Below, piece after piece: positions 1-64,000 of a DNA stretch of 64,000 bases. The stretch comes from Phycisphaerae bacterium (lineage in GTDB: Bacteria; Planctomycetota; Phycisphaerae; Phycisphaerales; SM1A02). A model generated the notes under the pieces. That model searched no databases and was not told the DNA's origin. It saw nothing but the letters and a program-made list of their open reading frames with translations. The stretch covers positions 13,811 to 77,810 of the forward strand of contig JAEUIT010000010.1 of NCBI GenBank assembly GCA_016795035.1, in the 5' to 3' direction. Both the position numbers and the translations under genes were made by a program. Positions within the stretch are counted from its first letter, which is position 1. The number at the start of each line of letters is the position of its first letter.

Positions 1-1
1 C

Positions 2-1810
2 GAGATCCAGCGCATCATCCGCGAGGTCGATCCGCCCAAGCCGAGCACGCGCGTGTCAACCTTGGGCGACACCGCGACGAGCATCGCGGCGCACCGACGC
101 ACCGAGCCCGGAAAGCTCGGCGCGGTCATGCGCGGCGACCTCGACTGGATCGTGATGAAGTCGCTCGAGAAGGACCGCACGCGGCGCTACGACTCCGCGG
201 GCGATTTCGCGGCCGACATCGAGCGGCATCTGAAGGGCGAGCCGGTGCTCGCGGCGCCGCCGTCACGGGCGTATCGCCTCGGGAAGTTCGTGCGTCGCCG
301 CCGTGGCGTCGTCGCGGCCGTCGCGGCGGTGGCGGTCACGCTCGTCGGCGGCATCGTGGGGACGTCGGTCGGACTGGTGCGGGCGCGCGCCGCCGCGCGC
401 GACGCGAACCTCGCGCGGGGGAATGAGGTTGAAGCCCGCGAGCGCGCCGAGGCGACGACGGCCTTCCTGCGCGACATGCTCGCGTCGGTCGATCCCGAGG
501 TCGCGCAGGGGCGCGAGGTCACGGTGCGCGAGGTCCTCGACCGCGCCGCGGCCGATCTGCGCGCCGGGGGGATGAAGGACCAGAATGTCGAAGCGGCGTT
601 GCAGCTCACGATCGGCGAGAGCTACAACCAGCTGGCCCGCTACGACGAGGCCCGCGCCGCTTTCACGCGGGCGCGGGAGATCCTCCTCGCGCGCCGCGGC
701 CCCGACGACCGCGCGACGCTCGCCGCCGAGGCGGGCATCGCCGTCGCGGATCTCCAGCATGGCGACCTCGCCCGCGCGCAGCCGGCGCTCGAGGCGATCG
801 CGGCGCGGCGCCTCGCGCTCTTCGGTGCGGACGACCCCGACACGCTCGACGCGCAGAGCCTCGTCGGCTACGCGATCCAGGTCGCGGGCGACGACGAGAA
901 GGCGCTTCCGATCATGCAGGACGTCGTCCGCCGCGAGACCGCGGTGCTCGGCACGCGCCACAAGAAGACGCTGGAATCGATGTGCAGCGTCGCCGACATC
1001 CTGCAAGGCCTCGGGCGACTCGAGGACGCCGAAGCGGCGGGGCGCGCGGTCGTGACGGCGGCGACGGCGGCACAGGGCGACGACGGCGCGCAGACGCTCG
1101 TCGCGAAGAGCATCCTCGTCTCGATCCTCAACGAGCGCGGCCGCTACACCGAAGCGGAGCCGCTCGGCCGCGACGTGCTCGCCCGCAAGGAGCGGCTGTA
1201 CGGGGCGGACCATTCGTCGACCGTGATGACCGCGATGGTGGTCGGCACGACGCTCGAACACCTGAATAAGTTCGACGACTCGATCGCGGTGCTCGAGAAG
1301 GCGCTCGCGAGCTCGAACCGCGTGCTCGGGGCGGAGCATCCGACGTCACTCGCGCTCTCGAACAACCTCGCGCGCTCGCTACATCTCGGAGGTCGCCTCG
1401 ACGAGTCCGAAGCGCTCTTCCGACGCACGCTCGAGACTCGCCGCCGCGTCTCAGGCGACAAGGCGACGCCGACCCTCGCGCTCATGAATAACCTCGGGCT
1501 CCTGCTCCTCGCCCGCGACAAGCCCGCCGACGCGGAAGCGATCCTTCGCCCGATGCTCGCGGGCATCGACGAGACGACGCCGCCCGACCATTGGCTCCGC
1601 GGTCAGGCGCGGATCAGCGTGGGCAAGAGCCTTTCCGCCCAGAAGCGGTACGCGGAGGCGGAGCCGTTCTTCCTGGAGGGATACGCGCAACTCGCGCGGA
1701 CGCTCGAGGAAGGCCACGACCGCCGGACGAACGCGGTCGCGGCGATCGTCGACCTCTACACGAAGTGGGGGAAGTCGGCCGAGGCCGACGCGTGGCGGCT
1801 GAAACGTTGA
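2..1810 (+). CDS. Ser/Thr protein kinase, C-terminal part (5' end outside window) with TM helix and TPR repeats
   Basis: Frame is open from the window edge (EIQRIIREVDPPKPS...). Shows the Hanks-kinase C-lobe (DLDWIVMKSLEKDRTRRYDSAGDFAADIERHL), one TM helix (VVAAVAAVAVTLVGGIVG), then about 10 TPR-like repeats. Stop TGA at 1808-1810. Confidence 0.9.
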   Translation, partial: EIQRIIREVDPPKPSTRVSTLGDTATSIAAHRRTEPGKLGAVMRGDLDWIVMKSLEKDRTRRYDSAGDFAADIERHLKGEPVLAAPPSRAYRLGKFVRRRRGVVAAVAAVAVTLVGGIVGTSVGLVRARAAARDANLARGNEVEARERAEATTAFLRDMLASVDPEVAQGREVTVREVLDRAAADLRAGGMKDQNVEAALQLTIGESYNQLARYDEARAAFTRAREILLARRGPDDRATLAAEAGIAVADLQHGDLARAQPALEAIAARRLALFGADDPDTLDAQSLVGYAIQVAGDDEKALPIMQDVVRRETAVLGTRHKKTLESMCSVADILQGLGRLEDAEAAGRAVVTAATAAQGDDGAQTLVAKSILVSILNERGRYTEAEPLGRDVLARKERLYGADHSSTVMTAMVVGTTLEHLNKFDDSIAVLEKALASSNRVLGAEHPTSLALSNNLARSLHLGGRLDESEALFRRTLETRRRVSGDKATPTLALMNNLGLLLLARDKPADAEAILRPMLAGIDETTPPDHWLRGQARISVGKSLSAQKRYAEAEPFFLEGYAQLARTLEEGHDRRTNAVAAIVDLYTKWGKSAEADAWRLKR

Positions 1811-1846
1811 GCGGCGATCCCCCTTAGGGCGAGTCACCGGGGCGAG

Positions 1847-2413
1847 TCATCTGGTTGTATCGGCGTCGACCCACGCGAGCGCGGGAAGGCCGTCGATACT
1901 GCGGGCGTTCTTGTCGCGCTGATAGGCGCGCACGCCGTCCTCGCCCTTGCGATCCGCCCAGTCGGGCAGTTGGGTGCGATCCTTCGTGTAGGTCATGAGC
2001 GGCACGCCGAAGCCGCAGGAATCCGCGACGCGCGAGAGGTCCGCGACGATGACCGAGCGCACCCCGTTGCCCTCGGGGAATCGCCCCCGCAGCGCCGCGA
2101 ACTCGGAGTTGCCCGGCTCGACGACGCGCCCGCGCCCGTAGAGCCTGAGGATCTTCGGCGGCCCCTCGAACGCGCAGAAGAGGATCGTGATGCGCCCGTT
2201 CTCGCGAAGGTGCGCGATCGTCTCCGCGCCACTCCCGACGTAATCGAGGTACGCGACCGATCGCGGCGAGAGGATCGCGAACGTCGCGAGCCCTTTCGGC
2301 GAGAGGTTGACGTGCCCCGCATCGCTCCGCGGCGCGGTCGCGACGAAGAAGACGTGTTGCGCCGCGATGAAGGCCTGATGGGCGTCGGTCAGTTCGTCGT
2401 ACGTCTTTCCCAT
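1847..2413 (-). CDS. pyridoxamine 5'-phosphate oxidase family protein
   Basis: ATG at 2413 gives MGKTYDELTDAHQAFIAAQHVFFVATA...HVNLSPKG, typical of the PNPOx-like FMN-binding split-barrel family. The upstream part of the ORF is Arg-rich and non-protein-like. Confidence 0.8.
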   Translation of the reverse strand: MGKTYDELTDAHQAFIAAQHVFFVATAPRSDAGHVNLSPKGLATFAILSPRSVAYLDYVGSGAETIAHLRENGRITILFCAFEGPPKILRLYGRGRVVEPGNSEFAALRGRFPEGNGVRSVIVADLSRVADSCGFGVPLMTYTKDRTQLPDWADRKGEDGVRAYQRDKNARSIDGLPALAWVDADTTR

Positions 2414-2893
2414 GGCGGGGAGTGTGGCAGCGCGCCGGCCCGGCGGCGAGGGACGTGGGAGGAAACGCCGTCTCCAGAGACGCATGCGCGGGGCGAGACC
2501 GCGCGCTCCCCGAGGACGTCAGATCACGTCTGGTTCGCGACGTGTGAGGTTCGCTGCCATTTCCCTGGTGCGGTTCCCCCCTAACTTTGGAATGGTCGTA
2601 TGCTCCGGGCCAGCATCGCGTGAGAGGGACCGTTGCCGTTCACCGGCGTTTCCCGCAGGAACTCTGCGCCCGTCGCCTTCATGACGTGGCGCCGTTCCGC
2701 CTCTCGGGAATTGGTTCTCGAGATCCTCTCGGCGGCGTCGATCGGTCCGTACCTCTGACGGAGACGGGAACATACTCCGACCTGGTCGAACAGGTCGGTG
2801 ATGGCCGTTCGACCCGCGGTCACGAGTGACAGATGCAACGAGCCATCGGCGTTCGTCGGGCTCTGTGGACCTCCTCATGCCGGGAGCGGCTCG

Positions 2894-5800
2894 ATGACCT
2901 CCGCACGCCACCGCAGTCTTCTCTGGGCAATCGTCTTCTTCGCGGCCTACGCGCTCGCCGGATGGTTCGGCAACGGACTGCGCCTCATTCCCGGCGTCGC
3001 CATCACGTTTTGGCCGCCTGCCGGCGTATTCATGGCCACGCTGATCATGACGCGACGGCGGTCGTGGCCGCTATGGATTCTCGCGGGCTGCCTCTCGGAA
3101 CTTGCGCTGAACGCGGCGCTCTTTCACAATCCGCTCGTCCTCGCGATCGGCTACTTCGCGGGCAATGTGCTCACCGCCGTGCTCGGCGCGACGCTCATTC
3201 GATGGGTCTGTCCGCGACCGTTTCGACTCGACTCGCTGGAGCAGGCCGCGGCGCTCGTCTTCTTCGGCGCGGCGGCCGCACCGGTCGCGAGCGCCACGGT
3301 CATCGCCGCGATCGACGCCGGAGTCGGCAAACACACGTTCGTGCGCGCATGGTCCTACGTGTGGCTCGGCGACTGCACTGGGCTCCTGGTGTCTGGGCGC
3401 GGTGCCCACGCCATACCTCGCCGTCGTGCCGATCCTCTGGGCCTCGGCGCGCTTTCAGCTCATGGGAGCCGCCGCGTCGTTGGGCGTGCTTGCGGTGGCG
3501 AGTGCGTGGCTGACGGTCTCGGCCCTGAATAGGTTGGGCGCCGCGCCGGAATCCCTCGGGCCCCGCATCGTCGAACTCCAGGTCTTTCTTGGGATCTGTG
3601 CCGTCGCTGCGCTGATCGTGGCCACGCTCTCGGCGCAGCGCCACCACGTGACGGAACGGCTGCAGGAATTGAATGACACGCTGGAGCGGCGAATCCAAGA
3701 CCGCACGGCGAGTCTTCAGGAGAGTGAACGGCGATCGCTCGCCCTCGAGGAAGCCGCGCGCGAGGCGGCGGCGCAACTGAGTCAAACGCTCGACACGGCC
3801 GCCGTCGGGTTGGTGCGCGTCAATCGTGACTTCGTGCACGTGTCGGCAAACCCCGCGTACGCCGCGCTCGCGGGTCTCCCCGTCGGGGCGATCGTGGGGC
3901 GCCATATGGTGGACGTGATCGGCGCGAGCGCGTTTGCCGCCATTCGTCCCTTTCTCGACCGAGTGTTGGCCGGGGAGACCGTCGAGTACGAGACGTTGCT
4001 GCCTTTCGCGCACGCTCCCGCGGCGCATATCCATGTCGTCCACACGCCCTGGCGTGACACCCGCGGGCAGGTGACCGGGTGGGTCGGATCCGTCACCAAC
4101 ATCACGCAGCGCAAGTACGTGGAGGAGCGCCTCCGCGCAAGCCGAGAGCACCTGAGCGTCGCGATGCAGGCATCGCAATCGCTCAGCTTCGAGTGGGACA
4201 TTCCCAACGACCGCGTGCGCCATCTGCACAGCGCCGACGCGTCGCTGCCGATGACCGAAGTGGGAAGCTTCGACGACGCGTTGATGGCCGTACATCCGGA
4301 CGACCGCGCGATGGTTCGCGCCAAGGCGGAGGCGGCGCTCACCTCGACGGACGGCGAGTACGCCGCGGAATTCCGCGTCCTTCGGCCCGACGGTCAGGTC
4401 GCCTGGAAGAGCGAGAGCGGGCGTGTCGAGTTCGACGCAGAGGACCGGCCGCTACGGCTGATCGGCATTCGCCGCGACGTCACCGCCCAGAAGGCGGCCG
4501 AGGAGCAGCAGCGCTACAGCGAAGAGTTGCACCGCATCTCGTTCGACCACTCCCCGACCGGCATCGTGCACGTGAGTCTCGACGCGCGCTTCATCCGCGT
4601 GAATCAGGCCATGTGCGAGATCACGGGCTATGCCGCGGACGAACTGCGGGGGAAGTCGATCGCGGACCTCACGCATCCGGACGACGCGGCCCGTGATGCC
4701 GAGCTTCTCGATGCGTACGTGCGCGGAGACACGTCGTTCTACGAGAACGACAAGAGGTACGTGCGCAAGGACGGGAGCATTCGTTGGGTCTCGATCTCGG
4801 CTCGCATGGTGCGAGACGCCGCCGGCAACCCGCTTCACAGCGTGGGCAGCGTGCGCGACATCACCGAACGCGTGCGGGCACTTGGTCTCCTCCGCGAGAG
4901 CGAGCAGCGCTTCCGCGTGATGGCGGACGGACTGCCGCTGGCCGTGTGGGTTCATGACGCGAACGGCACGCAGGAGTTCGTGAACGGCACCTTCTGTCGG
5001 TTCTTCGGGCTCACGCCGGAGGACCTGCAGCGCGACCGATGGCAGACTCTCATCCATCCCGAGGACGAGGCCGAATACGTCGGGCGATTCCGAGAGTGCG
5101 TCCGCGAGCGGCGACCGTTCCACGCTCGCGCGCGGGTGCGGGTCGCGGACGGGTCGTGGCGCTGGGTCGAGTGCTGGGGCCAGCCGCGAATCGACGACGA
5201 CGGCACGTTCCTCGGAATGGTCGGCGCGACCGCGGACATCACGGAACAGCGGACGTCGGAGGAGGAACTTCGCGCGCACCGCGAGAACCTTGAGCTCCTG
5301 ATCGAGAAGCGGACCGCCGAACTCGAAGCGAGTCATCGCCGGCTTCGGCTCTCGGAGCGAATGGCAAGCTTGGGAACGCTGGCCGCGGGCCTCGGCCACG
5401 ACATGGGCAACCTGCTCATTCCCCTGGGCGTGCGGCTCGATTCGCTCGAGGGACACGACCTCAGCGACGCCGCGAAGGACGACGTGAGAGCCATTCGCAC
5501 GTCGGCGGAGTATCTCCAGAAGCTCGCCAATGGGCTTCGACTTCTCGCGCTCGATCCTGAACGATCACCGGTTGGCGAAGCCACCGAGCTCGCGTCGTGG
5601 TGGAGTGATGCGAAGGGGGTGCTGAAGAACGTGCTGCCGATCGGCGTCGCCCTCGACTCCGACTTCACCACCGGCGCGTGCACGATCGCGATGTCCAAGG
5701 CGGCGCTGACCCAGGTCATCTTCAACCTGGTCCAGAACGCGGGTGACGCAATGAAGGCGCAGCGATCGGGACACGTCCGCGTCCGCGCGCAGATCGAAGG

Positions 5801-6344
5801 GTCACGCGTGCGGATCGAGGTGTCGGACGACGGACCGGGAATGACGTCGGAGGTCCAGGAGCGCTGCATGGAGCCCTTCTTCTCGACGAAGCCCCGCGGC
5901 ATCTCGACTGGACTCGGGTTGGTGCTGGTCTATGGGCTCGTGCGTGAGGCGTCGGGAACGGTCGAACTTAGGTCGGCACTCGGAAAGGGAACCACGTTCG
6001 TCCTCGACCTGCCCGTCGCGTCGCCCGCGACGAAGGTGAAGGAGGAGGGGCGCGGCAAGAGTGCCGTCGTTGCGTTGCACGACGCGCGGCTTCGTTCGTT
6101 CGTCACTGGTGAACTGACCGCGCTCTCGTACGACGTGAAGGATTCGAGCGGTTTGGACGTCGCCGAGCTTTGCGTCGTCGACTGCGAGAACATCCTCCGA
6201 CGTGTGCCGAAGGGCGCGAAGGTCGTCTATCTGGGAAGTCACGTGCACGAGTCGAGTCTGCAGATTCGCTCGCTCGGCGGTCGTCCCCACGTGTCGGCCG
6301 TGCGGGCTGCGATCCGGGACCTGTGCGGAGAGAGCGACGCGTAG
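2894..6344 (+). CDS. MASE1 - 4x PAS - HisKA - HATPase sensor histidine kinase, interrupted by an apparent 1-nt frameshift near 3392 (possible pseudogene or sequencing error)
   Basis: The N-terminal MASE1-like membrane domain (frame of ORF 2798..3532, ATG 2894, ...SYVWLGDCTGLLV) continues seamlessly in the frame of ORF 3165..6344 (LGAVPTPYLAVVPILW...) if t3392 is skipped. Downstream are four PAS-like modules, an H-box (GLGHDMGNLLIPL) and N/G boxes (NLVQNAGDAM, DDGPGM, GLGLVLV). Confidence 0.8.
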
Positions 6345-6439
6345 CCGCGACGCCGCGACCTCGTTCCTCGACGGGTCCCCGAAGGAGAGCGCGCGACGAT
6401 GGAACGGGGGATGACGAAGGTGCGCCCCGCCGTGGGCGT

Positions 6440-7860
6440 TCGGTGTGGAGCCGACACATCCTTGGAGGGCGTGCGGAGACATCCTTGGCACCCCGAGGGA
6501 GGTTGGGGGGGGCGTTTTGCGCCTCGTTCGAGGGGCGTCAATGCCATGTGCGGCGCGCACTGGCCACACCACTGCGCGGTCCCAGTCCGGGCACATGGGT
6601 GACACTTTCTTCGGATGCTGTGGCCAGACCGCTGCGCGGAGGGTTACGGCCAAGGCGCACTGGCCACACCAGTGCGCTGGCCGATGCCTTCCGACGACGT
6701 GGTCAGACCACTGCGCATTAGCGCGCACTGGCCACACCAGTGCGCTCGCCCGACGACGTGGCCACACCACTGGACTCCGCGCACTGGCCACACCAGTGCG
6801 CGGTGCATCGGCGCGCACTGGCCACACCACTGCGCGGCCTCCGGTTCGGACCGGACACCTCCTTGGCAGGCGTGCGGAGACATCCTTGGCACCCCGATCG
6901 CGGTCGGGGGATCGTTTCGCGCCTCGTTCAAGGGGCGTCAATGCGATGGGAAGAACGTTCCGGGCGGCGCGCACTGGCCACACCACTGCGCCGTCCTTGG
7001 CAGGCGTGTGCGGCGCGCACTGGCCACACCACTGCGCGGTCCCAGTCCGGGCGGCGCGCACTGGCCACCCGGCGCGCACTGGCCACACCCGTGCGCTTGC
7101 CCCTTCCGATGACGTGGCCAGACCACTGCGCCCCGCCAGTGCGCGGCACCTGGTCGCGAGCGCGCACTGGCCACACGACTGCGCGGTCCCAGTCCGGGCA
7201 CATGGGTGACACTTTCTCCGGGTCCTATGGGCAGACCGCCGTGGGCGCACTGGCCACACCAGTGCGCGGGCCCCGGGTGTCGTGGCCAGACCACTGGATC
7301 CGACGATGTGGCCACACCACTGCGCCCCGCCGTCCGCGCGCATGGCTGACACGTCTTCCGGGCGACGTGGCCACACCATTGCGCGCCGCTCGGGTCTCGT
7401 GGCCAGACCACTGCGCGGGGGGATGACTGCCAACGCGCACTGGCCACACCAGTGCGCGACGCCAACTACTCGTCGGCGGACGGGCGTAATGCGCACTAGC
7501 CACACCAGTGCGCTGGCCGACGCCTTCCGACGACGTGGCCAGACCACTGCAGACTAGCGCGCACTGGCCACACCATTGCGCTAGCCCGACGACGTGGCCA
7601 CACCACTGCGCCCCGCCGTCCGGGCGCATGGCTGACACGTCTTCCGGGCGACGTAGCCAGACCACTGCGCGCCGCAGTCCAGGCACATGGGTGACACTCT
7701 CTCTGAGGACACGCACTCGTAACTGTGCGCATTGGCCACACCAGTGCGCGGGTCCCGGGTGTCGTGGCCAGACCACTGCGCGGGGGATGACGGCCAACGC
7801 GCACTGGCCACACCAGTGCGCGACGCCAACTACTCGTCGGCGGACGGGCGTACGTCAGAG
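6440..7860. repeat. Non-coding hyper-repetitive island: about 28 same-strand copies of core TGGCCA[C/G]ACCA[C/G]TGCGC. About 15 copies extend to the 23-nt hairpin GCGCACTGG-CCACA-CCAGTGCGC.
   Basis: Read directly. The 23-mer or near-variants start near 6555, 6655, 6723, 6779, 6813, 6969, 7015, 7073, 7162, 7245, 7435, 7491, 7559, 7727 and 7799. A second variant, GACGTGGCCAGACCACTGCGC, is interleaved. Longer blocks are duplicated (6452-6548 vs 6853-6945; 7417-7488 vs 7782-7852). ORFs here occur in all frames and translate to low-complexity WPHHCA / VWPVR strings. Confidence 0.9.
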
Positions 7861-8227
7861 CCCGTCGACGCGTCGGCACCAGTGCACGAGTTGAGTCCCT
7901 CGCGGGAGCGGGCGGGGGGGGCGCGAAGCCTAGGTCGGCGTTCCGGTTACCAGCGTCGGCGCGGGGGCTCGGAGCTGTGGCCGAGGCGAGATGACCGCGC
8001 AGGCGATCGTGGCGGGAATCGGTGCTTGTGATCGCCGCAGGGGGCGGCGAGGGCACCGCTCACGCGTCTTTTCGGCGTTCTATTCCTTCGAGGGTCGCGG
8101 CACCGCCATGACGGCGCTTGTCGCGTCGACCGTGCGGCGCCTCGGCTCGACGCCCTCGGCGACGGTTCCGATCCCGCACGTGCGCAGGTGCGCACGTCGT
8201 GCGGCGGTCGGCGACACTGCGGCGACT

Positions 8228-8956
8228 ATGGCACGTCCGACGCCTCCACGGATGTCTGAGACACCGCCTCCAGACCCCACTCCTCGTTCGTCGGGCGGCG
8301 CCTCGCGCGTGAGCGGGGCGCCCTTGGACGACGCCGTCGACGCGGCCATCGCGTCGATGTCGATCCATCCGAACGCCACGCGCTTCGATCCGGCAAGCGT
8401 CACGCGTCCCGACGAGCGGCTTCTCCGCTACTACCAGATCGTCTCGGCGCTCACGCTCGTCTTCTTCCCGATCACCTTCATCCCGCTCTACCTTCGCTAT
8501 CGCACGCTGCGATACCGCTTCGACGACGAGGGCGTCGGCATGAGCGTCGGTCTCCTCTTCAAGCAGGAGACCTACCTGACGTACCGGCGCATCCAGGACA
8601 TTCACGTCACCCGCGGACTCCTGCAACGATGGCTCGGGCTCGCGACCGTCTCGGTGCAGACCGCGGCGGGCTCGTCCTCGGCGGAAATGACGATCGAAGG
8701 CGTCGCCGATCCGGACGGACTCCGCGACTGGCTTTACACCCGCATGCGCGGCGCGCACGATCCGCACCCGGCGGCGCGCTCGGATGGAAGCGGCGAGGAA
8801 TCGGCGCCGACGTCGGGGGCCGACGACGACGGCGCCGACGACGACATGCTCACGCTTCTTCGCGAGATTCGCGACGAGGTTCGTGCCCTGCGCGCCGCGG
8901 CCGCAACCGAGCGGCGGTCGCGCGAGCCTTTGTCGGACGAAGGAGGCGCGGGATGA
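8228..8956 (+). CDS. bacterial PH domain (bPH_2 / YdbS-like) membrane protein
   Basis: Two TM helices (YYQIVSALTLVFFPITFIPLYL) followed by RYRFDDEGVGMSVGLLFKQETYLTYRRIQDIHVTRGLLQRWLGLATVSVQTAG. Start is uncertain (ATG 8228 chosen; alternatives 8108 and 8252). Confidence 0.7.
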   Translation: MARPTPPRMSETPPPDPTPRSSGGASRVSGAPLDDAVDAAIASMSIHPNATRFDPASVTRPDERLLRYYQIVSALTLVFFPITFIPLYLRYRTLRYRFDDEGVGMSVGLLFKQETYLTYRRIQDIHVTRGLLQRWLGLATVSVQTAAGSSSAEMTIEGVADPDGLRDWLYTRMRGAHDPHPAARSDGSGEESAPTSGADDDGADDDMLTLLREIRDEVRALRAAAATERRSREPLSDEGGAG

Positions 8957-9750
8957 ACGAGCGAGCCTCGATCAGCTCCGCCGTCGCGAAGAAGACCTAC
9001 CGAGGCGTGTGGGCGGTGCTTCGATCATGGTTCCGCGTGCCCGAGGAGCCGCCGACCTTGCCCTCGCGCGGCTCCACCCGCACTACGCGGCCGGCTCCGG
9101 GATTTCTGCGGTATCTCACGTTCCAATTCTGGGTGCTCCTTGTCATCTTCGACGTCGCGCTCATCGGCGCGTGGCTCGTCGTCCTGATCGTCAATCCGAT
9201 GTTCGGCGCGATCATCGCGATCCCGGTGTGGATCGTCGCCATCGTGCCCGACATCGTGGCGTACGTCGCGATCCACCTTCGCTACGACTCCACCTGGTAT
9301 GTGATCAGCGATCGAAGCATGCGCCTCCGGCGCGGCATCTGGGTCGTCGAGGAAGTCACGATCACGTTCGAGAACGTGCAGAACGTCTCCGTCCACCAGG
9401 GACCGGTGCAGCGCTACTTCGGCATCGCCAATGTCCTCGTGCAGACGGCGGGCGGCGGCGTCACCGTCGGACCCCACGGACCGGTCGCAAGCGGCGGACA
9501 CATGGGACTCCTCGAGGGCGTCGACGACGCCGAGGCACTCCGCGACCTCATCATGGATCGCGTGCGGTCGTCGCGGTCGGCGGGGCTCGGCGACGAGCGC
9601 GAGCGCGCCGGCGACGCCATAGTTCGTCCGCGCGCGAACGGCGCCGCGACTCGTCGTGCGGCTGCGCACGGGGCCGCGATGCAGGCGATCCTGCGCGAGA
9701 TTCGCGATGACCTGCGCGCCACGAACCTGGCGCGTTCGACCACGACGTGA
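8953..9750 (+). CDS. bacterial PH domain (bPH_2 / YdbT-like) membrane protein
   Basis: ATG 8953 overlaps the upstream stop (ATGA). Has TM helices and the motif YDSTWYVISDRSMRLRRGIWVVEEVTITFENVQNVSVHQGPVQRYFGIANVLVQTAGG. Confidence 0.75.
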   Translation: MNERASISSAVAKKTYRGVWAVLRSWFRVPEEPPTLPSRGSTRTTRPAPGFLRYLTFQFWVLLVIFDVALIGAWLVVLIVNPMFGAIIAIPVWIVAIVPDIVAYVAIHLRYDSTWYVISDRSMRLRRGIWVVEEVTITFENVQNVSVHQGPVQRYFGIANVLVQTAGGGVTVGPHGPVASGGHMGLLEGVDDAEALRDLIMDRVRSSRSAGLGDERERAGDAIVRPRANGAATRRAAAHGAAMQAILREIRDDLRATNLARSTTT

Positions 9751-9813
9751 CGAGCGCGACGTCGCGGCCCGGCGCGAAGGCCGACAGGCCGGCGACGTCG
9801 CGCATGGGCACGG

Positions 9814-10503
9814 CTAGCCCCGCGGTCGTCCCTCCGTCGGCGTAGGGACCGACGTGCGGATCACCCCTTGGCGCAGGTACGCGCGGTACGACGGCACGCG
9901 CCACCGGTCCGTCGCGCCGGCGATCTCGACGGTGGAGCGGACGATCGCCGCGCGCGGGATCACGTCGGCGACGAGGACGCCCATCGTCAGCGCCGTGCCC
10001 GTCGCGCATTCCCGCACGAGATCGGCCCACTCCGGACGTTCGGCCGCGAGGAGGTCGAGCGGTTCGTCGTCCTCGTCCTCGTCGTCCTGCTCGAAGAGGT
10101 CGTCGTCGAGCCCGCGGTCGAATCCCACGCCGTCGTCGAGACGGATGGTCGGCAGGTCGGCCCACTGGCACGCCGTGACGGTCGCGGAGAATGCGGCGGC
10201 CCAGACCGCGCTCGACGCTCCGTCGTCGATGGCCTGCGGCGCGCGATCCACGAACTCGAGCATCAGCTCCCGCACCGCGAGCGCGCACTCGAAGCGCACC
10301 GTCGTCGGACCGCCGAAGTGCTCGAGATGGTGGATGAGCGCGCGATTCGCGATGGTCGCGAGGCGACCGCAGAGGCCCGGCCGCATCTCCTCGCGCCACG
10401 AGGTGTCGGCCAACGCGGCTTCCATCGTCTCTTGGGTCAGCAGTGCGGGAAACCTCGGGCGCAGGCGCGTGCGACCGCCATCCGGTGTGACCGGCTTCAC
10501 CAT
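9814..10503 (-). CDS. hypothetical protein with acidic linker
   Basis: ATG at 10503 (MVKPVTPDGG...). Protein-like composition and an acidic tract (DDDLFEQDDEDEDDEPLDLL). No family recognised. Confidence 0.55.
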   Translation of the reverse strand: MVKPVTPDGGRTRLRPRFPALLTQETMEAALADTSWREEMRPGLCGRLATIANRALIHHLEHFGGPTTVRFECALAVRELMLEFVDRAPQAIDDGASSAVWAAAFSATVTACQWADLPTIRLDDGVGFDRGLDDDLFEQDDEDEDDEPLDLLAAERPEWADLVRECATGTALTMGVLVADVIPRAAIVRSTVEIAGATDRWRVPSYRAYLRQGVIRTSVPTPTEGRPRG

Positions 10504-10701
10504 GACAGAACCCTCCGAAGTCGTTGTCGCAAGGCCGCGCGGCATCCAGGCGCGCGGTCTCGCGTGCGTCACGACGGTGGCGGTGCGGCGCTCCGTCGAT
10601 CAGCGGGCGGGAGAGTACCGCCGAAAACGCGATGGTCGAAAAGTCCTGCGCTTTTTCGGCGCGCCGGAATTTTGCGTGGCGACGAGTCGCCGCTCGAGCG
10701 C

Positions 10702-11343
10702 TTACGTCGCGCCGATCTCACGAAGGACGTCGCCGTCGATGCCGAGGAACTCGCGCATGTGCTGGTCGTACACCTCTTGGTCGCGGTCGCGGGAGAAGTC
10801 GAGGCGCAGCTCGTTGATGACCTTAGTGCCCTGGCCGATCCAGTCCTTCCAGGTCTCCGCCGAGATGTTGTCGAAAATCCACTGACCGACCGCACCGCGG
10901 AAGGGCGGCTTCTCGAGCTTCGTGCCCGGGCGCCCGGTCCGACGGCACACGAACGCGCCGCTCGCGCGCAGGCGCTCGGCGGCCTCGTCGGCCTCGCGCG
11001 AGAGGCGCGGCGGCTCGCGACCGATCGAGCGGAGGAGGTCCGCGATCGCCGTCTGCGGCATGCGATCGCCCTTCGCGCCTGCAACGGAGAAACCCTTCTC
11101 GAGGAAGGCCACGGCCTTGTCCGCCCATCCCGCCTCGATCATCGCCTTGCCGCCGAGCTGATACGCCTTGCTCATGTCGGGATTGATCTCGACGCAGCGC
11201 TCGAGGCTCTTCGCCGCCTCCGCCGCGCGGCCTGCCTGGAGATACGCGTTCCCGAGGCTGAAGTGCGCCATGTCGTTGTCGGGATCGGCCGACGCCATCT
11301 TCTCGAACTGCTGGATGCGGGCGTTGAGGTCGGGAGTGGTCAT
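10702..11343 (-). CDS. TPR repeat - YggX (Fe(2+)-trafficking / oxidative damage protection) fusion protein
   Basis: ATG 11343 (MTTPDLNARIQQFEKM...). N-terminal TPR-like repeats. The C-terminal about 75 aa align to E. coli YggX (FVCRRTG...GAVGQWIFDNISAETWKDWIGQGTKVINELRLDF...MREFLG). Confidence 0.8.
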   Translation of the reverse strand: MTTPDLNARIQQFEKMASADPDNDMAHFSLGNAYLQAGRAAEAAKSLERCVEINPDMSKAYQLGGKAMIEAGWADKAVAFLEKGFSVAGAKGDRMPQTAIADLLRSIGREPPRLSREADEAAERLRASGAFVCRRTGRPGTKLEKPPFRGAVGQWIFDNISAETWKDWIGQGTKVINELRLDFSRDRDQEVYDQHMREFLGIDGDVLREIGAT

Positions 11344-11494
11344 GGGAGGGGAATGGTAAGAGAAGGAGAAGGGAGGAACGGCCCACGACGGAAACGCGGG
11401 GCACGCCATTCGCGATCCTCGCTCCTCGAGCCTCGAGCCTCGATGCACGCACCTTCCCATCCTCGGGGCTTTCCCTCTACGCTTCGCCTTCCCG

Positions 11495-12418
11495 ATGTCC
11501 ACCCTCCCGACCACCCTGTGCGGGGTTCGACTCACGAATCCGCTCATCGCGGCCGCAGGAACGTGCGGCTACACCGGCGAACTGGGCGACGCGCTGCCGC
11601 TCGCGAAACTCGGCGCGGTGACGTCGAAGTCGATCACGCTCGAACCGCGCGACGGCAACGCGCCATGGCGCATGGTGGACATTCCCGGGGGCATGCTCAA
11701 CGCGATCGGCCTCGCGAACGTCGGCGTCGACCGCTTCCTCGCGGAGAAGTTGCCGAGCGCCGCGGGCATGGGATGTCCGCTCATCGGCTCGATCGCGGGC
11801 CACTCCGTCGACGACTATCTCTCCGTTGCAGCCAAGTTCGACCGCGAGCCGTCGATCCCGATCGTCGAACTCAACGTTTCCTGTCCGAACACCGCCGACG
11901 GCCTCCAGTTCGGCGAGCATCCGCAGGCGCTGCGGCAACTCCTCGCGGCGGTGCGCCCCGCACTTCCGTCGACGAAGATGCTCGTGAAGCTCTCGCCGAA
12001 CGTCGGCGACATCGTGGCGATGGCGAAGGCCGCGATCGACGGCGGCGCCGACGGCCTCACGCTCATCAACACGGTGAGCGCGATGGCGATCGACGTCGAG
12101 CGTCGCGAGCCGAGGCTCTCGCGCGGCACGGGCGGCCTGAGCGGCACGGCGATCCACGCGATCGCGGTGCGCATGGTGCATCAGGTCTATCGCGGCGTCG
12201 CAAGGGACGCGCGCATCCCGCTCGTCGGGCTCGGCGGCGTCATGCAGTGGCAGGATGCGGCGGAGCTCGTCCTCGCGGGAGCGACGTGCGTCGGCCTGGG
12301 CACCGCGCTCTTCGTGGACCCGCGCACGCCGCTCCGCGTTGCGAAGGGACTCGACGCGTGGGTGCGGCGCCAAGGTGCGACGTCGATCGGCGAGCTGGTC
12401 GGCGCGCTCCGGACGTGA
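11495..12418 (+). CDS. pyrD: dihydroorotate dehydrogenase, class 1 (catalytic Cys)
   Basis: LTNPLIAAAGTCGY, GAVTSKSIT, NAIGLANVG, IVELNVSCPNT, GLSGTAIHAIAVRMV and GLGGV are hallmark class-1 DHOD motifs. Confidence 0.92.
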   Translation: MSTLPTTLCGVRLTNPLIAAAGTCGYTGELGDALPLAKLGAVTSKSITLEPRDGNAPWRMVDIPGGMLNAIGLANVGVDRFLAEKLPSAAGMGCPLIGSIAGHSVDDYLSVAAKFDREPSIPIVELNVSCPNTADGLQFGEHPQALRQLLAAVRPALPSTKMLVKLSPNVGDIVAMAKAAIDGGADGLTLINTVSAMAIDVERREPRLSRGTGGLSGTAIHAIAVRMVHQVYRGVARDARIPLVGLGGVMQWQDAAELVLAGATCVGLGTALFVDPRTPLRVAKGLDAWVRRQGATSIGELVGALRT

Positions 12419-12444
12419 CCGCGCACACGCTACGCTGGCGGACG

Positions 12445-12864
12445 ATGACGAAACGCGAACGTGAACGCTTCGACACGATCTTCGAGGACGTGCTCGAATC
12501 GCTGCCCGAGTCGATCCACGCGCTCCTCGACGACGCGCCGGTCGTCCTCGAAGACCGCGCGCCGCGCAAGGTGCTCGAGGAGCTCGGCATCGAGCCCGAG
12601 GACGACGACCTCTGCGGCCTGCACACCGGCGTCCCGCTGACGCAGCGATCCGTGAACGACCACGGTGTCCTCCCCGACGTGATTCACCTCTTCCGCGAGG
12701 GGATCGTGGCGCACGCGGGCGGGTGGGAGGAAGGCGAGGACGAGGAGGGGCCGTACGGCGGCGAGGAGCGGATTCGCGAGGAGATCCGCATCACGCTGCT
12801 GCATGAGATCGGCCACCACTTCGGCCTCGACGAGGACGACCTCGAGCGGCTCGGATACGCCTGA
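12445..12864 (+). CDS. metallopeptidase family protein (zincin-like, HExxH)
   Basis: ATG 12445. 139 aa ending ...IRITLLHEIGHHFGLDEDDLERLGYA, the small acidic zincin-like family. Confidence 0.8.
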   Translation: MTKRERERFDTIFEDVLESLPESIHALLDDAPVVLEDRAPRKVLEELGIEPEDDDLCGLHTGVPLTQRSVNDHGVLPDVIHLFREGIVAHAGGWEEGEDEEGPYGGEERIREEIRITLLHEIGHHFGLDEDDLERLGYA

Positions 12865-12871
12865 CGGCTCG

Positions 12872-12932
12872 CTCCGCGTTGCAGCCCGTTCCGCGTTGCG
12901 GCAGTTTCCGCGTCGTCGCCTGCAACGTGGAG
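12872..12932. repeat. Inverted pair of the over-represented word (CTCCGCGTTGCAG ... CTGCAACGTGGAG) between convergent genes; terminator-like hairpin
   Basis: The 13-nt arms are complementary with 1 mismatch and separated by about 35 nt. They fill the gap between stop codons at 12864 (+) and 12935 (-). Confidence 0.6.
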
Positions 12933-12934
12933 TG

Positions 12935-14746
12935 TCACGCAGATACGAGCGTGCGCTCCGCAAGCCCGAGGAAGGTCGCGTCGCCCGGCGCGCTCAAGGC
13001 GCGCGACGCAGGCACGTTCAGGGTGAACTGCGACCCCGAGACCCAGCCGACGATGCGTGCGAAGCGCGTGCGATCGCGGCCTTCGCAGCAGATGACCTCG
13101 CCGTCCTCGATGCGGGCGATTGCGTCGGTCACGGGCTCGCCGCCGCCCACGTCGGCCGCGCCGAGCGACGCGCGGGCGTGGCGACCGGACCAGATCGCGG
13201 TGCGGCCGCGTCCGAGGCGATCCTCGGCCCAGCGCGCCGCGAGCTGGTCGACGTCGTGGTTGCCTGTCCATGCGATCACCCAACCGACGTCGTCGGGCGC
13301 CGCGATGTCGTCCATCCAACGCGCATCGGTCGCATCGCCGGCGATCGCGTCGAGCCCTTGCGCCTGCGCGGCATGCACCTGCGCGATGCTCTGGTCGACG
13401 ATGCGCACGTGCACGCCGTGCGAGGAGAGGAGTTTCGCGAAGGCAACGCTGAGCGGATGTCCTCCGATGAGCATGACCGCCGAGCCTTCGCCGGCGCGGA
13501 CGCGAAGCGCCCAGCCGATGACGGGCGAGATGATCGTTCCCGCGAGCACGGTGCCGACGATCGTCACGAACATGACGACGTCGAGGCGATCGACATCGGC
13601 GAGGAGGAGGCTCGTCGTCGAGGCCGAATCGGTCCCGTCGCCGGCGAGTGCGGCGCGAAGCTCCGCGGCGGCGACCGCGGTGACGGAGAGCGCCACGATG
13701 CCGCGCGGCGCGAAGGTCGCCGCGAACGCGCGTTCTCCGGGCGAAAGCCGCGATCGAAACGTGGAGAGCGTCACCGCGACGGGGCGGATCGCGAAGAGGA
13801 GGACGCCCACGAACGCCGCTTCGCGCCAGCCGACCACGGAGAGTCGCCGTATGTCGAAGCGCGACGCCAGCAGCACGAATAGGGTGCCCACGAGCATCAC
13901 CGCGAGCAATTCCTTGAACGCCCGCAGCTCGGTCGCGCCGAGCACCTTCGCCCGCGCCATGATGACGCCGCAGATCGTGACCGCGGCCAGCCCGCCTTCG
14001 GGGGCGATCGCTTCGCCGAGTCCGACGCACGTCATGCACACGCCGACGGCGACGAGATTCACGAGGCGCGGATCGGGGCGCGCGGCGTGGCCGAGCCACT
14101 GGAGGAGACGCCGCCCGACGACGCCCATGACGATGCCGAGGCACGCGCCGCCGATGAGCGGCTTCAGGAAGAGGAAGGCGCCGGCGCCGGCGATGCCGAG
14201 CGCGGGGCCGCCGTCCAGATAGCGGCGCACGATCTCGAGCGTCGTCACCGTGGCGACGACGCCGAGGGGATCGATCAGCACCGCCTCCGCGCCGAGGACC
14301 GCATGCAGGCGCGGCGCGACGCGCATCGAGCGGAGAATCGGCTGGACGACCGTGGGGCCCGTCACGATGAGCGCGGCGCCGAGGATGATCGCGATCGGCC
14401 AAGTGAACCCGAGGAGGTAGTGCGCGGCGACGCTCGCGCCGATCCAGGTCAGGAGCGCGCCGACCGTGAGGAGTCCCCAGACCGCGCGCGGCGCGCGGCC
14501 AAGCTCCTCGCGGTTGAGGTGGAGCGCGCCCTCGAAGATGAGGAGGCCGATCGCGACGGTGATGAAGCCGGTGAGCGAATTGCCGAGCGACCCCGCGTCG
14601 ACGACGCCGAGTCCGGAGGTCCCGAGGCCCACGCCGACGACGAGGAGCGGCAGGAGGGACGGGACCCGGAGGCGCCGGCACGCGACGCTTACGAGGGCGC
14701 TGACTCCGAGCGAGAGCGCAAGGGATTGGGCGGCGGAATCGGACAC
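12935..14746 (-). CDS. cation:proton (Na+/H+) antiporter, CPA1 family, with C-terminal TrkA-N-like domain
   Basis: About 12 TM segments (LPLLVVGVGLG, LIFEGALHL, IILGAALIVTGPTVV, LIDPLGV...) followed by a soluble domain (VMLIGGHPLSVAFAKLL). GTG start at 14746 chosen. The ORF extends to 14908, but that extension is Arg-rich and not protein-like. Confidence 0.8.
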   Translation of the reverse strand: MSDSAAQSLALSLGVSALVSVACRRLRVPSLLPLLVVGVGLGTSGLGVVDAGSLGNSLTGFITVAIGLLIFEGALHLNREELGRAPRAVWGLLTVGALLTWIGASVAAHYLLGFTWPIAIILGAALIVTGPTVVQPILRSMRVAPRLHAVLGAEAVLIDPLGVVATVTTLEIVRRYLDGGPALGIAGAGAFLFLKPLIGGACLGIVMGVVGRRLLQWLGHAARPDPRLVNLVAVGVCMTCVGLGEAIAPEGGLAAVTICGVIMARAKVLGATELRAFKELLAVMLVGTLFVLLASRFDIRRLSVVGWREAAFVGVLLFAIRPVAVTLSTFRSRLSPGERAFAATFAPRGIVALSVTAVAAAELRAALAGDGTDSASTTSLLLADVDRLDVVMFVTIVGTVLAGTIISPVIGWALRVRAGEGSAVMLIGGHPLSVAFAKLLSSHGVHVRIVDQSIAQVHAAQAQGLDAIAGDATDARWMDDIAAPDDVGWVIAWTGNHDVDQLAARWAEDRLGRGRTAIWSGRHARASLGAADVGGGEPVTDAIARIEDGEVICCEGRDRTRFARIVGWVSGSQFTLNVPASRALSAPGDATFLGLAERTLVSA

Positions 14747-14991
14747 GGGGACGGGGTGTGGACGGGTCGCGGGGACGCGAGTCGAAATCGGGGCCGCAGC
14801 GTAGCGACGCGCGCGGATTGCGCGCGATCGGCCACAACCTGTCGTGGGTTTCTGCGCGTCGACCACAAGTCGCGTCGGCGAGCGCGAAACGGCTCGGCGC
14901 TTTTTCATCGGCCGCGCGCGCGCGAGCCGAAAACGACGGGCCGGGCAACCTTGCCTAGAGGCCGACGCACGACGAATTGAGGCCTTCGTCC

Positions 14992-15198
14992 ATGCCGAGC
15001 AAGAACGAACTGATCGACCGCATCCGCCAGATCAACCAGAGCGCCGACGGGCGTTGGCTCGAGTCCTTCGACCAGCAGGCGCTCTTCGACTACTTCGAGC
15101 ACCTGCAGATCCTCGCCGAACCGCGGGGCCGCTCGAGCGTCTGGCGTCGTCGCGGCGACACGACTGCGATCGTGGCCCTGAGCAACCGCTCGGAGTGA
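14992..15198 (+). CDS. small hypothetical protein
   Basis: ATG 14992 (MPSKNELIDRIRQINQSADGRWLESFDQQALFDYFEHLQIL...). Balanced, protein-like composition in an otherwise unassigned gap. Confidence 0.5.
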   Translation: MPSKNELIDRIRQINQSADGRWLESFDQQALFDYFEHLQILAEPRGRSSVWRRRGDTTAIVALSNRSE

Positions 15199-15259
15199 GC
15201 GTCCGCCCGATGCGAACGGGCGGTCGCGCGCGGCGCGGAGTTAGGCCGCGCCCTGCGAC

Positions 15260-16297
15260 TCAGTCCTCGACGACGCGCATCGCGAAGAGATCCTGGACAT
15301 CGATGAGTCCGAGCGGTCGATCGTCGTGGTCGACGACGGGAATCTCGTCGAGCCGGCACTCGCGGATGAGCTGCACCGCGTCGCGCACGAGCGAATCGAC
15401 GCCGAGCCGCTTCGGCTGCTTCGTCATGACCGCGCGGATCGGCTGATCGAGAAACTCCGCGTTGCCGGAGTTCACGAGGCGGCGAAGGTCGCCGTCGGTG
15501 AAGATGCCCGAGAGGCGACCGGACGGATCGACGAGGACGACGGCGCCCGCGCGTCGGCCCTCGCCGGCGGTCTTGAGCGCGTCGCGCACGAGCGTCGTGT
15601 CGGCGATGACCGGGAGGTTCGATCCGACGCGGAACCGGATGATCTCGGTGACCGGCTTGAGGTTCGCGCCGAGCATGCCGCCCGGATGGCGGCGGTGGAA
15701 GTCGTCGGCGGTGAAGTTGCGTCGGCGGCTGACGGCGAGCGCGAGGACGTCGCCCGCCGCGAGCATCGCGGTGGAGGACGCGGTCGGCGCGAGGCCGTTC
15801 GGGCACGCTTCGACGATCGGACCGAGGTCGAGGTGGACGTCACAGAGGCGTGCGAGGCTCGACGCGGGCTTGCTCGACATGCCGATCCGATTCACGCCAT
15901 CGGCCTTGAGGATCGCCGCGAGGGTCACGACCTCGTCGGTCTCGCCGCTGAAACTCAGGAGGAGGACGACGTCTCCGGTGCGGATTCGGCCGAGATCGCC
16001 GTGGACCGCCTCCGCGGGGTGGACGACGTGCGACGGCTGGCCGAGGCTCGCCAAGGTCGCCGAGATCTTCGCCCCGACGAGACCCGACTTGCCCATGCCG
16101 CTCACGACCACGTGGCCGGGGCATGCAACGAGGAGATCGATGGCGGCCTGCCACGCGGTGGCTTCGGGCGACGACGGAGCGGCCAGCCGCTCGGCGAGCC
16201 GGCGGATGGCGTCGGCTTCGGCGGTCAGGGCGTTAACGAGGAAGGCGCGTTCGGCCGTGGCCGGGCCGTTCGTGGCGGGGAGGACGGAGGCGGACAT
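15260..16297 (-). CDS. kdsD: arabinose-5-phosphate isomerase (KpsF/GutQ/KdsD family; SIS + 2 CBS domains)
   Basis: ATG 16297. SIS motif VVVSGMGKSGLVGAKISATLASLG and LLLSFSGET, then tandem CBS domains ending ...IPVVDHDDRPLGLIDVQDL. Confidence 0.9.
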   Translation of the reverse strand: MSASVLPATNGPATAERAFLVNALTAEADAIRRLAERLAAPSSPEATAWQAAIDLLVACPGHVVVSGMGKSGLVGAKISATLASLGQPSHVVHPAEAVHGDLGRIRTGDVVLLLSFSGETDEVVTLAAILKADGVNRIGMSSKPASSLARLCDVHLDLGPIVEACPNGLAPTASSTAMLAAGDVLALAVSRRRNFTADDFHRRHPGGMLGANLKPVTEIIRFRVGSNLPVIADTTLVRDALKTAGEGRRAGAVVLVDPSGRLSGIFTDGDLRRLVNSGNAEFLDQPIRAVMTKQPKRLGVDSLVRDAVQLIRECRLDEIPVVDHDDRPLGLIDVQDLFAMRVVED

Positions 16298-16430
16298 GCG
16301 GGAAGAGTCTACCGTGCGGCGGGAAACGGCAGATTTCTGGCGCCGCAATGCCGGACCATACGCCGTCGTTGGCGGTGCCCCAGACGCTCCTGCGGGAGTC
16401 CCGCTGGCGAACCCCACTTGGAGATTCCGC

Positions 16431-17963
16431 ATGACCACGCGCTCGCTCGCGTCGCTCGCCGGGGCCGCACTGACGATCTCCCTCACGGTCTCCACGTTGC
16501 AGGCGATCGGCGCGCCCGCGACGCCCGCGCCGCCCGCGCTGGGCGTGCGCTATCTCGTCGTCTGGTATACGAAAGACGCAGGCCCGCAGTACCGACCGGC
16601 CGCGCACAAACTCATCAAGATGCATGGCGCGTCGGAGTTCAAGTGGGACGGCGACATCGAGGCGCTCAAGGACGAGCTTCTTGAGCAGAAGCCTGCGCAT
16701 CTCGCGCTCGTCCTTCCGCCCGACCTGATCGATGCGCAGCTCGTTCGCGACCTCGCGCCGACGCTCGCGCGCTTCGACGACGATCCCTTCCTCGACTGCC
16801 GACTCGGATTCATCACCGGCGGCGACGGGAAGATCGCGGCGGACTTCGTCGACACCATCGCGAAGGCGAGCGGCGGCGACATTCCCGACCGCACCGTGAG
16901 CGCCCGCATCGAGCTGTCGGAGAAGAGCGTGCGCGCCGGTCCGGCCGCGCTCGAGTCGGCGATCGACCGGGCGCTCTCCTCGGTCGACCTCGAGATCGGC
17001 GCGAAGGACCCGGCCTGGCAACCGTTCATCGACAAGCAGCGGCACGAGCTCATGGACGCGGGCATCGTCGAGATTGTCGACACCGGCGTCTCCGCGTTGC
17101 GGGACTTCACGCCGGCGATTCTCTTCGGCACGAACTCGCTGTATCCGGCGATCATCTTCGACGGCTCCTCGCGCAACGCGGCCACCGAACCCGTCGACCC
17201 CTCGACGGTCGACGAGAAGGCGACGATCGCGACGATGCCGATCGTGCTCGAGGCCATACGGCTCGGCGCCGTCGCGTACGTCGCGTCCGTCGGGGCCGCG
17301 AGCCCGAATCGCACGAGGCTCGAGCAGTGGCTCATTCTCGAAGGCGATCGCTCGATCGGCGACGCGCTTCGGATCGCGCACGACGACCTCGTCATCGGCG
17401 CGCTCGACGACGAGGTCATGCGCGACTATCTCGTCGAGGGCTTCCGCAACGGGGAGATGCCGCTCGAATCGGTCGAGCTCTACGACGACGTCGCATTGCG
17501 CGTTCTCTTCGGCGATCCGGCGTTCGTCCCGTTCCGCGACCGGCGCCCGTCGAACCATGCGGTCGACTTCGACGTCTCGAAGGACTCGCTCGCCGTCACG
17601 AGCGAGTGGACGCGCCTCGACCTCGATCCCTGGGTGTGGGACCGATGGCGCGCGGACTCCGCGGTCGGCCGCGAGTTGGGGCGGGTGTACGAGCGGATTG
17701 AATTGCCGTTCGGGCTGCGGCTCGATCACGATCAGCTGCCGATCGTCACCGCCGTGAAGGTCGAGGCGACGGGGGGGCGACGACGCCAGGACGTTCCCGC
17801 GACCGGCGTCGCGTATCGCGAACTCGATCCCGACGGCCGCTCGGTGCTGCACGTCTTGGTCCGCGGGCCGCGGGCCCTGATGCGGCCTCCGGGACCGGTC
17901 GATCCCGAGGCGACGCTCCGGAGTTACGCGGAATTGGTGCTCGTCCCGATCCCCGCGCGGTGA
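16431..17963 (+). CDS. secreted hypothetical protein
   Basis: ATG 16431. Signal peptide (MTTRSLASLAGAALTISLTVSTLQAIGAPA) followed by a 510-aa protein-like sequence. No family recognised. Confidence 0.7.
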   Translation: MTTRSLASLAGAALTISLTVSTLQAIGAPATPAPPALGVRYLVVWYTKDAGPQYRPAAHKLIKMHGASEFKWDGDIEALKDELLEQKPAHLALVLPPDLIDAQLVRDLAPTLARFDDDPFLDCRLGFITGGDGKIAADFVDTIAKASGGDIPDRTVSARIELSEKSVRAGPAALESAIDRALSSVDLEIGAKDPAWQPFIDKQRHELMDAGIVEIVDTGVSALRDFTPAILFGTNSLYPAIIFDGSSRNAATEPVDPSTVDEKATIATMPIVLEAIRLGAVAYVASVGAASPNRTRLEQWLILEGDRSIGDALRIAHDDLVIGALDDEVMRDYLVEGFRNGEMPLESVELYDDVALRVLFGDPAFVPFRDRRPSNHAVDFDVSKDSLAVTSEWTRLDLDPWVWDRWRADSAVGRELGRVYERIELPFGLRLDHDQLPIVTAVKVEATGGRRRQDVPATGVAYRELDPDGRSVLHVLVRGPRALMRPPGPVDPEATLRSYAELVLVPIPAR

Positions 17964-18017
17964 CTCCGTCCGTCGGGCGCCGGAGCGCCGGGGAGGCCGC
18001 GCCGATACGCTACCGGC

Positions 18018-18836
18018 ATGTCCTCTCCGGACGACTACCAAGTCCATCTCTCGAGCTTTCAAGGGCCGCTCGACCTACTCCTCTACCTGATCCGTCGGGC
18101 CGAGGTGGCGATCGAGGAGATCCCGATCCACGAGATCACCGAGCAGTACCTCTCGTACCTCGAGCAGCTCGGGACCGACGACCTCATCGACATCGACGTT
18201 GCAGGCGAGTTCCTCGTGATGGCCGCGACGCTCGTCGAGATCAAGTCGCGCACGCTCGCGCCGAAGCCGGAAGGGGAGGACGGGCAGCCCGCCGCCGAGC
18301 CGAAGGAAGCGGTCGATCCGCGGCAGGAATTGGTCGCGCAGCTTCTTGCGTACCAGCGCTTCCGCAACGCCGCCGACGAGTTGGAGCGGCTTCGCGCCGA
18401 GTACTCCGCGAAGTGGGTGGCGCGGGCGCACGGCAGCGAAGTGCCCGAACGCTCCGACGACGCGGAGATGGACGTCGACCTCGAGGACGCGCACATCCTC
18501 GACCTCTTCGAGACCTACGAACGGATCATCGGATCGATCGATCTCTCGCGCCTGGGTGACCACCGCGTCGAGTACGACGACACGCCGATCACGCTCCACC
18601 AGACCGACTTGCTCGACCGGCTGCAACGCTCGGTGACGAAGAAGCTGTCCCTGCGCGACGCCTTCGACGGCCGCACGCGCGGCGAGATGATCGGGCTCTT
18701 CCTGGCGACGCTCGAACTCGCGCGGCAGCGGAAGATCCTGGTGAAGCAGGACGATGTCCTCGGCGACATCCAGATCGAGCTCAATCCCGAGGACGACGGC
18801 GTGATGGCGTTCGAGAGTTCCGAGGCGAAGAGCTGA
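18018..18836 (+). CDS. scpA: segregation and condensation protein A
   Basis: FQGPLDLLLYLIRRAEVAIEEIPIHEITEQYL...AGEFLVMAATLVEIKSRTL is the typical ScpA N-terminus, and the length matches. Confidence 0.9.
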   Translation: MSSPDDYQVHLSSFQGPLDLLLYLIRRAEVAIEEIPIHEITEQYLSYLEQLGTDDLIDIDVAGEFLVMAATLVEIKSRTLAPKPEGEDGQPAAEPKEAVDPRQELVAQLLAYQRFRNAADELERLRAEYSAKWVARAHGSEVPERSDDAEMDVDLEDAHILDLFETYERIIGSIDLSRLGDHRVEYDDTPITLHQTDLLDRLQRSVTKKLSLRDAFDGRTRGEMIGLFLATLELARQRKILVKQDDVLGDIQIELNPEDDGVMAFESSEAKS

Positions 18837-18904
18837 GAGCGTGGTGGGGTGCGGTCTGGCGGGAGGACGTGGTGCGCGCGGGACGCGGCACGCGGGGGTC
18901 TGGT

Positions 18905-19676
18905 TTCGCCCTGCAACGGGGAGAAGGAACCACAGATGAACACAGATGAACACGGATGAACACGGATGAACACGGATGAGAGGGAAGGGCGGCGCGGGGG
19001 TGGCATGCGCCGAGGTCCGTGAAGGTGAACGGGTATCGCGCGGACCACGATCTTCGATTAGGGATGTAGAACGAAGACCGCCGTTCGACCCGGCCGCGGA
19101 CGCGGTGGCCTTCGGCACCTCTTCTCCTATCGGTGTTCATCAGTGTTCATCTGTGGCTCCTCTTCTCTGTTGCAGGCGGGAGAAGGAACCACAGATGAAC
19201 ACAGATGAACACGGATGAGAAGGAAGGGCGGCGCGGGGGTGGCATGCGCCGGGGTCCGTGAAGGTGAACGGGTATCGCGCCGACCACGACTTTCGATTAG
19301 GGATGTAGAACGAAGACCGCCGTTCGACCCGGCTGCGGACGCGGTGGCCTTCGGCACTTCTTTTCCTATCGGTGTTCATCAGTGTTCATCTGTGGTTCCT
19401 CTTCTCTGTTGCAGGCGTGAGAAGGAACCACGGACGAACACAGATGAACACGGATGAGAAGGAAGGGCAGCGTGGGGGTGGCATGCGCCGAGGTTCGTGA
19501 AGGTGAACGGGTATCGCGCGGACCACGACTTTCGATGAGGGATGTAGAACGAAGACCGCCGTTCGACCCGGCTGCGGACGCGGTGGCCTTCGGCACTTCT
19601 TTTCCTATCGGTGTTCATCCGTGTTCATCGGTGGTTCCTCTTCCCTGTTGCAGGCGGGAGAAGGAACCACAGATGC
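18905..19676. repeat. Tandem array: 3 units (period about 239 bp) separated by about 80-nt near-perfect hairpins built from GATGAACAC decamers
   Basis: Units start near 18921, 19181 and 19420 and are over 90% identical by eye. Hairpins lie near 19133-19212, 19372-19451 and 19612-19676 (GTGTTCATCAGTGTTCATCTGTGGTTCC...loop TGTTGCAGGCG...GGAACCACAGATGAACACAGATGAACAC). The ORF track shows 239-bp periodic spurious ORFs on both strands. Confidence 0.9.
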
Positions 19677-19743
19677 ATACGGAGAAAGGCCCGAAAGGGC
19701 GAGCGCGGCGTCAGGGGACGGGCTCGCCCCCGCGACTCGGTTC

Positions 19744-20925
19744 TCACTTGCCGAAAAGCGCGTAGCTCAAGACGTTGATCGGCATGTTGACCTGCACGCC
19801 GACGAGGTGGTCGTCCACGCCGCCGACTTCCTGGTACGCGTAGCCGACCTGCATCTGAACTTGCGGCGAGAAGAAGGTGTAGCCGAGCGTCGCGCTCAGG
19901 AGCAGGTCGTCGGATTCGTTGCCGAATCCGTCGTCGGTGTTGCGCCAGGTCGCCGCGAGGTCGACCTCCCAATCGCCGTACGCGAACGTCACGCCAGGGG
20001 TGAAGTAGTCGGCGTTCGCGCCGTCGACACCCTGCCAATCCCAGAAGTGCACGTACTCGAAGCTCGGGGCGATGCTGAAGAACTTCCCGTCCACCGTACT
20101 CATCACGTCGTCGATGATCGGGATCGTCCAATTCAGGCCGGCGCTCAGGCCGTTCTCGCGCGGGCCGCCGTCACCGGCGCTCGACTGCGAGAGGAAGGAG
20201 ACCTGGTAGTTGAGGCTCGGATAGAGGAGCGGCACGTCGCTCGCGGTGTAGGAAACGAGCCAGCTCGCGCCGTCGTCGCCGCCGACCACGCCGTCGGTCT
20301 GCGCCGGCCCCGAGTCGTAGAGCACGGTCTTCGAGAGGAACGAGCCGTCGATCGTGAACGCGCCGAACTGGAGCGCGTGCACGCCGCCGCCGTCGTTGCC
20401 GGTCGAGAGAAGGCCGAGCGCGCCGACGCGCCCGTCGAACTGATAGTCGCCGACGAACTCGCCGTCGAAGACGCCGGGCAACGTGTTCCACGAGAAGCCG
20501 AACGGCACCGTGAAGATGCCGCCCTGGAGCCCGAGGCGCTGGTCGCTCCAGTTGAAGTACAGGTCGTCGACGCCGAAGCCCTCGCCGTTGAAGACGAGTG
20601 TTTCGCCGGGATCGGGATCGCGCACCTGGTCGATCGAGAGATTGACGACCGTCGTGAGGGTCGGCGTGATCCAGGTGTACGACGACATTGCGAGCGAGCC
20701 GGTGACGACGTTCGTGTCGTTGGCCTCGCTGTAGGTCCACGAGAGCTGCGGCTGGATGCCGAAGTTCATGACGGGGCCGTGCCAGCCGTCGAAATCGGCG
20801 AAGAGGTCGGCGATGCGCGTGAACGCGCGGCGATCGGACTTCGCCTGCGGATTCTGCTGCGCCAGGGCCTGCGGCGCGGCGGCGCACGCCGCGACGACGG
20901 CCGCGATCGCGATGCGTGCGTTCAT
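19744..20925 (-). CDS. outer-membrane beta-barrel porin-like protein
   Basis: ATG 20925 overlaps the upstream stop (ATGA). Signal peptide MNARIAIAAVVAACAAAPQALAQ, alternating beta-strand pattern, and a C-terminal aromatic-rich end (...NVLSYALFGK). Confidence 0.75.
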   Translation of the reverse strand: MNARIAIAAVVAACAAAPQALAQQNPQAKSDRRAFTRIADLFADFDGWHGPVMNFGIQPQLSWTYSEANDTNVVTGSLAMSSYTWITPTLTTVVNLSIDQVRDPDPGETLVFNGEGFGVDDLYFNWSDQRLGLQGGIFTVPFGFSWNTLPGVFDGEFVGDYQFDGRVGALGLLSTGNDGGGVHALQFGAFTIDGSFLSKTVLYDSGPAQTDGVVGGDDGASWLVSYTASDVPLLYPSLNYQVSFLSQSSAGDGGPRENGLSAGLNWTIPIIDDVMSTVDGKFFSIAPSFEYVHFWDWQGVDGANADYFTPGVTFAYGDWEVDLAATWRNTDDGFGNESDDLLLSATLGYTFFSPQVQMQVGYAYQEVGGVDDHLVGVQVNMPINVLSYALFGK

Positions 20926-22919
20926 CGGGTTGCCTCGCTTCCGGCGGCTGCAACGCGGTGTGGGACGCGCGCCGAGTTCGCGCGGATCGCGGCGACGATC
21001 TCGTCGGGCGATGCCGTCAGGTCGAAGCGCCGGAAGATCCGTCCGCCGGGACCGACGAGATAGAGGTCGGTCGAATGTCGCACCGTGTACGTGCCGTCCG
21101 GATCGGGCGGCTGCGGCTCGTAGGTCGCGCCGAAACTCCGCGCCGCCGCGGCGGTCGCGTCGGGCGTTCCCCGCAGCGCGACGAGCGGCACCGGCGCCGA
21201 CTGCACGTACGAGGCGAGCGTCGCGTCGGTCTCGCGCGAGGTGTCGACCGAGACGAGCGCGTAGCGCACGGACGGGTCGCCGTTGCCGAGGAGCGAGCGC
21301 ACGCGGGCGTACGACGCGAGCGTGCGCGGGCACGCGCCGCGGCACCGCGTGTAGCCGAACGCGAGGAGCGTGAGCCCGTCGAAATCCGCTTCGGTGACCG
21401 TGGCGCCGCGCTGGTCGACGAGCGTGAACGGCCCGCCCGTCGCGTTCGGATCGGCGGCCTTCACCGTGTCGTGATCCTCCGGCAACGCGGAGTTCGCATT
21501 CGCCGCCGGCGCTTTGGGGTCGTAGACCTCGATTGACGCCATCATGCCGCCGTCCTCGTGCTCGAGGATGTGGCAGTGGTAGACGAACTTGCCGAGGACG
21601 CACGGATGCGTGAACGGGATGATGATCTCGATCTGGCCGTAGATCGGCACGTTCACGGTGTCGAGGTGCCCTACGAAGGGCTGCGGATCTCCGTTGACGC
21701 TCACGACCTGGAAGTCGGTCTGATGAATGTGGAAGGCGTGCAGTTCGCCGGTGGCGTTCACGATCGTCCACTTCTCGACGGTGCCGAACGGCACGCGGGT
21801 GTCGACGCGCGAGCCGACGAACACCGAGTTGTTCACGCGGAAGTCGGTGTCGGTCTCGTCGAAGACGATCGTGCGCGTCGCGTCGATCGTCCGCGTGCGG
21901 AGATCCTCGATCGGCATCGACGCGGCCCGCGCGATCGGCAGCGCGATCCGCGTTGCAGCCGGTTCGCCGGCGCACACCATCGTCGCGAGCCGCTCGGCCG
22001 GATAGCCGTCGCCCGCGGGGCCGGTGCGGATCCGGCTCGTCGTGAGCGGCGTCTCGCCGGGATCGCCGCCTTGCACGAGCACTTCGACGCGCGCGGCCGG
22101 CGCGAGCAGGTAGCGCGTGGCCGGCGTCATCACCGGGACCGGGTTGCCGTCGGTGGCGACGATCCAGAAGGTCTTGCCGCCGAGCTCGAGGTTGAAGTAA
22201 TGGTCGCTCGACTGGTTCACGAAGCGCCACAACTGCGTTTCGCCTGGGCGAATCGCGATCGCGGGATCCGTTTGCCCGTTCACGGTGCGGAGGAGCGGAA
22301 TGCCCGAGGTCTGGATGCCCCACGTGAGGTCGCCGTTCCAGGCGCGCTGCACGGCGCTCAGGATGAGCACGTGCTCCGTGAGGTTCGCCGACGCGAGCTC
22401 GGGCCACCCTTCGAGCACGCCGTCGACGATGACGCTGCCCGCGAGCCCGCTCATCACGAGCCGCTCGCTCGATTGGTGCGCGTGCGAGTGATGCCAGTAG
22501 AGCCCGGGCTGGTGGTAGTCGGGGATCGTGATGCGGTACGTGTACTCGTGGCCCTGCGGCACGCGCGTCCAGATGTTGTCGCCGTACTCGAGCGGCGACA
22601 CCTGCATGCCGTGGTAGTGGATGTTCGTGCTCTGGTCGCCGTCATTCACGAGCGTGAGCTCGATGCGGTCGCCGCGCGCGACGCGGATCGAGGGCGGGAT
22701 GTAGGTCTCGTTGTAGACGAGCGTGCGCACGGTGGTGTTGCCGACCGGAACGGTCGCGCGGCTCACGCGAAAGGTCGCCTTCGCCACGCCGTTCTCCGCG
22801 CGTATCTCGGGGATGTCGCGAAGCGGCTCGCGGACGGGCGCCGTGTCGGCGACCGCGTTCCCGGCAACGGTGAGCGTGAGCGCGATGAACGCCGCCGCAG
22901 CAATTCGATGCTGTCGCAT
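20922..22919 (-). CDS. multicopper oxidase fused to a C-terminal SCO1/SenC copper-chaperone domain
   Basis: Signal peptide. MCO copper ligand motifs HYHGM, WHHSHAH, HAFHIHQ and HCHILEHEDGGMM. C-terminal thioredoxin-like SCO1 domain with CRGAC (CxxxC) and a downstream His (VRHSTDLYLV). Confidence 0.88.
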   Translation of the reverse strand: MRQHRIAAAAFIALTLTVAGNAVADTAPVREPLRDIPEIRAENGVAKATFRVSRATVPVGNTTVRTLVYNETYIPPSIRVARGDRIELTLVNDGDQSTNIHYHGMQVSPLEYGDNIWTRVPQGHEYTYRITIPDYHQPGLYWHHSHAHQSSERLVMSGLAGSVIVDGVLEGWPELASANLTEHVLILSAVQRAWNGDLTWGIQTSGIPLLRTVNGQTDPAIAIRPGETQLWRFVNQSSDHYFNLELGGKTFWIVATDGNPVPVMTPATRYLLAPAARVEVLVQGGDPGETPLTTSRIRTGPAGDGYPAERLATMVCAGEPAATRIALPIARAASMPIEDLRTRTIDATRTIVFDETDTDFRVNNSVFVGSRVDTRVPFGTVEKWTIVNATGELHAFHIHQTDFQVVSVNGDPQPFVGHLDTVNVPIYGQIEIIIPFTHPCVLGKFVYHCHILEHEDGGMMASIEVYDPKAPAANANSALPEDHDTVKAADPNATGGPFTLVDQRGATVTEADFDGLTLLAFGYTRCRGACPRTLASYARVRSLLGNGDPSVRYALVSVDTSRETDATLASYVQSAPVPLVALRGTPDATAAAARSFGATYEPQPPDPDGTYTVRHSTDLYLVGPGGRIFRRFDLTASPDEIVAAIRANSARVPHRVAAAGSEATR

Positions 22920-23009
22920 GAGGGCTCCTTGCGGATTGGCCGCGCGGCGCCGAACGACCGCGCGGGCGCGGCGGACTGTACCCGGATTGCGGGGCGCTCG
23001 TGCGCGTTG

Positions 23010-23597
23010 TTAGCCGCGCGTCGCCGGCGCGCCGAGGATCGTTTCCGTTTGGCGCCGATGGATCCGAAGGTGCATGCCGACGAGCGCGTGCCAGCCGCGG
23101 ACGTCGAGCGGGCCGAACCACGGATGGGCGTACCGCGCGGCGCTCGCCGGGTTCGCCTCCGCGATCGCGGCGAGGATCGTGTCGCACGAGCGTTCGTAGG
23201 GAACGCGGATCGATCCGTCGACGGCGGGGGAGGGCTTCACGTCGGCGGTGCTCGTCGCGCCGGGCGGCACGATGCCGTTCGACAGCGACCGCATCACGCC
23301 CGCGACGCCCTCATGGACGCGACGAAGGTGGTCGAGCGTCATCCAGACGGACCAATGGCGGCTCGAGTCCTCGAGGCCGCGAAGGCGCGGGATGAGGACG
23401 CGGACGCCCAGGCGATCGGGCGCGGTCGCGTCGAGGATCGCGGCGATGCGGGCGCGTTCGTCGGTGATGTCCGCGGTGAAGGACGCGGGCGTGCCGCGGG
23501 CACGGCGGAGGCGAAAGAGGACGCGGGCCACGAGGAGTTCGGGAAGCGGAAGGCCGGCGCCCGGAGGCGCGAGGCGGGGTTCGGCGTTCACTTGCAT
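23010..23597 (-). CDS. DinB family protein
   Basis: 195 aa with DinB_2-like features (WSVWMTLDHLRRVHEG ... HALVGMHLRIHRRQ). Divergent from an HxlR regulator, a common pairing. Confidence 0.65.
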   Translation of the reverse strand: MQVNAEPRLAPPGAGLPLPELLVARVLFRLRRARGTPASFTADITDERARIAAILDATAPDRLGVRVLIPRLRGLEDSSRHWSVWMTLDHLRRVHEGVAGVMRSLSNGIVPPGATSTADVKPSPAVDGSIRVPYERSCDTILAAIAEANPASAARYAHPWFGPLDVRGWHALVGMHLRIHRRQTETILGAPATRG

Positions 23598-23633
23598 AGT
23601 GCAAGTATCGTCTCATACTTGCAAAATGCAAGT
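23590..23633. promoter_or_regulatory. Two 17-bp palindromes ACTTGCA-N3-TGCAAGT: putative HxlR operator pair in the divergent DinB/HxlR intergenic region
   Basis: ACTTGCATAGTGCAAGT at 23590-23606 and ACTTGCAAAATGCAAGT at 23617-23633, both perfect inverted repeats spaced 27 bp centre to centre. Confidence 0.65.
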
Positions 23634-23667
23634 GACGGGGCGGGTCGAACCGATACGATGGCCCACG

Positions 23668-24102
23668 ATGGCTGCCCGCACACGACAACGGACGGCGCCC
23701 AACCCGCACCCCGACCCGCAGCCCGACCCGCAGCCCAACCCGGACTCCGCCGCCAGCACTCGGCGGTCGCCCTGTCCGGTGGCTTGCGCGCTCGACCTCG
23801 TGGGCGACCGCTGGACGCTCCTCGTGGTGCGCGATCTCTTCTTCGGCCGGACGCGCTTCCGCGACTTCGCCGCGTCGCCCGAGCGAATTCCGACGAACAT
23901 CCTCTCCGAGCGCCTCGAGCGGCTCGTCGCGCACGGCGTCGCCGAGCGCGTGCCGGCCGACGATGGGTCGGCGCGGCAGGGCTATCGATTGACGCGCAAG
24001 GGGAAGGCGCTCCTGCCGATCCTTGAGGCGATGAAGAGCTGGGGCCTGAAGTGGGAGCCGGGGACGAAGGCGATGCGCGCGGGGGGTGTGGGAGGCGGCT
24101 GA
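23668..24102 (+). CDS. HxlR family transcriptional regulator
   Basis: CPVACALDLVGDRWTLLVVRDLFFGRTRFRDF...IPTNILSERLERLV..GV is the HxlR winged-helix signature. ATG 23668 chosen. An upstream in-frame ATG at 23626 lies inside the operator palindrome. Confidence 0.85.
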   Translation: MAARTRQRTAPNPHPDPQPDPQPNPDSAASTRRSPCPVACALDLVGDRWTLLVVRDLFFGRTRFRDFAASPERIPTNILSERLERLVAHGVAERVPADDGSARQGYRLTRKGKALLPILEAMKSWGLKWEPGTKAMRAGGVGGG

Positions 24103-24159
24103 GGATGCGAAGGGGGGAAGGGCGGCGCTCGAGGTGGCGCTCGTGGGCGGTTCGTCGTT

Positions 24160-24625
24160 CTTCTGGCTGCAACGGGGAGAGGAACCGCCGATGAACGCAG
24201 AGGAATTCGGATGAAGAAGCGAGGTTCGTGGTAGCCGTGCGTGCGCGGAGGCCGAGGCGGCTCAGTGCTCCGGCCTGAGAGTTCGCGCGGCAACGCCGTG
24301 TCGGCCTTCCGCTCCTATCTGTGTTCATCCGTGTTCATCCGTGGTTCCTTCTTCTTCCTGCAACAGAGAGAGGGAACCACCGATGAACACAGATGAACAC
24401 GGATGAAGAGTACAGGCAGTAGCCGCCGTGCGTGCGCGGAGCTCATCCGAGTCGGGCGCCGACGCCAACGCGGCTGAGCGCTCGGGCCTGCGAGTTCTCG
24501 CGGCAACGCCGTGTCGGCCTTCCGCTCCTATCTGTGTTCATCTGTGTTCATCCGTGGTTCCTTCTCCTTACTGCAACAGAGAAGGGAAACCACCGATGAA
24601 CACAGATGAACACGGATCAAGAGTA
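24160..24625. repeat. Second tandem array (2 units plus a truncated third, about 195-215 bp) with the same decamer-hairpin delimiters but different internal sequence
   Basis: Hairpins at 24321-24400 and 24534-24613 (GTGTTCATCCGTGTTCATCCGTGGTTCC...CTGCAACAGAGA...GGAACCACCGATGAACACAGATGAACAC). The left edge at 24167 is CTGCAACGGGGAGAGGAACC, as at 18911. Confidence 0.85.
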
Positions 24626-24656
24626 AAAGCAGTAGCCGCCATGCCAGCGCGCAGCC

Positions 24657-27467
24657 TCAGCTCTCCGCGTTGCCGCGCACGCGGTCCTTCGCGGCGCGCA
24701 GGCGGCCGAGCTCGGGCGTCGCGGCGCTCTCCGGTTCCGCGTTGCCGCTTGGGCGCGCGTCGGGCGCAGGAGGGACGTCTCGACGTGTCGCGGCCACCGG
24801 AATCACGGCCGCGGCCGCAGCGGCGAGCATGCGCTCCTTGCGGAGCGCGAGCCGTCGCGCGGCGGTGTCGGCAACGAAGAGCGCCGCCGCGAGGACCGCG
24901 CAGAGGTCCCAGATCGACGTCCGTCGATACGGCATGCGCACGTTGTCGCGCGACCAGAGATCGTTCGGCGGACCGGCGAGGGAAAGGACGCGCCCGCCGG
25001 TCGTGGCCGCCGCGCGGGTGAGCCGCCCGAGGTCGGTGCCTTCGGCGAGCCGTTCGCGGTCGTCGCGCACGATCACTCCGCGGCGTGCCGTGCGCACCGA
25101 GGCGCCGTCGTCGACCGCGGCCTGCGCGAGCGCGATGCCGCCTGCGAGCGGTCCGGTGCGCCCCACGAACTCCGTGAGCGAGGTGCGCTCGAGCGGAACC
25201 AGCCGTTCGACGCCCGCGCCGTCGACAAGGCGCACGGCGCTCGTCCGCACCGCGCCCGGCTGCTCGCCGCGCACGGAGAGCGAGATCGCGGTCTCGCCCG
25301 CGCTCGGACGCACGCGCAGGACGAGCGTCCCGTCGTCCGCCGGTCGGAGCGATCGCTTGAGGAGATGCCGCCAGAGCGTCGCGTACGAGTCGCTCGCGAG
25401 CCAGCCGCGGTCCCAAGCCGCCGTCGCGTCGCCCGTCCATGCGTACACGCGTCCGAGGCCGTGATTCCAGTGCGCGAGGATCGGATCGCCGCGCGGCGAC
25501 TGCGCGTCGATCGTCGCGAGACCGAGGCGCGGCGCGGTGACGACGTAGCCGGTCATCTCGGGCAGCGGATCCGACACGCCCGCGAGCGGCAGCAACGACG
25601 AGGTGACGGTCGGCCGAAACGCGTCGCCTTCGGCGATGAGCGAGCGCTTCAGGAGGAACGTCTCGCGCTGGAAAATCGGCGTGAGCGACTTCTCCGCATT
25701 CTTCGAGTCGGCGGCCCAATGGCGCCCGCCGCCGAGCTGCGCGAGGCCGCGCATCAACGGCGCGTTCACGGAGTCGCCGACGACGATCGTCGAGAGCGTC
25801 GTGCCTTCGTTCGCCATCGCGCGGGCGATCGCGAGGCCGGTCTGCGCGTCGCCCGCCGTCTCGCCGTCCGACAGCACCACGACGTGCCGCGTGCCGAGCG
25901 GCCGCGTGGAGAGTTCGGTCCGTGCGAGCTCGAGCGCGGGGAAGAGATCCGTGCCGCCGCCCGAGCCGAGCGACGCGATCGCGCGCCCGATCGCCTCGGG
26001 GTCGGCGTTCAGGGTGAGCGGCACGATGACGTCGCTTGCGGCGTCGAACGCGATCACGGTGACGAACTGGTCGCGCCCGAGCGCCCGCACCGCGGCGATC
26101 GCCGCGTCGGCCGCCAAGTCGAGCTGCGACTTTCCGCCCGCGAGCCGTCGGCTCATCGAGCCCGAGCGATCGATCACGAGCGCGAGCGCGGACGACGGCA
26201 CGTGTCGTTCCGGCGGAGGATCGAGTTCGAGCGGAAGGATCTCGGCGAAGCGCGAGCCGATCCAGCCGCCGGCGCCGTAGGCGTTGTGGCCGCCGACCGT
26301 GACGAGGCCGCCGCCGAAGTCGCGCACATACTGCATCAGGGCCGCTTCGCCTTGGCGCGTGGTGTCGAACGCGCCGAAGTCGCAGAGGACGATCGCGTCG
26401 AAGCTGGCAAGCTCCGCGGCGGACGTGCCGAGCGCGCTCGGCGCGATGGCCACGACATCCACGTCCTCGCCTTCGAGGGCGGACACGAGATCGGCGCTGC
26501 GCGAGGAGTTCGACACGACGGCGACCCGGGCGCGGCCCGACGCGAATGCGATGGCGCTTCCCGTCTCGAGGTCGGCGTCGCCGCGCGGATCGTTCGTCTC
26601 CACGCGCACGTCGAATCGGCACGCGCCCGAGGCGGGAGCTGCAACGTCGATGACGAACGTCTCGCGTCCCGGCCTGATCGACACGGGCACGCGACGCTCG
26701 CCCGACGCGACCGGTTCGAGCACGCCGTTGCGCCGCACGGTGATCCAGGCGTCGAGCGCTTCACGCGACTCGATCGTGACGCGCAGCGGAACGATCGAGC
26801 CGGCCCGCACGACGTCGGGGGTGAGCACGCTCTCGACGACGACCGGAGGCCGCTCGCCGGCGTCGATCGGGACGACGTCGATCGGGATGCCGGCCGCCGC
26901 CGCGGCACGCACGGCGGCGTCGAACTCGCCTGCGAGGTCGTGGCCGTCGCTCACGAGGGTGAGCCGGCCGCCCGCATCCGGCGGCAACGCAGAGAGCGCA
27001 AGCGAGACGGCGGCGCCGAGATCGGTGAAGTCGCGCGATTGCGACGCGTCGGCGCGGGCCGCAAGCTGGGCGGCGGCGTCGGTGGGCGTGGTCGGGAGCG
27101 GGGCGTGCCTCAGAAGGGGCGTCGCCGCCGCGGTCACGACGCCCAGTCGGTCGTCAGCGCGAAGCGCCGCCGCTTCCGCCGCGAGGACGCGGTCGATCTC
27201 AGTGTCTTGCTGGCGCGGAACGCTGTCGCTCACGTCGCGCACGACGATCGTCGCGACGTCGTCGGCGCGCCAGATCGTGACCGGACGCGCCAAGGCTGCA
27301 ACGAGGAGCGCGACGCTCGCGAGACGAAGCGCGATCGACACCGGCCGCGACCGCCAACCGCTCTCGGAGCGAAGCGCGATGGCGAGGACGATCGCCACGG
27401 CGACGGGAAGCGCGAGGAGCCAGAGCGGCTCGTCGAAGAGGACGTTGAGGAAGGCGAGAGTGGGCAT
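24657..27467 (-). CDS. BatA-like N-terminal TM / glutamine-amidotransferase-like / VWA domain membrane protein
   Basis: N-terminus MPTLAFLNVLFDEPLWLLALPVAVAIVLAI. VWA MIDAS region (ALVIDRSGSM...GGTDL...VVVLSDGE). C-terminal TM helix. 936 aa. Confidence 0.85.
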   Translation of the reverse strand: MPTLAFLNVLFDEPLWLLALPVAVAIVLAIALRSESGWRSRPVSIALRLASVALLVAALARPVTIWRADDVATIVVRDVSDSVPRQQDTEIDRVLAAEAAALRADDRLGVVTAAATPLLRHAPLPTTPTDAAAQLAARADASQSRDFTDLGAAVSLALSALPPDAGGRLTLVSDGHDLAGEFDAAVRAAAAAGIPIDVVPIDAGERPPVVVESVLTPDVVRAGSIVPLRVTIESREALDAWITVRRNGVLEPVASGERRVPVSIRPGRETFVIDVAAPASGACRFDVRVETNDPRGDADLETGSAIAFASGRARVAVVSNSSRSADLVSALEGEDVDVVAIAPSALGTSAAELASFDAIVLCDFGAFDTTRQGEAALMQYVRDFGGGLVTVGGHNAYGAGGWIGSRFAEILPLELDPPPERHVPSSALALVIDRSGSMSRRLAGGKSQLDLAADAAIAAVRALGRDQFVTVIAFDAASDVIVPLTLNADPEAIGRAIASLGSGGGTDLFPALELARTELSTRPLGTRHVVVLSDGETAGDAQTGLAIARAMANEGTTLSTIVVGDSVNAPLMRGLAQLGGGRHWAADSKNAEKSLTPIFQRETFLLKRSLIAEGDAFRPTVTSSLLPLAGVSDPLPEMTGYVVTAPRLGLATIDAQSPRGDPILAHWNHGLGRVYAWTGDATAAWDRGWLASDSYATLWRHLLKRSLRPADDGTLVLRVRPSAGETAISLSVRGEQPGAVRTSAVRLVDGAGVERLVPLERTSLTEFVGRTGPLAGGIALAQAAVDDGASVRTARRGVIVRDDRERLAEGTDLGRLTRAAATTGGRVLSLAGPPNDLWSRDNVRMPYRRTSIWDLCAVLAAALFVADTAARRLALRKERMLAAAAAAVIPVAATRRDVPPAPDARPSGNAEPESAATPELGRLRAAKDRVRGNAES

Positions 27468-27591
27468 CGGGGTTCGGTCCGGGTGCGTCGCGTCCTATGG
27501 GCCCGAGCGTACGTGGGCCGACCGCGAACGGGAGCGGCGGCGCGGCACTTTCACCGTGATTCGCCGAGGGTGGCCTTGTTAGCATCTCGGC

Positions 27592-28848
27592 ATGCAACGC
27601 CGAGGATTCGTCGCGTGGACGTCCGCCGCACTCGCCGCGGGCTTCTCGCTCGAACTCCGCCAAGCCCGCGCCCTGGCGCGCGGCGTCGCCGAGGAGCCGA
27701 CGAAGGACGGCTCGATCTTCGGCGGCCCGCCGGTTCTGCAGTCGCCCGCGTCCGACGCGATCACCGTCTTCCAGGGCGTGCGCGGCCTCTCGACCGGCTG
27801 GGTCGAGTACGGCACCACCGCGTCGTTAGGCGAGCGAGCCGACACCATGCGTCACGGACTTCTCCCGCTGAACGGCTTGGTGCAGCGCGTTCGGCTCACG
27901 GGCCTGAAGCCTGACACGACCTACCACTACCGCGTCGGCGTGGCGCCGATCGATTTCCGCGGCGCCTACAAGATCACGCGAGGCCCCGACCAATTCTCGC
28001 CGGTGCATTCCTTCCGAACGCTGTCCGACGAGGGACGTCGAGCGAGTTTCCTCGTCATCAACGACACGCACGAGAATATGGAAACGCTGCGCGGCCTGAG
28101 CGCGCAGATCGCAGCGGCAAGGAGGCGCCACGCCGACGCGTCGCTCCCCTCGGGCGGACCGCTCTTCTGGAATGGCGACATCTTCGACGACGTGCGCAAC
28201 GACCAGCAGATCGCGGCGAACGTCCTCACGCCTCCCATCGCGGTCGACGCGCCCGGCGCGGAGCTCGGATATGCGTCGCAGGCGCCGATGTGTTTCGTGA
28301 GCGGCAACCACGACGTGCGCGGCATCCACGCGCGGTCGCTCGACATGTTCGTCGACACGCCCGGCGGCCTTCGCTACGCGATCATTCGTCACGGGCCGAT
28401 CGCCTTCGTCGTCCTCGACACCGGCGAGGACAAGCCGGACGCCCACGGCGTGTACGCGGGCCTCGGCGCCTTCGAGGCGTATCGCGCCCAGCAGGGGACG
28501 TGGCTCGACACGGCCCTTCGCGATCCTCGCGTGCAACGCGCCGCGTGCCGCATCGTGATCCAGCACATTCCGATGTTCGGCGGCGGAAGCTGCGAGGGCG
28601 CGCGCCAGCATTGGGCGAAGCGCCTGGCCGACGCGAAGGTGACCGCCGTCATCTCCGGCCACACGCACCACTACGCATTCTCGCCGGCAGGTCCGGAACA
28701 GCCCTTCGCGCAGCTCGTCGGCGGCGGCCCCGCGCCCGAGGCTGCAACGTTGATCGAGGGCGTGGTCGACGGGACGACGTTGACGCTGACGGTGCGCGGC
28801 CTCGACGGCGCCGTGCGCGGCGTGCACGAGGTCCCGGTGGCGGGGTGA
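27592..28848 (+). CDS. Tat-secreted metallophosphoesterase (purple acid phosphatase-like)
   Basis: Twin-arginine signal (MQRRGFVAWTSAALAAG). FnIII-like PAP N-domain (YHYRV). Metallophosphatase motifs (INDTHE, GDIFDD, VSGNHD, ISGHTHHY). Confidence 0.85.
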   Translation: MQRRGFVAWTSAALAAGFSLELRQARALARGVAEEPTKDGSIFGGPPVLQSPASDAITVFQGVRGLSTGWVEYGTTASLGERADTMRHGLLPLNGLVQRVRLTGLKPDTTYHYRVGVAPIDFRGAYKITRGPDQFSPVHSFRTLSDEGRRASFLVINDTHENMETLRGLSAQIAAARRRHADASLPSGGPLFWNGDIFDDVRNDQQIAANVLTPPIAVDAPGAELGYASQAPMCFVSGNHDVRGIHARSLDMFVDTPGGLRYAIIRHGPIAFVVLDTGEDKPDAHGVYAGLGAFEAYRAQQGTWLDTALRDPRVQRAACRIVIQHIPMFGGGSCEGARQHWAKRLADAKVTAVISGHTHHYAFSPAGPEQPFAQLVGGGPAPEAATLIEGVVDGTTLTLTVRGLDGAVRGVHEVPVAG

Positions 28849-28896
28849 GAATTGACGTCGGGCGCGCGATGCGACCGAGGCTGTCGATACGCAACG

Positions 28897-31449
28897 CTAT
28901 AGATGCCACAACGCGAGAAGGATGCCGAGGTCCGACGCGCCGACGGTGCCGTCCTCGTCGAGGTCTGCGGGGCCGCCGACCGTGCCCCACGCGCCCAAGA
29001 GGATCGCGAGGTCGGTGCCGGATACCGCACCGTCACCATCGAGATCCGCGGAGGGTCCGGGACTACCGATCGGACATCCCTCGTAGCGCGCGATGAAACT
29101 GTCGCCACTCGTCGAGGTGACGAACTCCCCGCTCACGATGAGCGAGCCGCCCGTAGTCTCGTCGCCGGCGATCGCGATCAGTGCCGTGACCGAGCCTGGT
29201 GCCTGAAGTCCCGCATCGACGGTGGACCACGTCGCGCCGTTCCACCGCGCGAGTCCGTGCACGGGAATGCCGCCCGCCGTCACGAACTCGCCGCCGACGT
29301 AGAGCGCCGGCCCGCTTCCGTCGTCAAACACCACCAGTCCGCGAACCGGGCCGTCCGTGCCGAGGCCGAGCGGCGACCACGCGGTTCCGTCCCAACGGGC
29401 GATTCGCTCGGCGGGCACGTCGCCGGCGACCGTGAACGCACCGCCTGCGTAGAGCGCCGGGCCGCTTCCATCGTCATAGACGCAAAGCGCGCTGACGACT
29501 CCGTTCGTGCCGCCGCCGAGCCCCGACCACGCGGTGCCATTCCATCGCGCGACGTTCGAGGCACCGGTCGTTCCGGCGTTCTGAAAGTACCCCCCCACGT
29601 ACAGGGCCTCTTCGCCGTCATGGGCAAGCGTCGCGAGTGCTTCCACTCGGGTTGAGGGTCCGGCGCCGATGCCCATTCCGAGCGGCGACCACGTGCCGTC
29701 ATGCCAACGAGCGATGCGACTCGCTGGCACGCCTCCCGCCGTCGAAAAGAAGCCTCCAACATAGAGACCGGACGGAAGGGGAGCGCTCTCGTGCACGTCG
29801 AGCAACGCCGTGACGGCGCTACTTGTTCCTTCTCCGAGTTGCGACCATGCAACGCCGTCCCAGCGCGCGATGTTCCTCGCGGGGCCGCCCGTCGATTCGG
29901 AGAAGAGGCCTCCGACGTAGAGTGCCGGTCCCAATGCGTCGATCGCCGCTGCGGTGGCCCATGCTTCGCCCTGTTCGCCGAGTCCAGCCCCCAAGGGCCC
30001 CCACGACGAACCGTCCCAACGGCCGATGCCTCGAACGATCGACTCGGCCGTGAGGGACGCGTCAACGTTGCCTCCGGCGTACACGGCAGGGCCGCTGCCA
30101 GAGCCGTCATCGAAATAGGCGAGCGTGTCTGCGCTGACGAGCGGCTGGCCGAGGCTCGACCAGACCTCACCGTTCCACGTGGCTATCGCGCGCGCAGGCA
30201 ACCCACCCGCGCTCAGGAACCATCCGCAGAGCCATAGGTCCGACTCCGCCGCCCCTTCGACGGCGACGGCGACGGCGACGCCGCCGAAGACGTCGCCGTC
30301 CACGCCACCACCGAGCGCGGACCACGTCGAGCCATCCCATCGGGCGACGCACGACGCAGGCACTCCGCCGATACTCGCGAAGCCTCCTGCGGCAAAGAGC
30401 GCGGGGCCGTTTCCGTCGTCCATCGCGACGATCTGTCGGATGCTCCCCTCGACGTCGACGCCTCCGCCAACTCCGGACCATGACGCACCGTCCCACACCG
30501 CGATGCTTCGGCACGGCGTGCTCGCCGAGAGCTCAAACGCGCCGCCGGCGTACAGTCGCGGACCGTCGCCGCTATCGACGACGACGAGCGTGTACAGGTA
30601 TGCCGGCGACCCATCGCTTCGCTGGAAGCCCTCCCCGACCGGCAGCCACTCCGTTCCGGTCCAACGTGCGATGCCGTCGTACACGGTGCCGTTCCACGTC
30701 GTGAAACTTCCGCCGGCATAGAGCGACGGGCCCGTGCCATCGTCATGGACTACGAGCGAGAACACCTCGGTCGTCAATCCGATCGAGGTCCACGTTGCAC
30801 CGTCCCAGCGCCACACGCCGTTTCCGCCGGCGTAGAGCGTCGGTCCGTCGCCGTCGTCGAACATGGCGAGCGAGTTCACGTCGGTGCCGGGTCCCTCGCC
30901 GAGCGCGGACCACGACACGCCGTTCCACACGGCGACGCGATGTGCCGGTACGCCGCCGGCCTCCGTGAAGTCGCCACCCACGATGAGCGTGGGGCCGACA
31001 CCGGGACCTCCATCGACGTTGAGGAATGCGCGCACGATCGCGTTCGTTCCTCCGGCGACGTCTTCCCACGTCGAGCCATTCCAGCGCGCGATGTTCGTCG
31101 CGGGTGTGCCGCCCGCGAACGGGAAGCTGCCGCCAACGTAGACCTGCGGACCGTCGCCGAGTCCGGCGTCGTACGTCGTGAGGTGGTAGGGATTGGCCAA
31201 GAACCCGCCGAACGCGCCGAAGGTCGGGGCCCACGTCGGTTCGCAGGCGCCGAGCAAGGCCGCCTGTGGCGAGGGACTCTCGTGCGACGGGCGCACCGAC
31301 GAGGCGCTCGCGAGGTCAACGCCGTCGCGAGCCTGCGCTCGTGCGATCGACGCAACGTGGAGTGCGACCACTCCCGCGAGGATGGCGATGTACGCCAATG
31401 GAAGACGAAAGACGGCGAGATGCGTGTGCCGCGTGATGGTGTCGCGCAT
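28897..31449 (-). CDS. large secreted repeat protein (about 13 x 55-60 aa '[IV]ARW[DN]G..W..LG.G' repeats) with C-terminal dockerin-like EF-hand pair
   Basis: ATG 31449 (MRDTITRHTHLAVFRLPLAYIAILAGVVAL...). Periodic motif IARWNGSTWEDVAGG / VARWDGSTWSALGGG and variants. Tail DLDGDGAVSGTDLAILLGAWG...DLDEDGTVGASDLGILLALW. Confidence 0.85.
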   Translation of the reverse strand: MRDTITRHTHLAVFRLPLAYIAILAGVVALHVASIARAQARDGVDLASASSVRPSHESPSPQAALLGACEPTWAPTFGAFGGFLANPYHLTTYDAGLGDGPQVYVGGSFPFAGGTPATNIARWNGSTWEDVAGGTNAIVRAFLNVDGGPGVGPTLIVGGDFTEAGGVPAHRVAVWNGVSWSALGEGPGTDVNSLAMFDDGDGPTLYAGGNGVWRWDGATWTSIGLTTEVFSLVVHDDGTGPSLYAGGSFTTWNGTVYDGIARWTGTEWLPVGEGFQRSDGSPAYLYTLVVVDSGDGPRLYAGGAFELSASTPCRSIAVWDGASWSGVGGGVDVEGSIRQIVAMDDGNGPALFAAGGFASIGGVPASCVARWDGSTWSALGGGVDGDVFGGVAVAVAVEGAAESDLWLCGWFLSAGGLPARAIATWNGEVWSSLGQPLVSADTLAYFDDGSGSGPAVYAGGNVDASLTAESIVRGIGRWDGSSWGPLGAGLGEQGEAWATAAAIDALGPALYVGGLFSESTGGPARNIARWDGVAWSQLGEGTSSAVTALLDVHESAPLPSGLYVGGFFSTAGGVPASRIARWHDGTWSPLGMGIGAGPSTRVEALATLAHDGEEALYVGGYFQNAGTTGASNVARWNGTAWSGLGGGTNGVVSALCVYDDGSGPALYAGGAFTVAGDVPAERIARWDGTAWSPLGLGTDGPVRGLVVFDDGSGPALYVGGEFVTAGGIPVHGLARWNGATWSTVDAGLQAPGSVTALIAIAGDETTGGSLIVSGEFVTSTSGDSFIARYEGCPIGSPGPSADLDGDGAVSGTDLAILLGAWGTVGGPADLDEDGTVGASDLGILLALWHL

Positions 31450-31761
31450 GGAAACCCTCCGGCGCGAGGGTACGGCCGGCCGACGGGATAGTTGATGACA
31501 TCCGAGGGATTGCTTCACATTCGCGTGAAGCCCGACGATGCCTCCGTGATGAATGCGGAAATTTCCTCGACGAGTCGCGCCCAATGCGAGCACGGACTCG
31601 CGAGGCTTCGGCACCTGCAACGGCGAATCGCACGCGGCTGCAACGCGGAGGCTAGGGCTCGCATTCGTCCGCGCGGCGCCGACCCCGCGTTCTCTCTCCC
31701 CCTCAGCAGCCTCTTCTTCCTCACCGGAAACACGCGCGCACAACGCCACGCCGCGCAGAAG

Positions 31762-31797
31762 AAAAGCCGCGCACCGAATTCTCGATGCGCGGCTTTC
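31762..31797 (-). terminator. intrinsic terminator downstream of hppD
   Basis: On the minus strand the RNA reads GCCGCGCA-12 nt-UGCGCGGC followed by UUUUCUUCU, about 30 nt after the hppD stop (31828). An A-run on the other side makes it potentially bidirectional. Confidence 0.6.
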
Positions 31798-31827
31798 AGC
31801 GTTCTCACATTGCTCAGACGCTCGGCG

Positions 31828-33042
31828 TCAGAGATTGCCGCGGCGGCCCTGCTCGTCTTCCAAGGCCTCGAAGAGCGCCTTGAAGTTGCCCTTGCCGAAA
31901 CTCTGCGAGCCGCGGCGGCAGATGATCTCGAAGAAGAGCGTCGGGCGATCCTGCAACGGCTTCGTGAAGAGTTGGAGGAGGTATCCCTCGTCGTCGGCGT
32001 CGACCAGGATGCCGAGGTCGCGCACGCGCTGATGGTCTTCCTTCACGAGCTCGTGGCCGTGCTGCTTGAGCATCGCGTCGACGCGCTGCCACACCGTCTC
32101 GTAGTACGTCTCCGGGATCTGGAGGAAGTCGACGCCGCGGCGCCGCAGTTCGGCGACCGAGTGCAGTTCGTCGTCGGTGCGTAGCGCCAGGTGTTGCACG
32201 CCCGGCGTGTTGTCGTGCCAGTCGAGGTACTCCTGCACCTGGCTCTTCTTCTTGCCTTCGGCCGGCTCATTGATCGGCATCTTGATGAGGTGGTTGCCGC
32301 TCGCCATGACCTTCGACATGAGCGCCGAGTATTCGGTCGAGATGTCCTTCTCGTCGAAGTGCTTGAACATCGAGAAGCCGAGCACGTTCTCGTACCAGGC
32401 GACCCAGTGGTTCATCTTCCCGAGCTCCACGTTGCCGACGCAGTGGTCGAAGAACTTCAGGCCGCACGGGTGCTTCTTGTTGAAGTCGTTGAGCGCGAAG
32501 TTCGGGAACTTCTTGAAGCCCGGCATGAAGAGCCCGCCGTTCTTCACGGTCGGCAGGGCGTACTCGCCGGTGCGGCTCACGAAGGTGTGGACCACGCGGC
32601 CGTAGGTCTTGATGCCTGCCACGGTGACCGCGCCGCGGTCGTCCTTGATCACGCGCGGCTCGTACGCCTTCTCGCCGCCATTCTTGATCGCGGCCTCGTA
32701 GGTCTTTTCGGCGTCGAAGACGGTGAGGGCGATGTCCTTGATGCCGTCGCCGTACTTCCGGATCTCCTCGCTCGCGGGATGATCCTTCGTGAGCGGCGTC
32801 TCGAGGAGGAGGCGGATGTTGCCTTGCGTGAGGAGGTACTGGGCGCTCGTCCGGTTGCCGGTCGTGAGGTCAGAGATCTCCTCGACCTGGAAGCCGAACG
32901 CCGAGGCGTAGAAGAAGGCGGCCTGCTTCGCGTTGCCCACGTAGAAGCGCACGTGGTCGACGTCGATCAGGGCAAGGGGATCGGTCGCGGACGAGGAACG
33001 GGCAGAAGTGCCGGGGCTGATCGTCGAGTTGGGGGTAGTCAT
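31828..33042 (-). CDS. hppD: 4-hydroxyphenylpyruvate dioxygenase
   Basis: Two VOC barrels. C-terminal signature ...QLFTKPLQDRPTLFFEIICRRGSQSFGKGNFKALFEALEDEQ. Confidence 0.92.
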   Translation of the reverse strand: MTTPNSTISPGTSARSSSATDPLALIDVDHVRFYVGNAKQAAFFYASAFGFQVEEISDLTTGNRTSAQYLLTQGNIRLLLETPLTKDHPASEEIRKYGDGIKDIALTVFDAEKTYEAAIKNGGEKAYEPRVIKDDRGAVTVAGIKTYGRVVHTFVSRTGEYALPTVKNGGLFMPGFKKFPNFALNDFNKKHPCGLKFFDHCVGNVELGKMNHWVAWYENVLGFSMFKHFDEKDISTEYSALMSKVMASGNHLIKMPINEPAEGKKKSQVQEYLDWHDNTPGVQHLALRTDDELHSVAELRRRGVDFLQIPETYYETVWQRVDAMLKQHGHELVKEDHQRVRDLGILVDADDEGYLLQLFTKPLQDRPTLFFEIICRRGSQSFGKGNFKALFEALEDEQGRRGNL

Positions 33043-33205
33043 GGGACGTGGCCGTGAGAGACGTGCGGAGGAATGCGATCGCTGCGGAGTCGACGCGGAC
33101 GGAGACGCCGCAGGACGCGGACGACCATCCTAACGGCTCGATCGGGTCGGTTCCCGGGCGACCGCGGGCGCGGGCCGCAGTCGCCAAGATCGTGGTCGCA
33201 GGGCG

Positions 33206-33745
33206 TCAATACGCGAGGGCCGAGTGCAACGGCGTGGGCTCGAGGCGGCGACGCCCGCCGAGCGAGGTCAACTCGATGAGGACGGTCGCCCCGACGACGT
33301 CGGCGTTCGAACGCTTGAGGAGGTCGAGCGCGGCCTTCATCGTGCCGCCGGTTGCGAGAAGGTCGTCGACCATCAGGACGCGCTGGCCGGGCTGCACCGC
33401 ATCCGCGTGCATCTCGAGGGTGTCGGTGCCGTACTCGAGGGCGTACGTCTCGCGGATCGTCTTCGACGGCAGCTTGCCGGGCTTGCGAATCGGCACGAAG
33501 CCCGCGCCGAGCGCCTGCGCGATCGCGGTGCCGAAGATGAAGCCGCGACTCTCCGCGCCGCAGACGAGATCGACCTTCGCCTTGCGGAAGGGATTCGCCA
33601 TCAGCTCGACGGCCAAGCACAGTCCGGCCGGGTCGGAGAGAAGTGGAGTGATGTCCTTAAACACGATCCCCGGCTTCGGAAAGTCGGGCACGTCGCGGAT
33701 GAGCGCTTCGAGTTGCCGGATGAGCCCCGGCATGGTGGCGGGCAT
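33206..33745 (-). CDS. apt: adenine phosphoribosyltransferase
   Basis: DFPKPGIVFKDITPLL, ESRGFIFG and VLMVDDLLATGGT (PRPP loop). Confidence 0.93.
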   Translation of the reverse strand: MPATMPGLIRQLEALIRDVPDFPKPGIVFKDITPLLSDPAGLCLAVELMANPFRKAKVDLVCGAESRGFIFGTAIAQALGAGFVPIRKPGKLPSKTIRETYALEYGTDTLEMHADAVQPGQRVLMVDDLLATGGTMKAALDLLKRSNADVVGATVLIELTSLGGRRRLEPTPLHSALAY

Positions 33746-33760
33746 AGGCTGCGGAGAATA

Positions 33761-33977
33761 GCGGCCTTCGGCCGCGAGATTCAGGATTGAGGATTCAGGA
33801 TTCAGGAGTCAGGGTGAAAGCACGCGCGGCCGTTGGCCGCGAGGATTCAGGATTCAGGATTCAGGAGTCAGGGTCAAGGCATGCAGAGCGCAGTGCCGAG
33901 AAGCATCTCCCACTGACTCCTGACTCCTAACTCCTAACTCCTGACTCCTGTCTCCTGACTCCTGACTCCTGACTCCC
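33761..33977. repeat. Heptamer-tract palindromic element, copy 1: two GCGGCC-TTCG-GCCGC hairpin + (GATTCAG)n GAGTCAGGGTGAA modules, then an inverted (CTGACTC/CTAACTC)9 tract
   Basis: Read directly between the divergent apt and groES starts. Related elements occur at 41945-42094 and 54714-54875. Confidence 0.85.
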
Positions 33978-34029
33978 CACTTCGGGCTCCCAACCCGTCC
34001 TCCTCGATCCTGTATCCTTGCTCCTCCTC

Positions 34030-34353
34030 ATGGCCGACACCAAAAAGGACAGCCTCGGCAAGAACCTTGAGATCGTCGAACCGATCGGCAAGCGCGTGCT
34101 GATCCGGAAGGACGAAGACAAGAAAGTCACGAAGGGGGGCGTGCATCTCCCCGACAAGATCGAGATCCCGACGCTCACCGGGCGCGTGGTCACCGTGAGC
34201 GCGGAGATCGCCCGCAACGAGGACTACCCGATCGCGCAGTACGACCGGGTCCTCTTCAATCCGAAGCACGCGATTCCGGTCGACTTCGAAGGGGACAATC
34301 GCCTCTTCGTCGTGCCGATCGAGGACATCGTCGCGGTCTTCCGGAAGGCCTGA
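34030..34353 (+). CDS. groES: co-chaperonin GroES (Cpn10)-like, without adjacent groEL
   Basis: ATG 34030. The pattern I.P.GKRVLI..DE....TKGGV.LP.......G.VV.V......YD.V.F...DI.AV aligns with Cpn10. The next gene is aroA. Confidence 0.75.
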   Translation: MADTKKDSLGKNLEIVEPIGKRVLIRKDEDKKVTKGGVHLPDKIEIPTLTGRVVTVSAEIARNEDYPIAQYDRVLFNPKHAIPVDFEGDNRLFVVPIEDIVAVFRKA

Positions 34354-34366
34354 GCGCGGCGCGCGC

Positions 34367-35731
34367 ATGGACGAGCGACCCGCCGATCCGCTGCCGATAG
34401 GGGCGTTCGCCGCCGACGCGGCGCCCTGCGACGTGCGCATCCGCGTGCCCGGCTCGAAGAGCCTCTCGAATCGCTTCCTGATCTTGGCCGCGCTCGCCCG
34501 CGGACGCTCCCGGCTTCGCGGGCTCCTTCGTTCCGACGACACCGACCGCCTCGCGACGGCGCTCGCGACCCTCGGCGTGTTCGTGACCTACGAGTGCGAC
34601 GACTCCGGCGACGAAACGACCGCGCTCGTCGAAGGCGCCGGCGGACGGTTGCCGCGCGGCGGCGCGGTGCACCTCGGCGACGGCGGCACGCCCACGCGCT
34701 TTCTCCTCGCGCTCGCGACGCTCGCCGCGGGCGACGTGACGGTCGACGGCAGCGCCCGCATGCGCGAGCGCCCGGTCGACGAGGGGATCGAGCTTCTGCG
34801 CCGACTTGGCGCCGACATCGACGCGACCGACGTCGGCACTCCGGGGACCGTCGTGGTGGAGCGCCTGCCGGTGACCGTGCGCAACGCGACCGGTCGCTCG
34901 CGCATCCAGGGCGGGCGCCTCGAGGTCGGCGAGGTGGCGTCGAGCCAGTTTCTCTCGGCGCTTCTTCTCGTGGCGCCGGCGCTCCCGCGGGGCGTCGAAC
35001 TCGCGTACCTGTCGCCGCCGACGAGCGCCTCGTACATCGACCTGACGGTGCAGGCGCTGCGCGCGGTCGGCGTTCGGACCGACGTGACGAACGGCGACGA
35101 CGGTCGCCTCCTCGGCCATCGCGTGGAGCCGCAGGCGATCGAGGCCTTCGACCGCTCGATCGAGGCCGACGCGAGTAGCGCCGCGTACCCCGCGCTTCTC
35201 GCGGCGCTTGTCCCGGGCGCGCGGGTCACGCTGGTCGGGCTCTCGCGATCGAGCGCGCAGCCGGACATTCGGTTTCTGGCGGCGCTCGAAGCGATGGGGG
35301 CGCGCGTCGAAGGGGCGAACGACGAGATCGTCGTGACGGGGCCGCCCGCGCTCCGGGCCGGCGACCACGACTGCGCGATGTTCCCCGACGCCGCGATGGC
35401 GCTTGCGATCGCGTGCTCGCGCGCGCAGGGCACGAGCCGCCTCACCGGACTCAAGACGCTCCGCGTGAAGGAGACCGACCGCATCGCGGCGCTCGCGACC
35501 GAGTTGACGCGCGTCGGCTGCAACGTCGAGGCCGGGCCTGAGTCGCTCGCGATCACGCCACCGCCCGCGCCGCGCGTCGATCCGGTGTCGATCGCGACCT
35601 ATCGCGACCATCGCATGGCGATGAGTTTCGCCGTGCTCGGCCGCGTGCGGCCCAACCTCTCGATCGAGGATCCGGGGTGCGTCGCGAAGAGTTGGCCGGG
35701 ATTCTGGCGCGCGTTCGCGGCGCTTCGCTGA
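34367..35731 (+). CDS. aroA: 3-phosphoshikimate 1-carboxyvinyltransferase (EPSP synthase)
   Basis: VPGSKSLSNRFLILAAL, LGDGGTPTRFL, MRERP, SSQFLSALLL, DHRMAMSFAVLG. Confidence 0.93.
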   Translation: MDERPADPLPIGAFAADAAPCDVRIRVPGSKSLSNRFLILAALARGRSRLRGLLRSDDTDRLATALATLGVFVTYECDDSGDETTALVEGAGGRLPRGGAVHLGDGGTPTRFLLALATLAAGDVTVDGSARMRERPVDEGIELLRRLGADIDATDVGTPGTVVVERLPVTVRNATGRSRIQGGRLEVGEVASSQFLSALLLVAPALPRGVELAYLSPPTSASYIDLTVQALRAVGVRTDVTNGDDGRLLGHRVEPQAIEAFDRSIEADASSAAYPALLAALVPGARVTLVGLSRSSAQPDIRFLAALEAMGARVEGANDEIVVTGPPALRAGDHDCAMFPDAAMALAIACSRAQGTSRLTGLKTLRVKETDRIAALATELTRVGCNVEAGPESLAITPPPAPRVDPVSIATYRDHRMAMSFAVLGRVRPNLSIEDPGCVAKSWPGFWRAFAALR

Positions 35732-35739
35732 ACGATCTT

Positions 35740-36366
35740 TTACGCGCGGGCCGCGATCGCGGCGTCGACCGCGTGCGCGTCGGCGTCGATCGCGGCGAGG
35801 CGGTCCGCGAGCGCCTTCGCGAGGCGCTCCTGTTCGGCGGCGCCCGACACCGACGGGAGGTTCACCCGCACGTTCCACGCGGCGGCGCGGGCCGCGGCGC
35901 GGGCAAGGTCCGCGGCGATCGCGAGGTCGCTGTCGAGGTGCTTCGCGCTGGCGCCGGCGACCGCGCGGCAGCGGCCGGCGGTCTCGGCGGCGAGGGCGAT
36001 GATGAGATGCGGCGCGGCGATCGCGCGATGCACGGCGTCGGCCCATCCGGCCTGGCGCTCGGGATCGTCCTTCGGCTTCTTCCAGAGCGCGTTGAGCTCG
36101 GAGTAGGCGTCGGCGTCGGCCTTCGCCGCGGCAAGGCTTGCCTCGACGGTTACGCGGAGCGCGCCCAAGAGCGCGTCGGCGTCCGACTCGAAGCGTGCGA
36201 ACGACGCCTTGCCGCGCGAGTACTCGATGACCATCGCAAGGAGCGCCGCGGCATGCGCGCTCGTCACGCCCGCGACCGCGCCGCCGCCCGGCGCCGGCGC
36301 CTTCGCCGCGAGCGATTCGCAGAAGGCGCGGATGGTCATCCCGGCGAAGTCGTGCGGATGGAGCAT
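35740..36366 (-). CDS. cyclodeaminase/cyclohydrolase (FTCD C-terminal-like) family protein
   Basis: FCESLAAKAPAPGGGAVAGVTSAHAAALLAMVIEYSRGK is typical of the formiminotetrahydrofolate cyclodeaminase / methenyl-THF cyclohydrolase family. Alternative start at 36339. Confidence 0.8.
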   Translation of the reverse strand: MLHPHDFAGMTIRAFCESLAAKAPAPGGGAVAGVTSAHAAALLAMVIEYSRGKASFARFESDADALLGALRVTVEASLAAAKADADAYSELNALWKKPKDDPERQAGWADAVHRAIAAPHLIIALAAETAGRCRAVAGASAKHLDSDLAIAADLARAAARAAAWNVRVNLPSVSGAAEQERLAKALADRLAAIDADAHAVDAAIAARA

Positions 36367-36373
36367 GGAGGCC

Positions 36374-38464
36374 TCAGGCGGAGCGGATCTCGGCGCCGAG
36401 CGACGCCTGCAACGCGGAGATCGCCTTCGCGACGGAGGCGTCGACCTCGTCGCCGGTGAGCGTGCGGTCGGCGGCGCGGAAGACGAGCCGCGCGCTGACG
36501 CTCTTCTTGCCGGCGCCAGTCTGCTTGCCGCGATAGGTCACGACGTGCGCGACCGACTCGAGGTTCGGGAGGCGAAGCGCCTCGACGCACGCGACGATCG
36601 ACGCCCACGTGACCCGCTCGTCGACGATCGCCGAGACGTCGCGGTCGGTGGCGGGGAAGGCGGGCATCGCCGCGGCGCGGGTGTCGGGCGGATACGACGT
36701 GAAGAACGGCTCAAGCGCGAGTTCCGCGGCCGCGACCGGGCGTTCGAGGCCGAACTGCTTGAGGATCGCGGGCGCGACGAGGCCGATCGTGCCGACGCGC
36801 GTGCCGTTGATCGATACCGCACCGACCGGTTCGAGCGCGCTCGACGTTGCAGGCGCGACGTCGACCGTGGCCGCCGGGCCCAACAGAAGTCGCGCGAGCC
36901 GTTCGACCGTGCCGCGCGCGGTGCGATAGCACTCGTCGCGTTCGGCGGGGGAGTTGCCCGCACCATCGACGAGGAAGGCGACGACCGGCGTCTCGACGTG
37001 GGCGCCGCCGCCGCCGGCGGTTCCATGCGCGAAGGTCGACGCGCACTCGAAGACGTTGAGCGTTTCGACGCCGTTGTCGAGGTTGTGGCGGCGCACGCGC
37101 AGGAGACTGGGCAGGAGACTCGGCCGCAGCGCCGGCTCCGCGCCCGCGCGCTCGTCGTCGACGGCGAGCAATCCGCCGCCGGCCGGGACGAACGGCTGCG
37201 CCGCGTGTTCGCTCACGAGGGAGTGCGTCACGCACTCGACGAAGCCGAGGCCGACGAGGAGGTCCTTTGTCGCCCGCCGCGCCGCGATGTGCGGCTGCGC
37301 ACCCTGCACGCGGACCGCGATCGTGTCGCGCACCGGAATCGCCGCGAGGCCGTTCGTGCGGCAGATCTCTTCGATCAGGTCGATCTCGCGCTCGATGTCG
37401 ATGCGCCGCGCGGGCACCGTGCAGGTGATGCGGTCGGCGGCAACGTCGAGTTTCGGCGCGAAGCCGAGGGCGTCGAGGCGCCGGACCATCGTGTCGGTCG
37501 CGAGGTCGATGCCGAGGACCGCGCGGCAGCGCGCGGGGCGCACCGTGACCACGCGGGGGGCGGGGATCGCGGCGCCGGCGCGGACCGCGCCGTCGGCGAG
37601 TTCGCCGCCCGCAAGTTCGAGGATCAGCGCGACGAGGCGATCGGCCGCGGCGTCGACTTCGGCCGGGTGCACGCCGCGCTCGAAGCGGTACGACGAATCG
37701 CTCGAGATGCGAAGCGCCCGCGACGACGCGCGGACCGCGACCGGGTCGAAGCTCGCGGCCTCGATCAGGATGTCGCGGGTCGAGTCGCGCACGGCGGTGA
37801 GCGCGCCCCCCTTGATGCCGGCGATCGCGACCGCGCGGTCGCGGTCGGCGATCACGAGATCGTTCGCGCGGAGTTCGACCTCCGCGGCGCCCTCGCCGAT
37901 CGGAAGGAACTTCTCCTTCGCGTTCGCCATGCGGATCCGGATCTCGCCGCCGGCGAGCGTCGCGAGGTCGAAGACGTGCGTCGGCTGGCCGAGCTCGAAG
38001 AGGATGAAGTTCGTCGCGTCGACGAGGTTATTCCGTGGCACCAGGCCGATCGCGATCAGTCGTCGTTGCAGCCAGTCCGGGCTCGGCTTCACCGTCACGC
38101 CGCGGATGACCCGCGCGGTGTAGAGCGGGCAGACGTCGGGGCGCTCGTTCGTGACCTTCACGAGGCTCGCCGCGGTGGGCCGGCCGGCGGCCCCCCCGGT
38201 GGTTCCCCCGGTGGTTGCGGGGAGCGTCGCGTTCGGGGCCTTGAGCTTCCGTCCCGAGACCGCGCAGATCTCCCGCGCGAAGCCGAGGTGGGCGAGGCAG
38301 TCGCCGCGGTTACTCGTGATCTCGATCTCTTGCCACGGCTCGCCGTTCTCCGCCGTGTCCTTGCCGTCGAGGGGGAATCCGGCTCCCGTGAGGAGTTCCG
38401 CCTGTTCGTCGGCGGTGGCGGGGGGGTCGAGGTAGTCGTTGAGCCAGGTGACGCTCGTACGCAT
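36374..38464 (-). CDS. pheT: phenylalanine--tRNA ligase beta subunit (short form lacking the N-terminal OB-fold tRNA-binding domain)
   Basis: ATG 38464 (MRTSVTWLNDYLDPP...). B3_4 (ITSNRGDCLAHLGFAREI), B5, and the C-terminal FDX-ACB domain (FPATDRDVSAIV...YRGK..G.GKKS...L.F). The segment aligning to E. coli PheT residues about 45-150 is absent. Confidence 0.9.
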   Translation of the reverse strand: MRTSVTWLNDYLDPPATADEQAELLTGAGFPLDGKDTAENGEPWQEIEITSNRGDCLAHLGFAREICAVSGRKLKAPNATLPATTGGTTGGAAGRPTAASLVKVTNERPDVCPLYTARVIRGVTVKPSPDWLQRRLIAIGLVPRNNLVDATNFILFELGQPTHVFDLATLAGGEIRIRMANAKEKFLPIGEGAAEVELRANDLVIADRDRAVAIAGIKGGALTAVRDSTRDILIEAASFDPVAVRASSRALRISSDSSYRFERGVHPAEVDAAADRLVALILELAGGELADGAVRAGAAIPAPRVVTVRPARCRAVLGIDLATDTMVRRLDALGFAPKLDVAADRITCTVPARRIDIEREIDLIEEICRTNGLAAIPVRDTIAVRVQGAQPHIAARRATKDLLVGLGFVECVTHSLVSEHAAQPFVPAGGGLLAVDDERAGAEPALRPSLLPSLLRVRRHNLDNGVETLNVFECASTFAHGTAGGGGAHVETPVVAFLVDGAGNSPAERDECYRTARGTVERLARLLLGPAATVDVAPATSSALEPVGAVSINGTRVGTIGLVAPAILKQFGLERPVAAAELALEPFFTSYPPDTRAAAMPAFPATDRDVSAIVDERVTWASIVACVEALRLPNLESVAHVVTYRGKQTGAGKKSVSARLVFRAADRTLTGDEVDASVAKAISALQASLGAEIRSA

Positions 38465-38572
38465 AGGGCGGAGAGGGAGTGGAGGTCGGAAGGGAAAACG
38501 GCGAAGGCTACCACTTCGCCGCAGGAGGCGGCGAGACCGCGCAACGCGTCGATTTGCGTTAGCCTGCCGCGC

Positions 38573-39442
38573 ATGGGCGACCCCATGGACGGACGAACCC
38601 GCATGACCTCGGCGACCATGGCCCGTCGCGCGCTTGGCGCCTTCGCCGTCGCGGCAGCGTGCGCCGTCCCGCTCGTCGCCGACGAGACCCCGGCCGCGCC
38701 GCCCGAGTCCGCGCCGACCGCGGCCGCCGCGCCCGCGCAGCCGCCGGCGGAGACGCCCGCGCCCGCGCCGCCCATCGTCGACGCCGCGCCACTTCCGGAC
38801 GACCTCCTCATCGACGTCACCGTGTTGCCCGGCCGCAACGTGCGCGAAGACCAGCTCGTGCACATCCGCCGCGCCCGGTACATCGTCTTCCCCGACGGCT
38901 CGATGCACGCCGCGGTCGGCCGCGAGGATCCGGTCGCGCTACGCATGGGCATCGGTCCGTGGTCGCGGCGCACGCTCGGGGTCCTGACGCGGCCGGCGCT
39001 CTCGCGCGTCCTGACCCGCGAGGCGATGGCCGACCTTTGGCTCCTCACGCAGCAGTGCGGATTCGCGAATCCAGACGACGCGACCTTCTCGGCGAATCCC
39101 GCGCTTCTCGCGCCGAAACCCTCGGAAACGCTGACGATCGTCACGATCGGCGTCGGCGGTCGCCAAGGGACATTCCTCGACCGAACGCCGTTTGACCCGA
39201 AGGCCCCCGAGCCCGCCGACCCGTCGCCCGCCGGGCGACTCGTGCGCGGCCTTGCCCGCGCCGCGTGGGCGACCGACGAACCCTCGGGCGACGCGCTCGT
39301 CGCGCCGGTCCGCTACGACCTCGGGCCGAATCCGTACGACCGGTTCCTGCCGGTGCGGGCGCTGCGCATCTCGACGTCGATCACGCCGGAGCCGGCTGCA
39401 ACGCCGAGCGCACCGGCGCAAGTTCCGCCCAGGAGGCCATGA
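38573..39442 (+). CDS. secreted hypothetical protein with Pro/Ala-rich linker
   Basis: Signal peptide (MARRALGAFAVAAACAVPLVA), PA-rich linker, then a globular part. Start is 38573 or 38603. Confidence 0.65.
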   Translation: MGDPMDGRTRMTSATMARRALGAFAVAAACAVPLVADETPAAPPESAPTAAAAPAQPPAETPAPAPPIVDAAPLPDDLLIDVTVLPGRNVREDQLVHIRRARYIVFPDGSMHAAVGREDPVALRMGIGPWSRRTLGVLTRPALSRVLTREAMADLWLLTQQCGFANPDDATFSANPALLAPKPSETLTIVTIGVGGRQGTFLDRTPFDPKAPEPADPSPAGRLVRGLARAAWATDEPSGDALVAPVRYDLGPNPYDRFLPVRALRISTSITPEPAATPSAPAQVPPRRP

Positions 39443-39984
39443 CCGTGGCGCGTCCTCTCTCGTCCGTGGTTCTCGTCGTTGCCGCGCTTCCCTCGCTCGT
39501 CACCGTGCTCGCGCTCTCCGGGTGCACTGCACCGATGTCCGTCCAGGCGGGCGACGCGTCGAGTCCGACGGGCGGCGTCGCGATCGTCTTCCAGGAACGC
39601 GACGTCGACGAGCTGCGCTTCCGCCGCTACGAGCTCGACGCCGACGGCACGCTTCGCATCGGCGGCGGCCGAAGCGCGCAGCGCATGACGACCGACTGGA
39701 CCGGCACGGCCTCGGCCGAACAGATCGCGTCGATCTTGAGTGCGGCACGCACGGCGAATCTCGAGTCGGGCGAGATCGCCTGCCAGACCGACCCGAACGA
39801 CCAAGGCGAACCGGTGCGCACGACGATCGAGTACGCCTGGCCGGACGGACGGCGGCGCCTCGACCTCGTCGGCAACTGCCCGTCGATCCTTCCGCTCCGC
39901 GACGTCTTCGAATCGATCGGGCGGGCGCGTTTCCAACGGCATCTCGACCAACTGCCCGAAGCCGGCCCTCAGCCGCGACGCTGA
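39439..39984 (+). CDS. hypothetical lipoprotein
   Basis: AGGAGG precedes ATG 39439, which overlaps the upstream stop (ATGA). Lipobox LALSGC after a hydrophobic h-region. Confidence 0.7.
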   Translation: MTVARPLSSVVLVVAALPSLVTVLALSGCTAPMSVQAGDASSPTGGVAIVFQERDVDELRFRRYELDADGTLRIGGGRSAQRMTTDWTGTASAEQIASILSAARTANLESGEIACQTDPNDQGEPVRTTIEYAWPDGRRRLDLVGNCPSILPLRDVFESIGRARFQRHLDQLPEAGPQPRR

Positions 39985-40418
39985 ACCCGCGCGACGACGA
40001 TCCGGCTCTCGCGCTCGACGTCGGGGAAGAGCGACGCCAACTCCTCGACGGTGACCGCGTGTTCGCGGGCGCAGACTTCGACGACGAATCCGGACGGGTC
40101 GTGCCGCGCCTTCGCCACCGCGCGCAACACCGTCGCGCGACGGTTCGCCGGGAGGTCGGCGAGCCAGCGGCGAAGGACGCGTGAAGGGGTCGGCGGCACG
40201 GGTGACTCGGGAGAAAGGTCTCGGATCGGCTTCGCGTTGCCAAGCGCTGGGATGGCCGCGGGGATGGCCGCGGGCGACCGCGCTCGTCTCGCGTCACCTT
40301 CCAAGGAGAGAGCCCGCGCCGAGGCATAGCACGGGCTCTCTTCCTCAGGAGAGTGACTCGGGAACCGATCGGTGATGGAAGGTGGGAGCGAGGGAAGCGC
40401 TTCGACTGTCCGCGCCAT
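39969..40418 (-). CDS. hypothetical protein (weak call)
   Basis: Only the C-terminal about 70 aa look protein-like (VLRRWLADLPANRRATVLRAVAKARHDPSGFVVEVCAREHAVTVEELASLF). Start is uncertain. Confidence 0.3.
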   Translation of the reverse strand: MARTVEALPSLPPSITDRFPSHSPEEESPCYASARALSLEGDARRARSPAAIPAAIPALGNAKPIRDLSPESPVPPTPSRVLRRWLADLPANRRATVLRAVAKARHDPSGFVVEVCAREHAVTVEELASLFPDVERESRIVVARVQRRG

Positions 40419-40828
40419 CCGTGGCGCGAACGCGTCCTTGCGTTCGATGGCTTCGCATCGCGTCCGAGCACGCCGTGCGTGGCATCCATGCCGTCGACGG
40501 CGAAAGAGAAAGCACGACCGCCGCCGCGCGTTTCGCGCCGTCGGTTGAATTTCCGTTCGGCGCGCTTCAGAGGGGCTGGCGCCGGGCTGCGCGAGGACTG
40601 CGTCAAAATCCTTCAAAACCTTGGCTTCGGCGCAAAAGACTCACGGGCGTGTGCGCATTCTCTTCGTCGAACGCGCGGTTTCCCACCCCGTCACGACCGA
40701 GTCGCGTCGTGTCGGGAAGGACCCGCGAGCACACACCACAATCGATTGCTTGGAGAGGAGTTCATCCGCGTCGACGCTCTCGTCGGCGCTCGCCATTCCG
40801 TCATTCCCCGCCGAGCATCGAGCCCACC

Positions 40829-41131
40829 ATGAAGCACGACCAACCCGCCCAACCACACACGCCGCCCCCGCACGCTGTCCGTTCCACCCGCGCCTCCCTC
40901 AACGATCGGCTCTTTCCGCCGGCGTATGTCGTCGAGGCAAAGGGATCAAAGCTGCGGGTTCGCGGAGAGATCTTGCTCCATGTCGCGCTCGCCGACGTAC
41001 TCTCTTCTCGAGAGGCCGAGTCCGACGACGAGCTCGATCGCGACGATGGCCTCGATGCGGAGGACTCGCCGTGGGCGCAACTCATGCTCGAAGCCTGTCG
41101 GGACGAAACCTTGGAACTCGTCGCGCGCTGA
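40829..41131 (+). CDS. small acidic hypothetical protein
   Basis: ATG 40829, 100 aa (…YVVEAKGSKLRVRGEILLHVALADVLSSREAESDDELDRDDGLDAEDSPWAQLMLEACRDETLELVAR). Immediately upstream of the pilin-like gene. Confidence 0.5.
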   Translation: MKHDQPAQPHTPPPHAVRSTRASLNDRLFPPAYVVEAKGSKLRVRGEILLHVALADVLSSREAESDDELDRDDGLDAEDSPWAQLMLEACRDETLELVAR

Positions 41132-41169
41132 CGCGGCCGACCGCACGTCGCCGTCGCGGGACGAGCCTC

Positions 41170-41931
41170 GTGGGCATCCTCGTCTCGATGGCGATCATCG
41201 TCGTCCTCTTCGCCGTCCTGATGTCGGCGATCAACACGGCGGTCACCGGCAACGGCAACACCCGAGCCGGCACGGTCCGCGGCGTCGAAGACCAGATGAA
41301 GCTCTCCTCGCTCGCGATGGGCTTCATGACGTCGGGTCGCGACCTGCAGCTCGCCTGGCTCGAGCCGGCGAAGGTGAAGGAGGGCCCGGGCTTCTCCGCG
41401 AACACCACCGCGATCCTCTTCAGCGCGCTCGTCATGGGACAGAATGCGGCGCTCGAGAACCTGATCTCGTCGAACGAGCGCAATCCGGTCGTCGGCGAGA
41501 TGGCGAACTACAACTACGGCGCGTACGACATGACCGTCGGACGCTTCTACGACCCGGCGTTCAAGGCCGACCTCGAGCGTGGCTCGAACGTCTCGTTCGC
41601 GCACATCCCGCTCTACGGCGAGCGCAAGCGCTATTGGACGGAAGGGCGCATGGACACGTTCTTCCCGCTCCTCGGCTCGCGCGGTCCGATCGACGGCGAC
41701 ACCACGAAGCCAAGCCAGACCTACGGCCGCGACGGCACGTGGAGCGGCTTCCGCCTCTTCGGCGACGGGCATGTCGAGTCGACGACCTCGATGCTCGTCA
41801 TGGGACGTGGCCTCGACAACGGCGAGCCCGACAACATCTTCAAGATGGAATCAGGCGCCGACGGCAACGACTGCGTCCTGAGCTTCACGAAGGTGATGCT
41901 GATGGACGGGCCGGAGCTGCAGTTTGATTGA
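41170..41931 (+). CDS. pilin-like / DUF1559-like membrane-anchored protein (degenerate prepilin-type N-terminus)
   Basis: N-terminus (G)TSLVGILVSMAIIVVLFAVLMSAI resembles a type IV pilin-like hydrophobic helix. C-terminal ...RLFGDGHVEST resembles the (F)ADGHV end of pseudopilin/DUF1559 proteins. No in-frame ATG, so GTG 41170 chosen (CTG 41128 possible). Confidence 0.55.
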   Translation: MGILVSMAIIVVLFAVLMSAINTAVTGNGNTRAGTVRGVEDQMKLSSLAMGFMTSGRDLQLAWLEPAKVKEGPGFSANTTAILFSALVMGQNAALENLISSNERNPVVGEMANYNYGAYDMTVGRFYDPAFKADLERGSNVSFAHIPLYGERKRYWTEGRMDTFFPLLGSRGPIDGDTTKPSQTYGRDGTWSGFRLFGDGHVESTTSMLVMGRGLDNGEPDNIFKMESGADGNDCVLSFTKVMLMDGPELQFD

Positions 41932-41944
41932 GAGGAAGAAGGGG

Positions 41945-42094
<150 letters not shown>

Positions 42095-42181
42095 CCTTAG
42101 CGCCACCCTCACGCCTGCCACGCGTATTCCTCATCGGACCACGCGATCGTTCTCCGCGTTTCAGCCACCGGAGAACTTCGC

Positions 42182-45166
42182 ATGCGTCACCGCGTTTCCC
42201 TCGCCGTCCTTCTCGGGTCCCTGTCGCTCACGTCGACCACGTTGCACGCGGAGACTTGCCCGCCGGCGGCGAACGGCTGCGACCAGACGATCGAGCTCTC
42301 CTTCCTCGGGCGCTATGCGAGCGGCCTCTACGACGCCGGCGGCGCCGAGATCGCCGCGTACGACGCAGCCTCGAAGCGGCTCTTCGTCATCAATAACGGC
42401 GTGAAGCGCGTCGACATCCTCGACGCCGCGAATCCCGCGGCGCCGACCCTCATCACCTCGCTCGACACCTCGGGCTTCGGCGGCGGCGGCCCGAACAGCG
42501 TTGCGGTCAAGAACGGCATCGTGGCGGTGGCGGTGGAGTCGTCGCCCAAGACGAATCCCGGCACCGTCGTCTTCTACGACGTCTTCGGGTCGGTGCTCGC
42601 GAGCGTGCCGGTCGGCGCGCTTCCCGACATGCTGACCTTCACCCCCGACGGCACCAAGGTCCTCGTCGCGAATGAAGGCGAACCGGCGAGCGACTACGCG
42701 GTCGATCCCGCGGGCTCCGTGAGCGTCATCGATCTCTCGAAGGGCGTCCGCCGACTGAGCGCGGCGAACGTGACCACGATCGACCTCGCGGCCGCCGCGT
42801 CGATCGACGCCGAGGTCAGCGTGAAGGCGCCGAACGCCACGCTGACCACCGACCTCGAGCCCGAGTACATCACGATCTCGGAGGATGGCCTCACCGCGTG
42901 GGTCACGCTGCAGGAGGCGAACGCGGTCGCGATCCTCGACATCCCGACCGCGACCTGCACCGCGATCCGCTGGCTCGGCCGCGCCGACCATGGCCGCGGC
43001 ACGCCGGTCCTGACGACGGCGACGCTCCAGAATCCCCCCTCGATCGGGACGACCGCGGCGGGGCAGTCGATCGCGCTCGGCGGCTTCAGCGGCCTCTTCT
43101 TCGATTCGATCGACGCCTCGACCGGCAAGGTCCGCTTCATCACGCACACCGACCGCGGCCCCAACGGCGAACCGGTGAACGTCGACGGCGATCCGGCGCT
43201 CGAGCGCATGTTCGCGTTGCCCGACTTCCAGCCGCGGCTGGCGGTTCTCGACTTCGATCCGGCGACGCAGTCGTTGTCGCTCGTCGACCAGATCCTTCTC
43301 AAGAATGCCGACGGCTCGCCGCTCTCGGGCCGGCCGAACATCCTCGGCCAGTCCGCGGGCCTTGCCTACACCGACGAGGAGCCGGTCGACGTCTTCGGCC
43401 AGCCGATCCCGCTCGATCCGACCGGCCTCGACCTCGAAGGCATCGTGCGCACGCCGGACGGCTCGTGGTGGATGGGCGACGAGTATCGCCCGTCGATCGT
43501 GCGCTTCGCCGCCGACGGCACCATGCTCGCGCGCTACGTCCCCGAAGGCTCGAACGCCTTCGGCGCGACGACCGGCATCGAGGCGCTGCCCGCCGTCTAC
43601 GCCCAGCGCCGCGCGAACCGCGGCTTCGAGGCGATCGCCCAGTACGACGGCATGATCTACGTCTGGATCCAGAGCCCGATCGACAACCCTGACGTCGCGA
43701 ACGACGCGAGCTCGAAGGCGTCGAAGAGCGTGCGCATCCTCCAGTTCGATCCGGCGACGGAAACGGTCGTCGCCGAATACCTCTACCGACAGGAAGGCTC
43801 GGGAAGCGACAAGATCGGCGACGCGGTCGCGATCGCGCCGGGCAAGTTCCTCGTCGTCGAGCGCGACGACGGCACCGGCCCGAACGCGAAGAAGAAGATC
43901 TTCGAGATCGACCTCGACCTTGCGACCGACATCTCCACGTTGCCGCCGTCGATCGCCGGTCCTGGCGGAACGCTGGAACTGATGACGCCGGCGCAGCTCG
44001 AGGCGAACGGCATCGCGCCGGTCTCGAAGACGCTCGTCGTCGACCTCGCCGCGATCGGCTACACCGCGGTCGCCGACAAGGTCGAAGGCCTCGCGATGAT
44101 CGATCGCAGCCGTCTCGCGGTCATCGGCGACAACGACTTCCAGATGCAGGGCACGTTCAACCCGGCGACCGGCCTCCTCACGCCGAATCCCAATCCGCTC
44201 GCGTCGGTCCTCGGCGTGATCACGTTCGCGGGCCATGAGCTCGATCCGAGCGACCAGGACGGCGGCATCAAGATCGCGTCGTGGCCGGTCTTCGGCAACT
44301 ATCGTCCCGACGCCATCGCGAGTCTCCGCGTTGCAGGCACCGACTATCTCGTCACCGCGAACGAAGGCGACTCGCGCGAGTACTCGGCGTACAACGAGCT
44401 GACGACCGTCGCGAACGCGCCGCTTGACCCGAACGCCTTCCCGAACCGCACGTGGCTCAAGGCGAACGCGCGGCTCGGACGTCTCCAGATCATCAAGGAC
44501 CGCGGCGACCTCGACGGCGACGGCGACCTCGACGAGATCAACGCCTTCGGCTCGCGCTCGATGTCGGTGCGAGGCGCCGACGGATCGCTCCTCTGGGACA
44601 GCGGCCCGCTGATGGAGAAGGTCACGGCGGCGGTCTATCCGGCGAACTTCAACGCGAGCAACACGTCGAACACCTTCGACGGCCGGAGCCGCAGCAAGGG
44701 ACCGGAGCCGGAAGGCGTCGCGGTCGGCGACGTCGGCGGCGTCCCGTACGCGTTCGTCGCCCTCGAACGGATCGGCGGCGTGATGACGTTCAACCTCGAG
44801 TCGCCGGCGGCGCCGGTCTACGAGCAGTACCTCAACACCCGCAACTTCGCGGCGGCGCCCTCGAGCGGCAACGCGGGCGACCTCGGGCCCGAAGGCGTTC
44901 TCTTCGTTGCAGCCGACGAGTCCCCGATCGACGCCGCGATGCTCGTCGTCGCGAACGAGATCTCGGGCACGGTGAGCTTCTTCGCGGTCGAACCGCTCTG
45001 CGGCTCGGCGCCTGGCGACCTCGTGCCCGACTGCGTCATCGACGGCGCCGACCTCGGCGAGCTGCTCGGCGCCTGGGGCGCCTGCAACGGCTGTTCTGCG
45101 GACCTGAACGCCGACGGCACGGTTGACGGTGCGGACCTCGCGATCCTCCTTGGAGCGTGGAGCTGA
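42182..45166 (+). CDS. large secreted choice-of-anchor-I / phytase-like (esterase-like) protein with C-terminal dockerin-like module
   Basis: Signal peptide MRHRVSLAVLLGSLSLTSTTLHA. GAEIAAYDAASKRLFVINN... (choice-of-anchor I). GGFSGLFFDS...THTDRGPNGEP and WMGDEYRPSIVRF (phytase-like). A second choice-of-anchor-I half. Tail DGADLGELLGAWG...DLNADGTVDGADLAILLGAWS. Confidence 0.85.
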   Translation: MRHRVSLAVLLGSLSLTSTTLHAETCPPAANGCDQTIELSFLGRYASGLYDAGGAEIAAYDAASKRLFVINNGVKRVDILDAANPAAPTLITSLDTSGFGGGGPNSVAVKNGIVAVAVESSPKTNPGTVVFYDVFGSVLASVPVGALPDMLTFTPDGTKVLVANEGEPASDYAVDPAGSVSVIDLSKGVRRLSAANVTTIDLAAAASIDAEVSVKAPNATLTTDLEPEYITISEDGLTAWVTLQEANAVAILDIPTATCTAIRWLGRADHGRGTPVLTTATLQNPPSIGTTAAGQSIALGGFSGLFFDSIDASTGKVRFITHTDRGPNGEPVNVDGDPALERMFALPDFQPRLAVLDFDPATQSLSLVDQILLKNADGSPLSGRPNILGQSAGLAYTDEEPVDVFGQPIPLDPTGLDLEGIVRTPDGSWWMGDEYRPSIVRFAADGTMLARYVPEGSNAFGATTGIEALPAVYAQRRANRGFEAIAQYDGMIYVWIQSPIDNPDVANDASSKASKSVRILQFDPATETVVAEYLYRQEGSGSDKIGDAVAIAPGKFLVVERDDGTGPNAKKKIFEIDLDLATDISTLPPSIAGPGGTLELMTPAQLEANGIAPVSKTLVVDLAAIGYTAVADKVEGLAMIDRSRLAVIGDNDFQMQGTFNPATGLLTPNPNPLASVLGVITFAGHELDPSDQDGGIKIASWPVFGNYRPDAIASLRVAGTDYLVTANEGDSREYSAYNELTTVANAPLDPNAFPNRTWLKANARLGRLQIIKDRGDLDGDGDLDEINAFGSRSMSVRGADGSLLWDSGPLMEKVTAAVYPANFNASNTSNTFDGRSRSKGPEPEGVAVGDVGGVPYAFVALERIGGVMTFNLESPAAPVYEQYLNTRNFAAAPSSGNAGDLGPEGVLFVAADESPIDAAMLVVANEISGTVSFFAVEPLCGSAPGDLVPDCVIDGADLGELLGAWGACNGCSADLNADGTVDGADLAILLGAWS

Positions 45167-45200
45167 GCGCCTTCCGGCCGCTCGGTCGCGCCGTCGCCGC

Positions 45201-45878
45201 TCACCGCGTGAGGGACGACGGCCTCCATCGCTCGCCGCGCGAGGTGTAGAGCGTCGGCTCGTTCCGCAGGAGCTCGATCGCTTCGGCGCGGTCGACACTG
45301 CGGATCGAGAGATCTCCGTTCACGACGGTTACGCGGCGCGACCCGAGATCGGGGTTCTCGCAGATGAAGAGCGCGTTCGGGTCGAGCGTCGACGGATCGA
45401 GCGTCACGAAGAGGTAGGACGGCGTGAGGCTGTCTGGGTCGGAGTACGGGGAGAGCCACGTCTCGCGCGCGGTGTAGTTCGCCGACACGATGAGGGTCTC
45501 GATGTCGGTGCCGTCGGGCGGCATGCCGTTCCACTGACGCTGGTAGACAGCCATGGCCTTGGCGATCACGTCGAGCTGGCGCCCGCTCTTCACGAGCCGC
45601 GCCGTTTCGCGCGCCTTCGCGAGCGCCGGCAGGAGAACGCCGAGCGCGAGAAGCGAGACGACGAGCGACACCGCGCCGAGCGCGGCGCCTCCGGCCCCGA
45701 GTCCGCGCCACGCGCCGTGTCCGCGCACGAACGCGAGGATCCCGAGGACGACCGCGACGAGCCCGACGAGCGGGATGCAGAGGCCGAGGATCGCGATCGC
45801 GAGCGCCGCGATGGCGAGCGCGCGCCCGGCGTGCGGCGCGACGGGCGTCATGAGGGGCGGGACCGTTGCTTGCGTCAT
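45201..45878 (-). CDS. membrane protein (DUF4190-like TM pair + LLPALAKARE motif domain)
   Basis: ATG 45878. Two or three TM helices, then LLPALAKARETARLVKSGRQLDVIAKAMAVY. Last gene of the sigma/anti-sigma operon. Confidence 0.65.
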   Translation of the reverse strand: MTQATVPPLMTPVAPHAGRALAIAALAIAILGLCIPLVGLVAVVLGILAFVRGHGAWRGLGAGGAALGAVSLVVSLLALGVLLPALAKARETARLVKSGRQLDVIAKAMAVYQRQWNGMPPDGTDIETLIVSANYTARETWLSPYSDPDSLTPSYLFVTLDPSTLDPNALFICENPDLGSRRVTVVNGDLSIRSVDRAEAIELLRNEPTLYTSRGERWRPSSLTR

Positions 45879-45921
45879 GGGAAGGTCTCCTCGACCACCA
45901 TGCCGCGGAGGCGACCGTTCG

Positions 45922-46194
45922 TCACGAATGGCGGCGCACGCTGTCGACGATCGCCTGCACGAGGTCCTCGGGCAGCGCGCCGGCTCGCGATTCGTCGCAC
46001 AACGACGCACGGGCCACGGCGATGGTGTCGCTGTAGGTGCGCAGATAATCGCGGCAATGCCGGCATTCCGCAAGATGCGACTCGAATGCAACGCGGAGTT
46101 CGGGCGGTTGGCGATCGGCAACGTAGTCATCGAGGAACTCGATGAGGTCGCGGCACGTCAACTCGCGCGACGGTTCTGGCAGTGGCTTCGTCAT
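45922..46194 (-). CDS. zf-HC2 (ZAS) anti-sigma factor, soluble, 90 aa
   Basis: ATG 46194 overlaps the sigma gene stop by 4 nt. Motif HLAECRHC (H-x3-C-x2-C). No TM segment. Confidence 0.8.
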   Translation of the reverse strand: MTKPLPEPSRELTCRDLIEFLDDYVADRQPPELRVAFESHLAECRHCRDYLRTYSDTIAVARASLCDESRAGALPEDLVQAIVDSVRRHS

Positions 46195-46832
46195 GGCGTG
46201 AACTCCGTCTCCAGCACTTCGCGGAGCGCCATGCGCGCCCGGTGGAGGCGCGTCTTGACGGCACCGGCCTGAATCCCGAGGACCGCGGCGGTCTCGTCGG
46301 TGTCGAGCCCTTCGATGTCGCGCAACAGGAGGACGATTCGGTAATCCTCGGGCAATCGCGAGATCGCGGCGCGGACGATGTCGTTCGTCTCCTTCCGCGT
46401 TGCAAGCTCCTCGGGCGTCTCGCGCCACGCCTCGCGGCGCACGTCGCGGTGGCCGTCGGCGCGGAAGGAGGGGAGAAGCGCCTCGATCGACGTTTCAGGC
46501 CGCCGCCGCCGCGTGCGCAGGCGCATGAGGGCCGCGTTGACGGTGATGCGGTGGAGCCAGGTGCCGAGCGCGGCGTGTCCCTCGAAGCGGCCGATCGCGC
46601 GGAAGGCGGCAAGGAAGGCGTCTTGCAGCGCGTCGGCGGCGTCGGCGTCGTTCGGGAGGAATCGCCGGGCAACGGCGAGGAGGCGGGGGCCGTAGGTGCG
46701 CACCATCAGTTCGAAGGCTCTGGGGTCACCTGCCGCGAGCCGCGCCACGATGGCCGGGTCACCTCCGACGTCCCCAGAAGTCGCTGCGACGTCGGCCGGC
46801 GTTGGATCTCGAGACGAAGCGGTCGTGCACAT
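46191..46832 (-). CDS. ECF (sigma-70 family) RNA polymerase sigma factor
   Basis: Region 2 (DADAADALQDAFLAAFRAIGRFEG...TWLHRITVNAALMRLR) and region 4 (LPEDYRIVLLLRDIEGLDTDETAAVLGIQAGAVKTRLHRAR). ATG 46832 chosen. Confidence 0.9.
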   Translation of the reverse strand: MCTTASSRDPTPADVAATSGDVGGDPAIVARLAAGDPRAFELMVRTYGPRLLAVARRFLPNDADAADALQDAFLAAFRAIGRFEGHAALGTWLHRITVNAALMRLRTRRRRPETSIEALLPSFRADGHRDVRREAWRETPEELATRKETNDIVRAAISRLPEDYRIVLLLRDIEGLDTDETAAVLGIQAGAVKTRLHRARMALREVLETEFTP

Positions 46833-47037
46833 GGCGTGAGAACCCCGCCGCAGGTTGAACCACTGGGCCGCGGGCATTCGTTCCGTCCGATTCCGCTACC
46901 GCAGAATCGGTTCATGACTTTCCCCAAAACGTCGTTCGATGTCGAGCCTTGGCGCGTCGGCCGGGCGGAATCACGGCCGCGGACCGCGACGAGGCCCGTT
47001 TCGACCCTGCCGGCGAGGACCCCGTCCGCGCCGTGCG

Positions 47038-47304
47038 TCACTCCGGCCGCCCGCCCTGGCGGAGGAGGTCGTCGAGCAGGCGTCGCGCCTCGACGAGGTT
47101 CAACACGGCGTTGCCGCCATAGCGCTGGCCGATCTCGGCAGCGATGGCCGCGATGATGGTGTCGGTGACGTCGATCGATTCGCCGCGGGCGAAGAAGGGG
47201 CGAACCACGACGGGTTCAGCTCGTGTGCCCGCGTGCGCGTCGTCGCGCGGGGAGGACGGCGCGTCGAGATCGAGAACGTAGGTGGTGTTTGCGTGGGCGA
47301 TCAT
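47038..47304 (-). CDS. small hypothetical protein
   Basis: ATG 47304, 88 aa (MIAHANTTYVLDLD...IIAAIAAEIGQRYGGNAVLNLVEARRLLDDLLRQ). Protein-like composition. Confidence 0.45.
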   Translation of the reverse strand: MIAHANTTYVLDLDAPSSPRDDAHAGTRAEPVVVRPFFARGESIDVTDTIIAAIAAEIGQRYGGNAVLNLVEARRLLDDLLRQGGRPE

Positions 47305-47412
47305 GCGACCTCCGATGCCTCCGGTCGTCGCGTCGTTACGCCGCGCACCGTGACAACGGCGGCGCGTGATCGTCGAGCGTGACCATTCGGAGTGGCGCGC
47401 ATCGAAGCGGCC

Positions 47413-48531
47413 ATGAAATCCATCGCCGTCTTTCCCGCCGTCAAGGACATTCGCGTCGTCGAGAAGCCCGAGCCAAGGCTCGCGGCCTCGAGCGACGTCA
47501 AGCTTCGCTCGCTCGAGGTCGGCATCTGCGGCACCGACCGCGAGATCTCCTCGTTTCACTACGGCCTTCCTCCGCGAGGCCAGGACCATCTCGTCATCGG
47601 TCACGAGATGCTCGGCGAAGTCGTCGACGTCGGCGACGGAGTGCGAACGCTTGTGCCGGGAGACCTCGTCGTACCGATGGTGCGCCGGCCGTGTCCGCAC
47701 GACTGGTGCAGCGCGTGCCGCGCCGGACGACAGGACTTCTGCTACTCGGGGGACTTCGTCGAGCGCGGCATCAAGGAGATGCACGGCTTCATGGGCGAGT
47801 ATGTCGTCGACGACGAGCGATTCATGGTGAAGGTGCCGCGCGACCTTCGCGATGTCGCCGTGCTCGTCGAACCGCTCACGATCGCGGAGAAGGCGCTGAT
47901 TCAACTGCACGACGTCCAGATGCGCTTGCCGTGGACGTGCCCCATCATGTCGAGGGACCTGGGTCTCGAGCATCGCTGTCACCGCGCCGTCGTGCTGGGT
48001 GCCGGCCCGGTCGGGCTCCTCGGCGCGATGGCGATGCGGGCCCGCGGCTTCGAGACGTGGGTCTACTCGCGCGAGCGCGGACCGAGCCTCAAGTCGGACA
48101 TCGTGCGCGCCGTCGGGGCGACGTATGTCTCGAGCGAAGAGACGCCGGTCGAAGCGCTGGCCGCGGAGATCGGCAACATCGACCTCGTGTACGAGGCGGT
48201 GGGGGCGTCGTCGTTGGCCTTCCGCGTGCTGGAGTCGCTCGGAACGAACGGTGTTTTCGTGATGACCGGCGTGCCCGGGCGCATGGGGCCGATCGACATC
48301 GACGCGGATCTCCTCATGCGCAATCTCGTGCTGAAGAACCAGGTCCTCCTCGGCACCGTGAACGCCGGCCTCGACGCATTCGAGGCCGCGCTCGCGGACC
48401 TCCGTCGCTTCAAGAGCCTCTGGCCCGACGCCCTCGTCGCGCTCTTCACGAATCGACTTCGGATCGACGCCGCGCCAGGCAAGCTTCGTGACGGCAGGGG
48501 CAGCATCAAGGACGTGATCACCTATGGATAA
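47413..48531 (+). CDS. zinc-dependent MDR dehydrogenase, glucose 1-dehydrogenase-like
   Basis: MKSIAVFP...EVGICGTDREI...LVIGHEMLGEVVDVG...VEPLTIAEKA and a Rossmann GAGPVGLLG. An alternative start at 47392 is possible. Confidence 0.85.
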   Translation: MKSIAVFPAVKDIRVVEKPEPRLAASSDVKLRSLEVGICGTDREISSFHYGLPPRGQDHLVIGHEMLGEVVDVGDGVRTLVPGDLVVPMVRRPCPHDWCSACRAGRQDFCYSGDFVERGIKEMHGFMGEYVVDDERFMVKVPRDLRDVAVLVEPLTIAEKALIQLHDVQMRLPWTCPIMSRDLGLEHRCHRAVVLGAGPVGLLGAMAMRARGFETWVYSRERGPSLKSDIVRAVGATYVSSEETPVEALAAEIGNIDLVYEAVGASSLAFRVLESLGTNGVFVMTGVPGRMGPIDIDADLLMRNLVLKNQVLLGTVNAGLDAFEAALADLRRFKSLWPDALVALFTNRLRIDAAPGKLRDGRGSIKDVITYG

Positions 48532-50518
48532 GGACCTCGACACGACGACTCGGTCGTGCGCCCTCGTCAGTCCGACGAGCTGCAACGACGAGTGGCTCGA
48601 GACGGACGGCTGGGGCGGATATGCGATGGGAACCGCGGCCATGGTCCGCGACCGTCGATATCACGGCCTCCTGATGGCCGCCGTCGACCCGCCGGCGGTG
48701 CGTCATCTCCTCGTTGCAGGCATCGAGGTGTGGCTCGAAGTGGACGGTCGCCGCCATCGACTCTCGGCGCAGCGCTATCAGCCCGGCGTCACCGAAGCCG
48801 CGGATGTCCCGCACGTGCAATTCCGCGCGGCACCGTGGCCGACGTGGGAGTACCACCTTGGCACCGAAGCCCGCGTGACGCAGGAGATCTTCATCCCGGC
48901 GGGGTCGCGCGCCACGGTGGTGCGCTTCGCGCTCGTCGAAGGCCCGGCGCGCGCCACGCTCCATGTCCGACCGCTGCTTGCCGGACGCGACGCCCATGAT
49001 CTCCTTCGATTGCCGCCCGACGCAACGGTCGAGCAGGCAGGCGACGGTGTCGTCGGCATTCGATGCGGCGGACATCTCGTCACGATCCGCGGCGGGACGT
49101 GGCGCGACGAACCGCTCGTCTATCGGGACTTTCGCTACGAGGAGGAGGCCGCGAGGGGGTTCGACTGCACGGAGTCGCTCGCGTCGCCTGGCGTCCTTCG
49201 CTTCGAGTTCGATGTGGCGGAGCGAGAAGCCGTGATCGTGTTCGAGTCGGGCGCCCCGAGCGTTCGCGGCGACATCCGAGACTGGGTGCGGCTGCAACGT
49301 CGAGCGGAACGGGCCCGACGAGCGACGTTCGAATCCGACCTTCGCCGCGCCGGAGACCAGTACGTGGTGCAGCGCGGCGGCGGCCTGTCGATCGTGGCGG
49401 GGTATCCGTGGTTCGCGGACTGGGGCCGCGACACGTTCATCGCCATGCGCGGTCTTCTCATCGCGACGCGGCGCTATCGCGACGCGACGCGTTGCCTGGT
49501 GGAGTGGTCGCATGAGCTGTCGCGGGGGATGTTCCCCAACCGATTTCCCGACCGCGCCAGCGTCGTCGACGAGCGCGAGTACAACTCGGCCGACGCGCCG
49601 CTCTGGTTCGTCGTTGCAGCCAGCGAGCTTCTGGCGGCGAGCGACCGTGATGGCGTGCCCGTCGCTCCCGGAGATCGCCGACTTCTCGAGGGCGCGATCC
49701 TCGGAGTCGTCGGCGCCTATCACGGCCGCACGCGATACGGGATTCGAGTCGACGCGCGCGACGGCCTTCTCGCGGCCGGGGCGCCTCGGCAGCAGCTCAC
49801 GTGGATGGACGCTCGCGTGGACGGCCGTGAGGTCACGCCCCGAAGCGGAAAGCCGGTCGAACTGAACGCGCTCTGGATCAACGCGCTCGCCGCGGCGGCA
49901 TCGCTCGACAGCCAGTGGTCGGACGAGCTGCGCTCGTCGCGCCGCTCCTTCACGTCGCGATTCTGGAACGAGTCCGACCGGTGCCTGCACGACGTCATCG
50001 ATGTCGATCACCGGGACAATGCCGTCGACTCGACCATGCGACCGAACCAGATCCTGGCGATCGGCGGGCTGCCCATGGCGGTCGTCGAAGGAGCGCGCGC
50101 GGCGCACGTCGTCGAGTCGGTGGAGCGGCACCTTCTGACACCGCTGGGCCTGCGATCGCTCGCACCGAACGCTGCCGGCTACGTCGGCCGATACGAAGGA
50201 GGGCCCTCGGTGCGCGACGGCGCGTACCACCAGGGCACGGTGTGGCCGTGGCTTCTCGGGCCGTTCGTCGAGGCATGGGTGCGGGTGCGGGGCGATGGCC
50301 CGGCGGTCCGGCGGGCGGCCCGCGAGCGATTCCTCGAGCCGATCCTCGCGCATCTCCGCGTTGCAGGCCTCGGGCACGTCTCGGAGATCGCCGACGGCGA
50401 CGCACCCCACACGCCGCGCGGGTGCCCGTTCCAGGCCTGGTCGCTCGGCGAACTGATTCGGCTCGACGAATCAGTCCTTCGTGTCCGGTCGGACGACCCG
50501 GAAGCGAGCGCCCGATGA
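48524..50518 (+). CDS. glycogen debranching enzyme / amylo-alpha-1,6-glucosidase family protein
   Basis: N-terminal EWLETDGWGGYAMGT...RRYHGLL. C-terminal (alpha/alpha)6 part GYPWFADWGRDTFIAMRGL...YHQGTVWPWLLGPF...EIADGD.PH.PRGCPFQAWS. Overlaps the upstream gene by 8 nt. Confidence 0.9.
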   Translation: MDKDLDTTTRSCALVSPTSCNDEWLETDGWGGYAMGTAAMVRDRRYHGLLMAAVDPPAVRHLLVAGIEVWLEVDGRRHRLSAQRYQPGVTEAADVPHVQFRAAPWPTWEYHLGTEARVTQEIFIPAGSRATVVRFALVEGPARATLHVRPLLAGRDAHDLLRLPPDATVEQAGDGVVGIRCGGHLVTIRGGTWRDEPLVYRDFRYEEEAARGFDCTESLASPGVLRFEFDVAEREAVIVFESGAPSVRGDIRDWVRLQRRAERARRATFESDLRRAGDQYVVQRGGGLSIVAGYPWFADWGRDTFIAMRGLLIATRRYRDATRCLVEWSHELSRGMFPNRFPDRASVVDEREYNSADAPLWFVVAASELLAASDRDGVPVAPGDRRLLEGAILGVVGAYHGRTRYGIRVDARDGLLAAGAPRQQLTWMDARVDGREVTPRSGKPVELNALWINALAAAASLDSQWSDELRSSRRSFTSRFWNESDRCLHDVIDVDHRDNAVDSTMRPNQILAIGGLPMAVVEGARAAHVVESVERHLLTPLGLRSLAPNAAGYVGRYEGGPSVRDGAYHQGTVWPWLLGPFVEAWVRVRGDGPAVRRAARERFLEPILAHLRVAGLGHVSEIADGDAPHTPRGCPFQAWSLGELIRLDESVLRVRSDDPEASAR

Positions 50519-51339
50519 TCGCCTCGCGCCCGCGGGAGCTCCTCCTCGCTGCGGCCATCGACGGAGCGCTCCTCGCCGCCTTCCTCTTCTCGGCCTGTGC
50601 GTTCGCGGTCCTCCTGTTCCATCCGGCGATGCCGGCAACGAGCGCGATTCCCGCGTCGCTCGTCCGGCGAGGGCTGATGGGCGTCGCGATGGGGCTCACG
50701 GCGATGGCGCTCGTGTACTCGCCCTTGGGTCGGCGCTCGGGAGCGCATCTCAATCCTGCGGTGACGTTGACGTTCGCGCTTCTCCGGAAAGTCCGTGTCG
50801 ACGCAGCCGTGGCCTATGTCGTCATGCAGGTCGTCGGGGCGCTCGTCGGAGTCGCCGCGGCGTACGTCGTCTTCCCCGACCGACTCGCGCACGCGTCGGT
50901 GCGCTTCGTGGCCACGGAGCCTGGACCGTCGCACGTCGTCGCGTGGTGGGCGGAGTTCCTTCTCTCGTTCGTCCTCCTCTTCGCGGTGCTCGCCGTCGCG
51001 TCGAGTCGGCGATGGTCCGTGTATGCCGGCGCGGTCGCGGGTGCGCTCGTCGCACTCTTCATCGCGGTCGAAGCGCCGCTCTCGGGCATGAGTCTCAATC
51101 CCGCGCGAAGTCTCGGCTCGGCCGCATTTGCGGGATCGTGGGAGTCGCTCTGGATCTATCTGACGGCGCCGACGGGCGGCATGGCGCTTGTCGCCGTCGT
51201 TCGGCGCGGGCTCTGCCAAGCGCACGGAAGGGGCGAGGGATGCGCGAAGCTCTGTCACCTCGAGGGAGACCGCTGTGTCTTCTGCGAGAAGGCCGAATCC
51301 GACGCGGATGGCTCGCATCCAACCAGCCGTCATGCCTGA
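50515..51339 (+). CDS. MIP/aquaporin family channel with Cys-rich C-terminal tail
   Basis: ATG 50515 overlaps the upstream stop. Two NPA boxes (GAHLNPAVT, GMSLNPARS). Tail CQAHGRGEGCAKLCHLEGDRCVFCEKAE. Confidence 0.88.
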   Translation: MIASRPRELLLAAAIDGALLAAFLFSACAFAVLLFHPAMPATSAIPASLVRRGLMGVAMGLTAMALVYSPLGRRSGAHLNPAVTLTFALLRKVRVDAAVAYVVMQVVGALVGVAAAYVVFPDRLAHASVRFVATEPGPSHVVAWWAEFLLSFVLLFAVLAVASSRRWSVYAGAVAGALVALFIAVEAPLSGMSLNPARSLGSAAFAGSWESLWIYLTAPTGGMALVAVVRRGLCQAHGRGEGCAKLCHLEGDRCVFCEKAESDADGSHPTSRHA

Positions 51340-52924
51340 ACGCTACGACGTCATCATCATCGGCACCGGAGCCGGCGGAGGAACGCTCGCGCACCGTCTC
51401 GCCAGCTCCGGGAAACGAATCCTTCTCCTCGAGCGCGGCGACCACGTCCCTCGCGAAGCCGAGAACTGGAGCTCGCTCGAAGCGGTGCGACGCGAGCGCT
51501 ACCACGCCAACGACACGTGGCTCGACGCGCACGGACGCGGGTTTCGTCCGGGCACGCACTACAACGTCGGCGGCAACACGAAGTTCTACGGCGCGGCGCT
51601 CTTTCGGATGCGTGAGTCGGACTTTCGCGACGTGCGCCACGACGGCGGCATGTCGCCGGCGTGGCCGGTCGGCTACGACGAGTTCGAGCCCTACTACAGC
51701 GAGGCCGAAGCGCTCTACGAGGTGCGAGGGAGAGCCGGGGTCGATCCGACGGAGCCGAGGCGACGGTCGCCCTATCCGCACTCGGAAGTGCCTCACGAGC
51801 CGCGCATGCAGGAGCTCCACGATCACTTCGCGAGCATCGGGCTTCGTCCCTTCCACGTGCCCCTCGGCGTGCGCCTCGACCCTCGAGCGCCAGGATCGAG
51901 TCGCTGCGTGCGTTGTGCGACGTGTGACGGATTCCCATGCCTCGTGCGCGCGAAGTCGGACGCCGAGACGATGTGTGTCGAACCGGCCTGTGCCGACCCT
52001 GAGGTGACGCTCCGAACTCGTGCGAAAGCGACGCGGCTCCTCGCATCGTCGAGCGGTCGCGAGATCGTCGGCGTCGAGGTCGAACGCGATGGGGCGCTCG
52101 AGGAGTATCGCGCCGACCTCGTCGTCGTTGCAGCCGGCGCCGTGAACTCCGCGGCGCTCCTTCTTCGATCACGGTGCGATCGGCATCCGAACGGGGTGGG
52201 CAATGCGAACGACCTCGTCGGGCGGCACTACATGGCCCACAACAACTCGGTCCTCTTCGTCTTCTCGGCGACGCGGAACCCCACCCGATTTCAGAAGACG
52301 CTGGCGCTCAACGACTTCTACGAACACGGCCCGGACGGTCCGAACGACGTCCCGCTCGGCCACATCTCGATGGTCGGCAAGTTCGACGGCCACATGTTCA
52401 AGACGGGGGCGCCGGCCTTCGTGCCGCGATGGGTCCTCGATCGGATGGGGGAGCGATCGCTCGACTTCTGGATCACCTCGGAGGATCTTCCCGACCCCGC
52501 AAATCGCGTGACCCTTGAGGGCGACGGGCAGATCCGCCTCGCCTATCGAGAGAACAACCTTCGTGCGCATCGGCGCCTGATCGCCACGCTCAAGCGATCG
52601 CTCGCCACATTCGACCGAGGCCGCTGGTTCTCGAAGGGCGGGAAGGTGCCGCTCGCCGGCGTCGCGCACCAATGCGGGACGCTCCGATTCGGCGTCGATC
52701 CGACGACGAGCGTGCTCGATCGCGACTGTCGCGTGCACGGCGTTTCGAACCTCTTCGTCGCGGACGGCAGCTTCTTTCCGAGTTCGTCTGCGGTGAATCC
52801 CGCCCTCACGATCATCGCCAACGCCCTCCGTGTGGGCGATGTCATCCGCCGCGATCTGGGAGTCGGCGCCGCCGTCGCATCGACGCGGGCAGCCACACGA
52901 TCGCTTCCGGTCGTCCGCGCCTGA
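51332..52924 (+). CDS. GMC family oxidoreductase
   Basis: YDVIIIGTGAGGGTLAHRLA (FAD fold) and a C-terminal GMC_oxred_C region (HQCGTLRFG...VHGVSNLFVADGSFFPSS.AVNP). Alternative start 51308. Overlaps the MIP gene. Confidence 0.88.
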   Translation: MPERYDVIIIGTGAGGGTLAHRLASSGKRILLLERGDHVPREAENWSSLEAVRRERYHANDTWLDAHGRGFRPGTHYNVGGNTKFYGAALFRMRESDFRDVRHDGGMSPAWPVGYDEFEPYYSEAEALYEVRGRAGVDPTEPRRRSPYPHSEVPHEPRMQELHDHFASIGLRPFHVPLGVRLDPRAPGSSRCVRCATCDGFPCLVRAKSDAETMCVEPACADPEVTLRTRAKATRLLASSSGREIVGVEVERDGALEEYRADLVVVAAGAVNSAALLLRSRCDRHPNGVGNANDLVGRHYMAHNNSVLFVFSATRNPTRFQKTLALNDFYEHGPDGPNDVPLGHISMVGKFDGHMFKTGAPAFVPRWVLDRMGERSLDFWITSEDLPDPANRVTLEGDGQIRLAYRENNLRAHRRLIATLKRSLATFDRGRWFSKGGKVPLAGVAHQCGTLRFGVDPTTSVLDRDCRVHGVSNLFVADGSFFPSSSAVNPALTIIANALRVGDVIRRDLGVGAAVASTRAATRSLPVVRA

Positions 52925-52941
52925 AACGCTGAGATTCCTCC

Positions 52942-54042
52942 ATGGCCACCTCCGCTCCCGACGCGCACGTCGCGCGACGGCTCTTTCTCGGTGCCTCGCT
53001 CTCGCTCGCGGGGCTCTTCGTCGGACTTGCGTCTCTTCCGACCGCGGCGAACGCGCCCGAACGCGATCGGTCGCTGGCGATCGCCGCGCCGCAACGCGAG
53101 CCACTGGCTGCGCGCGTTTCCTCCGTGGGCTTCACCGTTTCCGACATGGAACGGGCGCTGGCGTTCTACTGCGGGGTTCTCGAGATGCGACTCGTCGACG
53201 ATCGCGAGGTCGCGGGGGACGCGGCGGAGCGCCTTGAGGGGGTCTTCGGCGCGCGAAAGCGCGTGTGCACGCTGACGCTGGGCGACGAGCGCGTGACTCT
53301 CACGCAGTACCTCGCGCCCGAAGGCCGGCCCATCCCGGCGGACAGTCGATCGAACGACGGGTGGTTCCAGCACATCGCCATCGTCGTGCGCGACATGGAT
53401 CGCGCGTACGAGCGGCTTCGCACGTTTCACGTGCGGCACGCATCGGCGGGACCTCAGACGATTCCAGCGTCGAATCCGGCCGCCGGCGGGATCCGGGCCT
53501 TCTACTTCAAGGACCCGGACGGCCACGTGCTCGAGATCCTCGCGTTCCCGGCCGACAAGGGCGACCCGCGCTGGCACCGTGGCGACGAAAGCGATGCGCT
53601 CTTCCTGGGCATCGACCACACGGCCATCGCGGTGCGGGACACCGACGCGAGCCTTCGGTTCTACCGCGATCTCCTCGGACTCCACGTTGCAGGCGAGAGC
53701 CGCAACATGGGCGTCGAGCAGGCGCGACTCAACAATGTCGAAGGAGCGAGTCTCCGCATCACGACGTTGCGGCCAGCCGGCGACGCGCGATCGGCGGGGC
53801 CCGGGATCGAACTCCTCGAATACCTCGAGCCCGGCCCGGGGCGGCCGTACCCAGGCGACAGCCTCGCGAACGATGTCTGGCACTGGACCGTGACGATCGA
53901 GACGCCCGGCGTGGTCGAGGCCGTGGGTGCCCTCGGCGACGGCGTGCGGCTCGCGTCGCGCGGCGTGGCCTCGGACGGCGCGCTCGTGCGCGACCCCGAC
54001 GGCCACGCCGTTCTTCTCGTGCCGTCCGCGTCGGCGCCGTAA
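52942..54042 (+). CDS. Tat-signal, two-domain VOC (glyoxalase/bleomycin resistance/dioxygenase) family protein
   Basis: RRLFLGASLSLAG signal, then two VOC modules (VGFTVSDMERALAFY...; IDHTAIAVRDTDASLRFYRDLLGL...DPDGHAVLL). Confidence 0.8.
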   Translation: MATSAPDAHVARRLFLGASLSLAGLFVGLASLPTAANAPERDRSLAIAAPQREPLAARVSSVGFTVSDMERALAFYCGVLEMRLVDDREVAGDAAERLEGVFGARKRVCTLTLGDERVTLTQYLAPEGRPIPADSRSNDGWFQHIAIVVRDMDRAYERLRTFHVRHASAGPQTIPASNPAAGGIRAFYFKDPDGHVLEILAFPADKGDPRWHRGDESDALFLGIDHTAIAVRDTDASLRFYRDLLGLHVAGESRNMGVEQARLNNVEGASLRITTLRPAGDARSAGPGIELLEYLEPGPGRPYPGDSLANDVWHWTVTIETPGVVEAVGALGDGVRLASRGVASDGALVRDPDGHAVLLVPSASAP

Positions 54043-54175
54043 CCGGAGTCGGGCGGCGGCATCTCACTACTGCCGCAGCGGACGCAGGTGTCCGACGTGC
54101 GGCCTCTTCCACCATCGGCCCGTAACCGGCGTCGCGAACGCCACGGAGTGCGGGCCCAACGCAAGGACTTCTCCC

Positions 54176-54712
54176 ATGAATCGCAAGGTTGTCGCATTGG
54201 TCGCCGGTGCCGGTCTCCTCGTCGTCGGCTGGGCCGCGTTCCGTCCGGAACTCCTCTTCATCGATCAGCGCGTCAACGAGGATTTCCCCGTTGCAGCCGC
54301 GGTCGCGATGGTCGACATGCCGACGAGCGAGGCGCCCATGCTCGATCCGATCGCGCAGGACATGAAGGACGCGAAGAAGCTCGCCGAGGGCACGTTCCAC
54401 GGCGTCGCCCACGAGACCAAGGGCACGGCCACGATCTATCAGCTCGCCGACGGCCGGCGGTTCCTGCGCTTCACCGGCTTCGACACCTCGAACGGCCCGG
54501 ACCTCCGCGTGATCATGACGACCGCGACCGACGCCACCGACAGCGACACGATCAAGAACGCGAAGGAGCGCGTCGAGCTCGCGAAGCTCAAGGGCAACGT
54601 GGGCGACCAGAACTACGAACTGCCGAAGGACGTCGATCTCGCGAAGTTCAAGTCGGTGACGGTCTGGTGCAACCGGTTCAGCGTGAACTTCGCGACGGCA
54701 CCGCTGAAGTGA
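54176..54712 (+). CDS. DM13 domain-containing protein
   Basis: N-terminal TM/signal. HETKGTATIYQLADGRRFLRFTGFDTSNGPDLRV...KFKSVTVWCNRFSVNFATAPL is the DM13 pattern. Confidence 0.8.
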   Translation: MNRKVVALVAGAGLLVVGWAAFRPELLFIDQRVNEDFPVAAAVAMVDMPTSEAPMLDPIAQDMKDAKKLAEGTFHGVAHETKGTATIYQLADGRRFLRFTGFDTSNGPDLRVIMTTATDATDSDTIKNAKERVELAKLKGNVGDQNYELPKDVDLAKFKSVTVWCNRFSVNFATAPLK

Positions 54713-54713
54713 G

Positions 54714-54875
54714 GCGCGGCCTTCGGCCGCGGGGAGTCAGGAGCCAGGATTGAGGAGTCAGGGTGAAGGACACCCGACGTGCGGCGCGAGCGATCGTGGC
54801 CACTGCCTCCTGACTCCAGACTCCTGACTCCCTTCTTCACGCCCTTGACCCTTGGTCCTTCATTCTCAACCCTCC
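54714..54875. repeat. Heptamer-tract palindromic element, copy 3
   Basis: GCGCGGCC-TTCG-GCCGCG hairpin, GGAGTCAGGAGCCAGGATTGAGGAGTCAGGGTGAAGG, about 40 nt, then CTCCTGACTCCAGACTCCTGACTCCCTTCTTCACGCCC... Lies directly after the stop at 54712. Confidence 0.8.
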
Positions 54876-54881
54876 CCCAAA

Positions 54882-56192
54882 ATGCCCTCTCGCATCGTCA
54901 TCCTCGGCGGCGGATTCGGCGGCCTCTACGCGGCCCTTGCCTTCGAGAAGGCGCTTCGCCGCCGCGATGATCTCGAAGTGGTCCTCGTGAATGAGGACAA
55001 CTTCTTTCTCTTCACTCCGATGCTGCATGAGGTCGCCGCGAGCGATCTCGACGTCACGACGATCGTGAACCCCATCCGCAAGCTCGTCTCGCGGGTGCGC
55101 TTCTTCTGCGGAACCTGCCGCGAGGTCGATCTCGAGCGGTCGACGGTGCGCCTCGTCCACGGCGACGACGGCCACGACCATGAGGTCGCATTCGATCACC
55201 TCATCTGCGCGCTCGGCTCCGTGACCAACTTCCACGGCGTTCCCGGCCTCGAGCGCCACGCACTGACGATGAAGTCGCTGGGCGACGCGATCGCGGTCCG
55301 TAACCGCGTCATCGCGTCGCTTGAGGAAGCGGACTTCGAGTGCTGCGCCTCGCAGCGGTCGCGGCTCCTGACGTTCGTCGTTGCAGGCGGAGGATTCGCC
55401 GGCGTCGAGACGGCCGCGTCGATCAACGACTTCCTGCACGAGGCGCTCGCCTTCTATCCGAACCTCACGCGTGCCGAGTGCCGCGTCGAGCTCGTGCATT
55501 CCGGCGATGTCATCCTGCCCGAACTGCGCGGGTCGCTCGGCGAGTACGCGCAGCGCAAGCTCGGCGAGCGCGGCGTCACGATCCGGACGGGCGTGCGCGT
55601 CGCCGGCTACGACGAGGGACGCACCGTGCGCCTCTCAAACGGCGAGTCGTTCGAGGCGGGCACGCTGATCTGGACCGCGGGCACGGCGGCGCATCCCTTG
55701 TGCTCGTCGTTGCCGTGCGCCCGCGAGCGAGGACGCCTGAAGGTCGACGGCTCGCTTCGCGTCGAAGGCACGACGAACGTGTGGGCGCTCGGCGACTGCG
55801 CGCTTGTGCCGAACGTCGCGCGAGGCGGTTTCCATCCGCCGACGGCGCAGCACGCGATCCGCGAAGGGACGCACGTCGCACGCAACGTGCTCGCGGCGCT
55901 CGATGGCCGCGCGCCGACGCCATTTCGATTCCGCACGATCGGCCAGCTCGCGTCGCTCGGCCGCCGCACCGGCGTCGCCAACATCCTCGGCGTCAACTTC
56001 TCCGGCTTCATCGCCTGGTGGATGTGGCGCACGATCTATCTCGCGAAGCTTCCGCGTTTCGAGAAGAAGGTGCGCGTCGCGCTCGACTGGACGCTCGACG
56101 TCCTCTTCTCGAAGGACCTCGTGCAGCTGCGTGCGGCGACCCGCGTGGCGCCGCCATCGGAGGCGGTGCGGATCCTCGCCGAATCGACCTGA
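54882..56192 (+). CDS. ndh: type II NADH dehydrogenase (NDH-2) / FAD-dependent pyridine nucleotide-disulfide oxidoreductase
   Basis: ATG 54882. RIVILGGGFGGLY, FVVAGGGFAGVE and WALGDCA motifs. C-terminal membrane-anchoring helix. Confidence 0.88.
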   Translation: MPSRIVILGGGFGGLYAALAFEKALRRRDDLEVVLVNEDNFFLFTPMLHEVAASDLDVTTIVNPIRKLVSRVRFFCGTCREVDLERSTVRLVHGDDGHDHEVAFDHLICALGSVTNFHGVPGLERHALTMKSLGDAIAVRNRVIASLEEADFECCASQRSRLLTFVVAGGGFAGVETAASINDFLHEALAFYPNLTRAECRVELVHSGDVILPELRGSLGEYAQRKLGERGVTIRTGVRVAGYDEGRTVRLSNGESFEAGTLIWTAGTAAHPLCSSLPCARERGRLKVDGSLRVEGTTNVWALGDCALVPNVARGGFHPPTAQHAIREGTHVARNVLAALDGRAPTPFRFRTIGQLASLGRRTGVANILGVNFSGFIAWWMWRTIYLAKLPRFEKKVRVALDWTLDVLFSKDLVQLRAATRVAPPSEAVRILAEST

Positions 56193-56233
56193 TCGCGCCG
56201 TGACCTTCGCCTTGGCCGCGCATCCAACGCCGT

Positions 56234-58903
56234 ATGCAACGCACCTGCAACGCGGAATCGTGTCGGCTCGAAGACGACGGCGCTCGACGGGCGAATTGGA
56301 AGCGATGGGGGCCCTATCTCGCCGACCGACAGTGGGGCACGGTGCGCGAGGACTACTCGGCCGACGGCGACTGCTGGAACCATGTCTCGCACGACGCGGC
56401 CCGAAGCCGCGCGTACCGCTGGGGCGAGGACGGGCTCTTTGGCTTCAGCGACCGGCAGTGCCGGATGTGCCTCTCGTTCGCGCTGTGGAACGAGCGAGAT
56501 CCGATTCTCAAGGAACGCCTCTTCGGACTGACGAACGGCGAGGGAAACCACGGCGAGGACGTCAAGGAGGCGTACTACTTCCTCGACGGCACGCCGACGC
56601 ACTCGTACATGCGGGCGCTCTACAAGTATCCGCAGCGGGCGTTCCCCTATGACGAACTGGTCCGCGAGAATCGCCGCCGCGGCGTCTTCGAGCGCGAGTT
56701 CGAGATCGGCGACGCGGGCGCGTTCGACGACGACCGCTACTTCGACGTGACGATCGAGTGGGCGAAGGCGTCCGAGGAGGACCTCGTGCTGCGTCTCACC
56801 GTCGCGAACGCCGGTCCCGACTCGGCGCGGCTGCATGTCCTTCCCACCCTCTGGTTCCGAAACACGTGGAGCTGGGGGCGCGTCGGCGAGGAGGGGCACG
56901 ATGCAAAGCCGGTGCTCAGGCAGGCGTCCGATGGAGTCGTCGAGGCGGAGCATCCGTCGCTCGGGCGGTATCGCTTCGAGGTGCTCGAGTCGGCGGACGT
57001 CGCGCCTGACTTCCTCTTCACGGAGAACGAGACGAACGCGGCGCGGCTCTTCGGCGCGGCCAATGCCGCGCCGTACGTGAAGGACGCCTTCCATGCCCGT
57101 GTCGTCGACGGCCGGCGCGACGCGACGAACCCGGCCAACGTGGGAACGAAGTGCGCGGCGCACCTCGTTCTCGACATCCCGGCCGGTGCGTCGCGACAGG
57201 TCACCGTTCGCCTCGTCGCATCCGGTGAGCCAGCGCGCCTCGACGCCGAGCGGGTCATCGAGGCGCGGCGATCCGAGGCCGATGCCTTCTATGCCGAACG
57301 ACTGGGAAGCGCCGTATCCGCCGAGGAGGCGCGCGTCGCCCGGCAGGCGTACGCGGGGCTTCTCTGGTCGAAGAAGTTCTATCACTACTCGCTCACGCAG
57401 TGGCTCGGCGGCGACCCAGGGCAGCCGGCGCCGCCTGCAACGCGGAGAGCGGGTCGCAACGCGGAGTGGACGCACCTCTACAACCGCGACATCCTCTCGA
57501 TGCCCGACGCGTGGGAGTACCCGTGGTACGCGGCCTGGGACCTCGCCTTCCACATGATCCCGTTCGCGCGGATCGATCCGGCGTTCGCGAAGGAGCAACT
57601 GCTCCTACTTCTTCGCGAGTGGTACATGCATCCGAACGGCCAGATGCCGGCCTACGAGTTCGCGTTTGGCGACGTCAATCCGCCCGTGCACGCGTGGGCC
57701 TGCCTCGAGGTCTACCGCATCGGCGCGCGGGAGGGCAGGGCCGACCGCGCGTTTCTGGCCCGCGCGTTCCAGAAACTCCTCATCAACTTCACCTGGTGGG
57801 TGAACCGGAAGGACGTTTCCGGAAAGCACGTCTTCGCGGGCGGATTCCTCGGGCTCGACAACATCGGCGTGTTCGACCGTTCGCGACCGCTTCCCACCGG
57901 CGGCTCGTTGGAGCAGGCCGACGGCACGGCGTGGATGGCGTTCTATTGCGCGACGATGCTGGCGATCGCGCTCGAGCTCGCTCGCGTCGATGCGAGCTAC
58001 GAGGACGTCGCGAGCAAGTTCTTCGAGCACTTCATCGCCATCGCCGACGCGATGAACGGCCTCGGCGGCACGGGCCTCTGGGACGACCACGACGGCTTCT
58101 ATTACGACCAGCTCCAGGTCGACGGGACCCGCATGCCGCTCAAGGTGCGGTCGATGGTCGGTCTCCTTCCGCTGATCGCGTGTCTCGTCCTCGAGGAGGA
58201 CACCATCTCCGCGTTGCCGGGCTTCGCCAAGCGCATGCGCTGGTTCGTCGAGAATCGCGCCGACCTCGCCCGCTCGATCGCGTACCTCGAGTCTGCACCG
58301 GAGGGCGCCGGGACGCACGCCCATCACCTCCTCGCGATTCCGTCGCGGGAGCGACTCGAGCGCGTCCTGCGTCCGCTTCTCGACGAAAGCGAGTTCCTCG
58401 CGCCGCACGGCCTCCGCAGCGTCTCCCGGGCGCATCGCGACCGACCCTTCGTGTACCGCACCGTGGACGGGGACGAGTTCCGCGTCGACTACGTTTCGGG
58501 CGAATCGACGAGCGGGCTCTTCGGCGGCAACTCGAACTGGCGCGGACCGATTTGGTTTCCCGTCAACTACCTCCTCATCGAGGCGCTCGAGCGCTACGGC
58601 CATTTCTACGGCGACACGCTGACGGTCGAGTGCCCGAGCGGATCGGGACGCCGCCGTACGCTCGACGAGGTCGCCGCCGACCTGCGGCGCCGACTCATTT
58701 CGCTCTTCCTGCCCGCGGAGGGGGGCCGCCCGTGCCATGGCGGGGATTCGCGTCACGCGTCCGATCCGCGCTGGCGCGATCTCGTCCTCTTTCACGAGTA
58801 CTTCGATGGCGACACCGGTCGCGGCCTCGGCGCGAGTCACCAGACCGGATGGACGGCGCTCGTCGCCTCGCTGATTCGCGATCGTGCGACGCCCGGGGCG
58901 TGA
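56234..58903 (+). CDS. GH63-like (MGH1-like) glucosidase
   Basis: WKRWGPYLADRQWGTVREDYSADGDCWNHVSHDAARSRAYRWGEDG N-terminus and a C-terminal (alpha/alpha)6 region (YPWYAAWDLAFH, GGFLGLDNIGVFDRS, NWRGPIWFPVNYLLIEAL). Confidence 0.88.
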   Translation: MQRTCNAESCRLEDDGARRANWKRWGPYLADRQWGTVREDYSADGDCWNHVSHDAARSRAYRWGEDGLFGFSDRQCRMCLSFALWNERDPILKERLFGLTNGEGNHGEDVKEAYYFLDGTPTHSYMRALYKYPQRAFPYDELVRENRRRGVFEREFEIGDAGAFDDDRYFDVTIEWAKASEEDLVLRLTVANAGPDSARLHVLPTLWFRNTWSWGRVGEEGHDAKPVLRQASDGVVEAEHPSLGRYRFEVLESADVAPDFLFTENETNAARLFGAANAAPYVKDAFHARVVDGRRDATNPANVGTKCAAHLVLDIPAGASRQVTVRLVASGEPARLDAERVIEARRSEADAFYAERLGSAVSAEEARVARQAYAGLLWSKKFYHYSLTQWLGGDPGQPAPPATRRAGRNAEWTHLYNRDILSMPDAWEYPWYAAWDLAFHMIPFARIDPAFAKEQLLLLLREWYMHPNGQMPAYEFAFGDVNPPVHAWACLEVYRIGAREGRADRAFLARAFQKLLINFTWWVNRKDVSGKHVFAGGFLGLDNIGVFDRSRPLPTGGSLEQADGTAWMAFYCATMLAIALELARVDASYEDVASKFFEHFIAIADAMNGLGGTGLWDDHDGFYYDQLQVDGTRMPLKVRSMVGLLPLIACLVLEEDTISALPGFAKRMRWFVENRADLARSIAYLESAPEGAGTHAHHLLAIPSRERLERVLRPLLDESEFLAPHGLRSVSRAHRDRPFVYRTVDGDEFRVDYVSGESTSGLFGGNSNWRGPIWFPVNYLLIEALERYGHFYGDTLTVECPSGSGRRRTLDEVAADLRRRLISLFLPAEGGRPCHGGDSRHASDPRWRDLVLFHEYFDGDTGRGLGASHQTGWTALVASLIRDRATPGA

Positions 58904-58936
58904 GTGCGCCGGCCGGGTTCCTCTATCCTCCACGTC

Positions 58937-60808
58937 GTGTCCACCCAGATCCTCGGCATCGACCTCGGCACCACGAACTCGCTCGTCGCGATCTGCGACG
59001 AACGCGGCCCGCGCGTGCTGCGCGACGAGGACGGTCACGCGCTCGTCCCGAGCGTGGTGCGATTCGGAACGCGCGGCGAGGTCGTGGCCGTCGGGCGCGA
59101 GGCGCTCGCGCACGCGGTCGAGTTTCCGCGGGAGACCGTCTATAGCGCGAAGCGCCTCGTCGGCCGAAGCGCCACGGAGATCGGCGAGGTCGCGGCGCGC
59201 TTGCCGTATCGCGTCGTGCCCGGGCCCCGCGGCATCGCCGCGATCGAGGTTCCGACCAGCGCCGGCTCCGCGCTCGTGACGCCGCAGGAAGTCGCGGCCC
59301 ACGTTCTCGCGCGCCTCAAGACGATCGCCGAGCGCGAGCTGCAACACGGAGTCTCGAAGGCCGTCATCACCGTGCCCGCCTACTTCGACGACGGGCAGCG
59401 CCAGGCAACCCGCGACGCCGCCCGCCTCGCGGGGCTCGAGGCGGTGCGCATCGTCAACGAGCCGACCGCCGCGAGCCTCGCCTACGGGCTGGGCCGGCCG
59501 GCGTCGCGCGGGCCCCGGAAGGCCGAGCGCATCGCGGTCTATGACTTCGGCGGCGGCACCTTCGACATCTCGATCCTCGAGATCTCGAGCGACGAGAGCG
59601 CCGCCGGCGGCGATCTCTTCCAGGTCCTCGCGACGGCAGGGGACACCGCGCTCGGCGGCGACGACATCGACCGCGCGATCATCGATCTCGTCATGCGCGA
59701 GATCCGCGAGACCTTCGGCGCCGCGCTCGACTTTCCGCCGAGCGCGCGGCAGGCGCTTCGCCAGTTCGCCGAAGGCGCGAAGGTCGCGCTCTCCGAGCGC
59801 GAGACGACGACGCTCGAAGTCGGGTTGGGAACCGGACGCACCTATCGCCGTACGCTGACCCGCGCCGATCTCGAGGCGCTCGCCGCGCCGTTCGTCGAGC
59901 GCACGCTCGTCTCGTGCCGGCGCGCGCTCGCCGACTCTGGCTGCAACGTCGAGTCGATCGACCGCGTGGTGCTCGTCGGCGGCTCGACGCGCATGCCGAT
60001 CGTGCGGCGCGAGGTGGAGCGGGTCTTCGGCAAGGTGCCGTACACCGCGCTCAATCCCGACGAGGTCGTCGCGCTCGGCGCGGCGGTGCAGGCGGCGATT
60101 CTCGCGGGCGACCGGCGCGACCTCCTTCTCTTCGACGTGCTGCCGCTCTCCCTCGGGATCGAGACGGTGGGCGGCGCGGTCGCGAAACTCCTGATGCGGA
60201 ACGCGACCGTTCCGGCGCGGGCGAAGGAGATGTTCTCGACGTCGGTCGACGGCCAGACGAACGTGAAGATCCACGTGATGCAAGGCGAGCGCGAGCTCGT
60301 GCAGCACTGCCGCAGCCTCGGGCAGTTCGAGCTGCGCGGTATCCCTCCGATGCCCGCGGGAATCCCGCAGGTCGAGGTCGAATTCCTCGTCGACCAGAAC
60401 GGCGTCCTCGACGTGAGCGCGGTCGAGCGGCGAAGCGGCCGACGAGCGTCGATCCAGGTCGTGCCGAGCTACGGCCTGACCCGCGACGAGGTCGATCGGA
60501 TCGAGGCGGAGAGCTTCCGTCACGCCCGCGAGGACATGCACGTCCATCGCGTCATCGACCTCCGGGTCAATGCGGCGCTCGACCTCAAGTGGATTGAGAC
60601 GGCCTTGGCGAGGGTGCGCGGCGAACTTCCGGCTGCAACGGTGGCCGAGGTCGAGGCCCGGATGGACGAGGTGCGCTCGTTCCTTGCGGCCGCCGACCGG
60701 GACGCGGCCTCGGTCGACGCCAATTGCTTTCACCAGGCGAAGGACGCCCTCGATCGGGCGAGCGTGCCGGTGCACGAGAAGGCGATCGCCCAATCGCTCC
60801 GGAGTTGA
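58937..60808 (+). CDS. Hsp70 family chaperone, HscA-like
   Basis: GTG 58937 gives (M)[17 protein letters not shown]. Also [33 protein letters not shown] and [10 protein letters not shown]. No hscB/iscU in the window. Confidence 0.88.
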
Positions 60809-60964
60809 CGGCTGCCCGTCCTTCGTGCGGGCCGCCCGCACCGTACACTCCGCGCCTGAAGGCGAGCGACGCTGCGTCCGCGTCGACCGCCGGAGCATTT
60901 CCGCCGACTCGTTCGGCTCACGACCCTTCGTGAGTCGGATGTCCGCCGAGTCGGTTCGGCTTCG

Positions 60965-61564
60965 ATGGACCTCACGCGCACGACCACGGCCCTCTTGGTG
61001 GGACTCCACGATTCGGCGAACGAGCCGGCGTGGGAGGAGTTCGACCATCGCTATCGCCCGATCCTGCTCGGCTTCGCCCGCAACCTCGGGCTCAGCGACG
61101 AGGACTCGGCCGACATCGCGCAGGAGACGCTCGTGCGCTTCGTGCAGGACTATCGCGAAGGCAAGTACGACCGCTCGAAGGGGCGACTCGGCGCGTGGCT
61201 CGTCGGCATCGCCCGCTATCGCATCCTCGACCTGCGTCGCCATCGCGCGAACCACTACGAGGTCAACGCCGACTTCGACCTGCTCGATCCCGTCAAGTCC
61301 GACCAACTGCAGGCGGTGTGGGACGGCGAGCATCGCAAGGCGATCCTGCGCGAGGCGATGAAGGAGTTGCGCTCGACGAGCCGCACCGACGAACGGACGA
61401 TCCGCGCGTTCGAGCTCGTCGCGGCGCACGGCCGCTCGCCGCAGCAGGTCGCCGAAGAGTTAGGCATGTCGGTCCATGACGTCTATCTCGCGAAGAGTCG
61501 CGTGAGCCAGAAACTCCGCGAAATCGTCGACCGCCTCGAGAAGGTCTTCGCCGAGGGAGCGTGA
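60965..61564 (+). CDS. ECF sigma factor translationally coupled to a Ser/Thr kinase
   Basis: Region 2 (DSADIAQETLVRFVQDY...GAWLVGIARYRILDLRR) and region 4 (RTIRAFELVAAHGRSPQQVAEELGMSVHDVYLAKSRV). The stop shares one nt with the ATG of the kinase at 61564. Confidence 0.88.
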   Translation: MDLTRTTTALLVGLHDSANEPAWEEFDHRYRPILLGFARNLGLSDEDSADIAQETLVRFVQDYREGKYDRSKGRLGAWLVGIARYRILDLRRHRANHYEVNADFDLLDPVKSDQLQAVWDGEHRKAILREAMKELRSTSRTDERTIRAFELVAAHGRSPQQVAEELGMSVHDVYLAKSRVSQKLREIVDRLEKVFAEGA

Positions 61565-64000
61565 TGGCCGACGAGGGAACGCCGAGGAGGAAGGAGCCTC
61601 CACCGCGAACCTTCGCGGGAGACGATGCACCGACGATCGACTCGGCGTCGGCGCCGGCGCCGTTCGATCCGGACGTGACGCAGGCCGATCCGCGGAGCGC
61701 CGTGCCGCCGCCGTCCCATCCGGGCGTGTCGCGTCCGCCCGCGTCGCGGGCGCCGACCTACGGCGACGACGTCACCGTCCCCGGCTGCCCGAACCGCGGG
61801 CAACTCGAGCTCTTCGCGTCGAAGTCGCGCGCGGAGCAGGACTCCGACGCGCCGATCTCGCATCACCTCTCGATGTGCCCGGTCTGCCGCGAGGTCGTGC
61901 GGCAACTCTCCGCCGACAACAACCTGATCGCCGAGTACGTGCACGCGAACCGGGGTCGCTTCGATCCGGTCTCGCCCTTGTCGGCGTCGGTCTTCGGCGA
62001 CGATCCCCTGAGCGCCGGCCCGTTCGCCGGGTCGGGCTCGCCGGCCGAGGTCGTGCCCGGCTTCCGCATCGAGGGCGAGATCCATCGCGGCGCCCAGGGC
62101 GTCGTCTATCGCGCGGAGCAGCTTTCGACGCGCCGACGCGTCGCGCTCAAGACCTTGCTGCAGGGCAAGTTCGCCACGAGCCGGCAGCGCCAGCGCTTCG
62201 AGCGCGAGGTCGAAGTCGTCGCGAGCCTGCGCCATCCGAACATCGTCACGCTCTTCGAGTCGGGGCGCACCCGCGACGGCCTGATGTTCTTCGCGATGGA
62301 GCTCGTCGCGGGCGGGCCGCTGAGCGATGTCCTCCGCGCGACCGAGAAGCCGTCGCGCGAGAAACTCCTCTCGATGTTCCTCGCGATCGTGCGCGCGATC
62401 GCGTACGCGCACCAGCGCGGCGTCATTCACCGCGACCTGAAGCCGGGCAACATCCTCATCGACGAGGAATTGGTCCCGCACGTCCTCGACTTCGGCCTCG
62501 CCCGCACCGCGCGCGGCGACGAGACGCAGGAGGCGATCGAGACGACCGCCGCGGGCGAATTCCTCGGCACGTTCGCGTACGCGGCGCCCGAGCAACTGAA
62601 GGGCGATCCCGACCTTATCGACGTCCGCACCGACGTCTTCGCGCTTGGCGTGATCCTCTACGAACTCCTCGCGGGGCAGCGCCCGTGGCAGTTGCAGGGG
62701 CGCGTCTCGATCGCCGACCTCCTCATCGCGCGGCTTGAGCAGGCGCCGAAGCCGCCGTCCGAGCTGCAGCCGGGGATCGACAAGGACCTCGACATCATCA
62801 CGCTCACGTGCCTGAAGTCGCGGCCCGAGGAGCGCTATCAGACCGCCGCCGCGCTTGCCGAGGACATCGAGCGCTTCCTCCGCGGCGAGCCGATCCTCGC
62901 GCGGCGCGACTCCGCGTGGTACGTCGCGCGGAAGTGGGTCGCGCGGCACAAGGTCGCGACGACGACCGCCACCGGCTTCGCGCTTGTCGTCGTTGCAGGC
63001 ATCATCGCGCTCGTCGTCGCCTTCGGGTGGGCCGATCGCGAGCGCGTCCGTGCCGAGACCACGCTCGACGAACTCGTCACCACGCTGAAACTCTCGAACC
63101 CCGAGACCGGCATCGGCGAGATCGGGATGTCGTTCATCTGGTTCCTCGACCGGCTCAGCGAGGAATTGGACAAGCGCGCCGAGCGCCACCAGCTCGCCCT
63201 CACCGATCCCGAGCGCGCCCTCGACGACTACGAGATCTACGTCAACCTCCTGAACACCATCGAGGCGATCCAGCTCGACTTCGGCGTCGACCGGCTGTCG
63301 ACTGAGGCGCGGGCCCACCGCGAGGAGCGCTTGCTCAAGGCGCTCGCCGTCGCGAAGGAGTTGGCGACGCGGAGCGGCGAGCGGGACCACCCGGAAATCG
63401 CCGAGGCCACCCACAACCTCGCCCGCTTCCATCTCCTCAGTAAGGACACGACGAGGGCCGAGGATCTTTATCGCCAGGCGTTGGCGATCCACGAGCGGCT
63501 GCATGGCGTCGACAGCGAGGAAGGGGCGCTCACGATGCGCCACCTCGCCGCGTGCCTTCGCCAGCAGGCGCGGGCCGCGAAGGACAAGCCCGACGTTCGG
63601 AAGCGCCTGCTCGACGAAGGGGAGAATCTGCTTCTCCGCGAACAGGCGATCCACGCCCGCCGCGACAACGGGCACAACGAGGACTTCGCCGCGGCGCTCA
63701 ACGGCCTCGCGCAGATCTACGAGGAGCGCGGCGACACCGAGCGCGCCTTCGCGCTCTACTCCCGGGCGCTCGATCTCATCCGGCAGCTGACCGGCGACCG
63801 CTCCTATCGCACCGGCCGCGGCAACTACAAGCTTGGGCAGATCTACCTGAACCGCGGACAGCTCGACGACGCGCTCAAGCACTTCGAGATCGCCGTCGAC
63901 GTCGTTCCGAAGACGCGCGGCGAGGAGGCGCTGAGCGCCGTCGAAGCGCGCGGGTCGTACGCGGCGGCGCTTCTGCGGCGCGGCGGCTCGATTCCCGAAG
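61564..64000 (+). CDS. Ser/Thr protein kinase with N-terminal zf-HC2-like motif, TM helix and TPR tail (3' end outside window)
   Basis: Open frame from ATG 61564 to the window end (not in the ORF track because it lacks a stop). HHLSMCPVC at 61861-61887. Kinase motifs GAQGVVYRA, VALK, HRDLKPGNILI, DFGLAR, APEQ. TM VATTTATGFALVVVAGIIALVVAF, followed by TPR-like repeats. Confidence 0.9.
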   Translation, partial: MADEGTPRRKEPPPRTFAGDDAPTIDSASAPAPFDPDVTQADPRSAVPPPSHPGVSRPPASRAPTYGDDVTVPGCPNRGQLELFASKSRAEQDSDAPISHHLSMCPVCREVVRQLSADNNLIAEYVHANRGRFDPVSPLSASVFGDDPLSAGPFAGSGSPAEVVPGFRIEGEIHRGAQGVVYRAEQLSTRRRVALKTLLQGKFATSRQRQRFEREVEVVASLRHPNIVTLFESGRTRDGLMFFAMELVAGGPLSDVLRATEKPSREKLLSMFLAIVRAIAYAHQRGVIHRDLKPGNILIDEELVPHVLDFGLARTARGDETQEAIETTAAGEFLGTFAYAAPEQLKGDPDLIDVRTDVFALGVILYELLAGQRPWQLQGRVSIADLLIARLEQAPKPPSELQPGIDKDLDIITLTCLKSRPEERYQTAAALAEDIERFLRGEPILARRDSAWYVARKWVARHKVATTTATGFALVVVAGIIALVVAFGWADRERVRAETTLDELVTTLKLSNPETGIGEIGMSFIWFLDRLSEELDKRAERHQLALTDPERALDDYEIYVNLLNTIEAIQLDFGVDRLSTEARAHREERLLKALAVAKELATRSGERDHPEIAEATHNLARFHLLSKDTTRAEDLYRQALAIHERLHGVDSEEGALTMRHLAACLRQQARAAKDKPDVRKRLLDEGENLLLREQAIHARRDNGHNEDFAAALNGLAQIYEERGDTERAFALYSRALDLIRQLTGDRSYRTGRGNYKLGQIYLNRGQLDDALKHFEIAVDVVPKTRGEEALSAVEARGSYAAALLRRGGSIPE

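Follow-up and report, generated by a model that had tools for sequence, protein, structure and literature searches.

The window analysed here is a 64-kb stretch of DNA from an uncultured Phycisphaerae bacterium (Planctomycetota), examined together with 3.5 kb adjoining it. In its unrelated conserved genes, including pyrD, scpA, aroA, pheT and Hsp70, which an earlier sequence-only reading had rightly named as hosts, and in its intergenic DNA, the octamer CTGCAACG occurs 41 times, 23 times on the forward (+) and 18 times on the reverse (−) strand. All 41 coordinates given by that reading were exact matches, and its claim of no strong strand bias holds. Exact copies, and near-copies where stated, are located as follows:

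592..606 (−), AGCTGCAACGCCGCT, TPR gene, antisense
8619..8633 (+), bPH gene, sense
11077..11091 (+), TPR/Fe-trafficking gene, antisense
11819..11833 (−), pyrD, antisense
12870..12934, two full copies as an inverted pair, 12872-12886 (−) and 12918-12932 (+), between convergent-gene stops
16490..16504 (−), GCCTGCAACGTGGAG, 510-aa hypothetical gene, antisense
18192..18206 (−), scpA, antisense
18619..18633 (+), scpA, sense
18909..18923 (+), intergenic, abutting half arm of composite hairpin repeat CTGCAACGGGGAGAAGGAACCACAGATGAACAC
19163..19655 (−), three near-copies, CGCCTGCAACAGAGAAG / ...AGGGAAG, in loops of three 239-bp composite hairpin units
20946..20960 (+), Cu-oxidase/SCO1 gene, antisense
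21946..21960 (−), Cu-oxidase/SCO1 gene, sense
24165..24179 (+), intergenic, abutting half arm of second composite repeat
24356..24583 (+), hairpin loops with two near-copies, CTGCAACAGAGA (8-mers at 24358, 24571)
26637..26651 (+), VWA gene, antisense
27294..27308 (+), VWA gene, antisense
28740..28754 (+), metallophosphoesterase gene, sense
31613..31650 (+), two exact copies, direct, 23 bp apart, intergenic
31949..31963 (+), glyoxalase-family gene, antisense
35516..35530 (+), aroA, sense
36405..36419 (+), pheT, antisense
36840..36854 (−), pheT, sense
38059..38073 (−), pheT, sense
39394..39408 (+), 289-aa hypothetical gene
44324..44338 (−), choice-of-anchor I gene, antisense
44900..44914 (−), choice-of-anchor I gene, antisense
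45080..45094 (+), choice-of-anchor I gene, sense
48578..48592 (+), glycogen-debranching gene, sense
48707..48721 (−), glycogen-debranching gene, antisense
49290..49304 (+), glycogen-debranching gene, sense
49607..49621 (−), glycogen-debranching gene, antisense
50354..50368 (−), glycogen-debranching gene, antisense
52121..52135 (−), GMC oxidoreductase gene, antisense
53680..53694 (−), glyoxalase gene, antisense
54284..54298 (−), DM13 gene, antisense
55374..55388 (−), NDH-2 gene, antisense
56243..56257 (+), GH63-like gene, sense
57433..57466 (+), exact copy with a direct 3′-half copy 19 bp downstream, GH63-like gene
59939..59953 (+), Hsp70 gene, sense
60631..60645 (+), Hsp70 gene, sense
62986..63000 (−), Ser/Thr kinase-TPR gene, antisense

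The true unit is an asymmetric motif of ~15 bp, G-S-CTGCAACG-N-S-G-A-G, here written GSCTGCAACGNSGAG, which carries ~18 bits of information. As had been noticed before, all 41 copies have G or C as the base adjoining the octamer on its 5′ side; G is found at position −2 in 33, at +10 in 38 and at +12 in 23 of the 41 copies, A at +11 in 34, and the columns past −3 and +12 resemble background. The extended forms reported earlier were all recovered, CTGCAACGCGGAG at 31638, 36407 and 57435 (+) and at 12877, 44329 and 50359 (−), and CTGCAACGTCGAG at 35518, 49292 and 59941 (+) and additionally at 36845 (−). The 3′ half, GCAACGNSGAG, is present 38 times against 0.98 expected. Including copies with the 3′ half only, the window holds 60 sites, or ~1 per kb, and copy spacing is random (CV 1.0). 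Separate 3′-half copies lie at:

12332..12346 (−), CTTCGCAACGCGGAG, pyrD
15455..15469 (−), TCCGGCAACGCGGAG, SIS-CBS gene
16121..16135 (+), GCATGCAACGAGGAG
17090..17104 (−)
17442..17456 (+)
21478..21492 (+)
24663..24677 (−)
25588..25602 (+)
27590..27604 (+)
31348..31362 (+)
32425..32439 (−)
37436..37450 (+), pheT
39472..39486 (−)
43933..43947 (−)
46084..46098 (+)
46665..46679 (+)
55703..55717 (−)
58207..58221 (−)

The estimate of about two copies expected by chance was borne out by shuffles preserving dinucleotides (n = 100), which averaged 1.97 copies and never exceeded 8. When compared with Markov expectations, as the sequence-only reading had proposed, CTGCAACG was the top dispersed 8-mer outlier at orders 1-2 (41 vs 1.8-1.9), and the excess remained at order 3 (41 vs 3.5) and order 4 (41 vs 8.0); a test at order 5 is circular because the sub-words consist of the motif. 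Within coding sequences, 35 copies were observed, compared to 2.4 ± 1.4 (maximum 8 in 1000) when synonymous codons were shuffled per gene and 1.2 under whole-codon shuffling. One-mismatch variants, previously described as adding further copies, exceeded expectation for CGGCAACG (27 vs 6.5), CTGCAACA (6 vs 0.5), ATGCAACG (6 vs 1.3) and CTGCACCG (9 vs 3.0). This excess forms a halo resembling the product of mutation plus drive.

While copies had been said to occupy all reading frames, we found them in five of six frames and in intergenic DNA, but none in the frame CGT-TGC-AG. Copies in coding sequences lie sense to the gene in 15 cases and antisense in 20, and 85% of all copies are located within genes with intact frames. 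The word also carries a codon cost: it supplies 16/82 GTT and 21/117 GCA codons, both of which are rare here. Alignments of pheT orthologues showed that word copies arose via substitutions of several different kinds, with no indels or insertions. At 36405..36419, the window reads GCG TTG CAG (A-L-Q) where relatives have GCG CTG CGC (A-L-R), an R-to-Q replacement, whereas at 38059..38073 the WLQRRL peptide is conserved and the word results from the synonymous changes CAG to CAA and CGG to CGA; the copy at 36840..36854 sits in a variable stretch. The force behind the word acts at the nucleotide level, not at the protein level. A single recurrent peptide motif is excluded by the five frames, the intergenic copies and the excess over synonymous shuffling, and a single dispersed repeat family by the unrelated flanks of the copies and the origin of the pheT copies by substitution.

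The inverted pair at 12870..12934 is flanked by the stop codons of the zincin (12864) and Na/H exchanger (12935) genes. Between its two full copies lie two degenerate tandem copies with a 17-bp period, and the region is predicted to fold into a 15-bp stem (deltaG −43.1 kcal/mol, z −4.46). Regarding the two arrays of composite hairpin repeats, the claim that the word sits at their edges and in their loops held for the edges, where exact copies abut the arrays (18911, 24167), but the loops hold the near-copy CTGCAACA; the 8-mers of the three near-copies in the first array start at 19168, 19407 and 19646. In total, seven copies or near-copies occupy the same position within the repeats, CTGCAAC-R-G-R-GA...GGAACCAC.

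Identical copies of the octamer were present in Logan assemblies built independently for this population (SRR7119499-517, several sequencing runs), in which the 3.5 kb beyond the window hold four further copies. Strain-level SNPs at motif positions (1 vs 3.1 expected, P = 0.19) gave no significant signal of constraint. GSCTGCAACGNSGAG was absent in 81/81 available relatives (pheT identity at most ~74%), and in a de novo screen of 56 relative loci longer than ~10 kb none showed a comparable word of its own. Among the relatives compared, the word is restricted to one lineage. The searched literature on Planctomycetota contained neither such a word nor a report of natural competence.

To our knowledge, an asymmetric word recurring at kb scale in unrelated genes and on both strands is known only from the uptake sequences of Neisseria and Haemophilus relatives. 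We tentatively interpret GSCTGCAACGNSGAG as a DNA-uptake or self-recognition word kept by biased recombination, analogous and not homologous to DUS/USS, and would give this reading somewhat less than an even chance. The earlier suggestion of an uptake signature is favored by the graded asymmetric motif, its enriched variants, its two orientations, their independence of gene strand and GC skew, and its presence in intergenic DNA and, against codon bias, in coding DNA; all signature predictions that the window allowed us to check were borne out. According to published work, a genome may hold DUS or USS in the hundreds to thousands, and the density of sites in the window matches that published for them; DUS/USS terminators have also been described, to which the terminator-like inverted pair between convergent genes is comparable. 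On the other hand, DUS and USS are common to whole families, as dialects, unlike GSCTGCAACGNSGAG with its absence from every available relative, and no competence or type IV pilus genes were found within the 64-kb window.

Alternatively, the word could serve as a site for another chromosome-wide DNA transaction, with selection acting at many places, each of slight benefit, to retain it. Candidates would be a Chi-like recombination or nuclease-attenuation marker, an FtsK/SpoIIIE-type guide, or a site bound by an abundant nucleoid or condensin-loading protein; even jointly, we consider these unlikely, although by no means negligible. A dispersed, asymmetric, over-represented oligomer in core genes is consistent with such a role, as is a possible weak switch of orientation at ~37 kb (15:6 (+:−) to the left, 8:12 to the right), which coincides with the maximum of cumulative GC skew but stems from a post hoc split. 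However, Chi and KOPS are polar words of 5-8 nt, few-fold enriched and strongly co-oriented with replication, whereas the motif found here spans ~15 bp with a 20- to 40-fold excess or more. Overall, the Chi-like, nucleoid-protein and methylation-linked alternatives raised before are weakened, each keeping some probability. A runs test by hand on the 41 orientations gave z ~ −1.35, and within the window orientation tracks neither gene strand nor local GC skew. Moreover, selection per site would have to outdo codon bias and even amino-acid conservation.

Rather improbable, in our view, is a functionless by-product of a sequence-specific mutation or repair bias, e.g., of an asymmetric-site DNA methyltransferase with a nickase of the very-short-patch (VSP) type, a mechanism that has been considered for the cyanobacterial palindrome HIP1. 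Enrichment irrespective of frame and strand would fit such a bias, and so would the depletion of the neighbour CTGCGACG (4 vs 12.8 expected), which differs from the word by a CpG-to-TpG transition on the opposite strand. But both words summed still exceed expectation 3-fold (45 vs 14.7), known VSP-type effects are ~2-fold, and the pheT copies required several kinds of substitution. In addition, a specificity of ~15 bp with a degenerate gap is larger than that of usual methyltransferase sites, and no methyltransferase gene was detected within the 64-kb window.

It is very improbable that a mobile composite repeat (hairpins at 18.9-19.7 kb and 24.2-24.6 kb) seeded the copies or left them behind as remnants: the word does adjoin these hairpins or sit in their loops at a fixed place, but only 2/41 exact copies have element flanks while 39 have unrelated ones, most copies lie in intact genes, and the pheT alignments revealed no insertions. 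That the excess reflects chance, a bias in codons or peptides, or faulty assembly is refuted by the shuffles (0/100 reach 41), the codon-aware null, the range of frames plus the intergenic copies, and the independent assemblies; nothing speaks for it except that the genome is GC-rich and strongly biased in codon use, and it retains practically no probability.

Returning to the uptake reading, the uptake itself, the receptor and the recombination drive are parts that we purely infer. A monomeric DNA-binding part of a DNA-import machine would prefer fragments bearing GSCTGCAACGNSGAG, and imported fragments would enter the chromosome by recombination. Variants nearer to the word would therefore be over-transmitted, as a form of molecular drive. 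Inverted pairs may serve secondarily as terminator-like hairpins, and GSCTGCAACGNSGAG would build up wherever it is tolerated, even in genes against codon preference.

The octamer CTGCAACG occurs in 41 exact copies in the 64-kb window (G+C content 69.0%), 23 on the plus and 18 on the minus strand, and every copy and coordinate listed by an earlier, sequence-only reading was exactly reproduced. By comparison, 100 dinucleotide-preserving shuffles yielded 1.97 ± 1.49 copies, with a maximum of 8. The excess, which that reading had estimated from base composition, holds against Markov models run on the window (41 vs 1.8–8.0 at orders 1–4): CTGCAACG is the top outlier among all 8-mers at order 1 (1.9 expected) and order 2 (1.8 expected) and still exceeds the expectation at order 3 (3.5) and order 4 (8.0). 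The excess disappears at order 5 only, where the test turns circular: the 6- and 7-mers from which the expectation is computed derive for the most part from the word itself. Further strong outliers of the 8-mer ranking (ATGAACAC, TGGCCACACC and CCTGACT) stem from local tandem or inverted arrays, and CTGCAACG is the sole top word once copies are counted only if they lie at least 100 bp apart. The over-representation of CTGCAACG is real and strong.

Alignment of the 41 copies revealed an extension of the motif on one side only, with the following conserved positions.

Conserved positions next to the octamer in the alignment of 41 exact copies
Position −2: G in 33/41 copies
Position −1: G or C in 41/41 copies
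Position +10: G in 38/41 copies
Position +11: A in 34/41 copies
Position +12: G in 23/41 copies

Position +8 is unconstrained and +9 is largely S, while the sequence outside −3 to +12 resembles background. The resulting consensus, G-S-C-T-G-C-A-A-C-G-N-S-G-A-G (GSCTGCAACGNSGAG), holds about 18 bits. Its 3′ half, GCAACGNSGAG, was found 38 times against 0.98 expected, in 19 of 38 cases without the exact octamer; it forms a motif by itself, and exact and 3′-half copies together make up 60 sites, or about one per 1.07 kb. The sequence CGGCAACG is likewise enriched (27 vs 6.5 expected), and half of its occurrences carry GA at +10/+11 compared to a background of 8%. Since GA is also present at +10/+11 in six of six intergenic copies, codon choice does not account for the extension. 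Most one-mismatch neighbours of the word are enriched as well.

Based on genes defined by Pfam-supported ORFs and by gene calls on near-identical public contigs, 35 of the 41 copies (85%) are genic at a coding fraction of 88%, and six are intergenic. The genic copies are distributed over the reading frames as follows.

Reading frames of the genic copies
Antisense C-GTT-GCA-G, read as V-A: 16 copies
Sense CT-GCA-ACG, read as A-T: 6 copies
Sense C-TGC-AAC-G, read as C-N: 5 copies
Sense CTG-CAA-CG, read as L-Q: 4 copies
Antisense CG-TTG-CAG, read as L-Q: 4 copies
Antisense CGT-TGC-AG, read as R-C: 0 copies

The sequence-only reading had placed copies in all reading frames; five of the six are in fact occupied, with no copy in the CGT-TGC-AG frame, and the spread over five frames and intergenic DNA does not show the single recurrent one-frame peptide motif that would have undone its case. 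In 1000 within-gene synonymous-codon shuffles, which preserve every protein as well as the codon usage of each gene, 2.4 ± 1.4 copies (maximum 8) were expected in coding sequences, where 35 were observed. Frame counts and codon-aware shuffles together rule out a peptide motif or codon bias as the source of the word. The dominant codons of the window's genes are GTC/GTG and GCG/GCC, GTT and GCA being rare, and the word supplies 16 of the 82 GTT and 21 of the 117 GCA codons. A reading of CGTTGCA / GGAAC as sigma54 or ECF promoter elements, considered by eye, was discarded on account of misfitting spacing and of copies that are mostly intragenic and on both strands.

The three copies within pheT allowed a comparison with orthologues. 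The copy at 38064 falls within the conserved peptide WLQRRL and differs from ten relatives by the synonymous changes CAG to CAA and CGG/CGC to CGA, the copy at 36407 reads GCG TTG CAG (A-L-Q) where most relatives have GCG CTG CGC (A-L-R), and the third lies in a variable stretch. The word was created in spite of codon bias and, at times, in spite of a conserved amino acid. No indels were detected at the three copies in the orthologue alignments, and the copies arose by substitution and not by insertion; several kinds of substitution created the pheT copies. The flanks of the copies are unrelated, except at 18911 and 24167, both of which adjoin a composite repeat. These unrelated flanks and the gap-free pheT alignments rule out the footprint of a dispersed repeat or mobile element, and the single dispersed repeat family by which the sequence-only reading would have been overturned was not seen. 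REP and MITE repeats are extragenic and share a conserved, usually palindromic stretch of 20–30 bp or more. As the word is not extragenic, it is not REP- or MITE-like either: 85% of copies are genic, their flanks outside −3/+12 match background, and indels relative to orthologues are lacking.

In agreement with the claim that strand bias is not strong, the copies are split 23:18 between the strands and 15:20 between sense and antisense among the genic copies. A runs test on copy orientations, performed by hand, was unremarkable (z ~ −1.35), and the spacing resembles a random one (CV 1.00) and is not even. The GC skew of the window is slight and tracks the gene strand, and no relation to copy orientation was seen. 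A post-hoc split at ~37 kb gives 15:6 vs 8:12, which we do not regard as evidence of polarity; with an overall orientation of 23:18, polarity is not detectable in 64 kb. The following paired sites were observed.

Paired copies of the word
12872–12886, minus strand, and 12918–12932, plus strand: inverted pair with two decayed tandem copies between
31615/31638: direct pair
57435/57454: direct pair

The inverted pair (12872–12932) lies precisely in the interval that separates the stop codons of a convergent gene pair and folds into a 15-bp stem of −43.1 kcal/mol, compared to −30.2 ± 2.9 kcal/mol for shuffles (z −4.46). It is the one case in 64 kb of an inverted hairpin pair at gene 3′ ends, and it has no T tract. 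Between 1800 and 8620, 6.8 kb contain neither a copy nor a motif-like site (PWM score of at least 9 bits), against a mean of 1.2/kb elsewhere. This stretch carries a PNPOx gene, a MASE1-PAS histidine kinase gene and palindrome arrays, and it may be a recent acquisition or DNA that is exempt for another reason. The arrays, at 6550–7830, consist of a REP-like 23-nt palindromic unit, GCGCACTGGCCACACCAGTGCGC, and fill an intergenic region of 1.5 kb, at which the public contigs of this organism are interrupted, one (L229) beginning at 8018.

Chi, KOPS and other architecture-imparting polar words are 5–8 nt long, few-fold enriched and strongly co-oriented with replication. The window word could be a polar or "self" word of the Chi or KOPS type, or a nucleoid-protein site, and it shares with Chi and KOPS the character of a short asymmetric word over-represented in core genes. 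However, compared with the known polar words, its motif is too long, its enrichment (at least 20-fold) too strong and its polarity too weak, as far as 64 kb in which replichores are not visible can tell, and we consider this explanation unlikely.

A further candidate is a word driven by a methyltransferase or by repair, comparable to HIP1. HIP1 (GCGATCGC) is a lineage-specific octamer palindrome of cyanobacteria, which is found about once per kb in genes regardless of frame and whose mechanism is unsettled. The window word is asymmetric and spans ~15 bp, and since CTGCAACG is non-palindromic, differing from its own reverse complement, it is not HIP1-like; GCGATCGC itself is only ~2-fold over expectation in the window (35 vs 17–23), and an enrichment of such palindromes as a trait of the clade was rejected on this ground. 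In favour of such a driver, the one-mismatch neighbour CTGCGACG, which is related to the word by a CpG to TpG change on the opposite strand, is depleted across the whole window (4 vs 12.8 expected, Markov order 1), as a route through CpG deamination would predict. Nevertheless, the word and CTGCGACG summed still exceed expectation 3-fold, several kinds of substitution made the copies, and the specificity is very long, so that this explanation appears decidedly improbable.

Composite intergenic repeats are present at 18909–19690 (three 239-bp units) and 24150–24620 (two related units). Each unit is a long hairpin with arms of tandem 10-mers, GATGAACACR / YGTGTTCATC, ending in GGAACCAC, and with a near-copy of the word, CTGCAACAGAGA, in its loop; an exact copy fused to half an arm precedes each array. 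The repeats gave no match in Rfam, nor did the window as a whole, and they were not seen in relatives. While the sequence-only reading had located the word at both the edges and the loops of these arrays, only the former stood, as exact copies adjoin the arrays and the loops hold near-copies only. The flanks of the copies and the gap-free orthologue alignments speak against a derivation of the word from the composite repeats, which is highly improbable. Other intergenic arrays comprise the heptamers AGGATTC / CCTGACT and variants in inverted pairs (33778–33976, 42007–42077 and 54729–54842); one public contig of the same organism (L083) stops matching the window right at the 33.9-kb array, a hint at a rearrangement between strains. 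At 60965–64000, a gene for an ECF-type sigma factor stands directly before a Ser/Thr kinase-TPR gene (911 aa), the stop of the first overlapping the start of the second; this locus runs on to ~64299 in contig L223. A second ECF sigma factor with a zf-HC2 anti-sigma factor is encoded at 45922–46877.

The pheT gene assigns the window to the class Phycisphaerae of the Planctomycetota. The best match of its protein, on a public Logan contig, is 98% identical and all others reach at most 74%, with no relatives between these values in the databases searched. Logan assemblies from runs SRR7119499-517 are 97.4–100% identical to the window and contain identical copies, and four additional exact copies in 3.5 kb of contig sequence from these runs outside the window, or differing from it, show that the word is not confined to the window. 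Chance or artefact is excluded, the former by the shuffle maximum of 8 against 41 observed and the latter by the same copies in independent Logan assemblies. Across the same-organism contigs (L081-L084, L223-L256), identity is 100% over 8.0–32.3 kb, 98.1% over 33.9–41.9 kb, 99.7–99.8% over 42.1–57.9 kb and 99.5% over 59.5–64.0 kb, a mosaic that fits co-existing recombining strains or a consensus built from mixed strains. As a measure of constraint on the word, strain-level SNPs fall once in motif positions compared to 3.1 expected, a comparison of low power and without significance (P = 0.19).

Among relatives, we compared 80 pheT-centred loci of up to 22 kb each from Phycisphaerae and other planctomycetes (pheT 49–74% identical), in which the density of the word is 0–2.7 per 10 kb compared to 6.4 in the window. 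The closest Logan relative (74%) has no copy in 10.3 kb, and de novo screening of the 56 longer relative loci gave no comparable dispersed word of their own. Sharing with related genomes, which the sequence-only reading had proposed as a check, was therefore not found for the word in the 80 genome loci and the one Logan contig, nor for a dialect of it in the 56 loci screened de novo. Scanning viral contigs with GSCTGCAACGCGGAG returned 120 single chance-level matches, none of them word-dense, and scanning metagenome contigs with the composite-repeat pattern returned 18 single matches; as these, too, are at chance level, the lineage is absent from that metagenome collection. Within all data examined, the word is limited to one species-level lineage.

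A 2025 survey lists only two proteobacterial families with sequence-specific uptake of DNA. The corresponding genomic footprint has been described for Neisseriaceae (DUS) and Pasteurellaceae (USS), and copy numbers of these words lie in the hundreds to thousands per genome. The accepted explanation for both is molecular drive, in which an import receptor favours DNA with the word, and this DNA, once imported, takes the place of the resident allele. DUS (AT-GCCGTCTGAA and dialects, to which the minor pilin ComP binds) are asymmetric words of ~12 bp whose core is strict and whose flanks are graded, and the window word is alike in this; both occur at about one copy per kb in both orientations, in coding and intergenic DNA, with common one-mismatch variants and with terminator-like hairpins from inverted pairs at gene ends. 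USS (AAGTGCGGT / ACAAGCGGT and flanking AT tracts) are likewise mostly genic, in several frames and at similar density, and they extend past the core across less specific positions. A frame encoding a tolerable peptide is preferred in USS, and V-A holds 16/35 copies here.

In contrast, the word resembles neither in sequence, GSCTGCAACGNSGAG having no core in common with AT-GCCGTCTGAA or AAGTGCGGT. Compared to USS, it lies in a GC-rich context without AT-tract extension, is randomly spaced (CV 1.0) and is found in one lineage only. About half of DUS/USS are located in terminators, whereas 15% of the window copies are intergenic and a single inverted pair is present. Dialects of DUS extend over a whole family, whereas the word is absent from available relatives. 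Given the lack of similarity and the different phylum (Planctomycetota), the word is not a member of either family by descent.

Tentatively, molecular drive of the uptake-sequence type is the most likely mechanism here, although we infer every functional step of it: a receptor on a DNA-import machine would prefer word-bearing DNA, and the imported DNA would replace the resident allele, so that the drive would spread the word. This reading is drawn from the match of the footprint, namely about one site per kb, indifferent to strand, frame and gene, made by substitution, surrounded by a halo of one-mismatch variants and occasionally arranged in inverted pairs. The DUS/USS interpretation of the sequence-only reading was upheld in density, asymmetry, both orientations, genic and intergenic placement and a hairpin pair, but not in being common to relatives. 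Further points against uptake are that no competence genes, DNA receptor (ComP or the predicted ComN) or type IV pilus genes lie within the 64-kb window, and that neither uptake sequences nor competence are reported for Planctomycetota in the searched literature, from which the word and its complement, looked for as words, are likewise absent. The uptake interpretation is the best available, but it is unproven and open to real doubt. With still more reserve, the word may mark a sequence-specific system of uptake or self-recognition, the first outside the Proteobacteria, in a naturally transformable Phycisphaerae species with its own 15-bp GSCTGCAACGNSGAG and a putative receptor, which would be independent of DUS/ComP and USS, recent and limited to one species-level lineage.

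If true, an uncultured planctomycete would have arrived by convergent evolution at a third word of this genomic footprint, unrelated to the other two, and natural transformation would be predicted in a phylum with difficult genetics, where adding the word to donor DNA could serve as an engineering handle. The word also offers a species-specific tag for binning and for the detection of horizontal transfer. If it does not serve uptake, a 15-bp word that overrides codon bias about once per kb would imply an undescribed drive or recognition system that acts across the genome. The finding bears on the ease with which uptake words originate, on the evolution of bacterial "sex" and on species barriers.

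Follow-up and report, generated by a model that had tools for sequence, protein, structure and literature searches.

A probable hairpin minisatellite between a histidine kinase gene and a bPH_2 gene pair in an uncultured Phycisphaerae bacterium

Introduction

What kind of element is the ~1.3-kb stretch of hairpin-forming repeats that separates a PAS histidine kinase gene from a pair of bPH_2 (YdbS/T-like) genes in an uncultured Phycisphaerae bacterium (Planctomycetota), and how did it arise? The repeats span positions 6555–7821 of a 64-kb stretch of a metagenome-assembled genome, which we refer to as the window and which provides all coordinates used below. To our knowledge, the non-coding repeats of Planctomycetota are almost unstudied. 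An earlier note on the window, based on its letters alone, had described a non-coding island holding about 28 same-orientation copies of the repeat, and had offered an iteron- or centromere-like array, a source of structured RNAs, and a recombination-prone minisatellite as candidates.

Results

Genomic context and coding status

The array is preceded by a MASE1-PAS histidine kinase gene (2894–6344, + strand), read in two overlapping frames (2894–3532 and 3165/3480–6344), and followed on the same strand by two bPH_2 genes, the first encoding a YdbS-like membrane protein (8228–8956) and the second a YdbT-like protein (8953–9750). Both limits originally given for the island, the kinase stop at 6344 and the next gene at 8228, hold, and the N-terminus encoded from 8228 is kept in a sister species. 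Beyond the kinase lies a PNPOx-family gene (1847–2413, − strand), which in the sister species is the direct divergent neighbor of the hairpin repeats. The 130 nt located 5′ of the first bPH_2 gene (8097–8227, + strand) belong to the stretch that aligns with the sister species at ~85% identity and are the probable promoter or 5′ untranslated region of this gene, with the array upstream of them.

Codon-phase GC bias is absent between ~6360 and 8280, in a region bordered by two genes with strong GC3, and a Pfam search with seven ORFs overlapping the island, including all the long ones, gave zero matches. Together with a unit spacing that is not a multiple of three, this led us to reject a repeat-protein gene, coding or decayed, the case that the earlier note had set against its own description of the island as non-coding. 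Chromosomal housekeeping genes identified in the window by Pfam include PyrD, PheT, AroA, ScpA, and KpsF-like. Pfam scans of the 30 largest GC3-supported ORFs of the window revealed no rep, par, cas, transposase, or RAYT gene, and no Nop-domain (TIGR-like) gene was seen among the window ORFs annotated. No tRNA or tmRNA was found. The Rfam 15 covariance models had zero matches in the window at gathering score and, in E-value mode across 6300–8300, returned noise alone (E > 3). Neither sigma-70 promoters nor intrinsic terminators were called inside the array, the sole terminator-like site called being at 8064.

Hairpin units

The repeats share the core TGGCCA[C/G]ACCA[C/G]TGCGC, which is matched 26 times in the 64 kb at up to two mismatches (0.10 expected by chance) and 27 times at up to three (0.89 expected). 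All 27 matches lie on the + strand in head-to-tail arrangement, with match starts from 6561 to 7805, and no copy of the core occurs outside the array in the 64-kb window. Three partial or degenerate units (7056–7069, 7136–7144, and 7228–7244) bring the number to ~30, which brackets the initial estimate of about 28.

The units form two interleaved classes, A-type (n = 15) and B-type (n = 12). A-type units carry the 5′ arm GCGCAC or GCGCAT. The exact 23-mer GCGCACTGGCCACACCAGTGCGC is found six times, at the very positions first listed (6655, 6723, 6779, 7245, 7435, and 7799), and folds into a 9-bp stem with a 5-nt loop (−16.4 kcal/mol). The earlier note had credited ~15 copies with such a hairpin; there are indeed 15 A-type units, but only six have a perfect stem, one has a G·U pair, and eight have one or two mismatches. 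The second variant that it had seen interleaved corresponds to the 12 B-type units, which have a CGACG-like arm and a weaker hairpin in which stem pairs 4 and 5 are lost. Several B units and one A unit keep their pairing through G·U. Positions 7–17 and 19–23 are near-invariant in both classes, the 5′ arm being the part that differs, and the flanking bases of A units vary (gc, ag, cc, gg, ac, at, gt). Hybrid units, designated A′, join an A-type 5′ arm to a B-type 3′ arm.

Among distinct unit variants, 78.7% of stem cells are paired. Stem position 6/18 covaries between the classes, being C-G in A and G-C in B (Fisher p = 0.001), with a covariation score that was reached by 2 of 500 shuffles. It is the sole stem pair that covaries.

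The whole array (6555–7821, + strand) thus comprises 27 23-nt units, three partial units, and recurring linkers. It opens with an A′ unit whose GCGCAC arm is combined with a CCACTGCGC arm, leaving a C·C mismatch at stem pair 6 (6555–6577). This unit is followed by a B unit with the loop CCAGA (6615–6637), an exact A unit (6655–6677), a B unit (6694–6716), an exact A unit (6723–6745), a B unit with the degenerate 3′ tail CTGGAC (6753–6775), and a further exact A unit (6779–6801). Three A′ units (6813–6835, 6969–6991, and 7015–7037) lead to a partial A unit, made up of a 5′ arm and half a loop and located within an 18-nt tandem duplication (7056–7069), an A unit with one stem mismatch (CCCGTGCGC; 7074–7096), a B unit (7109–7131), an orphan 3′ arm (CCAGTGCGC; 7136–7144), a degenerate A′ unit with two stem mismatches (7162–7184), a degenerate B-like core (TGGGCAGACCGCCGTGG; 7228–7244), and an exact A unit (7245–7267). 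Four B units come next, one with a degenerate tail (7277–7299), one with the loop CCACA (7303–7325), one with G·T at pair 6 (7362–7384), and one plain (7394–7416); behind them lie an exact A unit (7435–7457), an A unit with G8>A (7491–7513), a B unit with a degenerate tail (7530–7552), an A′ unit with T at position 18 (7559–7581), a B unit (7589–7611), and a B unit with G8>A (7648–7670). The array ends with an A unit in which C6>T keeps a G·U pair (7727–7749), a B unit with 8/9 pairs if G·U is allowed (7759–7781), and a last, exact A unit (7799–7821).

Linkers and block duplications

The spacing is as irregular, and the intervening segments as repetitive, as the earlier note had remarked. Units start 26–156 nt apart, leaving gaps of 3–133 nt, and are connected by about eight recurring families of linker modules. 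TRF detects local periods only (18, 29–30, 46, and 56), and the array as a whole is an irregular mosaic.

Larger blocks of 55–129 nt are duplicated on the + strand at 91–99% identity. The copies of a 129-nt block of four units (6652–6780 and 7488–7616) are 91% identical, those of a 90-nt block with linker L7 (CCGTCCG.GCGCATGGCTGACACGTCTTCC; 7300–7389 and 7586–7675) 94%, and those of an 80-nt block (6553–6632 and 7160–7239) 93%. The latter includes linker L1 (CAGTCCGGGCACATGGGTGACACTTTCT), which has five copies in the array. A 71-nt block consisting of a linker, an A unit, and the right-flank module R is present in two copies with 99% identity (7418–7488 and 7782–7852); it holds the longest exact repeat, of 60 nt, and its second copy constitutes the right edge of the array. 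Module F, of 114 nt, precedes the first unit (6435–6548, + strand) and contains a terminator-like CCCCGA..TTGGGG hairpin followed by TTTT, while a second copy, 83–88% identical to the first, is found within the array (6836–6948, + strand).

Between paralogous blocks, in a test that comprises 27 substitutions only, the cores show no extra constraint relative to the linkers, with mismatches at 13/227 positions in cores and 14/198 in linkers (p = 0.69). Slippage or unequal recombination at the cores is suggested by the orphan arms and by the units that combine A and B arms. Pure block duplication is nevertheless insufficient to account for the first multi-linker array, since units with mutually unrelated linkers have the same core. 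That first array would need another origin, for example capture of flanking sequence, active copying, or gene conversion of the core.

Assembly

In the k=31 Logan assemblies, contigs matching the flanks at 100% identity stop at 6576/6592 and resume at 7823, and these break points are the de Bruijn branch positions predicted from the window sequence. Given that no exact internal repeat exceeds 60 nt, the array can be assembled with k ≥ 61.

Sister species and other Phycisphaerae

Across 11 kb, a sister-species contig (L093) is ~85% identical to the window at the nucleotide level, and its genes follow the same order (PNPOx, bPH_2, bPH_2, TPR/Iron_traffic, PyrD, and onward). The kinase is missing from the sister species at this locus: a 5.65-kb segment containing the kinase and the array (2446–8097) is absent from the syntenic contig, which has 300 bp with three hairpin copies instead. 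These are exactly three copies of GCGCACGGGACAGACCAGTGCGC in a regular 27/28-bp tandem, so that 27 copies in the window stand against three at the orthologous site. The units of the two species have the stem base and CCA in common and differ in stem top and loop (TGGCCACA vs GGGACAGA). In the sister species the repeats are perfect palindromes located in the divergent promoter region, ~150 nt from PNPOx and ~230 nt from bPH_2, with a degenerate copy at the bPH_2-proximal end (L093 9804).

A comparison of the locus between strains, as the earlier note had proposed, reveals differing arrangements among sister-species samples. Two samples have an identical three-copy allele, with contigs spanning the site. 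In two others, the PNPOx-side flank is near-identical by eye (identity not computed) but leads into other arrangements, with GCGCAC fragments on their own in one sample and, in the other, GCGCACTGGACAGACCAGTGCGC units with perfect stems between which B-like fragments are interspersed. At least three arrangements therefore exist in the sister species. Arrangement and copy number both differ at an orthologous locus, which is how a VNTR is recognized, and the proposal of a recombination-prone minisatellite gains support accordingly.

No repeat copy was found in ~22 kb of the sister genome beyond the orthologous site, and this result, with that for the 64-kb window, supports the view that within the window the array is local and not part of a dispersed REP family. 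Upstream of bPH_2 in more distant Phycisphaerae (L094 and L097–L101, with 65–78% identical bPH_2 proteins), the array is absent and the intergenic regions are roughly 30–110 bp long. As judged from these sequence comparisons, the array is genus-specific and orthologous to the three-copy array of the sister species.

Database searches

The exact 23-mer has no match in 185,579 species genomes or in the JGI metagenomes, and a search of IMG/VR with the 17-mer gave 15 single, chance-level matches and nothing more. No plasmid or phage similarity was detected among 72,556 plasmids and 50,697 phages. A looser query, requiring TGGCCASACCA three times in genome and metagenome contigs, returned 7 genome and 65 metagenome loci, mostly with regular spacings (periods about 18–54). 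We consider these 72 loci to be chance matches: none of them has the exact 17-mer core (0/72), and the five inspected directly turned out to be tandem repeats, either coding-type ‘GQT’ or non-coding, with only the 11-mer in common with the array. The earlier note knew of no described element with this sequence, and the array, which is matchless in every collection searched, indeed appears to be unlike any.

Discussion

Our preferred reading, which we judge somewhat probable, is that of a fast-evolving hairpin minisatellite that is specific to this lineage and expands locally; most likely, the island is neither a gene nor a CRISPR array nor a plasmid-type binding array. Its starting point would have been an ancestral 23-nt stem-loop in one Phycisphaerae genus, located in the intergenic region 5′ of the YdbS/T-like bPH_2 operon. 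Replication slippage, template switching, and unequal recombination would then have multiplied and rearranged it at that site. The shared short core (TGGCCA.ACCA.TGCGC) and the hairpin itself could have seeded these events. A misaligned exchange between two cores would duplicate or delete the block between them and leave a hybrid unit at the junction, which would account for the orphan arms and A′ units as well as for the duplicated multi-unit blocks and the mosaic of about eight recurring linkers.

Along with a mechanism of slippage or recombination, we infer that the array evolves near-neutrally. The covariation of stem pair 6/18 counts against the latter, as it hints that hairpin formation is under some selection, and the single orientation, co-directional with the flanking genes, would also suit a role at the RNA level. 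Kinase read-through may place up to 27 stable stem-loops in the 3′ region of the transcript, similar to REP-type mRNA stabilizers, and the array may alter spacing and DNA structure upstream of the putative bPH_2 promoter.

Several known repeat systems share features with the array. The STAR elements of Staphylococcus aureus likewise consist of short, conserved, same-orientation direct repeats whose intervening segments recur, but their cores are 14-bp non-palindromic GC-rich repeats found at many loci. Mycobacterial MIRU-VNTR loci, like the array, are intergenic and vary in copy number between strains at orthologous positions, but MIRUs are regular tandem units of 40–100 bp that have no hairpin cores and often show small ORF overlaps. 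The array differs from both in its irregular spacing, its hairpin-based units, and its single locus within the 64 kb. Neisseria intergenic mosaic elements (NIMEs), in which 20-bp dRS3 palindromes flank RS units, are associated with hot spots of rearrangement and insertion and resemble the array as large local clusters of a short stem-loop repeat spaced by longer repeat-family segments. dRS3 itself occurs in hundreds of dispersed copies with a CGTC tag, a stem starting with AT, and a CCA tail, and serves as a target for IS110-like or phage integration; none of these features is seen in the array, whose sequence is unrelated. The likeness to BIMEs (bacterial interspersed mosaic elements), which in Enterobacteria and Pseudomonas consist of REP sequences, extends to an intergenic location, short imperfect palindromes of two classes (Y/Z versus A/B) in a mosaic with recurring linkers, a copy number that varies between strains, and possible mRNA-stabilizing and protein-binding roles. 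The REPs within BIMEs, however, are described as alternating in orientation, dispersed in more than 100 copies per genome, GTAG-tagged, and RAYT-linked (PMC2817692, PMC3733652), whereas the array is head-to-tail and untagged, is seen at one locus in the 64-kb window, and has no RAYT in view.

A cluster of a REP-like mobile stem-loop family that has piled up at one hot spot is a possible, though unlikely, alternative. The family could be of the REP/BIME, dRS3/NIME, or IS200/IS605-PATE type, with hairpins of single-stranded DNA being copied by a Y1/HUH (RAYT-like) or other transposase. Like REPs, the units are short (20–40 nt) imperfect palindromes that form a stem-loop, and a 9-bp stem with a 5-nt loop is the geometry given for the CGTC-3/4 REP families, and clustering in Neisseria is reported for dRS3, the CGTC-1 family (PMC3733652). 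The same core on unrelated linkers suggests that the core can be copied by itself, the uniform orientation fits strand-specific transposition of single-stranded DNA, and the site, which compared with the sister species has also gained a kinase gene of 3.5 kb, may be an insertion hot spot. On the other hand, no copies occur beyond the array in the 64 kb or beyond the orthologous site in ~22 kb of the sister genome, although a family of fewer than ~100 copies would be compatible with this. The CGTC families carry a CGTC tag and a CCA-type tail (PMC3733652), and both the unpaired GTAG/CGTC tag and the CCA tail are missing here, the CGACG of B units being part of the arm. All units are head-to-tail with no inverted pairing, whereas REPs are described as mainly head-to-head or tail-to-tail dimers (PMC2817692, PMC3733652). 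The lack of a transposase or RAYT gene among the window ORFs annotated, and of the exact motif in the species genomes and JGI metagenomes, also argues against a mobile family.

Less likely again is a binding array for double-stranded DNA, in which three operator-like sites of an ancestral divergent PNPOx/bPH_2 promoter would have grown into a titration or insulator array. The near-invariant positions 7–17 and 19–23, combined with a differing 5′ arm, resemble an asymmetric protein site, and the three perfect palindromes of the sister species do sit in the divergent promoter region. However, the cores decay as fast as the linkers between duplicated blocks, arrangement and copy number vary freely between strains, the stem top and loop differ between the species, and the array is missing 5′ of bPH_2 in other Phycisphaerae. 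No candidate regulator is adjacent to the array. Iterons and partition centromeres are direct repeats (17–22 bp, one orientation) to which an initiator or centromere-binding protein binds; the array has a comparable direct-repeat geometry, and its cores show no extra conservation over the linkers. Unlike iterons and the sopC, parC, and parS centromeres, the array lies in a chromosomal housekeeping context in which rep, parA, and parB were not found, and the absence of plasmid and phage similarity further disfavors the iteron- or centromere-like array first suggested. A cluster of DnaA boxes was likewise rejected: CTGGCCACA matches the high-GC DnaA box at 7/9 positions only (by eye), CACA is missing from B and sister units, and dnaA and dnaN are not nearby.

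With a probability that is smaller still, the array may be more than a passive minisatellite: a local copy-and-paste process of a kind not yet described could multiply the 17–23-nt hairpin core regardless of sequence context, with the array as its product or its substrate. A hairpin-specific nuclease, recombinase, or primed-synthesis activity could be responsible, and it would be strand-polar, given that all units point one way and that the sister array has its degenerate copy at the bPH_2-proximal end. Upstream of the YdbS/T-like operon, a strain-variable array of this kind might serve as a contingency switch or a protein or RNA sponge. Room for such a process is left by the identical cores on unrelated linkers, the one covarying pair, and a locus that differs between near-identical strains.

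It is improbable that the array encodes a structured non-coding RNA on the + strand, be it a multi-hairpin protein sponge or a stabilizer or attenuator in a 3′ or 5′ untranslated region. Every unit is co-oriented with both flanking genes, the pairing kept through G·U works solely in + strand RNA, and the covarying stem pair is consistent with an RNA fold. Folding is better than that of shuffled sequences on the + strand (z = −9.6) and also on the − strand (z = −5.4), as follows from the palindromes. Against a defined RNA stand the hypervariable copy number and the lack of a conserved larger fold, and also the B units without stem pairs 4 and 5, the absence of Rfam matches, and the absence of detected promoter- or terminator-like sites inside the array. 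Moreover, the sister repeats lie in the divergent promoter region upstream of the conserved 130-nt block, and so are probably outside the bPH_2 transcript.

It is highly improbable that the array is an artefact or misread feature, be it a misassembly (chimeric or collapsed), a CRISPR array that has degenerated, or a repeat-protein gene that has decayed. In favor of such a reading, the source is metagenome-assembled, k=31 assemblies break at the array, and many CRISPR repeats are, like these, partly palindromic. Against it, the breaks fall exactly at the predicted graph branches, no exact repeat is longer than 60 nt, two independent assemblies span the sister three-copy array identically, the spacing is irregular, the ‘spacers’ recur, and codon-phase and Pfam signals are absent. 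Same-orientation, partly palindromic 23-nt repeats and a degenerate copy at one end (in the sister array) are indeed CRISPR-like; a CRISPR or TIGR-like array was rejected on the missing fixed period, the recurring linkers, and the lack of cas and Nop-domain genes.

If the minisatellite reading is true, the locus offers a ready-made, highly discriminating VNTR-like strain marker for an uncultured Phycisphaerae lineage, and a natural example of an intergenic hairpin that went from 3 to ~30 copies, with a linker mosaic, between sister species. It would also explain why short-read assemblies of this organism break at the array and warn against annotating the two ORFs (581 and 254 aa) that run across it. 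Should the core instead be copied actively or bound specifically, this would point to an as yet unknown activity in Planctomycetota that processes or binds hairpins.

Regarding the borders of the array, no core remnants were found to the left of the kinase at up to five substitutions, and a candidate remnant at 7871 (CACCAGTGCAC) is not significant over background. The first ~40 nt to the right of the last unit (7799–7821) look weakly alignable with the corresponding flank in the sister species (identities by eye).

Architecture of the hairpin array

The array occupies window positions 6555–7821, between a MASE1-PAS-HATPase histidine kinase gene (stop codon at 6344) and two adjacent genes for bPH_2 (YdbS/YdbT-like) membrane proteins (8228–8956 and 8953–9750). 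The window has a G+C content of 69%, and in the region ~6360–8280 G+C is equal across the three codon phases, whereas GC3 is strongly biased in the flanking genes, as is typical of the genome. The core TGGCCA[C/G]ACCA[C/G]TGCGC has 26 matches at up to two mismatches and 27 at up to three, against a chance expectation of 0.1–0.9; all 27 lie on the + strand within 6561–7821, and the rest of the 64-kb window contains none at up to three mismatches. These counts bear out the earlier note, which had described an island of about 28 hairpin copies. No tRNA, Rfam family, promoter-like or terminator-like site was found inside the array, and no long ORF crossing it has a Pfam match.

The units fall into two classes, in both of which positions 7–17 and 19–23 are nearly invariant. 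The 15 A-type units have the form GCGCAC-TGG-CCACA-CCA-GTGCGC. Six are exact (6655, 6723, 6779, 7245, 7435 and 7799), with a 9-bp stem and a 5-nt loop (−16.4 kcal/mol), one retains a G.U pair, and six, termed A′, have lost stem pair 6 because C or T replaces G at position 18. The 12 B-type units have a CGACG-like 5′ arm and a CCAGA or CCACA loop. Their position 18 is always C (T once), pair 6 is G-C, reversed relative to C-G in A, and pairs 4 and 5 are mismatched. Among the distinct variants of both this and a sister species, 78.7% of stem cells are paired, and covariation is restricted to pair 6/18 (GC 11, CG 6, GU 1, UG 1, unpaired 4; C/G association, Fisher p = 0.001).

Three partial units (7056–7069, 7136–7144 and 7228–7244) accompany the full ones. 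About eight modules recur as linkers, and several multi-unit blocks exist in two copies: 6652–6780 recurs at 7488–7616 (91% identity), 7418–7488 at 7782–7852 (99%), 7300–7389 at 7586–7675 (94%) and 6553–6632 at 7160–7239 (93%). The module preceding the array (6435–6548) recurs at 6836–6948 (83–88%). None of these modules has a copy elsewhere in the window.

The window derives from an NCBI MAG labelled Phycisphaerae bacterium (protein MBL9147353.1). Logan contigs (k=31) of SRR7119499, SRR7119503, SRR7119504 and SRR7119517 match the array flanks at 100% identity, ending at 6576/6592 and resuming at 7823. Since these breaks coincide with the ends of the exact shared stretches 6547–6592/7007–7052 and 7429–7488/7793–7852, the read graph branches where the window sequence predicts. 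The longest exact internal repeat is 60 nt, so the array should be resolvable by assemblers with k≥61 or by 150-nt reads.

The upstream kinase (2894–6344) is spread over two overlapping reading frames, 2894–3532 and 3165/3480–6344. Both the window and the 100%-identical Logan contigs show this split, so the kinase gene is possibly a frameshifted pseudogene. Among full-length relatives, the closest reach only ~39% identity.

Comparison with a sister species and other genomes

Neither the 185,579 species-representative genomes nor the JGI metagenomes contain an exact match to the 23-mer. A looser three-copy search returned 72 loci with mostly regular spacings, none of which contains the exact 17-mer core; the five inspected directly were unrelated tandem repeats with only an 11-mer in common. 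Several metagenome contigs from this search (L029, L050, L053, L066 and L074; ~37–38% G+C) carry AT-rich 41-bp satellites (…TGGCCAGACCACTATTCAGTTTAAATGCCAGATATCTGC…) in at least 12 copies, which are unrelated to the array and likewise share only the 11-mer.

Through homologues of the flanking proteins we identified a syntenic sister-species contig, L093 (JGI Ga0558126_00764), with the same gene order and ~85% DNA identity over window 8097–18958 and 1862–2446. Window 2446–8097, comprising the kinase and the array, is missing there, a 5.65-kb indel. In its place lies a 300-bp divergent intergenic region (L093 9554–9853), with the PNPOx (−) and bPH_2 (+) genes as direct neighbours. Gene gain or loss has taken place at the hairpin locus. 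Within the L093 intergenic region, GCGCACGGGACAGACCAGTGCGC occurs three times in tandem at spacings of 28 and 27 bp, followed towards bPH_2 by a degenerate fourth copy of the hairpin. The L093 unit and that of the window have in common the GCGCAC/GTGCGC stem base and CCA, and the CAGA loop of the L093 unit matches window B units. Past the last copy, the first ~40 nt of the right flank are weakly alignable between species (identities counted by eye), which somewhat strengthens the case that the two arrays are orthologous.

The same PNPOx protein occurs on four further sister-species contigs. L105, from another sample, spans the locus with an identical three-copy allele; L106 has two full copies with bare GCGCAC fragments interspersed; in L107, one GCGCACGGGACAGGCCAGTGCGC unit and two GCGCACTGGACAGACCAGTGCGC units with perfect stems are interleaved with B-like fragments; and L108 stops short of the repeats, giving no array information. 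The PNPOx-side flanks (~150 nt) of contigs L104–L107 are near-identical by eye. In more distant Phycisphaerae, with bPH_2 proteins 65–78% identical, a different gene lies upstream of bPH_2, the intergenic regions measure roughly 30–110 bp, and no array was found upstream of bPH_2. The comparative evidence indicates that the repeat is confined to a single genus, sits at a single locus and changes quickly in copy number and arrangement.

Two short features lie between the array and bPH_2. At 7871–7887, 50 nt past the array, a candidate decayed copy of the unit 3′ half (CGTCGGCACCAGTGCAC), not significant against background, resembles in position the degenerate fourth copy that the sister species has on the side closest to bPH_2. 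A GC-rich tandem/palindromic run at 8175–8197 (CGCACGTG, 2.9 copies; CCGCACGTGCGCAGGTGCGCACGTCGTGCGG), shortly before the bPH_2 start, uses again the GTGCGC/GCGCAC hexamers found at the base of the hairpin stem; only a shorter version occurs in the sister species.

Origin of the array

We infer, with moderate confidence, that this island is a hairpin minisatellite that expands locally. The earlier note had listed a minisatellite among its options, and direct comparison, with 27 copies against three in the sister species, supports it. Slipped-strand mispairing, template switching at hairpins and unequal recombination between the short shared cores would drive the expansion, each misaligned exchange duplicating or deleting an inter-core block and leaving a hybrid unit behind. 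Such exchange is expected to leave marks of the kind seen here: A′ hybrids that join an A 5′ arm to a B 3′ arm, orphan arms, an 18-nt partial tandem and the block duplications. Substitutions between paralogous blocks are similar in cores and linkers (13/227 vs 14/198, p = 0.69), giving no indication that the cores have been under stronger purifying selection since the duplications. Any cellular effect is probably secondary, possibly through stem-loops within read-through kinase transcripts, or through a change in DNA structure or in distances ahead of the conserved 130-nt leader of bPH_2 (8097–8227).

Block duplication alone cannot explain how one core is joined to several unrelated linkers, and the covariation at pair 6/18 between classes and the uniform orientation of all units, matching the flanking genes, also fall outside a minisatellite reading. 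These points keep other explanations alive. The nearest architectures are BIMEs and Neisseria NIMEs, which, like the array, are strain-variable intergenic mosaics of palindromes of more than one class and recurring linkers; S. aureus STAR elements and MIRU-VNTR loci are likewise close. The CGTC-3/4 REP families, as described in PMC3733652, have the same 9-bp stem and 5-nt loop. The array nevertheless departs from REP/BIME in several tested features: its units have no GTAG or CGTC tag and run head-to-tail, whereas REP units are inverted. No dispersed copies of the motif were found in the 86 kb inspected, and the annotated window ORFs include no RAYT gene. That the array is a REP-like family of mobile stem-loops is unlikely. 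Slightly less probable is a double-stranded DNA protein-binding array, derived from three putative operator-like sites; the iteron or centromere function suggested in the earlier note finds no support, the annotated window ORFs including none of the rep or par genes that accompany such arrays. A structured RNA seems improbable, though the array region folds with z-scores of −9.6 on the + strand and −5.4 on the − strand. An artefact, a CRISPR, to which the array does not conform, or a coding sequence is scarcely credible. The array may be classed as an intergenic stem-loop repeat cluster/minisatellite, for which none of the collections searched contains a sequence relative.

A second repeat family

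A second, unrelated repeat family is present at window 18926–19680 and 24181–24603, and at L093 20664–20734. It is built on a ~95-bp palindromic element with arms ...GTGTTCATC.GTGGTTCC / GGAACCAC.GATGAACAC... and tandem 10-mers in each arm. The arm motif has 12 matches against 0.09 expected. Three tandem units of ~239 bp come just after scpA; another two and a half lie ~5 kb beyond. Unlike the hairpin array, this family is found at two or more window loci, and its element is conserved in the sister species.
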